Numbered from the stretch's first letter, positions 1-64,000 are shown. The stretch: DNA of 64,000 nucleotides from Cyanophora paradoxa CCMP329 (GCA_004431415.1 QPMI01000204.1:91166-155165), one strand, 5' to 3'. The notes: generated by a model not told the origin, from the sequence alone. A program made the numbers and translations.

Positions 1-281
1 TGTTACCAATATGCATTCGTGGGGCCGCAGGCCTCACCCATACTGGAAAAGAAGAGTATAATATTAATTAATGTCATGCATGGCCAGCTAGAATCAGCGC
101 CAGCTAAATTAAGACAAGGTCAGTAAACGGCGAATTCGAACCAGCTAGCTATATATAGATGTGACGGCGCAAACGGCACTAACCTGCAGAGTTTACGCAG
201 AGTAATTAGCGAATGATCATATGCATGATCTCCGGATTCATTTTGCTGTTTGGAGACTCTGAGATGGAATATTTGACCTTC

Positions 282-789
282 GGGCCTGTTCCCAATGCAA
301 AGAATGATTCAAATTTGTGCAGCATCATTGAGAGAATTTGTGCGGCTTTGATTTGGATTTGCGGCTGTGATTTGGATGAGACTCTGAGACTTCGATTTGG
401 ATTTCGGGAGTTTTTGATTTCGATCGCAGTTCCGCGACCATCACGGATCGTGACGGCCACAGTTCCAGCGCCGCCCCCTTTCTGACGCAGTGCGATGCGG
501 CTCCACCTTCTGCGCCCCTCGCGGGAGCGGGGGAGGCTGTATTCCTCTCCCTTAGCGGCCCTCATTCGGTGGCGAACAGGCGAGCCCTCCGGCAAGGCCC
601 GCACGCCTAGTCCTGTAGAGCATACGGAAGGCTTAGACTTCGATTTCGACCCCTCGGTTTCGATTTCGATTTCGATCTCGAGGCCGAGTTGCCTATCAGA
701 GAGAGCCCGTATGATTGCTCAGCGTATACTGCTAGCCCGAACAGCTACAGGGCTAGTCCAGATAACGCGTGATGTATATCTGAAATGCA
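282..789 (+). repeat. Dispersed repeat family A, copy 1 (core about 385-789)
   Basis: Near-identical to 3003-3402, 43380-43834, 46089-46463 and others. Ends in hairpin CTAGCCC-N11-GGGCTAG, then CAGATA..TATCTGAAATGCA. Module 282-360 is shared with 29297-29376. Confidence 0.9.
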
Positions 790-827
790 GAGTTTACGCC
801 TGGCCACTTCTGAATTTTCAACAGTTC

Positions 828-1834
828 TCAATCAGAATGATTCCAGTTGTCTATCAAACGCGCCTTGCCTATCCTCACAGCTAGGCTGAGCAAAAATGAT
901 GCAGGAAGAGGTCCATCGATCTCCGCAAGTGTCTCGCGGTTCGCGAGACTTACGTAGACCACTTGTGCAAGGGGTTCGCCAGCAAGCACGGTTTCCACGG
1001 CTCGCCGAATCTGATTGCTGTCACGCTCGCCATTCTTGTACAAGCTCTGGGCCGCCTGCAGGCTTTTATAAAGCACGGTGGCAGAAGCACGCTCGGGGGC
1101 TGTCAGGTAGGCGTTCCTTGAGCTCAGCGCTGTGCGCGCACGCATGTCAGCCGAGGAAAACACTCGCATCCGAGGCAGGCTGGATGAACCAAGGCCATCG
1201 GGCTCGCGGACGATCGGCATGACGGCGACGTGAAGGTCCATGTGCAGGTCCCGCACCATACGCTCGATAACAATCGCCTGCTGGGCGTCCTTCTGGCCGA
1301 ACAAGGCGACCGTGGGCTGCACGACGTTGAAGAGCTTGCATACGACAGTCGCAACGCCGCGGAAAAAGCCCGCCCGCCCGCCGCGCGACGGGTCCCCCTC
1401 GAGAAGATCGGAGCAATTTTCAACCTTGACGTATGTGCTGAAACCCGGAGGATATAGCTCGTCCGCGCTGGGGTGGAACACGGCATCGACACCGCCTTCC
1501 GCGTCGAGCAGCTGCAAGTCGCGCTGCAGATCGCGCGGGTACGTAGCGAGGTCCTCGTGCGGGGCGAACTGTGCAAATCTTCATCAGGCGCCACGTGCGC
1601 GCTTTGCAATGCGGCGCGCGGGGCCGGCTCGCGTACCTGCTTCGGGTTCACGAAGATCGAGACCACCACGCGCCTGCATCTCCGCTTCGCTTCCTGCACA
1701 AGGCTGATGTGCCCCGCGTGCAGGAAACCCATCGTCGGGACGAATCCAATTGAGAATCCGGCGCCGTCCTGTGTCTGCCACGCACGCCGTGCCTCCCGCA
1801 TCGCCTGTACCGTCTCTATTACCGATGGGGGCAT
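828..1834 (-). CDS. panC: Pantoate--beta-alanine ligase (pantothenate synthetase), 2 GT-AG introns
   Basis: Motifs [56 protein letters not shown] and RLIDN. Introns at about 1569-1636 and about 1130-1189. Confidence 0.95.
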
Positions 1835-1956
1835 TGGTTGATGTGGTGCTTGATTAGCTCGAGCTCGAGCTCAGTCCGAGCGGTAGCGTTTGGCTAGCGC
1901 TCGCGCTTTGAGCTCAACAGAAACTGATCCGATCCCGTCCGCACTGCGAGTCTGCG

Positions 1957-2040
1957 ACTTGGAGTCACTTAAGCTTGTGTTTTCCTCTAGCTTGAAGCGC
2001 GTACTACGCCGCGTAGTCGCTCAGGGGTATATATGCCAGT
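1957..2040 (-). pseudogene. Short degenerate relic of the TAF1A-like gene 3' region
   Basis: gacttggagtcactt..gtgttt..cctct..tgaagcgc..tagtcgctca.gggt matches 12191-12250, with several small palindromic insertions. Confidence 0.6.
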
Positions 2041-2928
2041 TGGCACACACAGCAAAAATCCGCCGTGGTAAAGCAGCAAAGCGCCCCGCTGAGCAAGCAA
2101 GGGACCCGGGAGAGGATGAAATAGGTGCGGCTGCGCATGCCAAGGCGTGAGAGGAATGCCCCAAGGCATGGCGGGAGTGCCTGACCTGTGTCTCCAGGGT
2201 GCTCTTCTTCAAGCTTAAGGAGAACCTCCAGGCGTGCAAGTGTGGTCTTCACGGCATCACTGCATAAAGCATGTAGGGGCATCAGAGACATTGGAAAATA
2301 ATGTTGACAGGGATAAACCGTTGAACCTTCAAAACATCTCAGAGTCTGCCACAGTAGCCTCAGGGCCTTGGGATTGTAGCATAGACACAGTGCAGAGACT
2401 GTGAGGGCTGATCATGAACTTCGGAACTTCGGAAGGCCAAAAATGAGGGCTTAAAAATTGCCAAAATGAGGGCTTATTTCACGAAGCTCAGCGAGCTCAT
2501 GATCAGCAAGCTCAGAGCTGAGCTGAGCTCTCTCTTGAACAAGTCCGATGGTCGACGTCTCCAGCTGCAGTGCGCATGCAGCGTCAAAGCTTTCATGCGC
2601 TGGCCATGGGTGATCCCGTGAGTTTTCTCCCACTTGATCATGTCGTCGCAGCGCATCTGCCATGAGACTCTGAGACTTCGATTTGGATTTCGGGAGTTTC
2701 GATTTCGATCTGACCCGGCAAACCGCGCGCAGTTCCGCGACCCTCACGGATCGCGACCGTCGGACGGCCACAGTTCCAGCGCCGCCCCCTTCTGACGCAG
2801 TGCGCCCGCGCGCGCGTCGCGCGCAGGGTTCTACACGCGCTGCGGCACCTCCCCGCGGCCGCCGCGGTCACCGGGTCGCGTGGGGATCTACACAGCCCCC
2901 CTTCTGGCAGGCCGCCCACTCCCTGTCT

Positions 2929-3402
2929 GCGCTCTTCAGCGAGCAGCACCCATATTGGGGTAACAGTGCGCTCTCTGCGATTTCAATCTGCCATAAGACT
3001 CTTGAGACTTTCGATTTGGATTTCGGGAGTTTTTGATTTCGATCGCAGTTCCGCGACCATCACGGATCGTGACGGCCACAGTTCCAGCGCCGCCCCCTTT
3101 CTGACGCAGTGCGATGCGGCTCCACCTTCTGCGCCCCTCGCGGGAGAGGGGAAGGCTGTATTCCTCTCCCTTAGCGGCCCTCATTCGGTGGCGAACAGGC
3201 GAGCCCTCCGGCAAGGCCCGCACGCCTAGTCCTGTAGAGCATACGGAAGGCTTAGACTTCGATTTCGACCCCTCGGTTTCGATTTCGATCTCGAGGCCGA
3301 GTTGCCTATCAGAGAGAGCCCGTATGATTGCTCAGCGTATACTGCTAGCCCGAACAGCTACTGGGCTAGTCCAGATAACGCGTGATGTATATCTGAAATG
3401 CA
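2929..3402 (+). repeat. Repeat family A, copy 2 (preceded by a partial 5' module at about 2655-2800)
   Basis: Near-identical to copy 1. The 5' extension 2929-3000 is shared with 43282-43380. Confidence 0.9.
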
Positions 3403-3405
3403 AAG

Positions 3406-6400
3406 CTAGCTAGCATGCTTTGCAGAGGGGGGAGGGGGTGGCATCAGGGAGGAGTGCTTTCCGGATGGAATGGGAATTGCCATTGGAGGGCCTGGAGTGC
3501 TTGTGCCAGCTGGTTCCGCAGGGTGCTGCAACGTGGCCAGTGCCTCGGCTGCGTTCAATGTGAATGTAACATCCAAAGACAAATGAAATGTGAGACACCT
3601 GTAAGCGTCCAATTACAGCGACGTCCTTGCCGATAAATCTCATCCAAAGTATCCTCGAACTGGGTTACACCTCCAATTAAGGGAAAGAGAAAACCAGGAA
3701 TGGAGACGATTACAATTGCGCCTACCTCCCCATCAGCACAAAGCTGCTGATACTTACGGTAAAGGGCAAGGGCAGTGCGAGCATCTTCCACGGAGTCGTG
3801 GGAACCAGACTGAATGTCAATGTGAAGGAGAAAGGCCGCAAGGAACTTCAGGGAGATTTTTCGTTGTCTGCGAAGACTGAAGAGCTCAACAGTGTCGATA
3901 ATCTGATCCGGAGGCACAAAAATGTCTGCAGCAAGTCAGGCGTGGAGAAGAGACACAGAGCAAATGGCACAAGAGCACACTGATTGTCCGGAAATCCTTC
4001 TTCAGACCATGGCCGACAAGACGGACGCCACGATCAACCAGGTACCGGAGCTTGACATATGCATCTTTCAAGGCGATGAGGTGGTGTCTAGAACGCGAAG
4101 GGTCCAGGTCCCCAGGATGGAGACCGGAGAAGCGCGTGAGGTAATCAACGACAGGCTCTGTGTTGAGGATGTAATCGTCGATGAGGATCTCTCCCTCTCG
4201 TGCTCCATCTCCTCTCACCACCGATACGCGGGCAAGGCCCATCCTTGACGGTTTGACGACATTGCGAGACCCATCCGCCCTCACCTCCTCCTCCTGCTGC
4301 GAAAGAGCCACAAACTCGCAGTCGATTGCGCAGATCGACCCCTCTCCAGGAATCATCCTTCAGTCCCATTAGTGTGCGCCACTCAAACAGCAGCAACACG
4401 TACCTTTGTGGCACCGACTTGAATGGGCGAGGGATGTTCGGTGGAACCCTGCACAAGGAGTGGGCAAGTTCATTGTTTTGGTTGTAGATTCAGCAAAACA
4501 GACCCTGGTGGTATAGAGTCACGTTCAAATGGCGCAGAGTTCAGTGGGCTGATACGAGGAGGCAGCTGGACAACCTATGCAGGGATCAGCACTGAGACAG
4601 CAAAAAGATATAACGTAGCACACCTGCTCAAGATGGACACGAGTATACAGAAAGAGACAAGGAACGCGCCACGGGCGTGAAAAGCGCACAGCCTCCGAGG
4701 CTGATGCTGCCTGTACAACGAAGTCATTGAAGAGGAACCAATCGCTTGTACGGGTTCGATGAGAGCCGGATGCGCTTTGCTCAACGCTTGACGGCTGCCC
4801 AGCCTCCACATCATCATCACCAGACTCTACGTTTTCAGATGCTTGGCCGAGGACACTTGGATCTGCTGATTGTGCCAAGGAGGCATCTGCAACTGCCCAG
4901 CCCGCTGCATTGATATCGATCTGAGTAAACCCTCTGAAATAATGGAGAGTAATGCAGAGGGCACCGCGGATGTGAGCAATCAAGTGCCCGTCATTGTAGA
5001 AGCGCGGATCAGCGGCGTTAGGGACTGCAGCTGCAACGGGCCCCGAAATGCTGCCAGTACCGCCTGTGCGGGTGCCTTGCCCTGTAGCTGCCGCCATGTC
5101 GTCCAGAATAAGGGACACAACGCCCGTCAACTCATACTCCACAGCCTCCTCTGCATGGGCCGCCCCAACTCCTTCTCCAGCTCCTTCACCAGCCCCGCAA
5201 TCTGGATTGCCGCCCTGCACAGCCTGTAGAGACGAAACCGCAGTAGCCGAAGGGCCAGAGGCAACAGCTTCCATCCCAGGGCGAATCTCGTCCACTGCCA
5301 TCGTGCCGGAAGTCTGCCGCCGGATTCGAATGCTGTGCATGTGTGAGATCGCAGATAACATAGGCATGGCGAAACCTTGATTACCGAAGTGGCAGCCAAG
5401 CGTCTGCTGCGTGATTACAGTCCTCGGCATGCATAGCACCACCACCCTCGCCTTCAGCTGCTGCAGCGGCCGCCATAACGGATGCAGGGGCAGGCCGCAT
5501 CCAAGGAGGCATCGGGCCTGGAGTTGGGCCTTTCGCTGCACAATTCATCGCAAATGCGTTTGGCAAGCTTGTCACCATACGCTGCAGTAGCGGATAACGC
5601 GAGGCTTGAGGCGCAATGGGCCACAACACGCACTGTTACGGACATCCGCTGGTAAGAACCACACTGGTCGCACCAAGCCCTTGATGCATCCGTCTCGACC
5701 TGTGCCACCTCTAACATTGGCACAAGAGGAAGTAAATCAAGGAATCCAAAGCCATGCACATGAAGAGTCGATTCCAAGAGGCGAGCGAAGGAAGTGTTCG
5801 CATCGGATGCGCCCTGAAAATGCTGAGAGATTGAAAAGTGCGGCTCAACGCACATACCTCGATAGCACGGAGCTGGAGATCAATGACGAAGGCACGTGAT
5901 TCACGAATGGTATTGTGTCCCTGCTGTCACAGTGAGATAAGAGCTGCAGAGGCAACAGCTGAGATCACAGGCCTGCGGGCAGCGAGAGCATGTACGCGAT
6001 GAAAAACCCAGTAGTTTGTCGATGACATTTCCCTGTCTTGCTTTGAGTACCAGTGATCGCAAACCAGTGAATGATCTCTCACATGTGGCGATGGGGCAGG
6101 ATCAGGAAGAGCAGGTTGGCCCGCAGCACTCCGGCGGTTCCCCTTCGCAGGCGAGACAGGCGGGGAAGGGGATGGGGAACCATGCGGAGATCCGCGAATT
6201 GTGGGAGCCTGTGCGAAATTAGGCGATATGACTGCATGTCGAATTCAGGAGATGCTGACGAGGGGTTTTGGTAGATGCTGAGTAGAGGGCGGCTGCCCAT
6301 CGAGCTCTTTGGACACGTGCTCGAGGAGGAAGCGGGCCAGAGAATGCAGGCGCCGACCGACTGGCAATGTACCCGGGTTCAATGCTGAAAGAGGCGAGTC

Positions 6401-8928
6401 ACTCGGCTCAAGCAGCCCGAGGCGCGCCACTGTCGAGATGGTGAGTGTTGCATCACACTAGAGATATAATCAGACCTTGCGTAATCTGCTGGAAGCAGCG
6501 CAGGAAGTTCGACGCCTGGCAGTTTGCTCCGTTCGAGCGCTCCATCATGTCTGGATTCGCATCAGCACCGAAAAGTCTGCTCTCACTATATGGAAGGCCG
6601 CACGGAAGAGGAAAGCGAGCTCGCAAGCCAGGCAGATAGGAACCTGCCAGTCAGAAGTCCGTTATCAAAGGCATTCCGAAAGCGAGGCCATGCAGTACGC
6701 GGGGAAGCACATTGCAGAGGTGATTGAGGATGGCAACACGCAGAGGTCGCAAAAAGAAGAGAAGTTGCAGTAATGAGTTGACGAAGGAGTTGGGGAGTGA
6801 ATTTTCCAGGCCACTGAAGCATGTCTTGTTGTAATACCTGTCACCATGGTAAGGCTTCCCTCCCCTATTTTCGAATGGAAATTCGGACCCGAAATCGAAA
6901 TCATCGACACCAAGCTTGTTGAGTTTGATCTCTACGCGGCGGAAGCGCTTCGGCACAGCTTCATGATCTGGGGTGCCCTGAAATCCGCCACTGATGTCAC
7001 AAAGAGATCTAGGCAAAAAGCCATCGTGCAAACTCACGGCCAGGTCGAACGAGGGACGGCGGGACGATGACAGGTGTGCAGGGCGATCATCCTCTGCACC
7101 TGTCTGCGTTGATGGCCGCGAAGCTGCACGAGAGTTGCGCCGAAAAAGTCCCGGGTTTTGAAGGTAGCTGTGCCAATCGTTTGAGGCAGCGAGGTCGAGA
7201 CAACGCACAAGAGCTCGTACCCTACAAACTCGACCTGTTTGACCTGAGCCAAAAGATGCGGAGGAAGTGGAAGACCTCTCCGTGACGGCCGAGTCTCACA
7301 AAGCATGCTTGATGGTAGTTCAGAGAGGTAGGGCCCGCCTAAGGGCACAGGCAAGGGAACGAGAGAAAACGGCCTGGACGGAAACTGATCAGGATGAGCG
7401 ATGGCCATAGTGGAAGCTGATGTACCCGTCCTCGGTGCAAGGTACAAGTGGTGGGGATGGGAAAGCAGGGACGATAGGGGTCTCCGCCGAGTACAGGTTG
7501 AGCTGGAAAGGTGTCAAGCGGGCAAGTCGTGGAATCAAGGGAAACAGTACCGTGGGCTCGTCTCGATCTGCCCACACGTGCAGATACCCGGCACTGTCAG
7601 TGAATCCGAGGACCTGACCAGCAGTGCCAAGCCCCATCGCTGTCAGCTCCTCTCCCATGAGATTGACCTGGCGATCATTCCACAAAGTTGCTCTGCGGAT
7701 AAGAAATATGCATGGTGGTTCAGGGGAAGATACAGACCTGTGAGAACACGGCGTTTGCACCTCCCGCCTAGAGACAGTCAGTGCCGCGGTGGCGCGAGCC
7801 AAAGAATACAAAGAATAAAAAAGAAAGGAAATGACGTACCTGCACATCGCATGTCTGCAGAAGACCGGTCGCTGAGACCGCCAAAAGGGCCGAAGAAAAA
7901 ACGGGGTGGAAAGAAAGGCGGTGGGCGCCAGCAGGGAAGGGAATCCGGTACAGAGTTCGCAGCGTCCGCACGTCCGTTACACGAATGAGGGGATCCGAGA
8001 AGAACTGCTCGCCACTGCTCTAGAGATTCAGCACCGGGCACAGACACGCGGGAAGGAGCCTGTCACCGGAGCGAGAGCCCGCACGTCACGATCAGATTTC
8101 CGCGTACGTCCATGTCCAGCACAGGTCCCGAATGGCCCTCGAGCGTTGCTTCTAGCCGGAGATTCCTGAGAGCGCTTGGATCCGCCTGAACTAATAGTGA
8201 ACATCTGCAGATCGTACCTGGGATCCCGAAGCTGAAGAGCACCAGTGGAGGTGCCGCAGACAATGGCTCGTGTAAGTTTCATCGAGGTGGTTGATATGTC
8301 GACCTCCGTCTGCCCACACGTTAGGTGCAAAAGAATCGGGTTGCCTTGCGAAATGCATGCCTGATTGAGAATGCGGGAGCTATTGAGGTCGAATAGCAGC
8401 AGCTTTCCAAAGTCCCCTCCGAGAGCCAAATGCCACCGGTTCGGGTCCGCAATCGTGAACGCCTGAAGCCCCACACCTTCACCCACACTGAAGCTGGAAG
8501 AAGAAGACAGGCGCAGACAATATGAGGGTCGCGAAGTGCAGCGCAGGGATTGCATTAACAGGCGTATACGTACGTATGTTGAAGGCGCAGAACGCAGCCT
8601 CGATCGTGGTACCGAACCGTGTCCGCGGAAATCGACACTACGCCGCCGGCATCCGGCAGCAAACCGCGTACATCGCTCACATGGGCTTGACATGCGCTAT
8701 ATCGCTCGAGGCCGGGAAAGAGGAAAGATGTAAGCCGCCCCTGCGCGTGCGCGTGAACAAGCCGGTAGGCGCAAGCGCTGCGAAGAGATGTGGGCTGGGG
8801 TCTACCTGCTGGGAGCCACACCAGACGATCTCCTGGCAAGGATCGAATGCCAAAGCCGATATCGAATCCGCACATGCCGGGTGCGAGTACAGCTCGGAGA
8901 AGAGAGGACCGCCCGGGTTCCCCGCCAT
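3406..8928 (-). CDS. PAN2: PAN2 poly(A) deadenylase (WD40 + inactive UCH + DEDDh exonuclease), multi-exon; start approximate
   Basis: WD40 N-terminus (SALAFDPCQEIVWCG, LDMDVRGNLIVTCG); UCH-like YNKTCFSGLENSLPN and WFLFNDF; exonuclease AIDCEFV, LARVSVVRG, DYLTRFSGL, VGHGLKKDFR, HDSVEDA. Confidence 0.95.
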
Positions 8929-9208
8929 CGTTGCCGGAACGTTGGGCTGTGCCGATCCCGACGTGTCGTAACTCGAAGACGCCCGTACGCCAGGGCTCAC
9001 ACGGGCGCTGATCGTGGGGCTGAGCTCATGCAGACACCGGGCGATCCATGCGGGGCGCCTCACCTCTCGCACCCGCGCCCATTCTCCGCTACGTGCTCGA
9101 GCGCGCCTTGAGCTTTGGCGAGCAGCGGACGTGGAAACGAACGGGGAAAAAAAGAAGGGGGGGGGATGGGTTCAGGCGGTAGCTGTCTAGGAACTTTCGG
9201 CTGCGAAG

Positions 9209-10403
9209 ATGGTGCGCACGCCAGGCGCGCAACTGTTAGATCTAGCACCATCAACGCGCCCCGCACACTCCGCGCGCACCCCGCGCACACGCTGACTCGC
9301 TTCACCGCTGCCCTTGCTGTGCAGGTGTTCTATTTCACAACAATAGGTGCGCTCGCGCATCGCCGCTCTCTGTTGAGCCGCCGTCGTGTGCTCGCCACCG
9401 GCGCCGCGCCCGCCGCTCGATCCTCACGCGCTGCCCGGGCGACCTGTCTGCAGACCCGCAGTACACCATCTACATGGGAAAAGATAAATACGAGAACGAA
9501 GAACTCATCAGACACGGGTGGCCGGAGGACATCTGGTGCTCACTGCGAGGTTTTGACTGAGCGCCCGCCGCTGACTCGAAGACAGGTTTCACGTTGACAA
9601 GATGTCGTCTGCGCACGTGTATATACGTATGCCGAAGGGAAAGACTATTAACGATGTTCCACCGGAGGTCATAGAAGATTGCGCCCAGCTGGTGAAGCAG
9701 AACTCCATTCAGGGTGAGGATCGATATCTCGAGTGGTTGGCCTGTTCAGTATAAAACCCTAAACGATTTCGAAGGATGCAAGGAGAATAACGTTTCCATC
9801 GTGTATACCCCGTGGAGCAACCTGAAGAAGACGGGGGGCATGGATGTGGGGCAAGTTGGCTTTCACAGTGACAAACTGGTGCCAAGCACAGGTGGGGTCG
9901 TCGAGGTCACTCCGCTGACGGGACCGATTGCAGGTCAAGACAGTCAAGGTTGAGAAGAAGAAGGCAGAGATAGTCAACCGGCTGGAAAAGACTCGCGTTG
10001 AACGAGAGCCCGATCTTGCAGGTGCCTCCCCATGAGACCGTAGTACTTTGATGTACGTGTTGGTCTAAGTCCGCTTGTAGCGGAGCGTGAAGCTCGCGAT
10101 CGGGCTGAGCGAGCCGAGAAGAAGGAAGCAATGCGGCAAAAAGTCTGTGGCCAGTTCGTCCCATTCGTTGTCGTGTTCTGAAGTCGTGCTGCAGCAAAAA
10201 GAGGATCTGGAGCTAGCTGCAGAACGCAGGAAACTTGCTGAGCAGAAAGAGTACAGTGCGTTCCCTTCCGCTTCTTACGGATGATTATCTGACCTGGTTT
10301 TTATTGCCCAGCTTTCCTGAAAGAGGACAAGATGCACACGAATAAGGAGAAGGAGGCCAAATCAATTGAGGATGTACGTGCGATTGAGGAAGACTTTATG
10401 TGA
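9209..10403 (+). CDS. CCDC25: CCDC25/Jlp2-family (NFACT-R-like) protein; first coding exon is ATG only
   Basis: Spliced translation [77 protein letters not shown]. Confidence 0.93.
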
Positions 10404-10494
10404 GCATTTGAACACGAACCGAATCACGAGGTCCGGGTTATTCGATTTTCAAGAAGGGTGGGATGCATTTGCAGAGGCGACATATGGACCAGCT

Positions 10495-10720
10495 GCGTTC
10501 AGGAGTAGACACGTGATGCACGCCAGCAGCTAGCTAGCTGCGTCTGTGAACTACGCCTGTCTGGGCTACACATAGGAGGGTGCGGCCCTCGCCGTTGCCG
10601 GCCCGGCCGTTCCCCACCAAAACCCGTAAGGGGAGTAACGCTCCACCCCCGCACAGCCTAGGCCGTCTGCGTGTCGTGTGCAGCATCATGTCGTCGTTCT
10701 TGGGCGGTGGGAGTTCCTGC
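10495..10720 (-). repeat. Repeat family B copy
   Basis: Reverse complement of 43935-44162. Also matches 14503-14615 and 42399-42570. Confidence 0.85.
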
Positions 10721-10839
10721 AGGCCCGGCGGGGCCGGGACCCATCGGTAGCCTGCGTGGGCATCATGATCATACCTGCGTTTTAAGCGATGCAGCTGGCA
10801 CGTAGCTCTGGCATGACTTCGCAAAACTAAACCACCATT

Positions 10840-11607
10840 ACTGCTTAATTGTGCACCAGACCAGAGCTGCACTGAATAATTTAGTGCGATCGATAAGCAA
10901 GCCCCTCTGCTAGAAAATTACTGGACAGTGATTTCTCACCGGCGAGTCAGCTTTCTGCAGAATGTAGAGCGAGTTGGGATGTTCCAGCTGACACTCGAGT
11001 CCAGGATCACATAAAACGGATGCATCCAGCGCCCGGACGATGCGAAACTCATAGGCCTGTAGCCGCTCAGATTGGGGGGCGATGGTATCTCTTTCGGAAA
11101 AACCTTCGCAAGCTGCAGATGCAGGACGTCGACTGCAGGGTTGATCTTTCCGATGCATGTCAGCCATGAAACCCAATCTGATCAGTCTATCAGCACGGAG
11201 TAAATAGCAGTTCGTACTAATGCCCGCGAGGACCTGTCAGGCGCAAGCGTGCTGGTTGCCAGCGAAAACCGCAGGCACGCGCGTGGATCTCCACGTCCGC
11301 AGGGCGCAAGGTAGCGGAGAAATGACACAGATCGCATCTGCGCCCAGAATCTCGCAAAGCCCGCACACCTCCAACTGCAGCAAAGAATGAAAACGCGCGC
11401 GCACAGATGCTCGCACGTGGCCGAGTCGAGGTCGACCCCGTCGTCCTGTGCGCGATTCGTATAGAACTCCAATTGGAAAGAGAGAAAAGAGAATAAAGCG
11501 GACACATCGGCAATCTCGCAGCAAGGCTTGCGCGGCTGGATTTCCAGCTCGATCGGTGCTTGAGCTTGCGCTCGCGCGGCGCCAAGCATGCGTAAACGCA
11601 GATGCAT
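10840..11607 (-). CDS. Possible small multi-exon hypothetical protein
   Basis: ORF pieces separated by GT..AG intron-like segments. No recognisable motif; ends uncertain. Confidence 0.35.
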
Positions 11608-11723
11608 GTCGCAGCGACACGTGACGTCGACCGGCTCGACCTCGAGCTCGGCCCGGCCCGTCCCTTTCGAAATTCGAATTTTCGCACGGGTACTTAATTG
11701 TCAATTGCAGCTTTTAATGAATG

Positions 11724-11790
11724 CCCGACTCGGCGAGCCCGACTCGGCGAGTGCGTTTAGAGAGGTCTCGAAATCCAAATCAAAGCTCGC
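11724..11790. repeat. Short module C (GTGCGTTTAGAGGTCTCGAAATCCAAATCAAAGC)
   Basis: Also present twice in tandem at about 24429-24503 and as the reverse complement twice at about 29360-29447, where it lies next to A fragments. Confidence 0.75.
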
Positions 11791-11940
11791 CGAGGAGTTC
11801 AATTGCTACTCAGCGAGAAGGCGACAGCAATGCTTAAGACGGCAGCTACAACAGCCAAGAGGGCAAGCTGGCCTGGGCTCCACTCTCTGTCTCGTTTCCC
11901 CTGCTGGTCCACCCTCCCTGAAGAGGGCTCCTGTGACAGA

Positions 11941-14142
11941 TCAGCTGGGTTTCAGGGCGTGAGACTCTTGATGGCGAAGTTGATGCACCGTTCGTGATGA
12001 TTCTGCTTTGTTGGCGATCCCTGATCGGGCAGAAACTCTGGGACTTGATATAGGCCCGAGCTCAGATGGGGCTGCTTGTGGATTGAGTGAAATGACTGCA
12101 CGAAAGGGGAAGAGCTTACCAGGTGGACGCTCAGAAGACAAAACAACAGTGGACGCTGGGAACTCCTGTCCAAGAAGCTCGCCCAGCCGTGACTTGGAGT
12201 CACTTGTGTTTTCCTCTTGAAGCGCATAGTCGCTCAAGGGTGTAGCCAGTGTCCGCGGGAAGGCACACTACAATGCAGGGCCACGCATTTCTCCTGAGGG
12301 GACCACGCAGGGCCCAGCTGGCGGAGCGCGAGCTTGGTGTGCTGGGCCCGCGGCCGCCGCGGCCCACACTTGTAAGCCGGACATTGCAGTTTTGAATGAG
12401 CAAGATGAGCTGAGCTGATGGCACTTCGCTGAGCAAGATGGAATAGCCGCAAGTTAGAGACTGTAAAGTGATTGCATCGATTCCATAATTCCAGCAGAAT
12501 GTTCGGCATCTTCCGCATCTCCAGTTTCAACCAACCCTTGCAGTGCGTCTTGGGCTCCCTGAACGAAAGCAGCTGCAAGTTGGAGTCTCAGAGCTACAGC
12601 TAAACGGCACGCCAAGAGTTGGATATCTCCACAGGATACTGCCAAGTCATCAGCTTATGCTCAAATTACATCATTTGTATGTCATCCATAAATCGCACCC
12701 AAGACTGAGATCGACCGGACTTCAAAAAAGGCACGAGGCCACCATTCTCGCCGCTCGTTCCACACTGAATCGTCATAGGAAATGGACCGAGAAGCATGCA
12801 ACGCCCCGCCAAGACGAGCCCAGGCATCAGGATCGGTCGGACACTTCTCCACTTCGGTTGCATGAAACTCAACAAGCGCATCTGCATCTGCTGCTCAGTC
12901 AGAAGCAGAATGCACCGTTCAGGATGCAATGAAGTGAAAACAAGGGCACCCTCAACATGAACACAGGAAGGACCTGACATGCATGGCGCGCCTGCAGTGG
13001 CCGCCTTCACAGCTGGCGCGGACTGAAGAACACAGTCATCTTCAACCCCATGCATGTTAGAGAACATAGCCAATTGTTGAGCATCGGGATGCGTGGGGTT
13101 CGAATCTGCAAAAGCCCGCAGACACGTCTTTGCGGCACCCATGCCCTCTGCCAAGAACAGAAGCTGGCACACAGGTCAGCGATTCCAGCAGAAGACCAAG
13201 GCAAAGGGGTTATACCTGTGCACGGATGAAGACGAAGAAACTGGAGTCGGGGCGGAGCTCAAGTGCTCTCGCTGAAAACTGCACACCCTCCTTCAGCACA
13301 TCAGCAGCCTTCTTGGATATTCGCCGGACACCAAGACTCCCGCGCCATTCTGCGGCTAAGTTAGCCCATGCGACCCAGGCCCGAAAAAGGGTTTCCCGAG
13401 CGCATGCTCGCGAACCGGAGGACAGACGCGGGGCATCTCCGCCAGGCACTTGTTGCAGTTCGTGACGAACGATGAGCAGGGCGAGCAAGGCAGCATATCC
13501 ACTAACCAGAGGGTTTGAGAGCAGTTGGCGGGCTTTGCTGCGTTTCGAATGCGGGCATGAGAGACAGCAACGCGAGTCGGGGAAATGCGCACCGGCCTAA
13601 AAGCTCGTACGCACTGTCCAGGGCCCCCACGCCAGATTCTCTCAATGCAATTTCCAGTGCGAGGCCTTCTCGTGGATTCCACAAGGTTTGATGATGGGGC
13701 TGCACTGCGAATTACGAAAGACTTTGGAGCATTGAAAAATAGCTGGGCGGACCCAGATTTTTTCGGCCACGGACGTGAGGGCGCGCAGGTACCACGCTGT
13801 CCTGCTCGCCTCCCCAGCGGCCTCAAGCAAGCGGACGCCGAACTGGAGACTCATCAGAAGGATCGCTTGAAAAAAATAGCAAAGGCGTCTGACGAGCACC
13901 CGCACGCAGTGGTCCAGATCCTTCGGCTCCCGCAACGGCGTGCGGGTCAGGAGCGCAGCGCAGACAGCGGCAGCCTCCGCAACGTTTCCGAGACAAAGAG
14001 CCCGCCGACCCACTGCACGGAGAGCCTCCACATGCACAGTAGCAGCGCTCTTCTGCCCCCCCGGAATTCGCCGGTTGAGAATGGCCACGTTCGCAAGCGC
14101 CGGCGCCGGAGGTTCAGGCGACGCGGCTCTGCGCCGCTTCAT
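11941..14142 (-). CDS. TAF1A-like RNA polymerase I SL1 subunit, multi-exon; 3' end approximate
   Basis: Spliced frame contains 'WNERREWWPRAFF', resembling the TAF1A W..R..WWP..F motif, and 'LRAFADSNPTHPDA'. Basic N-terminus MKRRR. Confidence 0.55.
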
Positions 14143-14220
14143 ATCCGCATACAAAAAGCGGGTTAATACTGGCCGTAGCAACTCGAAGGCGCCAATAAAC
14201 TAGGGCTCCCGCCGCCGCCA

Positions 14221-14482
14221 GCTGATCGTGGGCCTGAGCTCATGCAGACACCGGGCGATCCATACGGGGCGCCTAACCTCTCGCACCCGCGCCCATTCTC
14301 GCTACGAGCTCGAGCGCGCCTTGAGCTTTGGCGAGCAGCGGACGTGGAAACGAACGGGGAAAAAAAGAAGGGGGGGGGGGATGGGTTCAGGCGGTAGCTG
14401 TCTAGGAACTTTCGGCTGCGAAGATGGTGCGCACGCCAGGCGCGCAACTCTTACAGCTAGCTCTATCTACGCGCGCCGCACA
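14221..14482. promoter_or_regulatory. Duplicate of the PAN2/CCDC25 bidirectional promoter, including the CCDC25 ATG exon and start of intron 1
   Basis: About 260-bp direct copy of 9007-9268 with few substitutions. Confidence 0.85.
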
Positions 14483-14502
14483 TCTTGACATTTCGCGTCA
14501 AC

Positions 14503-14615
14503 AGCCAGGCCGGCAACGGCGAGGGCCGCATCCTCCTATGTGTAGCCCAGACAGGCGTAGTTCACAGATGCAGCTAGCTAGCCGCTAGCGTACATCGCGT
14601 GTCTACGCTGAACGT
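14503..14615 (+). repeat. Repeat family B, terminal fragment
   Basis: Matches 44048-44162. Confidence 0.85.
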
Positions 14616-14687
14616 GTTGTGTATTAACATACAGAGTGGGCAAAAGTAATATGTTTCCTCAAAATGCTAGATCGCTGCTGGACGCAG

Positions 14688-16952
14688 CTAGATCGCCGCG
14701 GACGCAAAAACCTTGGGCTTGTTCTTGCAGCGTGCCTCGAGTTCTGGCCGGAAGTGGCGAATGAGCCCCTGCACAGGCCAAGCAGCAGCATCACCGAGAG
14801 CACAGATCGTGTGGCCCTCGATCTGCAAGCATATTCAATGGAGCTGCCGGTGACGAAAGAGGAGAAAAATTCAAACTGCATACCTGACGGGTGATCTCCT
14901 CGAGCATGTCAATCTCCTCGATGCGGGCATTGCCCGCAGCAAAGCGGTCCATGATGTCCATGAGCCAACCGGTTCCCTCGCGGCATGGAGTGCACTGGCC
15001 GCAAGATTCATGCTTGTAAAACTAAAAATAGATCAGACTGCATTCTCGAAAAAAACGATGCAAAAGAGATTGACCTTCGAAAGGCGAGCAATGGCAGAGA
15101 CGATGTCAGTCGACTGTTGGGACCCATCTGATCAGCGACGACAAAATGCCAGAGTAATATTAATAAAAATCGGACCTTGTCCATGACCATGACAGCTGCA
15201 GTGCCCAATCCAGACTTCACGTCCTTCAGAGCATCGAAGTCCATGCTATGGAAGGCTTAGAACGTAGGAAAGCATGGATGAAGAATCCGAGTCTTACAGG
15301 ACATCATCACAAATGTGCTTCGGAAGCACCGGCACAGATGAGCCGCCAGGAATCACGCCAAGAAGGTTGTCCCACCCTGCCCTCAGATTATCAGGCTGGC
15401 GCGGATGAATCAGACAAGCTAGAACGCACCGCCACGTATTCCACCGCAGTGCTTCTCCAAAAGCTCCCGCATCGAGATACTCATCTCCTCTGTCGCCCCA
15501 TCGAATCGAACGTGGGACCCACGGGCTTCACCTTACACTGACCTTCCACGGTGCAAGGATTGTTGACATGCCCCGAAATACAGAAGAGCTTCGTTCCAGC
15601 ATTGTTCTTGCGCCCGAACGATGCGAACCATTCGCCACCGCTGGTGAATGGAGCTTACATTTCAAGAATGGCACACGGACGAGAAAAGCGAACCGGCGAA
15701 GAATCGTAGGCGACACGGCCACAGTCTCGACGTTCGTGACAGTGGTGGGGCACCCATAGAGGCCAACACCAGCGGGGAACGGCGGCTTCAGACGTGGCTT
15801 GCCCTGCTTGCCTGCGAGATGCACCGGGTCAGCAAGCACTGGCAGACGCTGTTGAAAAAGGACGGAAAGAAGGCAGAAGAGCACACCCTCGAGAGACTCG
15901 ATCAGCGCCGTCTCCTCGCCGCAGATATAAGCTCCAGCGCCTGACGAAGGATCAGACGAGAAGACCGAAGCGAGCACGCACAGAAACAAACCGTAGTGGA
16001 CATATACGTCGAATTCGTAGCCACTGCCACAGGCGTTCTTGCCAAGGAAGCCAGCTGCGGGCGGTGTTGATCCGCGCACACGGCATGCGTTGCACCTACG
16101 CACCTGCGTAGGCTTCGCTGACGGCGCGCTCTAGAGCGTTGCGCTCGAGAACAAACTCGCCGCGGATGTAGATGTACGCTTAAGTCCCGCCGAGTCAGCA
16201 AGACGAGAGGGCGCTCATAGTGGGCAAGTGCGAACCGGCGCGGGCGCGCATGGCAAAGCCAGCGACGAGGCAGCCCTCGATCAGCTTGTGCGGGTCGTAC
16301 CGCATGATCTCGCGGTCCTTGCATGTGCCCGGCTCCGACTCGTCCGCATTAACGACAAGGTACGACGGCCTGCGAGGGCACGTCGGCTTGTGTAGAGGGC
16401 GCTGTGGAGAAACCGCACAACGCACCGGCCGTCGCTCTTCTTGGGCATGAACGACCACTTGAGGCCGGAAGGGAAGCCGGCACCACCGCGGCCGCGAAGA
16501 CCAGAGACCTTGATCTCGTTGATGATCCACTCAGGGCCGAGCGACAGAAGGTCCTTCGTCTTGTACCAGTCGCCCTGAGAAGCAGGCGGCGTTTGTGTAA
16601 AAGGGCATGCCTGGGCGGCAGGCGAAGACTCTGCCCACCCTCTTCATGGCGCCCTTGATACCGACATCGTGCTCGCCGTAGATGTTCGTGAAGACTGCGC
16701 TCGCGGGCCGCATTCAGCGCACGCCGCGTGACAAACGCGTGAGCTCGGGCACGCACTGCGATCCTCGTCTTTGAGCCCGCCATGCTTCCTCGCAGGTGCC
16801 GCTGCCGCAGTGCTGTTGAGCCGGGCGGACAGGCGGCCGGCTGCGATTCGCGGGCGGAACGGCGCTTCAGCGCTGACAGGGCCAAACAAGCGGAATATCG
16901 ACGCACCGTGGCCTGCCCGACGAACGAGAGCCCCGGCGACGCCCCGCAGCAT
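14688..16952 (-). CDS. NDUFV1: NADH dehydrogenase flavoprotein 1 (51-kDa complex I subunit), multi-exon, with mitochondrial presequence
   Basis: Motifs [63 protein letters not shown] and [11 protein letters not shown]. Arg-rich N-terminus [12 protein letters not shown]. Confidence 0.97.
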
Positions 16953-17126
16953 CTGCTCGCCGAGGCTAGGACGGTCGAAGTACCAGAAGCTTCTGTACCC
17001 CCCTTTCGGTCCCGGTCCTCCGGACTCCCGGTCCCTCCCGGACTCCCGGTCCCGTCGGTCCCGGCTGAAAGTGGCGCGGCGCTATCGCGAGCTGAATGCG
17101 CTGGCGCATCCCGCACGGCGCGCGCA

Positions 17127-19093
17127 ATGAGCGACAGCCGTTCAGAGGTGGTACGCGCGTACGCGACGCGCATGCACGTACGCGGGCCATCTCACGGATC
17201 CGCGCGCAGTTGAGGGAGCTGGTGCACAAAGTCGCGCAAATCATCGTCCAGAGCAGGGGCTTCACGCCCGAGCAGGGGAAGCGTAACAAGTGGTTTTCGC
17301 TCGATCTCCTTGAAGACCAGCTCGTGCGGGAGACTCTAGAGCCCCTACGTGCATCCGGTCTTCCGATCAACCTCGACATCAGGGCTGTTTCTTCCGATCT
17401 CTGCTTCCTCCTCGAGCGCTGGAGTGAGTCCCTCGGGGCTCGCTTACTCAAATCTCATTGTTTTCAGCTTTCTCCTTCAGCGAAGGCGGTCCGGCTGGCC
17501 TGGAACTCGCAACCGCGTACAAGCGCCTCATTGTCACACTTCGCTCAATCTTTGGAAAGGTTCGCCAACTCGCACGATCTAGCTTCGACTAGCCTAAACT
17601 GGACTACAGCTGCGGCTCTTGCCCGCATACAAGTTTGCAAGGGAAATACCACACTCGGGAGACGGATATCGATTGCAATACTCCTTCTCCACACTCTTGC
17701 ATCCGCCGGAATTCGGGCTGAACGCAGATTTCTCCCCAGGCAAGATCCAATCTCTTACGGCTTGGACAGTATCTCTGACCACGTTGACAGTGAGTACACA
17801 GCAAGCGCTTTGGCTTGCAGATCTACCCCACGCGGTATTTTCGGTCAGAGTTGTGTACAGATCGCAGTGTGATTTTCCGGTTCGTAGAGGACCCCAATCC
17901 GTTGTCTCGTTGGGGTAAACAAAGCGCAGTTTGTTGAACATGCAGGAGCGCGCAACGAAGTTCGAGGGTTACAGTCAGCGTCACAAGCGCCTGGGAGCTT
18001 TGGCGGTGGGGGACAATTCATAGAGAACTATGTTCCGCAAGCGCGGTTGTCAACCGCAGCACGATCAGTTGAAGCGTCCCCGCACTCGACTTCGAGCCCA
18101 ATCGCCATTCGCCAACAGGCCACTGTAGCCTCTGCCCCAGGAAATGCACGAACAGCAATGTCGCTACCACCACGCGACCGTCGCGACAGCCACTTGGAGA
18201 AGAGAGTTGAAGCGCCCCCTTCAACAAGTGTTCCATCGTCTTCAACGGGTGCAGGCAGTTCCACTCTTGGCAAGCGACCAGGGCCAGTCACTTCGACCCA
18301 CCACTCCAGGATTTCGGCACTGTCGTCTGCCCTGCAAAGTCTTGCGCTTCAGCCAGCTCAGCCCAGCTCTCCTTTACAGGGCCTCGCAGTCCACCAGCAA
18401 AGTCCGATTTCCGAACCTGACTTCGGAGCTTTTCGCCCTAGCTCCCTTGGCCGTTCGCCGATTTCCCCGCCAGAGTTCCTCAGTACGCCGCCATTCTTTG
18501 TGCCCCCTGCTTCATCGTCAGCAACACGCAATCTCTCCCTTGCGCCCTTCGCATCTGGCACATCACCTCCGTCTTATCTGCTTCACCCGCTTTCTTCTGC
18601 TCAACTAGGAACAATTGGACTGGGATTTGATTTCCACAAACCCTTCGCCTCCTCAACGACTCCATTGCCTCCTCAGCACAGTCTTGGAGAAGTCGCATGC
18701 CCATTTTCCTTCGCCTCGTCAGCGACACCATTGCCGATTCAGCTTCCTTTGTTTGTTCGTATATCTTGATTCATTTTTTTTGAACTCCCTACTAAGCTGT
18801 GTCCAGGACGCTCTCGCAAATAGTGAGAGCGTTCATGATGATGTGAGTGCCATCTACATTTTGTGGCTGAATCTAACATTGTGCTCTTTCTCCAGGGGCT
18901 GGCTTTCGCTCTTAGCGGCGGTGAAGCGGATTCAGAGGCTGCATTAGGTAGTCTGATAAGGCTGATTGACAGTGCTCTTTTCGACGGTGCAAGCCCATCG
19001 TCATTGCTGGCATCCGCCCCCTGTGTGTCGATCAGATCTCTTTGGGAAGAGGTGGAGCGCTTCAAGACCATCGGTCGAGCACTTCAAGATTAA
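17127..19093 (+). CDS. ATG13: Autophagy protein ATG13 (HORMA domain + Ser/Pro-rich region)
   Basis: KVAQIIVQSR..NKWFSL..LLERW, LPAYKFAR and VRVVYR, followed by a long S/P-rich region and C-terminal AALGSLI..EEVERF. Confidence 0.8.
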
Positions 19094-19163
19094 TTGCCAC
19101 TTCAAGAGCACTATAGCTATAGCTGTATTGCAATATTGGACACATGAAGTTTAGTATACATTG

Positions 19164-19540
19164 TGCATTTCAGATATACACACGCGTTATCTGGACTAGC
19201 CCAGTAGCTGTTCGGACAAGCAGTGTAGGCTGAGCACTGCGGCAATCCACTGGGCTCTCTCGGATAGGCAACTCGATGTCGAGATCGAAATCGAAACCGA
19301 GGGGTCGAAAACGAAATCTATTCCTTCTGTTGCTTTTTCTCACAGGACTAGGCGTGCAGGCCTTGCCGGAGGGCTCGCTCGTTCGCCACCGAATGAGGGC
19401 CGCTAAGGGAGAGGAATACAGCCTCCCCCGCTCCCGCGAGGGGCGCAGAAGGTGGAGCCTCATCGCATTGTGTCAGACTCTGAGAAGGGGGCGGCGCTGG
19501 AACTGTGGCCGTCGCGATCCGTGAGGGTCGCGGAACTGCT
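19164..19540 (-). repeat. Repeat family A, copy 3
   Basis: Reverse complement of the A core. Terminus lies 70 nt after the ATG13 stop. Confidence 0.9.
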
Positions 19541-19551
19541 CTCTAGTAGTA

Positions 19552-19690
19552 GGCTAGTTCAGATATCGTGTGTGTCATATCTGAAATGCAGCTGGGCTTA
19601 GGTCGGATGTCTTTGATTACGACTGCGATTAAGGGCTTGATCATGATGACTGAGCTGCACACGACGATGCGATGCTGCACACAGGAAAGG
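19552..19690 (+). repeat. A terminal fragment plus A-B linker
   Basis: Matches 43796-43925. Confidence 0.85.
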
Positions 19691-19719
19691 ACGACACGAC
19701 GGCATACTGTGAATTACGA

Positions 19720-20353
19720 TTACGTTCTGTCAATTTTGATCTCGCGCAGATCTCGCAGATAGTAGCAAGATACTGGTATAGTAAAAAAAAGTCAGGAGAC
19801 TAAAAAGAAGAAATTAGAAATCAGAAGAAGAAGCGCACGTTCGCCAAGAGTGCTGAGCAGGAATGTGCAGACGAGCAAGGTGACCCACCAAATCCAATTC
19901 GAAGGAGGACCTTCGCTTGCCATAACTAAGTGGCCGTCAGAGACCGAGGGAAGCGAATGGAGATTCAAAAATGACCTATGCAGCTTAGGACGACGTGAAT
20001 AAAGGACATGGAGCACGCATAGTCCAAGGTCTTCCGAGTGCTCCTCACGACAAAGAAGAGCAGGAAGACGCCAACGACGTACGTGAGGATCAGGTTCAAC
20101 CAGCACGCTGCAGGGTGTTCGGCGAGACTGACGCACGCGGAACATGGATCCGCAGGGCGTGCGCACCGAGGTTCTTGCCACCGGCAGCCGGGTTGAAGTT
20201 TGAGTGATCAAAAGGGATGCGGCCGTCGTAGGGGATTTGGAATCCTCCAACGAGTATGCCAGAGAACACGTAGCTAGCGGAGTACCACAGCACAAGGCAG
20301 ATGCCAAGCTTTTTGAGGATGACTTTCGTGTCGTCGTCGCTCTTGGCGCCCAT
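19720..20353 (-). CDS. SYS1: SYS1-like Golgi membrane protein
   Basis: Several transmembrane segments; VVRSTRKTLDY..IH, PPSNWIWW, and spliced end LGELSCYYLRDLREI (compare the SYS1 pattern GEYLC...ELREI). Confidence 0.65.
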
Positions 20354-20632
20354 CCCCAGGGGCAAAGCAGATTAGCTACGAGGCTCGGAATTAGCGCTAG
20401 CGCTTGGCTCGAGGCTGAACTTGTCTCTACGTTTTTAGCTAAGCGTCAGCGGCCGGATTAGCTACGAGGATCGCCAGGCTGCGCTCACAAGCTAGAGAAC
20501 TCGCTCCGCAGTGTTGGTACCTTAGTCTTGGGCGCCCAAATCGAGTAGCGCCCGTCTTGGGCCCTTGGGGATATTGGGGGTACGCGAATACTCGAAGAGC
20601 GCGCTTCCACAGCTGGCCTGGCCTCTGGGGCC

Positions 20633-23600
20633 ATGGCGAGCCACAAGGTCTACCTCTTCTCGCACAGCGGTGCGTTTTCGAAACAGCTGAATCGTGTAGA
20701 AGCTCGCTCATGTACCACAGGAGTTAAGGGTAGCACCGCGCTGCGCTTCGAGGAGCTGCTGCAGACCCTGCCGAATGGACAGCGGATGTCGGTCCCGCTT
20801 CTCAAGCACCTCTCCGCCTCGCGTCCGTTGTGGCGTCCGCCGTGTTCGCCGTTGGTCGAACCTGCTAACTTTCTCGGCAGGCACGGATATGCTGGCTTGG
20901 GTACGGCAGCGAGGCTGGCACGCGCAGGTTCGCGTGCCGGCGTTGCTTGCTTAGCGTAACTCTGGCACCGCTGACGTTTTCGATAGGATATCAAGCAGGT
21001 CGTTGAGCAGACGGAGAGCCATGTTAACCTGTATCTGCAGCTCGTGCTTGGATTGGTGCGGGGCAGAGGCGGGAACCTTTCAGCACAATCCTTGATGTAT
21101 GATCAATTTCGCGCAGGTGGATTCGGCGAATCGCCATCCTGACCAAGTTATCCGGCGCTACTCGCAGCCTAGGCCGTCCGCGAACGCGTCGCCTTTCGTT
21201 GCCGTCCTCGAACACTGCATGGACGGCGGCGATCCGCCACACTACGTGGCGTCTTCGGTCTCGTTTCCCTCTGCTGCTGTGGGCGGCTTCTCGGGCGACT
21301 CTCCATGTCGCATGGGTGCTGCGAACGTGAGGTAAGGGTCGTTGTTTTGAGGGCGCATTTAATTCAGTGATTTTTTGGTGGGTATTCAGCTACAGCTGGA
21401 CGAATGTTGTCGGAAGCAGCGAGTCGTCGTCGTCGAATGATGCCGCATTTGAGTTGCTCAGCTCGCTCGTAGCCTTCGGGCACTGGTGGCTTGCAGTCGC
21501 TTCCGCTGCCATCGAGGGGAGCAACCCTCAAGAGGTCTCTGCAACCACGCTTGCGTATGAGGCGTTTCTCAATGTTCGTGCATCGATCTCCTCATCCGCT
21601 TCGCTCTAATGAAAGACATACAGGCTGCTGGCATTTTCGAATATGTGATCGAGGCGCAAGGAGCTCTGCGCTTTAATCCCCCGCCGGATTGCTCTGATTT
21701 GCTCCCCGCCATGGTGCAATCACGCTTCTTTGCAACTCCTCAATCACGTGAGGGCTAAGCTCTTGCTTGCTCACCAGCTTCGGGCGTGGTCGGCCGTCGC
21801 CGTTGCCCATGCTGAAGAGGTGCATCCATCCCCTTTCGAGACATTTGATTGAGGGAGCTGATCGAAATTCTGATGCAGCTGGCGTTGGACTGGGCGCTTC
21901 GGCAGAGTAACTATGTGGAAGACTCCCCTCTGCTTCTGTCTCGCCTGGCCACAGATGTGCGTCTTGGGCTCTCGCCGTCGTTTGAAACACCCAAACCATC
22001 GTGCGCGTGTCGCAGATTGTTCGAAAGCAACGCACAGCTCTCGATTTGATCGCACAGACTGTTGCTGCAAACCCCCATGCGAACCACGAAGCCCGGTTGC
22101 GGAATCCCACGTGGACCGATGAGCAGGTTCATGCACTTTTGGCACTTCAGAGTCTGTTAGACTGATCCTTGGCAGTGTGCACGCCTCGCGAAATTGAAAG
22201 CTTACCTCGGCTTCAAGGTGCGTATTTTTTTTGACTGTGCATGTGACCACTGACACCAGTAGTACAGAGCACAGCATACGAGGCCATAGCTCTTTATTTT
22301 TCGGGGGCCGCTTTGAATCACGTGAAGAGAGGGTCCGTCGTCTTGCGAACAGTGGTATGTGTTTCAGGCCAGCGTGCGGGCAGTCGATTCACGCGACACC
22401 AGGGCCGCACGGCACAAGCTGCAAATGCGTCGAAGCGTGCGATTGAAATGCTCGAGGGTAACGTTTCTTTTTAATGCTTTAGGGACCAAGTGCTGAAGCT
22501 CGTCGGCTTTGTGTTGCCATCCACCAGACGCGCTCCGGGGAGCGCATGAGTATGTGCAAACGCTGGATGCAAGTGAGAACGCAACTTCGAAGGGCGCACC
22601 AGCCTCCCATTTGCGGGCCCTGCTGGACATTCCGAGAACATTCGTATCAAAGTGTGCTCCCGGCTGACCCTTTGTTGTACTCTTGCTCACGCGCGCCAAG
22701 CAGAATCCCTCCGCCCCAGGGGTCGCAAGAGGGGGATGCCGGGGTTCCGCAACTTCCGTCCCCTCTCCAGGTGTACATTGCCCGTCGGACAGCGTGGGAC
22801 AGCGTTGCCTTTGCTCACACTCTTGTAGATCGCCTTTCCTGCTCCTTGGGGTCTTCCCCCTCTGCACCCGTTGTGGGGCTCTCCTGGCGCAGCAGACACC
22901 GACAGCGGAAACTGGGCTCAATTCCAGCAATACCGCCAAAAAAACTCTGCCCGTCAGGCAGTGCGTCAGCTGCAGCTTTGACTTCGTGAGCCCGCTAACC
23001 TTGCCTTGTCTTCTGCAGGCGCTCGTGGAGGAGGTCGCTGCCCCTGGAGAGCACGCTGGATCAGGGCGCCCACTTGGCTCTACTGTTGCCGCCTCTTCGC
23101 GTTTCCGGTGCACTTTATGGCGGTGACTTTTCCCATCAAAGGGCTCTGCCGCTGATGTCGGGCTTTGAAGCGCCCCGGCTACAACCAACAGCGGGGGAGC
23201 CTTGCAAGACACAATTTCAGGCGTCACCTACATACCGATCCCTGGGCGCTTTGGTGGTCTGTCCTGTTCTTTTCACCCTTTGATGTGTTGTCTAGTTGCG
23301 TGATGCACCGTACAGGTATGGCATCGACACAGTCTAGCTGGGCCTCCGCCCCTAAGGAGAAGCGAGGGGCTGGCTTTGGGTCTGTGAAAAACACCTTCCT
23401 CAATCCGACGTGCATTCTCACTCTATGCAGGCCCAAGGCGATCGCAGCTCCCCGGGGCATCCCCCTTGAACAGGTAATGACTAATGTTCAAGCTTTGCCT
23501 GTGTGCTCACGCTTGCTGCAGGGCGCCACACGCCCTTCACGCCAGTCCTTCAGAGGGAGCGATGCTGGAGATTTACGATCACCCTCGCAAGGCGCAGCAA

Positions 23601-24169
23601 CTCCTGCTTCGGCACGCTCCCTTTCCCCAAGCCCCTCAGGCCGTTCAACACCACCACCAGCCATGCACCCCATCCCCACTGGAGGCGCACGGGCAATCCC
23701 CCCAGGGCCATGGCAGCCATCTTCTGCAGACTCTCGAATCCCCACGCGTGACCAGCTGTCGAAGTGGACACCTCCGATCTTCGAGAAAGGCCGCAACAGC
23801 GGGCGACCTGATGAACTCATGGTTGCACCCATCGATTCAAACTATATATCTGCCGTTGCAGTCTCTCCAGACGTTCGCAATTCCCTGCTCGGCTGTTTTG
23901 ATTTCCCTAATCACGGTTGTCAGGAACACACCTTTACGCGATTCGACCTTGCCTTTCAGGCCGATGATGAGCTTCCCCCTCCAAAATCGCGTGCTCTTCC
24001 AGCCAGCAAGCCGAAGAGGTGCATCCATCCCATTTCGAGTCATGGTTTGCATCTGAAATGCAAGTGCAGCAACAAGCATCGATCCCTGTTTTCCTGCTTC
24101 AGCGTGGAAGACAGCGATGATGAGTTGCCGGAGAAACAAGAGAAAAGAAGCACATTTGGCTGGTTTTGA
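20633..24169 (+). CDS. BRO1-domain (BROX-like) protein with Pro/Ser-rich C-terminus; could be two genes
   Basis: The pattern YSWTN..DAAFELLSSLVAFGHW..AYEAFLNAAGIFEY is typical of BRO1/BROX. Exon chain inferred by eye. Confidence 0.55.
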
Positions 24170-24569
24170 TTGTGCATTCAGTGTGATTATACAACGCATT
24201 CAGTGTGATTTTACAACACAATGCTCTGATGTGGAGTTCAGCCAATGAGATTGAGGGGGAAGAGTTCGTTTCAGGATGTTGTCGCGATCAAAAAGTCGCG
24301 ATCAAGGCTCACGATCAGATCCAAATCAAAGCCCCGGCCCCGCCCTGGCCCCCCGTTGGCGTTGAACGGGCCGTGGCGTTGAAGGGTGCATGGATGGTGG
24401 TGGCGTTGAATTCGAACGGCCGGTCGAGGTGCGTTTAGAGGTCTCGAAATCCAAATCAAAGCCCGAGTGCGTTTAGAGGTCTCGAAAATCCAAATCAAAA
24501 GCCCCCGCCCGGTCGAGGTGCCGTTACGGGGCGCACCCAGCTTGGTCAGGGCGTCCGTTACGACCAAAA

Positions 24570-24729
24570 CTCGATTTCGATTTCGACCCCTCGGTTTCGA
24601 TTTCGATCTCGACGCCGAGTTGCCTATTCAGAGAGACTCTGAGAGCCCGTATGATTGCTCAGCGTACACTGCTAGCCCGAACAGCTACTGGGCTAGTCCA
24701 TATAACGCGTGATGTATATCTGAAATGCA
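24570..24729 (+). repeat. Repeat family A, 3' fragment
   Basis: Matches the last about 150 bp of A, including the terminus. Confidence 0.88.
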
Positions 24730-25385
24730 AACACTGACAATAGCATCCACCCCCTCAATCTCATTGGCAGTACAGACTTGGGTTAATTTTTAAAGACAGA
24801 GCGATTGCGTGAGTGCGCACTGTACATGTGCACGTCACGGCGTAGCTATATAGCTCTGTTTGCAAGCTTCTCGGAATTTTGTTTTCGAACAGCTCGATCG
24901 CGCCGACTCTGGGGTACACATTTCCCGGTGACTCTGGGGTTTGCTGTATACGTCAGTGCATCATGGCATGTGTGGCCCGTCGGTGCAGGCTTACTCCAGG
25001 GGCTCCGGCCCGGCGGCTGGGCGCCACCGCCGCTTCAACACGATCGCGAGAGTCCGCACCCGCATGTACATGTAGCTGCGCGTGTACATGTAGCTGAGCG
25101 TGCGATTTCAGTACTAGTACGTGAACGCAGGGGTACAGTCTCCTCGTCCGCCGCCCCGTACCCGGGGAAGTCTGGCGATCGGGTGAGACCGATCGCTTCA
25201 CGCTGTGTCGCGCCGCCTCAATCAATCGCCGTTTCTCGCGCGCATCCGGTCAGCTGCTCGGCGTCCCTGTGTCGTAGCGTCGATGCGGTAATCCGCCGCG
25301 CGAGCGGTAATCCTGCCGCGTCGAAGAATCGGCGCTGGTCAGCGAGCGGTAATCCTGCCGCTTCGAAGAATCGCGAGCGGCGCCG

Positions 25386-28300
25386 ATGCCGAATCTGGCG
25401 CGCCCTTCGGGGCGCTCGGTCGTGCACCGAGCCCGCGTCCACGAGTGGACGCCGTCGGCGATCACGTGCCTCAATGCCTCTCGCGACGGAAACCGCCTCG
25501 CTGCTGGCCGGGAGAACGGCAACATCGAGATCTGGACAGTCGCTGGCTCTAGCTCCGTCTGTGATCAGGTGCTTCGCCAAGGCGCGTGCGGTGTCCCTCA
25601 CTCTAACCGTCGAACTGCTTAGTGCATCAGCGGCAAGCCGGGTGGAGCCCCTCGCAGCCTGGTCTGGAAGTCCGCGACAAAGCAGCATCCGGTCGATCGC
25701 CTGTTCAGCGCTGGCGACGGTGGCGAAGTCGTGGAATGGGATCTGGCAACCCTCAGCCCAAAGGTGCGGAGAGAGTCCCCCCATCTGTTTTGTGACGATG
25801 CTGAATTTTCCTTCGGGAGCAGTCAGTTGAGCGGTCCTTTGGTGGGATCATTTGGGCCCTTGCGATCGATCCGTCCGAAACTCTGCTTGCGGCCGCTTGC
25901 GATGACGGCGCCGTGCGCATTTACAACATCCTCGACTGCGAAGGAATCGAGTTCGCGTTCAGCCTGACCAAACAAGAAGGTGCGCCGTGTCCCCGCTCGC
26001 TTTACACGGGGGGTCATTCCACTCACGCAGCGCGCCTCTTGTCCATTGCTTGGGATCCTAAGGGGGAGCGCGTCGTGACCGGCGGAGCGGACGGGAGCCT
26101 TCGCATTTGGGATGTCGAGAGAAAATGCACCGTCTTGCGGATCAGCGCTGGTCAGGCTAAGCGGAAGCGTGCAAATCCCGTATGGGCTGTTGCCGTTCTA
26201 GGGTTCGCCGCCTTGATCATGTTGAACGACCTTCATTCTTTTCTGGCTCGTGACTCGCGAACAGTGACAGCACCGTCGTGAGCGGCGATGATCAGGGCCA
26301 AGTGCAGCTGTTTGAACCCACGAACGGTAGCCGCATGAAGATTTTCGAAGAGCACCAGTCACACGTGCGGGCGCTCGCGGTGGATCATGAGCGCCGTCTC
26401 TTGTTCTCGGCTGGAACAGACGCGACAATACTGAAGTATTCGCTCGCCTCGGATGACGAGGTCCGCCGTCGTTCTCCTCTTTCGTTGTCATCTCGCGGAA
26501 ATTCTGTGCGCAGTGGGTCGTTTCGGAAAAGCGATCGAATTTGCACACACACGATATCAGGAGTTTGACGTGCGCCGCTGGGAGGATCTTCTCTGGTGGA
26601 TCAGACACGATCATTTTTGGGCTGAGTACTGGTTCGGCATTCACTACGAACCGGTGCTCGCTGTGAACTGCGGTTGAAGACGCCAGCTTATCGATTTGCA
26701 GACCGACAAAGATCGTGGAGATACCTCGGCAGCTTGTTCACATTTCTCCAGAAAGCGGACTTGCGCTTTTCCAGTACGACCGGCGCGTCGAACTGCGTGC
26801 CATTCTGGCCGGTGAGCGCATCTTTTCTATTTCGCTGATCTCTGCTCATATTGTGGTGATAGAGCGGTCCGAGACGGCGATGTTCGACGACCACGATGAG
26901 AGGTCTTTGTACCCGCTCGCCGAGATTCGGATTGGGGTGCGCACATTACATCATTTCCTTTTCGATCATCGAATGTGTGCTTCAGGACGGTGAACGGAAT
27001 CTGGTTTCGAGCGCATTTGCTGGTGATGCAAAGCGCTGTCTTGTTGCTGTCTCCGATGGCTCTGAACGGACCCTGCTCTTCCGCGTGGAGGTTCATTAAA
27101 CGACCCGCTCTTGTGCTTCTCTCCGCCTAACCTGCATGTAGGCTCCGCCAAGCACGACGCTCCTTGCAACAGCAAGAGCAGCTTGTGAAGACAGAGAAGT
27201 CGACAGCCCATCCGTACACCCAGTCCCACTCCCTCCCAAGGTGCGTCGAAGGTTATCTTGCTTTTTATTGCGCACCACTGAGAACACATCCAGATATCTG
27301 GGGCGTACTCGCTCAGCTTCACAAGGGACGGGCGTCGACTCGTCGTCGCAGGATCCAGAGGAAGCCTGCACATCGTGGACACGACTTCAGACGAAGCTGC
27401 ACGCCTTCTCAACTCATTCCCACTGGCGCAAGCAGCGCTGAATCCCCTGCATCCCCTGACGGAGGGTGAGCTCTTATGATATCGAGAAGGCAACGTTTTC
27501 CGATTGGGGCGATGACGATCCTCATATTTGCTACTAACGACCCAAGGGGATTGATTACAAACCGAACCACCAAGAATCTGTTCTGAGCCCTAAATCTAGC
27601 TTCTCGAACGAAGCAAGGCCCCCGACCCTGCTACCGTACTCATTCATCTCGCGCTTTTTGCAGAGAAGCACGATTCCGCACGTGGCCTCGACCGGAAGCG
27701 ACCACCAGTTTTCGGGTTCGAAGCTCATATCACCTGCCCCGGCTTCTTGCTCAAGCTTGGTTCGTCCGCAGCATGGTAGCCAGCAACGACAAGCCAGGAC
27801 CCCCTGGGCCTGTCGCTGTATCAACCGATGGTCAATGGGCGGCGGTTGCCAACCAGAACAATCGGCTTCTCGTGTTTAATCTCGACACCATGAAGGTCCG
27901 CGACATAGCTGTCTTGTTGCATACAATTTGCCACCCATGATTCGTCTCCCCTCAGCTTGATACCGACCTTGGAGTGTTGGAAGGCCGGTTGACAGCACTA
28001 GCATTCCATCCTCGAAGTCCGTCCTCGTTGGTTGCAGTGTGCGCATCTAAGCGTTTCTTTATCTTCGATGTGGAAAAAGGGTAAGCACCGGGTTCGTTCA
28101 TTCTCACAATCGGGATCCGCTCATAGTGCAGCAGCGGCTTGTCTGAGTGGAGCCGCGAGTACTCTTCCGCCCTACCGGACTCTTATATGCAAGCTCCTGG
28201 CCAAGTCACGGGGGTAGCATTTGACCCAGACCGCCCGTCTGTGATCCTACTGTCGTCCCCCCGCTGGCTCTGCTCCGTCGACCTTGACAAGGTGTGCTCC

Positions 28301-28818
28301 AATCTTGTCTGTGGTCGGGCTCCTTATCTGGTCAATGCACGTGGCATGTGATGATCAAATATTTGCTATTTGATCCCGCGGGGATTTGAGAGAAATGCAA
28401 ACCACCAAGAATCTGTTCTGAGCCATTGACATTGTCATCGCTCTCTGTCTAGACCAGTTCCCCCACCCCCGGCTGGTTTGCGCGATTTTGCTGTCTTATC
28501 CTTTGATGTTGCTGTGCAGCCGGTGTCGGCTACAACTTCTGCTGCCTCCGAGGGCCTTGACAAGCGCAAACGCAAGAGGTGCATTTTTTTCTCCCTCGAT
28601 GTCTTTCAACTTGCCGGCGCTTAGTCGATTCTGGCAGGAGTGCTCTGCCCATTGCAGCTGCATCCCCTCGCGCGAACTTTTTGATGTCAACAAGGTTTCG
28701 CTTCGTACTCAGTGCCGATTTCATGGGTCCCTCGCAACTCCTTGTTATGGAGAGACCATGGGCAGCGATTCTGCAATCTCTTCCACCAGCCTTCGCAACC
28801 CGGCGATTCGGCACATGA
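25386..28818 (+). CDS. UTP4: UTP4/cirhin, U3 snoRNP WD40 protein, multi-exon
   Basis: N-terminal VHRARVHEWTPSAITCL..RLAAGRENGNIEIW, multiple WD40 repeats, and C-terminal LLVMERPW..LPPAF..RRFGT*. Confidence 0.9.
27507..27590 (+). ncRNA. SNORD24: Intronic box C/D snoRNA, U24/snR24-like (copy 1)
   Basis: Terminal stem GGGC/GCCC; C box (GC)GATGA; guides ATATTTGCTAC and ACCACCAAGA, complementary to the conserved LSU rRNA GAUCUUGGUGGUAGUAGCAAAUAU; D box CTGA at 27583-27586. Lies in an unusually long UTP4 intron. Confidence 0.8.
28342..28425 (+). ncRNA. SNORD24: Intronic box C/D snoRNA, U24/snR24-like (copy 2)
   Basis: Stem TGGC/GCCA; C box GTGATGA at 28348-28354; guide ATATTTGCTA with D' TTGA; guide ACCACCAAGA; D box CTGA at 28418-28421. 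Confidence 0.85.
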
Positions 28819-29296
28819 GGTCGAGCACTCCTTAGTGTAGCTTCGCTAAAATTTAGCCCATCTGGGGTTTCAATTTCAATTACTTTCAATTCCGCCCCAA
28901 AAGCTGCATTTTGACGTGAGAATCGCGGTATCTAGCAAAAGCCAGGCTCAGCGTCAAGCGACGCGAGGCCGGGACTGACAAAGCCAGGATCCGCAGTCAG
29001 CGACCGAAGGCCGGGACGGCGCCACGGCACCATTCACGGTCTCGCCCGGGCTCAGTCTTCGTAGGCCAATCGAACTCGAAGCCACCCTTGCAAGGCACCC
29101 TTGACCGCCCAAAAAGTGGCCTTGATCCCAAGGCCCGCATAGCCCGTGTCGGCTGGGAGCTCGCATGGAGCTCGCATGCCATGCAGCGAGCACTCAGCCG
29201 GGACTCCCAAGCACTATGGACATCATGATTTTCATGGACTTTCATAGATGTCAGTTGGGCAAAGCTGTGAATGCAGCAATCGGCAAAATCCCAATG

Positions 29297-29524
29297 CGGG
29301 CCTGTTCCCAATGCAAAGAATGATTCGAATTTGTGCAGCATCTCCGAGAGAATTTGTGCGGCTTTGATTTGGATTTCGAGACGTCGACCTCTCTAAACGC
29401 ACTCGCCGAGTCGGGCTTTGATTTGGATTTCGAGACCTCTAAACGCAGTCCAGATAACACAGATTTCGAGCCCTAACAGCTACTGGGCTAGGTCAGATAA
29501 CACGTGACGTATATCTGAAATGCA
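29297..29524 (+). repeat. Composite of A upstream module, two C modules and A terminus
   Basis: Matches 282-360, the reverse complement of 11724-11790, and the A end (..TATATCTGAAATGCA at 29524). Confidence 0.8.
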
Positions 29525-29562
29525 AGGTGCTACAGTACATCATTAGTCGAATGCAGTCACAA

Positions 29563-30622
29563 TCACTTTCGAAAAGGGTTCACAGCTTTCGGACGTGGAT
29601 TTGATGTTGCTGGAACTACAGGAGGGGGCCCACCTGAGGATCCATTGTCTGCCTTGGGCTGTGATGAGCTGAAGAAAGCATGTATCGAACGTTGGCTGGG
29701 ATCAACTGCTGCCTGCTTGCCTTTTGCATGGCAGGTCTTGCTGGCACCTTTGCCCTTCCCAGCAGTGGCAGTGGACCGTGACGCAACCGGTGCTGTCGTC
29801 GATGAGTGTGTTTGTGTAGTGCTTCCAGATTGTGCAGATGGACCGATATGTGCAGGATGCCGTTGATGCACAGACTGCTGGATGGCCTGTTGCGGTACGG
29901 CTGCTTGCAGTTGCAATGCGCTGCTGTTCGCCCCCACGATTGTTTGCCGAGGTGGGACTGTTGGCACTGCTGTGGCGGGAAGAACTCGTGCCTCTGCAGA
30001 AGGAGGAACTGGTGCCTCTGGACTTCGATTTGGGCCATTAGGCTGGACTTTGAGGCCGGGATTCTTGACGGCTGGAGGGTGTGGAGCTCGAGATGCTGGG
30101 ACATCGTGTTCAAGCATGGCCAGCTCAAAGCCCAGGCTGACGTCCATGCTGCTCGGGTTGGCATCATTCGTTATGTTCTGAAGAGGTGTCCGTTGTGGGG
30201 CGTCTGTTCGGGAGTCCGCTGCGTCCAATTTTCGCATCTTGCACGCGGGGTTCCTGCTGGGAGAAGTTGCAGTGGATGAGGCGGGCGATCCCTCTGAAGG
30301 AGCTGGAGCTTGCTTTGCAGCAGGAAGAAAGGCAGGTACTTCTCTGCTTCCCTGCTTCAGCTGCTGAGATGCAACACGAAATAGAAGCACGTGTCACCTG
30401 ATGCTTTCCCTGGGAGTGGGCACCACGAAGAGATGCCCATTGCTTGGTAGAGGATAGACCTTTGCCACAAATCAGCCACAGAAGAATTCGCCAAAGAAAA
30501 TGACGAACCCAGCTTCGTGGGATCAGCAGGGAGAAGAGGCGCTCAAAGAAGGGCTCGGCAGCAAGTGTTGCGCGAGAACCAACCTGGGCACAGAATCGAT
30601 ACAATGGAATGTGTGTGTGTGT

Positions 30623-30653
<31 letters not shown>

Positions 30654-33600
30654 GGGGGGGGGGCCAATCGTGCACACCATCACAAGTTTGCAGCGGGCAC
30701 GGGTAAATGCGACATTCAAACGCCGCCAGTCACGGAGGAGGTCGCCCACCTGCACTCGCGTGATCGAAAAAGCGTTTTGTCTCAAGCACTAAGATATTGG
30801 CACGTTGCACCAGGCTGCTTTGGTTGGAGCGAACAAAGGAGATCAGAATGCAAGCCTTATCACGCCCCTGCAACATTGCAGCGTTCAAAAATGTATGTGA
30901 TACACCAAGTGAAGCGTTTGCACCTGGTATTTATCGATGGTGTGCACGTCAAGTGTTGCAGAAACACCAGGGCCCAGCGCATTTCGAAGGTTTGAAGCAA
31001 TCAAGCGGACCTGTGGACAACTCAGGGAGAGCAAATTCAGCTGCACAATCGAGGGAGGAACCTGTGAGCGGTACGGGGAAATCACACCCATGTCGCTTGC
31101 ATTAACACCAGCTGAAATTAAGGTAGTCACGAGGCTCGATACAAGGCGAGCCTCCCCATCGTTGTGGACGGATTCCGCCCCACGACTCTCCAGGGCAGGA
31201 CATGTGTCTGTATCCAAGAAGAGAACCCTGTTGCTTTAAGGGGAAAGGAGTTAAAAAGAGTCGAGATCACGCTGCCAAAGCCAGACGTTCAACAAACCAA
31301 GGGTTCAGGGCGGCGGTGAGCCAGGCAGGCATTTGTGATTCCCGAATCACTTGGTCCAGCCAGGGCACCTTGAGTGTTGCCTGCACCATGGAAAGTGGGA
31401 AGGTCTGTTCCAAAAACCGTATCGGGAACCAAAAGCACGTACTGTAGCAACATCATCACTCCCACATCGCAGCTACGATCATGGTCGGAAAAGAGCAACG
31501 ATTTCAACAATCAATGGCATACTCTGTTCGAATAAACAAGGGAATTGGAGAGAAGCATGATGTCTGCAGCCATCCGGTACTGTGTCTCCAACTCCACCTT
31601 TGCTGCAGGGTGGGCTTCACACAAGCGCTGCAAGCAGTATTAACGGCTCGTGGATTTCATTAGCGGAAAGATAGCGCAAAAAACCTGGAACAGGGGAGTC
31701 GACATGCCCAGTGCCCGTGCTTGAACGTTCTTGACGACTGGCGGCAGCTGCACACGGTATGATGTTCGATATGGGGGAGTGTATCGAGCAGCCGACCTGA
31801 TTATGGTCCCCAACAAGCACGAACGATCGTCCAAATCTGATTGGCCCAAGGCATGCAGCTTCGGACAGTTGGCTCGCCTCATCTACTATCACCACATCGA
31901 AATGCCCTCGCTGCAAACGGCTCTCGTCTGTTGCAGGAGCTTTACGTGAGGAGACGGCATCTCACCTTCGAGAACAATGGGTGGGAGACACCGAGGCAGG
32001 TGCTCCCCACAAGCTGGGGGCCCATGAGGCGAGCTGTGCGCTGTCAAAAAAAAAGCGAATCGAGAAAAGATGCACAAGGTCTTACCTTTGAGCTGGGCGA
32101 GCGAATCAATCTTTCCAGCTCCATGGATTGTGTGCCGTTGCAGATCTGCGTGAACTTGCGATGGATTGCCCACCCTAAGGAAATCGACCCCCATCTCTTG
32201 CAACTGTTTGCAAGACTCAGCCTTTCACAGTCCACCACATCAGTTAGAAGAGCACCTTCAGGAGGATGTTGTCCACAGCCGTGTGCGTGTGGGCGGTAAC
32301 GAGGACAGATTGTCCAAGTGCAAGAAGGACACGAACAAGCACAGCAATACAGGTCGTCTTTCCAGTACCTGGCATTCCGAGCAGCAGCACGTAATCTTGC
32401 GCTGAAGCAGGGGCTTAAAAATTATGATAATTAAGAAGAAGATGAACATCTCTGACCTGTAAGCACAGCCCTCAGCGCGTGCAGCTGGTCGCTATTCAAA
32501 GCCTCGAAAACCTGAAGGGCCTTGACCCTGAAGAGAGAGTCACAGTGCGAAAATCATGTCTGCAACGAAATTCCAATTGGGCACCGCGGATCAGCAAGGA
32601 GAGTGTCAGCAACTTCTCTTGGGGAGAACGCAGGCACAGCAAGGTCCACCACCAACTCTCGAAGGCGGAACTCCTTCTGTAGAAAAAGCGAAGAAAGGTT
32701 CTCCTGCAGCTAGAATAACTCCCCCAGTCGGCACAGATGCATGCATCACATGTACCTTGAGCAATCCATAGCCAGCACGGCTTTCATCCTTGTCCACTCG
32801 CCAGCAGGCAGCCGACAGAAGAGAGCCATCATCGTCCTTCAGAGATTGCCATTCGCCAGCTGTTGACTTCGAAGGTCGGGCAGCACCAGCATGGCAACCC
32901 AAAGCCTCAATGTCGATCAGCTCCTCCAGTTCCCTCCCTGCTGCACCAGTTGGGGCGTATTGCAGAGGCCGAGCCTGCAAGACGTTCCTCAGCACTGCAA
33001 GCGGGGTTTGGGCAACTGTGCATGGGCACACAGTGAGGGGCTTCTGAAGCCTGACAACGAAGGTATCCGAATTGAGATCCTGCAAATCCGTGTGAGGGTG
33101 AGAGTAGTGAAATTCTCTCTAACTACACTCTCACTTCCAAGCGGCCAGCAGCGACTGCGAAGGGGCCGCCCTCAACGCTGACGACTATGCTGTCGCCTTC
33201 AGATAACTGCCCGGAAAGTCAGGCTGGAGCACCTCAGTGGCCAAAAGGCAGACCTGTAACTCCAAGAAGCTGCGAGGTCCTTCTGGATCTGAAGGGCATG
33301 CCGACTCCAGTGTGCGTTTCTGTCGCTGGAACCGATAAAGGAAGGCGCCTGTCGCATTGTCGCGACTGACAGCAAAAGGGGCCACGTTCGCAAAGCATCT
33401 GCCCAGACGCTGGCGCCTGTCTGATGAATACCTCCAGACTTCGCTCTTGATATCTGTAATCGACCTTGTGACAAGCTTTTGTGAGGCCTCAGAGATCACA
33501 TGAAAAGGAAGAACTGGCCACACCCAAACTCGAGATCGAGCATCGTATTCCAGCTGCGAAGATATTCCAAGTGTCTCTCGTTAAGATGATCCAGTGACTG

Positions 33601-36459
33601 CATATTTTATTGTCAGTACAGGAATTCCCCAGAATCTTATGGACAGACCGCAAAAGCAGAGCCGATCCCTGCGATATCAGCAGACTCCTGGGTGCCACCA
33701 TCGATCGCCTGAGGTGGCGTTCATAAAACAATGAGGATTGGAACACATTTGCTCAAACGTACTCGGTGAAGCAGGGCACAGACAGGAAGATTGGAGCAGT
33801 ACCGGCACATGCGTTGGTCATGGACAAGTGGTGGTAGCCAACCTGGTTTGCCACGTTCCGCATAACGCAAATGCCTTGCAACAGCATTGCGGCGTGTAAC
33901 AAGTGGCCAGGTCTCGCCTCGATCGACCTTCACTCCCTGCATTCCACTGTTGAGCATATAATATATCAGGCCCCTGTCAACGTCTTTCCCTGCTGCAGAG
34001 TCAGGTAACCGTGCAGCCGAGGAAGGGCCCAGAGGTGCGGGCCATATCGATCTGACAGGAGAAGCGTGTAGAGGATGACTTGGGCCTTGTACTGGAGGGC
34101 CCGTGTGCCGCCACCGCCAGAGCCCAGTGCCCCAGTCTTTAACTCAAATGGAATGCTGATGCTCTCACTTTCTCCGGAGATTCCTGCAGCCTGCTTCAGC
34201 ATGGGGGCGGATTCAAAAATGAATATGTCTGCACCATCCACAGGGACCAACCGAAGGCGGACAGTGGCATCCAGAGAGCCTTTTAATCCGTAGGTGGGGC
34301 TCCAGATGCTCTCTTCCACATCCGCGACCTGTTCGATGCACACTCGAAATTCGCGACCTCCAAACCAGACACGCCCCTCAGGAGCGGGCTGAGCACGGAC
34401 GAAAGTCGTCGCCCAATCGCCCACCTGCCGATCAATACAAGCTAAGAGCTTGTTCGTGATTCTCTGTCTAAAAAAATCAATGACCTTTTCGGCAGACTTC
34501 AACAAATCCGCCCGAATTTCCTCTTCTTTTGCCCCAATTGCATATCTGAGCTCCTGCTTCAGCAAGCAGAAAAAAAAGCGAACCTTCTTGGAACGAACAC
34601 TTCTTCAATGTGCTGAGTGAGAGTGGAAGATATGTCCGCTTTGATGCTTTCGGCAGAAAAGTTTCGAGAGACAAGTGCACGCTGGAAAACAGAATGAAGG
34701 AGTGTGCCTCGCAGAATTGCATTGCGGCTCTCCCCTACTTTAGTCCCTCCCTGCATCAAAGATTCATAAAAAAAGCAACTAGCGGTAGCACAGAGCTTAC
34801 CGGAAAAATCTCGTCTATCAATGCGGACCGCATGCACCGCCAGGACTCGGAGACACGTGTTCCACTCACAAGTACATCAGGGTGCTGAACGAGCAAGTTC
34901 TGTGCTCAGCATGTCAGAAGGTGCTCAAGTGCTTCACGGACACATGCCGGCCACCTTCCTGTGGTCCACAACGATGTCCCCTCCAGCATCTTCCCCAGGT
35001 TCAAGCACAACATTTACCCGATCGCCTACCTCGAAAGACTCCTCCTGCCAACTCTCACGCAGATGCAGTCTCCACGTCCTTCCAGCATACGCTTCTGTGA
35101 AGGTACCGCTTGCCGAGCAGCTGGTTTCGATCGCCGGTGCTTTGCATCCTCCTCCTTCGTTGTCTTTGTCTCCGTGAAGAACAGCCACTTCGTTTGGCCC
35201 TTCCACATCGTGCCTGTGCTTTCTGGCGCTGCACCGCTGCTTCTCTTGCTCTGCTTCCCACTCGGTTGCATCTGCACACGTTAGAACCTGCGAGCAAAAA
35301 CGTTCATGACTCAAACATCCCCCACGGCTGCAAACTAGGTTAGCTTGCCTTCTGAAGGTATGACGAATTGGGCAGAACGGGCTCCAAGCCGCCGACTTCC
35401 AGGACAACGAGATGAAGAACCTCCCGGCGCATGTTCACCGGGCGTGCAGATGCTGCTGAGGTGGCCGCGTCCAGCTCCCCGAAGTCCTGCGAGTGGTCAG
35501 GCTAGCGTATTTATATATTTGAACACTTCCAATGAAAGCGCGCACAATTGTGGACAAGTCCAGCTCGAACTTGAAATCATCGGATGCAGATTGCGCGGCC
35601 TGTGCATGCGCAGGCCGCCTGGGGCTTTTCGCACTGGTGATGTGGCAAGCTGAAACCGGTGCCGCGAGGCCGGGATTCTCGGCGGCTGGAGGGTTTGGAG
35701 CTCGAGGTGCTGGGATCTCGTATGCAAGCAAGGCGAGCTCGAAGCCCGGGCTGACGTCCATGCTGCTCGGGCTGGCAACATTCGTTATGTTCTGGAGAGG
35801 TGTCCGCTGCGAGGCGTTCGTTGGAGAGTCCGCTGCGTCCATTTTTCGCTTCTTGCACGCGGGGTTCCTGCTGGGAGAAGTTGCAGTGGATGAGGCGGGC
35901 GATCCCTCCGAACCATCTCGCAGTCCGTTGAGAGCGTGCAAAAGATCCGATTGGGCCTCCGCGTACGCCGGGTTGACGCAGTCGGAGTTCATTGCCACCT
36001 GTTCCCGTGGCTGCTGCGCGGGTCGCGCTGCGGACTCGTCGAGCCAGGCGCAGATAGCGCTCCGGACGACTGGGCCGCCGTCCTCCGCCACGCTCGGCCC
36101 TAATTACTGTTACGCAAGCGGCGCACGGCCCGCCGGAGTTGACACGGCGCACCCGAGAGGAGCTCGTCGGGAAAGTTGTTCGCCTGAACGGTACGCCGAC
36201 TGGCCGATGCACCGCGGACGCGATCCAAGAGCTTCGGGTCTATATCTCGATTCCAAACGACCTCGGGCTGGGCCGGCTCGGTGAGCGGGACTCGAACCGC
36301 GCATGCCGTGCGCACCTCGGGCTCCGCCATGGAGCGGCCCGGTGTCTGACTTGGATCGTCCACGGGAGGAGCGCATGCGCCCTGCGCCGCAGCGTGCGAC
36401 GCAGCTTGCAGCGCCCTTCCCTTGAGCTCGACTCCGCGCCATCGAGGCGGTGCGTGCAT
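29563..36459 (-). CDS. DNA2: DNA2 nuclease/helicase, multi-exon; start approximate
   Basis: [24 protein letters not shown], Fe-S cysteines ([11 protein letters not shown]), Walker [27 protein letters not shown] and [11 protein letters not shown]. Confidence 0.95.
30610..30663. repeat. (TG)n microsatellite followed by a poly-G run, inside a DNA2 intron
   Basis: Seen directly in the sequence. Confidence 0.9.
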
Positions 36460-36576
36460 TTTGCTTAAAGTATTGGCATCCGCCTGATTTACAGGTTTAT
36501 CGGCGCTACCGCTGCTGTGTGCTGCGGCAAGGAAGGGGCAAATTTTGAAAGGAGGGGTACAGTCGCCTCGCACCAC

Positions 36577-39020
36577 ATGGCAGCCTTCGTATGTGCACTC
36601 CCCGGCGTGCGGGTGGCCCCGGACTGTCGTCCGGCAGTCCCCGCGCAGCTGCAGCGCGACTTCCTCGGGCAGCGTATGCTGGTGAGCGACAAGGGTCGGC
36701 TAGCTAGTGCAGCGTGCAGCTAGCTCTAAGCGCATATCCTCAAGGGCTGATCTGCGTGCGCAGCGGCGAGCGCGAGCGCACGGGACGCCCGATCGCAGAT
36801 TCGAGTTCAACCTCGTCGCTTCAGCAGCGCCGGAAGGCGAGGTGAAGCGGGTAGCGCTGATAGCGCTGGGCTGTCCGAAAAATACTGTCGACGCTGAGGT
36901 CATGCTGGTGCGGGCTGAACTCTTGGCCTAGTCCAGGCCTAGACGATCGCTTCCTTGAGACGATCGCCCGAGAGCTCGCGTTTCTCCGCAGGGAGATCTT
37001 CACCGGAAGGGATTCGAGATCACTTCCGAAGTTGACAAGGTGCGCTTGTACAACAAAGCCGACGGCAGCGCCTCGAAGCCTTCGATTCTGACAAGTTTTC
37101 TAACGCAGGCCGACTGCGTGATCATAAACACATGTGCTTTCGTCGAAGAGGCAAAGAACGAGAGCATCGAGGCGATCTTAGAAGCCGCGCAACTGAAGCA
37201 GGTCATCGATATCATACCCGAGTACATGGAAGAGCTTCTCATAAGAGCGCAGGCTGGAAACGTCCGGGGTGTAGTTGTGACGGGATGCCTCGCCCAGCGG
37301 TACAGTGGCGAGTTGGCGGAGGAGATTCCAGAGTCAGACGCTGTGGTTGGATTCGCCCACTGTAAGTTCGACCTCGGCCTCCGACGGATCGCCCCTCAGG
37401 CTGACTGCTCTCAGATGCGGACATTCCTAAAACAATCGAAAAAATCTTGGAGGAGTCGGGCATTCGTGACAAATCGAAATCAGATTTCAAATCGAAATCG
37501 AAATTCTCCGGCCTTCCGGCTCGTCAGAACAGGAGAGTCGCTGTCGGCAGTGCCACCGTCGGGTTCAGGTTCGAGGCGCTGTTTTCCAACTTAAGCATCT
37601 GATCAATCTTGATATATATATGCAGGCCGGAGCATGACCGCCTCCGCATCACTCCCCAGGTTCAGAGCTCTGATTTTTTTCAAGTTTGTCCTAACCCGAA
37701 GCAGCATACTGCATTTTTGAGAGTTGCGGAAGGCTGCGACCATGCGTGCACATTTTGTGCCATTCCTGGTTTCCGGTGCTTATTCTCCTTGGGATTACTC
37801 CCGTGCCCCCCATGACTCCAGCGTAGGGGAAAGTTTCGGTCAAAGCCTTGGGATGCTGTTCTCGACGAGGCGAAACGTCTTGTGGACTCCGGCGTCAAGG
37901 AACTCAACTTGATTGCAGAGGATACGAATCAATATGGGATGGTAAAAATGAAAACGATAGTATGTACGATTCAAATGAAAGCCAGGCATATGATTCTTGC
38001 AACACGCAGGATTTTCCTTTGAGTGATGGCCGCCGATTATCAGATTTGCTCCGGGCTTTAAACGAGCTGGAAGGCCTGACTTGGATCCGCATCCTCTACG
38101 CCTATCCTTCATATTTCAGTGAGGATCTGATCACGGCAATCGCTGAATTGCCGAAGGTGGTGAAGTACTTGGATATGCCCCTCCAACACATTTCTGGTCC
38201 TGCTTTTTCAAATTATGGGACTCTCGGGTCCTGACAGCAGAGCATGCAGATGGAGTGCTCAAGAATATGAACAGGCCAGGTCGGTCTCACACTGAGAACC
38301 TCCTGAATCGACTCCGCGAAGGAATTCCAGGTGATTCACACTCCGTAGATGAACGGGACTTCATCACTGATTCGCCATCAGGTCTTCGAATCAGGACGAC
38401 GTTCATCGCAGGGTTCCCAGGGGAGACCGACGACGACCACCGGTTCGATCGCTGTTGCCGATCAATTATTCGCCGCTAGGTTTTAAGATCAATGTGCAGC
38501 GAATTGTGTGAGTTCATCCAGGAGTTCAAGTTCGAAAGAGCCGGATTCTTCGCATATTCGGGTCCGTAGCACCCCATTGCCCCCTTGCGGGGGCCAACGG
38601 ACAAGGCCACGGCAGAGGAGGACGGGACCCCGGCAGGCGATGGCACATTGGCATTGCCCCTGGTTCCTCAAGAGCTTCGAGATGCACGGCGGGATGAACT
38701 AGTCTCTATCCAGCAGCAAATCAGCGATTCTCTTGCCAAGCAAATGATGGGCCAGGAGGTGGAGCTGATGGTCGACGCTGTGATGGCTGATGGGTCTGGA
38801 GCATCCGTCGCTGCTCTGTGTCGCAGCACATTCGATGCACCGGAGATAGACAACATCGTGGAGGTCTTTGCCTTGCTTTTTTCAATGCTGCTGCTGTTTC
38901 TTGATTGACAGCTTTCGCCAGGTCAAACAGCTCAGCAGGCCAGATGTCGAATCTGGCGATGTGATTACGGCTAGAATCATCGGGGCGTTGGACGGCGATC
39001 TTTTTGCTGAAATGAAGTAA
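36577..39020 (+). CDS. rimO: RimO-type radical-SAM methylthiotransferase (ribosomal protein S12) with putative plastid transit peptide
   Basis: LGCPKNTVDAE, INTCAF, VTGCLAQR, AEGCDHACTFCAIP (CxxxCxxC), YLDMPLQH, RTTFIAGFPGET and APEID (TRAM). N-terminus MAAFVCALP. Confidence 0.9.
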
Positions 39021-39107
39021 CGTTGCTAGCTAGCTGCATCTGTGAACTACGCCTGGAAAGGTGCAGCCGTCTCTGTTGCCAGCCTGGCCGACTGTTAAAG
39101 GGTAGCG

Positions 39108-39670
39108 TGCATTTCAGATATACACACGCGTTATCTGGACTAGCCCAGTAGCTGTTCGGGCTAGCAGTATACGCTGCAGCTGAGCAATCATTCGGGTTCT
39201 CTCTGATAGGCAACTCGGCATCGAGATCGAAATCGAAACGGAGGGGTCGAAATCGAAGTCTAAGCCTTCCGTATGCTCTACAGGACTAGGCGTGCGGGCC
39301 TTGCCGGAGGGCTCGCCTGTTCGCCGCCACTGAGGGCCGCTAAGGGAGAGGAATACAGCCTCCCCCGCTCCCGCAAGGGGCACAGAAGGTGGAGCCGCCT
39401 CGCACTGCAGAAAAGCTGGGGCGAGTGGGGGCGCCCTCGAGCTCGTGGTGGCGAACGGGTGATCCCTCCGGCAAGGTCCGCACGCCTAGTCCTGTAGAGC
39501 AATAGAATTAATATTAGATTTCGATTTCGACCCCTCGGTCACCGGGTTTCGATTTCGATCTCGACGTCAAGTTGCCTATCCGAGAGAGCCCAGTGGATTG
39601 CTCAGCGTACACTGCTAGCCCGAACAGCTGTGGGGCTAGTCCAGATAACGCGTGTGTATATCTGAAATGC
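39108..39670. repeat. Inverted pair of A copies (39108-39410 minus; 39446-39670 plus) forming a fold-back
   Basis: Both outer ends are A termini (GCATTTCAGATATAC ... GTATATCTGAAATGC). Confidence 0.88.
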
Positions 39671-40029
39671 CATGATGCAGCATAGTCTTCGCAAGTTAGC
39701 TAGTTCGTGTCCAGACGTAAGCTTGATGCATATGCTGTCCAAACTGACAGTACTGGTCTGTTCAGATCGTCAAAGCCACTAGCCGCCTAGGCCTGGCACA
39801 TTGTCCAAAGAATGTTCTGTTCAGATGAAAGCGCCTCAAATCTAAGAACTAGTACATATACAATACTGTACAATTCAAGCGAGAATCTGAAACTATGGAT
39901 TTGAAACTACAAGGGATGACAAAGCAAAAGCTTTACTTAGCAAAAGGTTTGCGACTAAAACAACAAATTATCGTGGGATGACAAAAGAAAGGGGGGGAGA
40001 GAATAGAGCGTGGAGGCAGAAAACCAGCT

Positions 40030-41360
40030 CTAGCGTGATGCTTGAGAAGAGGTTCTTAGCGTTCCTGGACGGCTGTGGCGAACAAAGGCAAGTTGCAGTT
40101 GCCGCATATTCCTTTCCAAGCGCTCCTGATCACTTTCCTTCAAAGCAGCCACGAATCCTGGCCGGTATGCAGGGGTCGATGCGTGTGCTGATGCGATGCC
40201 ATCGGCTGGTGGAGCTTCTTGAGCCAGATGAAGACAGCCAGATTCAATGCCGGCATACGCGAAGTGGCGTGCACAGAAGGGGACGTCGAAGTATGCAACT
40301 TTGAAAGTGTCAGGGTCCACGAACGCCTGCCGGACGAACACTTCCCCGGTGTTGCTCTGTACATAGCACGGCTGGAACCGGTGCAAGAAAAGATTGTCCA
40401 GCAATGTCATGAAGAACTTTGCCAGACTCAACGCTCTGATGTCCGTCTTTTCAACCTGCAAGACAGTTAACATTAGAAAGCGCTCCCGAAATCTAGAGTT
40501 CTGTGAGCCTTGCTGACCTGCTCAAATGCATAGGACCCAGCACCCGCAGAGCCGGCAGGGACGTCGAAGCGAATACACAGGCGCGAGCTTTTCCTGCTCA
40601 GGCAGGAAGGCATGATCAGACTCTGAGAGGCAGCACAGAGGAAATCAAAGCCACAAAAGCACTTCGAGACTGATGCAAAGCACTCGTTCTGAATGGTGGG
40701 TAGTTCAACGTGGGCCATCACCGTGCCTAAATGCGACGATGAGGCTTGCGTGATGGAGGGTGACGTGAAAATCAATCTCTTGTGTGTCAGCCAGACATCT
40801 CCGGTCGCTTCGATATCAAGGTGCCCTTTTGATCCAGCTCTCTTCGAATACTGCAGCATCTTCACCTGCGTGGAACTCATGAATTCCGCTCTGTGCCATG
40901 TTTCGAGGGTCTGATTACCTTCTGAACCATGTAAAAGCGCCCCTCGCCCGGCGCAGGAGGAAACGGGAGCGAGAGGGGCCCCGAGAAGCCTGGCCCTACC
41001 CTAGTGGAAGGGGGCACGGCGCCGCGATTTGCGTCGGCCTGTTCGAAATCAGCTGGGGCGCACAGTGTCTGCACAGTGTGGGCGCACAGTCACCGAGTTC
41101 TGATGAGCGGGCGGAGGAAGCGCGAATGGCGAAGGCCTCAAAGGCGTCCCATCGTGCCCCGGCTGAAGCGAGAAAAGCTGGGGCGAGTGGGAGGGCGAGT
41201 GGAATACGGATCCGGAGGTTGACGCCGACGATGTCGCTGGCGACGTCGGCGACGTCCTCGACCTGAATGACGTTGCGTCATCTCTAGCTGGGCTCGCCGA
41301 CCGGTCAGAACTGTCGTCATTGTCGCGCGACAGGGAGAGAGCGTTTCTGAGAAACTCCAT
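40030..41360 (-). CDS. Hypothetical protein with a GRAM/PH-like domain
   Basis: Multi-exon ORF chain. 'ATGDVWLTHKRLIFTS' resembles the GRAM/WBP2 G.L.LT..R.IF motif. Confidence 0.55.
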
Positions 41361-42398
41361 AACTGCCGCTCAGCTGGGCGTACGTAGTGCGGAAACTTGC
41401 TACTAAGCAGACGTCCGCAGAATGACAGCAATGACGCCGGGCGAGCCTGCGTCCGGGCTGCGCTGCGTCGGGCCGATCAAATAAACCGTATGTTTATATG
41501 TACCCCTTGATATGCACATTGATGATGCACATTGTTGCACATTGTATGTACTGATTTGCTCAATAAACCGCTTTTAGTTTGATGCACATTGATAACACTG
41601 GCATACTAGCCGCGGACAACGCAGGCTAGAAGCGGCGGTGCTAACTACGGGGGCGAGAAGCCGCGGACGACGCAGGCAGGGCCCTCTGAAGGGGGGCGCG
41701 CAACTTCCCCCTGGGGGTTCCTACAAACTACGATGGGGGGGGGGGGGCCTGCCGTGGCGGGGCCCGCAGGCGACGACGGAGGAGGTAGGCCCAGGGAGGA
41801 AGCGACGCCAGGGGCAAGCTCGGCGTCATCCACATCAATGATGACTTGGGGAGAGCCTGCATCATCGATAGCAGCATCGAAAACGGAGTCCGGTGCCGGC
41901 CGCGGGGCGCCGGCGCCGGCCGCCGGGGCATGCGCAGCTGCAGCCGGCGCCGGAGAGCGGGGCGGCCCGAGCGGGGCGAGCCGCACGGGCTTCATCCTCC
42001 GCCCCGCGTCCACGCCGGAGAAGAAGCGCAGGGCGATGTTCCTGCGGGAAGAATTAGAGTTGCGATTACGATCAGAATTACGATTACTATCAGAAGTTTA
42101 GGGTTTTTGGGGGCGCTAAGGGGGCCACCATGGCCAGAAACTAGGGCTACGATTACGATCAGAATTACGGTCGGAATTACGATCGGGGCGTCGGCCCGCG
42201 CCCGCGGCCGCGGGCCGACGCCCCGCGGCCCCGGCCGGCGCCGCGGCCACTGCCGCTTCCGAAGTTGGCGAGGAAGGTTCGGTTAACGTTGCCGAGCGGT
42301 TCGGGCTGCATGTCCGAGCCGGCCGTCGTGCCTATGGCCTGTAGGCTGAGTTACGTTGCCGAGTCGCCGACTCAAGGTAGACTCCCTCCTTAGTTTGA

Positions 42399-42570
42399 TG
42401 CGTTCAGCATAGACAGAGCTAGCTAGCTGTGTACTATGCCTGTCTGGGCTACGCATAGGAAGGTGCGGTCCTCGCCGTTGCCGGCCCGGCCGTTGCCCCC
42501 CCGAGGCCCGTAAGGGGAGTACTACGGTAACGCTCCACCCCCGTAAGGGGAGTAACGCTCCACCCCCGCG
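42399..42570 (-). repeat. Repeat family B copy
   Basis: Matches 10495-10652. Confidence 0.8.
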
Positions 42571-42835
42571 GTGAAAGCCCGCGCGCGCGAGGAGGCGGTA
42601 CGTTTACACGGAATGCAAACGCGCTCGATGACCGTACGCGCGCATGTCGCACGGCCGCACCGAGGGGGTGTTCATCTGCGCCTGCGTTGTGAAAGCTGGT
42701 GCGCGCGTCAGTGTGCGCAAGTGCCGCTGAAACATTGACGGTGCAGTACAGTACCTCGGCCTAGACGTATGCGGCTGGGATTGATATCGGCGTGGCTAGC
42801 GCTGGTTTGTTGTGCGTGCAGGGGTACGCATGAGA

Positions 42836-42905
42836 ACTCGTCCAACTTTCATCCAACTTTCGTCCAACTCTCGTCCAATTGGTACTTTCGTCCAACTTTC
42901 GTCGA
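42836..42905. repeat. Tandem array of about 11-bp TCGTCCAACTT units
   Basis: Five to six imperfect units seen directly. Confidence 0.75.
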
Positions 42906-42937
42906 AATTGGCCATGGTACTTTTGACCTGCCGTTAG

Positions 42938-43220
42938 TTTGATGCACCGGAGATTGACAACATTGTGGAGGTTTTTGCCTTGCTTTTTTCAGTGCTGCTG
43001 CTATTTTGTGACAAACGCTGGCAGGTCAAACAGCTTAGCAGGCCAGATGTGGATTCTGGTGATGTGATTAGGGCTAGAATCATCGGGGCGTTAGACGGCT
43101 ATCTGTTTGCTGAAATGAAGTAACGCTGCTAGCTAGCTGCATCTGTGAACTACGCCTGGAAAGGTGCAGCCGAGTCTGTTGCCAGCCTGGCCACTCCCCC
43201 CCTAGACTGTAAAGGGTAGC
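42938..43220 (+). pseudogene. Relic of the rimO 3' end (end of penultimate exon, last intron, last exon, 3' flank)
   Basis: Aligns to 38831-39107 with the intron retained and no 5' part. Confidence 0.9.
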
Positions 43221-43281
43221 GCTCCACTCACGCCAAGGCCGAGGCTGTACATGTGCTCGTGACAGGCTTTGTGACAGGTTT

Positions 43282-44162
43282 GCGCTCTTCAGCGAGCAGC
43301 ATCCATATTGGGGTAACAGTGCGCTCTAGATCTCTGCGATCATCAGCATCGGATATCGATCTGCCATAACTTAGTAAGACTCTGAGACTTCGATTTGATT
43401 TCGGAAGATTTGATTTCGATCTGACCCGTCGCCGAGTCGACGGCGACCGCGCCCAGTTCCGCGACCCTCAGGGCCTCACGGATCGTGACGGCCACAGTTC
43501 CAGAGCCGCCCCCTTCTGACGCATGCGCAGTGCGATGCATATGCGGCTCCACCTTCTGCTCCCCTCATGGGAGCGGGGGAGGCTGTATTCCTCTCCCTTA
43601 GTGGCCCTCAGTGGCGGCGAACGGGCGAGCCCTCCGGCAAGGCCCGCACGCCTAGTCCTGTAGAGCATACGGAAGGCTTAGACTTCGATTTCGACCCCTC
43701 GGTTTCGATTTCGATTTCGATCTCGAGGCCGAGTTGCCTATCAGAGAGAGCCCGTATGATTGCTCAGCGTATACTGCTAGCCCGAACAGCTACTGGGCTA
43801 GTTCAGATATCGTGTGTGTCATATCTGAAATGCAGCTGGGCTTAGGTCGGACGTCTTTGATTACGACTGCGATTAGGGGCTTCATCATGATGACTGAGCT
43901 GCACACGACGACGCGATGCTGCAACTTTGGCAAACAGGAACTCCCACCACCCAAGAACGACGACACGATGCTGCACACGACAGGGGCACGGCCTAGGCTG
44001 TCACGGGGGTGGAGAGTTACTCCCCTTACGGGCCTCGGGGGGGAACGGCCAGGCCGGCAATGGCGAGGGCCGCAACCTCCTATGTGTAGCCCAGACAGGC
44101 GTATAGTTCACAGATGCAGCCAGCTAGCCACTAGCGTACATCACATGTCTACGCTGAACGCA
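43282..44162 (+). repeat. Longest composite A (to 43834) + linker + B element
   Basis: Contains most of the A and B modules seen in other copies. Ends 26 nt from the CFAP119 stop. Confidence 0.88.
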
Positions 44163-44188
44163 CTTCCGTCGCACATTCAGCTTCTCGT

Positions 44189-45418
44189 TTACTTCTTCCC
44201 TGCTGGCTTCTTCAAAGGCTCCTCCATCTTGACCTGCCTTGGATTAGCACTGGATCGATATCTGCTCCAGACACCATGCACACACCTCGAATTCAGAAAG
44301 CTTCTCCATGAACTGGCCAGCGCTCTTGGCGATCTCACTTGCAATCTGACGTTGGACATTTGTTTCAAATCTCAAGTACATAAATTTTTCACAAACCTGT
44401 TCCCGGATGACAGCCAAGTGTGAGCTGACGGCTGCATTGATGACTTCTTGCATGCCTTGGCCTCCCACTGCGTCCGGATTTGAGAGGCGGAAGGCGGTAG
44501 AAAAAATTGGAGTCACCTTGAGCTTCTTTCAATTTCTCGACAGCTGCTTCGCGCTCTGCAGCAGCGATTGCCTCGTAATCTGGAGGTGGCTTGGGCAACC
44601 ACTCGGGAACTGTAAAGAGTAAGCGTCTGGAGTTCTCGGTTTTGGTAAATGGGTCATTTATACCTCCCTCCGATAGGGGCGGAAAAAATGGAGGAAGCTC
44701 CACAAGTGTATCAGTTGAATCAACGTCCAGGACTGGCAGGCGTGTAAACGCGTGCTGGTAGAGCTTGAAGTGCCTGTAGTACCTGCAGGCCGGCAATTGT
44801 TTTTGTATAAAAAAGCAAAAACGAACAAACTGCCAGATTGCACGTGTCTACAACGTAGTCTGTTATGAGTTTGACGTCGGGCAGGCTGAAAAGGCCAACG
44901 CTGAAGGGTGGTCGCTGTACGCTGTGGCGGATAAGAAGGGACTGAAAGAACTCGAAGCTCTTCTTCAGCCCGAGATTTTCCTCTGCAGAAGTGTTAGAGG
45001 CGCGAAACTCGAGGTGAAGCTACAGGCACCTTCTAGCTTCGCGTGGTTAGCTTTGACGATGGAGAAGAACGCCGACGTCTTCTCGACGGAAAACTCGAAA
45101 TCCTTTGCGGCCGTGCGGCCTGTCAAGGGGGGGAGGCGAGTTTGGCGGCTAACGGTAATGACAGCGCGTGGCCATGCAAAAGGATATCGGAGCGTGTGCA
45201 GGTAGAGATCGAGCACCACGTCCTCCCTAGAGAGCGGCGCAGGACGCCTGAGCCCCACGTACTCCGCTAGCAAGCTGCAAGCCGCTAGCATCAGAGTGCA
45301 AGATGCGTGCGAAAACATATGGCGCCGCGCACGCGATACCCTCTTCCGAGTAGAGTTTGCCCTCCAGTGACTGCAGCTGCGAGACGGAGAGGTCCGACCA
45401 GACCAGCGACCCCGCCAT
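44189..45418 (-). CDS. CFAP119: CFAP119 (C1a-32/CLAMP family) flagellar central-pair protein; contains a U12 AT-AC intron
   Basis: LDLYLHTLR/AAKDFEFSVEKTSAFFSIV, LLIRHSVQRPPFSVGLFS and TYYRHFKLYQHAF. Confidence 0.85.
45113..45187 (-). other. U12-type AT-AC intron (75 nt); second copy at 48125-48199
   Basis: 5' splice site ATATCCTTTT, branch CCTTGAC, and 3' AC 10 nt after the branch A. Removal restores a CFAP119-like reading frame. Confidence 0.88.
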
Positions 45419-46088
45419 GTAGCTAGGCCAGAGCGCGCCAACGATCTTAAGCTCAAGGTACTATAGCTATGCACAAGCGCGCCAGCTAGCTATAGCTAAA
45501 GGTGGCACAAGCTTAAAGCCCTAGACTTGAGGTCAAGCCATCACGGCTTGAGGACATCACCGAACCGTCGACGGCTTGGTTGAACTCTAGATAATTTTAA
45601 CTACGTATACGTATACATGCATCCGTTTACGTACATCTACATGTACACGTTCACCTCACCGACCGGCCAGGCCGCCCTTCGAGTCGACTCGCCCCGGGCC
45701 CCGTAACTTATAATTAGTAAAAATGCAATAGTGGCCTCGAGCTCGGCCGCCGGCGCCGGCCGCGGGCCTCGAGCTCGTCGTCCAACCTAGGGCCTCTTAT
45801 CGTAATCGCAATCAAAGACGTCCATTTTCGCTGTCTGCTAAACATTCGAAGTTCAGCTCTTCTGTGATATGTGGCGATTCGCAGGAGCCAGGAGCCATCT
45901 TCTGCAAGTCATCACTGAGTCACCAACTTCTCGCGAATCTGATCATGAGAACAAGTCTGAGGGCTGAGTGAGAATCTGAGGCTGACAGACTTTGACTTTG
46001 ATCTCAGAGTCTGAGGCTGACAGACTTTGACTATGATTTGGAGGCTGGCTCTGATCTCAGAGGCGGGGGGGGGGGGGGGGGACCGTCG

Positions 46089-46463
46089 GACCCTCACGGA
46101 TCGTGACGGCCACAGTTCGATTCCAGCGCCGCCCCCTTTTTGACGCAGTGCGATGCGCGCGGCTCCACCTTCTGCGCCCCTCGCGGGAGCGGGGGAGGCT
46201 GTATTCCTCTCCCTTAGCGGCCCTCATTCGGCGGCGAACGGGCGAGCCCTCCGGCAAGGCCCGACCCGCACGCTTATATTAGTCCTGTAGAGCATACGGA
46301 AGGCTTCGATTTCGATTTCGACCCCTCGGTTTCGATTTGGATCTCGAGGCCCTGAGGCCGAGTTGCCTACCAGAGAGAACCCGAATGATTGCTCAGCGTA
46401 TACTGCTAGCCCGAACAGCTACTGGGCTAGTCCAGATAACGCGTGATGTATATCTGAAATACA
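46089..46463 (+). repeat. Repeat family A copy (duplicate at 49102-49476)
   Basis: A core. Terminus lies about 12 nt from the Pro-rich gene stop. Confidence 0.9.
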
Positions 46464-46475
46464 TTATCAAGTCTT

Positions 46476-48430
46476 TCACCATGCAATTATGCCAACATCA
46501 TTATCATCAGCATTCTGGTCGTCATCTCCCGCCTCAGGAACCTCCCAGCTGTTGTCCAACTCAGGCACACTCTCGGTCCAAATGAGCTCAGATGAAGTAC
46601 ACTGAAGAATCTGCACAGGCGTCAGACAATGCACAGATGCACTGATGTGTAAAGAACACAGACATCCGCTGCTTTCTGCTCAGTAAGACGGGCTTGCTCT
46701 TCGAGTGCAGCACGCATGGCCTCTGCCTGGGCACGTTGAAGGTCATCAGCCTGGTCACGAAGATGCTCTTCAAAAGCGGCCTGTGCTGCTGCTTGAGCTT
46801 CCTGCGCCTTCATATACTGGATGTTAGCATTCGCTAGTTCGCTTGCCTAAGATTGGGCATACCTGTGACCCTTCAATCGCCTGCAAGCCCCAAGCTGATG
46901 TTGGAGACAATGAAACATAGGGCGACTCCATGGGTGAGATGGATGGGGATGGGGATGCATTCTCATCTGAGGAGACCACACTGTGGTGTTGTGGAGGGAG
47001 TGGTTGGTCCATTGCAGGCATTTGCGCATCCAGAGATTCGGGTGGAGCGTCCTGCATAGGCCTGGGTGGGGCCACAATGGGTGGAACTGGAGCCTCCAAA
47101 GGCATGGGTGGCGCCTCCATGGGGACAGGTAGAGCCTCCACAGGCATGGGTGGCGCCTCCATGGGGACAGGTGGAGCCTCCACAGGCATGGATGGCGCCT
47201 CCAAGCGGACGGGTGGAGCCTCCACAGGCACGGGTGGCATGTCCCTAGGCATAAGAGGTGCCTCCATGGGGACAGGTGGAGCCTCCACAGGCATGGATGG
47301 CGCCTCCAAGCGGACGGGTGGAGCCTCCACAGGCACGGGTGGCATGTCCCTAGGCATAAGAGGTGCCTCCACAGGCATGGGTGGCGCCTCCATGGGGACA
47401 AGTGGAGCCTCCACAGGCATGAGAGGCGCCTCCACAGGCATCTGAGGTGCCTCCACAGGCGCCTCCACTGGTACAGGTGGCGCCTCTACAGGGGTGAAAC
47501 CTCCATTCACAGGCATGGGTGGCGCTTCCAGAGGCACTGGTGGGGCCTCCAGCGCTGCTGGAGCATCCTGAGATACAACTAGGGCTGCCTGGGCGTTTAC
47601 AGATTCGGAATTTGGCGGCTTGACGGCCACATATGATTCCAGATTCGGTGGAACAGGTTGGCGAGCAGATGAGGCAGACACTCTAGCAGAGTCGCCAGCC
47701 GATGTCCCGCCAAAGTCAAGTGCAAACCTCTGGGACATATCATCTGAGGGCTCGTGTTCAGCAATGTACGCGTATATACATGCAAAAACAGGCACACACC
47801 AAGATTACACCTGACATATGCGAAGTTGTGCCCTTCTGGTTTCCCTTCCTCGTCCTGCCCATTGCCCTGGCCGACCCCGAGACAGAAGAACTGATTCATG
47901 CTCCAGTCTGAGTCTCCCGCGGGATGGATGTTATACAGTTTCTTCCCATCCTCAGATTTTCCCGCTGCAGAGAGGAAGACGACCTGAGATCGAGGATTCG
48001 ATCCGACCTGTTGCCACTCGGCGACCGAGTCACTCTGGTACAGCACGCTCCCGTCTTCTGCCGATTTGAGCAGGAAGAGGTAGCCTAGCCGGGTTTTAAG
48101 GACCTCTGCGGAGAACCTGCGGCCGTGCGGCCTGTCAAGGGGGGGAGGCGAGTTTGGCGGCTAACGGTAATGACAGCGCGTGGCCATGCAAAAGGATATC
48201 GGAGCGTGTGCAGGTAGAGATCGAGCACCACGTCCTCCCTAGAGAGCGGCGCAGGACGCCTGAGCCCCACGTACTCCGCTAGCAAGCTGCAAGCCGCTAG
48301 CATCAGAGTGCAAGATGCGTGCGAAAACATATGGCGCCGCGCACGCGATACCCTCTTCCGAGTAGAGTTTGCCCTCCAGTGACTGCAGCTGCGAGACGGA
48401 GAGGTCCGACCAGACCAGCGACCCCGCCAT
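46476..48430 (-). CDS. Putative chimeric gene (CFAP119 5' exons joined to the body of the Pro-rich gene), or a pseudogene
   Basis: Created by the duplication junction at 48117-48123. In frame only if the AG at 48118-48117 is used as acceptor. Confidence 0.4.
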
Positions 48431-49488
48431 GTAGCTAGGCCAGAGCGCGCCAACGATCTTAAGCTCAAGGTACTATAGCTATGCACAAGCGCGCCAGCTA
48501 GCTATAGCTAAAGGTGGCACAAGCTTAAAGCCCTAGACTTGAGGTCAAGCCATCACGGCTTGAGGACATCACCGAACCGTCGACGGCTTGGTTGAACTCT
48601 AGATAATTTTAACTACGTATACGTATACATGCATCCGTTTACGTACATCTACATGTACACGTTCACCTCACCGACCGGCCAGGCCGCCCTTCGAGTCGAC
48701 TCGCCCCCGGGCCCCGTAACTTATAATTAGTAAAAATGCAATAGTGGCCTCGAGCTCGGCCGCCGGCGCCGGCCGCGGGCCTCGAGCTCGTCGTCCAACC
48801 TAGGGCCTCTTATCGTAATCGCAATCAAAGACGTCCATTTTCGCTGTCTGCTAAACATTCGAAGTTCAGCTCTTCTGTGATATGTGGCGATTCGCAGGAG
48901 CCAGGAGCCATCTTCTGCAAGTCATCACTGAGTCACCAACTTCTCGCGAATCTGATCATGAGAACAAGTCTGAGGGCTGAGTGAGAATCTGAGGCTGACA
49001 GACTTTGACTTTGATCTCAGAGTCTGAGGCTGACAGACTTTGACTATGATTTGGAGGCTGGCTCTGATCTCAGAGGCGGGGGGGGGGGGGGGGGACCGTC
49101 GGACCCTCACGGATCGTGACGGCCACAGTTCGATTCCAGCGCCGCCCCCTTTTTGACGCAGTGCGATGCGCGCGGCTCCACCTTCTGCGCCCCTCGCGGG
49201 AGCGGGGGAGGCTGTATTCCTCTCCCTTAGCGGCCCTCATTCGGCGGCGAACGGGCGAGCCCTCCGGCAAGGCCCGACCCGCACGCTTATATTAGTCCTG
49301 TAGAGCATACGGAAGGCTTCGATTTCGATTTCGACCCCTCGGTTTCGATTTGGATCTCGAGGCCCTGAGGCCGAGTTGCCTACCAGAGAGAACCCGAATG
49401 ATTGCTCAGCGTATACTGCTAGCCCGAACAGCTACTGGGCTAGTCCAGATAACGCGTGATGTATATCTGAAATACATTATCAAGTCTT

Positions 49489-64000: not shown

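Follow-up and report, generated by a model that had tools for sequence, protein, structure and literature searches.

Canonical Helitrons (Helitron1) are characterized by a 5′-TC start, a CTRR-3′ end and an A^T target. In the 64,000-nt stretch of Cyanophora paradoxa CCMP329 DNA analysed here (the window; GCA_004431415.1 QPMI01000204.1:91166-155165), two short repeat families, A and B, share with these elements a hairpin near the 3′ end, found in both families at the Helitron1 distance of about 10-20 nt before that end, the lack of target-site duplications and of long TIRs, and the capture or read-through of flanking DNA. The initial annotation of this sequence had likened the hairpin end of A to Helitron-type ends; the 3′-near hairpin and the missing duplications agree with that comparison, but the 5′-TC and CTRR-3′ ends are absent (A ends in ...CTGAAATGCA-3′ and B in ...CTGAACGCA-3′, and the 5′ boundaries begin CGGG, GTYTGCG or CAGG), as is the A^T target, the base past the terminus of A or B being G, A, T or C.

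The Helitron2-type elements of Chlamydomonas (CRe-1/2/3 and Helitron-1N1_CRe; Bao and Jurka 2013, PMC3627910) are, like A and B, algal and non-coding, and the non-autonomous members exhibit one-ended transposition with 3′ ends in excess (PMC3627910). They share with A and B a hairpin near a fixed 3′ end, 3′ ends that outnumber the 5′ ends, read-through composites, a T at the 5′ end (here the start of one subfamily) and, 0-3 nt from the 5′ boundary, a short stretch that repeats the other end in inverted form. The asymmetric inverted repeat that these elements have 20-30 nt from the 3′ end has no significant counterpart in A and B: the best complementarity between their 5′ and 3′ parts is no better than in shuffled sequences, and the only inverted match is that of TGCGCTCTTCAG to the very end, in one subfamily. 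Further differences are that A and B end in ...GCA and are not inserted after TTTT, that they lack the 7-19-bp duplications of CRe-1/2/3 (PMC3627910), and that no RepHel partner was identified in the window, where, as had been remarked, no autonomous partner is visible.

The REP/REPIN sequences of bacteria, which are moved by RAYT (HUH) transposases, are also short hairpin repeats in tiny spacers behind genes, with frequent inverted pairs, no duplications, and a fixed short end motif beside the hairpin (PMC3116915, PMC3337134). Unlike A and B they are prokaryotic and only 20-100 nt in length; in our case the arms of the pairs are separate insertions of different age, and a RAYT-like gene is not known. 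The SIDER1 and SIDER2 repeats of Leishmania (PMC2689281, PMC2943621) resemble A and B as repeats of approximately 0.5 kb that are found mainly in 3′ UTRs and form part of messages, as A and B probably do. SIDERs are extinct retroposons with demonstrated effects on mRNA decay and translation, whereas A and B, known here from sequence alone, carry no signs of retroposition (neither a tail nor duplications).

Genomic setting

A TTAGGG telomere begins at position 56863; the window covers the final 57 kb ahead of it and is gene-dense. It contains a 3013-nt tandem duplication, which holds the A termini at 46463 and 49476, and several further two-copy repeats, among them a duplicate of the 3′ end of rimO. 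Intergenic distances in the C. paradoxa genome average 770 bp, the 3′ UTRs of many genes overlap, and 11.5% of the genome consists of unknown repeats (PMC6704402); the published annotation is without UTRs. The strands of panC, PAN2, NDUFV1, ATG13, DNA2, rimO, CCDC25, SYS1, the UTP4-like WD40 gene and CFAP119/CLAMP were assigned by homology, panC being identified by Pfam and by eukprot tig00000852_g5042.

Family A

Eleven A termini had been reported, and all of these were found: 789, 3402, 19590, 24729, 29524, 39671, 43834, 46463 and 49476 on the + strand, and 39108 and 19164 on the − strand. The copies end abruptly at ...TATCTGAAATGCA, preceded by two conserved hairpins; beyond the final ...GCA the homology breaks off and the flanks are mutually unrelated. 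The hairpin pattern has 10 matches in the window, compared to 0.39 expected. Nearly all copies possess both hairpins, with 97.6% of the cells across the two being paired. The CAGATA...TATCTG hairpin is located 7 nt ahead of the 3′ end; the first hairpin has its CTAG 33 nt inside the element. No compensatory changes were found in the stems among the copies of the window, so that covariation is informative neither way.

The 5′ ends, which had been described as ragged, are indeed variable; they are not simply ragged, because two boundaries are each found in two copies. Type 1 (CGGGCCTGTTCCC) is common to the copies 281..789 (+) and 29297..29524 (+), the latter of which is internally deleted. Type 2 is common to 2925..3402 (+) and to the copy with its terminus at 43834, which together with an 89-nt linker occupies 43278..43923 (+). 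The type-2 copies carry TGCGCTCTTCAG 3 nt from the 5′ boundary, an inverted match to the terminus that is only 9-10 nt in length and has an indel relative to it. A variant A terminus followed by the 89-nt linker is found at two loci with 97% identity, the linker likewise ending TGCA; at 19528..19679 (+) it is preceded by approximately 62 nt of the terminus, which ends at 19590. There are also truncated copies, as well as a fragment of the 5′ part, 2662..2814 (+), from which the terminus is absent, and the copies include subfamilies of differing age.

The head of A closes all three reading frames within about 30 codons. Direct repeats of 7 nt or more flank none of the copies, and inspection by eye revealed no duplications of 2-6 nt at the five two-ended loci. 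The view of A as a mobile repeat, non-coding and with one fixed end that bears the hairpins, is supported.

Family B and the common end design

Family B, which is new here, has the same end design as A. Its end is made up of CTAG palindromes, a GCGTAG...CTACGC hairpin located 8 nt ahead of the 3′ end, and then the terminal sequence given above. The strict motif CTGAA(A)YGCA occurs 14 times in the window, where 1.9 matches are expected, and 11 of these are at A or B ends (8/11 A ends and 3/4 B ends). The remaining A ends are one base off the motif, and none of the other repeat families of the window has such an ending.

The B copy 10494..10719 (−), with its terminus at 10494, faces the 3′ end of CCDC25, and an ORF on the strand of this copy stops within its GCTAGCTAGC. 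The copy 14499..14616 (+) has the variant terminus CTGAACGTG and faces the 3′ side of NDUFV1 (putative stop). A third, 43935..44162 (+), has the terminus CTGAACGCA at 44162, from which the putative CFAP119 stop (44244) is 81 nt away, and the exception within this family is 42399..42521 (−), the terminus of which faces the 5′ side of the GRAM-like gene. By strand the B termini are divided 2:2. The head of B closes all three reading frames within 13 codons, and no inverted repeats were found in B.

Position of the termini relative to genes

The gaps to the stop codons that had been reported for panC (38 nt, from terminus 789 to the stop at 828-830), ATG13 (70 nt) and rimO (87 nt) were confirmed. 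Behind ATG13 (stop 19091-19093) the terminus at 19164 belongs to an older copy, 19164..19545 (−), which is 91-93% identical to other copies. The SYS1 stop (19720-19722) lies 40 nt beyond the linker ending at 19679, and 516 nt of the 626-nt spacer between the two stops are A plus linker. Behind rimO (stop 39018-39020) a B-like sequence, 39025..39107 (+), runs from 5 nt past the stop to the A terminus at 39108; the young copy 39108..39425 (−) is situated within this B-like flank. Back to back with it is an older copy, 39440..39671 (+), 87-93% identical to other copies, between whose terminus and the putative GRAM-like stop at 40030 there are 358 nt. This distance, and the 12 nt between the terminus TATCTGAAATACA of the copy 46080..46463 (+) and the Pro-rich ORF stop at 46476, hold on the basis of ORF ends alone. 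The copy 49093..49476 (+) is its twin, and because both lie within the tandem duplication the two were counted as one event.

The PAN2 gap, at which the terminus 3402 directly adjoins GCTAGCTAGC and the putative stop, is 3 nt if a putative last intron is accepted, and otherwise 7 nt, or 152 nt should that intron stay unspliced. The 38 nt proposed for DNA2, on the side faced by the terminus 29524, could not be upheld: neither the ORF that stops at 29563 nor the one that stops at 29616 shows homology to DNA2, and the last exon homologous to DNA2 is near 30640-30750, so that the distance from the terminus to the stop may be anything between 38 and ~1000 nt. As the initial annotation had stated, the divergent promoter gaps are free of A ends, the back-to-back pairs 19164/19590 and 39108/39671 exist, and the copy 24545..24729 (+) is exceptional in facing the UTP4 upstream region. 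The terminus of this copy forms an outward-facing pair with a TGCATTCAG head at 24173..24181 (+; BRO1 side), tentatively a third family, which begins 3 nt past the ORF stop at 24167-24169 (putative BRO1 stop). Since several gaps are tiny (12, 38, perhaps 3, and 40 plus 70 nt), the sequence supports the view that some neighbouring transcripts must enter or end within the element.

The duplicate of the rimO 3′ fragment (42938..43207, +; part of an exon, an intron, the last exon and the B-like flank) matches rimO until exactly where A starts there, and then runs on as uninterrupted B-like sequence, the break being at ...GCG|TGCA. The arms 39108 and 39671 are 90.8% alike, compared to 95-96% between 39108 and the young copies, which indicates that they are separate insertions; in the back-to-back pairs one arm is not of the same age (or subfamily) as the other.

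With a threshold of 90 nt, picked after the data had been seen, 5-6 of 10 A events point their terminus at a stop, where uniform placement predicts 0.95 (P about 1e-3 to 1e-4). Counting the SYS1 stop raises this to 7/10, for which the expectation by hand estimate is approximately 2.9, taking the ATG13-SYS1 spacer as ~110 nt of original DNA. Ten of the 11 termini had been said to face gene 3′ ends; 4 or 5 of them, however, are in spacers with convergent genes on the two sides, in which a terminus of either orientation faces the 3′ end of some gene. In the informative tandem spacers three of four A events fit and one does not (P = 0.31), and with B included four of six fit, so the earlier argument, by which tolerance of insertions would not account for the orientation, has little statistical strength in this window. 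The gene-relative bias is also inseparable from a plain + strand bias (9/11 termini; 8/10 events).

Mechanism and alternative explanations

We give about an even chance to the explanation that A and B are non-autonomous, rolling-circle-type, one-ended transposons that persist in the short spacers downstream of genes. Both are short (about 0.1-0.55 kb), non-coding families; they would be moved by one machinery, encoded outside the window, which would recognize a single end composed of CTAG-rich palindromes, a short hairpin and a single-stranded tail, ...CTGAA(A)YGCA-3′. The likeliest mechanism would be replicative one-ended transposition of the HUH/Helitron-like kind, in which copying would terminate at the hairpin end and begin at variable or alternative 5′ points; such copying would yield insertions that lack target-site duplications and share one 3′ end but have several different 5′ boundaries, along with read-through composites (A plus the 89-nt linker; A plus linker plus B). 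Because gene-downstream spacers are very short in this genome, copies would survive almost solely just past stops, a placement that would be due to selection, and those that persist would have become part of the adjacent gene's 3′ UTR or termination zone. Since both heads, that of A and that of B, close all three frames, an insertion right at a gene's end would be tolerable. Against this explanation, canonical Helitron ends and significant Helitron2-type asymmetric inverted repeats are absent, distances of 3-12 nt from stops are no obvious product of survival alone, and TGCGCTCTTCAG near the type-2 5′ ends and three outward-facing loci look TIR-like. No transposase domain was found in the ~60 ORFs of the window, and the terminus pattern had 0 matches in metagenome, viral and prokaryote collections. 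A SINE or non-LTR retroposon was rejected, there being no tail at the fixed end, no duplications, and no tRNA or Rfam match.

The closeness to stops might instead be due to the machinery itself picking gene 3′ ends, with the hairpin end toward the stop and the element serving as 3′ UTR or terminator; a possible cue at the termination site would be single-stranded DNA, R-loops or a zone free of nucleosomes. The stop distances of 12, 38, 40, 70, 81 and 87 nt point this way, as do two that may be as small as 3 nt, the like behaviour of A and B, with their same terminus, and the fact that the ends at most 90 nt from a stop comprise 5-6 hairpin termini versus 0-1 5′ ends. We nevertheless regard such targeting as unlikely, given flanks with no visible target motif, informative orientation of just 3/4 (A) and 4/6 (A plus B), the exceptions 24729 and B copy 42399, an older copy (39671) lying 358 nt off its stop, and pre-insertion spacers so tiny (~110 nt between ATG13 and SYS1) that closeness is partly forced. 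Quite unlikely, too, is that an undescribed group of eukaryotic transposons, recognizable by a hairpin and GAA(N)GCA-3′ in unrelated families, targets gene termination zones; its members would dock with fixed polarity, few to tens of nt past the stop, and would supply three-frame stops and a new 3′ UTR or terminator.

Outward-facing termini at 19164-19590, 39108-39671 and 24173-24729, together with TGCGCTCTTCAG 3 nt from the type-2 boundary, could suggest that A is a cut-and-paste TIR element (MITE/foldback) delimited by TGCAT(T)TCAG ... CTGAAATGCA, of which copies with a single end would be remnants. This is improbable: target-site duplications are absent at all three outward-facing loci, the arms are unlike in age and subfamily, the inverted ends are either separate copies or the 9-10-nt motif with its indel, and B has no inverted repeat. 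The orientation might also be set by the chromosome, through insertion into single-stranded DNA at the fork, with replication toward the telomere and neighbouring genes mostly on the − strand. In line with this, the IS200/IS605 family of bacterial HUH elements inserts strand-specifically relative to replication, and the + strand majority of A termini points at the telomere; both − strand copies, however, face precisely the + strand genes (ATG13, rimO), B is evenly divided between strands, and P = 0.11 only, and we consider this decidedly improbable. Finally, the subtelomeric location and the two-copy repeats, including the 3-kb tandem duplication and the rimO 3′ end, might speak for a non-mobile 3′ flank module spread by ectopic recombination or gene conversion. 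With 11 copies in both orientations sharing one nucleotide-sharp end among unrelated flanks, subfamilies that differ in age, and the same end signature on the unrelated family B, such a module is very improbable indeed.

Significance

A and B make up the bulk of several gene-downstream spacers and have stop codons in all frames, and with their hairpin ends facing stops that are usually only a few to about 90 nt away they are probably now part of gene tails. A role as 3′ UTR or terminator may be surmised from the gaps of 3-87 nt and the published overlap of 3′ UTRs (PMC6704402), and the two families probably set the message ends of the essential genes PAN2, ATG13, SYS1 and rimO. On the plain reading, that of one-ended elements surviving behind genes, the finding has a practical bearing on Cyanophora gene models and UTR annotation, and the end motif is a simple handle for tracking down the autonomous element. 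If the docking is targeted, it would represent a new target-choice rule for a eukaryotic DNA transposon; to our knowledge, the targets in such cases are Pol III genes, promoters, heterochromatin or specific sequences, and not the ends of protein-coding genes. Mobile DNA would then be a source from which a compact algal genome renews its 3′ UTRs and terminators, and were an undescribed group involved, it would be a eukaryotic counterpart to the link between mobile hairpin repeats and gene ends seen with bacterial REP/RAYT.

Chromosome end and gene content

The window covers one end of a Cyanophora paradoxa chromosome, with a TTAGGG array running from 56863 to its last nucleotide. A G-rich stretch (56290-56860) comes before this array (56863-64000, approximately 7.1 kb of telomere repeats with occasional variant units), which was left out of all searches. 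The 57 kb ahead of it carry ordinary housekeeping genes, densely packed and with many short introns. Gene directions were fixed by homology for panC (Pantoate_ligase), PAN2 (UCH domain, and exonuclease exons matching human PAN2 residues 968-1157), CCDC25 (NFACT-R), NDUFV1, ATG13, SYS1 (PF09801), DNA2, rimO (UPF0004 and TRAM domains), CFAP119/CLAMP and FDPS, and also for the gene initially named UTP4, where the homology is to a WD40 protein. Among the eukprot models, tig00000852_g5042 matches the panC product and g5048 that of SYS1. Neither the GRAM-like nor the SYS1 ORF had a usable match in the protein atlas; SYS1 was then settled via eukprot. A candidate NDUFV1 exon at 14624-14881 showed no homology. 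For the PAN2, DNA2, UTP4 and BRO1 models homology was searched exon by exon, so their stop codons are putative.

A tandem duplication occupies 45106-51136; its 3013-nt units are near-identical over long stretches, and each holds a Pro-rich gene and one copy of repeat family A. The coding part of the Pro-rich gene contains a 21-nt periodic repeat (46946-47539 and 49959-50552). Four more two-copy repeats are 89-98% identical (8970-9267/14180-14482, 30052-30298/35666-35912, 16380-16680/53516-53837 and 54015-54270/55955-56233), some of them sitting within divergent promoter gaps.

Family A

Families A and B are short non-coding mobile repeats, each with one sharp, hairpin-bearing end (the terminus, or head). 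Eleven family A termini are recognized by the sequence TATCTGAAATGCA, at most two mismatches being allowed, and the copies are named by the positions of these termini: 789, 3402, 19590, 24729, 29524, 39671, 43834, 46463 and 49476 on the + strand, and 39108 and 19164 on the - strand. As 46463 and 49476 both lie within the 3013-nt tandem duplication, they were counted as one event. A further match, at 24050, is not attached to an A body. In the multiple alignment every A copy loses homology at ...GCA and the flanks are unrelated; together with the pattern search this bears out the 11 termini with a fixed 3′ end that had been recognized initially. The hairpin pattern CTAGCCC-N11-GGGCTAG has 10 matches in the window, where 0.39 are expected. 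Almost every copy retains both stems (97.6% of cells paired); the covariation check of the two hairpins gave no compensatory changes, which speaks neither for nor against a structural role, and fold energies are just 1-2.3 sd better than those of shuffles (z about -1 to -2.3). Rfam and tRNA scans returned no match, and the terminus pattern has none in metagenome, viral or GTDB contigs. A 170-aa ORF running through A in the gene sense had no relatives of similar length in the protein search; its sole other match, to 13 short stretches of one repetitive 2126-aa protein, most likely reflects low complexity.

The 5′ ends had been described as ragged. Two boundaries are nevertheless each common to two copies, the other A copies being shorter. 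The boundary CGGGCCTGTTCCC is common to the copies 789 (at 281) and 29524 (at 29297), the latter copy being an internally deleted version of the 789 type. A different boundary is shared by the 3402 and 43834 copies (at 2925 and 43278), and 3 nt in from it the sequence TGCGCTCTTCAG repeats the terminus in short, inverted form. At 2662-2814 only a piece of the A 5′ part is present. No target-site duplications, sought as direct repeats of at least 7 nt beside any copy, were found.

Two further repeats occur near A copies. A unit of approximately 40 nt (...GAGGTCTCGAAATCCAAATCAAAGCCCGAGTGCGTTTA...) is found in tandem and in both orientations at 24421-24504, 29358-29450 and 11736-11790, beside two A copies on their 5′ sides; within A itself there are recurring (GATTTC)n-like words. 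The region of the 24729 copy is bracketed by an exact 18-nt inverted repeat, CCAATGAGATTGAGGGGG (24241-24258 and 24751-24768), which includes a CCAAT box and is a possible promoter word for the WD40 gene downstream.

Family B and the end motif

Copies of family B lie at 10494-10719 (-), 14499-14616 (+), 42399-42521 (-) and 43935-44162 (+). This family likewise has one nucleotide-sharp end, made up of CTAG palindromes (GCTAGCTAGC), a hairpin and then CTGAACGCA. A strict CTGAA(A)YGCA motif occurs 14 times in the window against 1.9 expected, and 11 of the 14 are A or B ends. None of the four other two-copy repeats of the window carries a GAA(N)GCA-type end, and TGCRTTYCAG is not enriched behind all stop codons once A and B are excluded (3 versus approximately 2 expected). 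A possible third head, TGCATTCAG, is located at 24173, 3 nt past a putative ORF stop on the BRO1 side; tentatively, it forms with 24729 a third outward-facing pair.

Read in the gene sense, the heads close all three reading frames, those of B within 13 codons and those of A within about 30. The word GCTAGCTAGC contains the stop of the putative PAN2 frame as well as that of an ORF on the CCDC25 strand. The word CTAGCTAG occurs eight times (3406, 10530, 14574, 36700, 39026, 42419, 43129 and 51224) against 0.47 expected, the majority within B heads or at or just past stop codons; being a palindrome, it supplies TAG to two frames of either strand. A 30-nt fragment of a B head is present at approximately 51195-51234, within the Pro-rich/FDPS divergent gap.

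Position relative to stop codons

The initial annotation held that A termini face the stop codons of neighbouring genes, and proposed either targeting of transcript ends or a possible mobile 3′-UTR or terminator module. Its gaps between terminus and stop codon are exact for panC (38 nt), ATG13 (70 nt) and rimO (87 nt). SYS1 is indeed reached through the linker, an 89-nt stretch beyond the variant A terminus: its stop in the eukprot model (19720-19722) lies 40 nt past the end of the linker that follows 19590. The values for the Pro-rich gene (12 nt) and the GRAM-like gene (358 nt) hold on ORF ends whose coding scores are only modest. For PAN2, the gap of 3 nt applies only if the last GT...AG intron is spliced; otherwise the stop falls at 3555 (152 nt), or 7 nt away in another frame. 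The 38 nt given for DNA2 found no support, as the ORFs ending at 29563 and 29616 are without DNA2 homology; the last DNA2-homologous exon (motif VI) is near 30640-30750. The 24729 copy, singled out as an exception, indeed has its terminus directed at the region upstream of the WD40 gene, and all five divergent promoter gaps are free of A ends. At 43834, A is followed by the linker and then by B, whose terminus is 81 nt from the putative CFAP119 stop.

As a null model, each of the 10 events was assigned a uniformly random position and a random orientation in its own spacer. A terminus faces a stop within 90 nt in 5-6 of 10 events versus approximately 0.95 expected (P about 1e-3 to 1e-4), with a threshold picked after the data had been seen and two of the stops ORF-based. 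With the SYS1 stop fixed, seven of 10 events qualify against approximately 2.9 by hand estimate; the expectation rises because the ATG13-SYS1 spacer holds only about 110 nt of original DNA, where closeness is forced. Without the two events in that spacer, the figures are five of eight and approximately 0.85. Hairpin termini lie within 90 nt of a stop 5-6 times and 5′ ends 0-1 times (P = 0.016 to 0.11).

Orientation is informative in tandem spacers only, and there the argument drawn from it is weak: A fits in three of four (P = 0.31), and A and B together in four of six (P = 0.34). Of the 10 events, eight have their terminus directed toward the telomere, on the + strand (P = 0.11); a telomere-ward strand bias describes the orientation equally well, or equally poorly.

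Layered insertions

The variant terminus and linker are 97% identical between 19552-19679 and 43796-43923, the common stretch again ending in TGCA. The 3′ flank of rimO is B-like, starting 5 nt past the stop. The rimO 3′ end (38831-39107) has a 270-nt duplicate at 42938-43207, 89% identical and covering part of an exon, an intron, the last exon and the 3′ flank. Approximately 70 nt separate this duplicate from the downstream 43834 A copy; that element may have captured it as a fragment, or it may have inserted independently. The duplicate matches up to ...GGGTAGCG and is B-like thereafter; rimO itself goes on with TGCATTTCAG... of A. The duplicate is thus a one-sided empty site, which sets the A boundary to the nucleotide and shows that the B-like flank is older than the A insertion within it. 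On the far (right) side of the 39108-39671 pair, two outward-facing termini back to back, similarity between the right flank and the B tail was not above shuffles.

The arms of this pair are 90.8% alike, while 39108 is 95-96% alike to young copies. The 19164 copy is old (91-93%), and the short 19590 arm groups with 43834. The differing ages and groupings of the arms indicate that the pairs are separate insertions, and that a back-to-back pair is not a single foldback unit.

Nature of the elements

The A and B feature is real and non-random. Retroposition of the SINE or LINE type is ruled out, as a tail, duplications and a Pol III head are all absent; the lack of duplications also rules out an ordinary TIR transposon. 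The Helitron-type ends suggested initially serve as a working analogy and not as a membership: A and B depart from the canonical Helitron end rules, and for Helitron2-type inverted repeats their values are not above shuffles, so that this rule does not hold either. What they have in common with Helitron-like elements is a hairpin a few nucleotides ahead of a fixed 3′ end, the absence of duplications, more 3′ than 5′ ends, alternative 5′ starts and read-through into the adjacent DNA. For the non-autonomous Helitron2 elements of Chlamydomonas, one-ended transposition and over-abundant 3′ ends have been described (PMC3627910). These shared features lead us to favour, with moderate confidence, a one-ended mechanism of the HUH type that is replicative and uses non-canonical ends.

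In function, the closest analogues are the SIDERs in 3′ UTRs of Leishmania (PMC2689281, PMC2943621) and the bacterial REP/REPIN hairpin repeats behind genes (PMC3116915). A literature search found no description of these repeats in Cyanophora. A and B are gene-end-associated non-autonomous transposons with an unusual end signature.

In C. paradoxa, the mean intergenic distance is 770 bp and overlapping 3′ UTRs are common to many convergent genes (PMC6704402). The convergent ATG13 and SYS1 stops are 626 nt apart (19094-19719), of which A and the linker make up 516 nt; before insertion the two stops would have been approximately 110 nt apart, so that the 3′ UTRs were then overlapping or very short. 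With gaps of 12-87 nt and spacers that are almost wholly element, the transcripts of at least some neighbouring genes would enter the elements. The placement of A and B fits a compact genome whose only tolerated room is behind stop codons.
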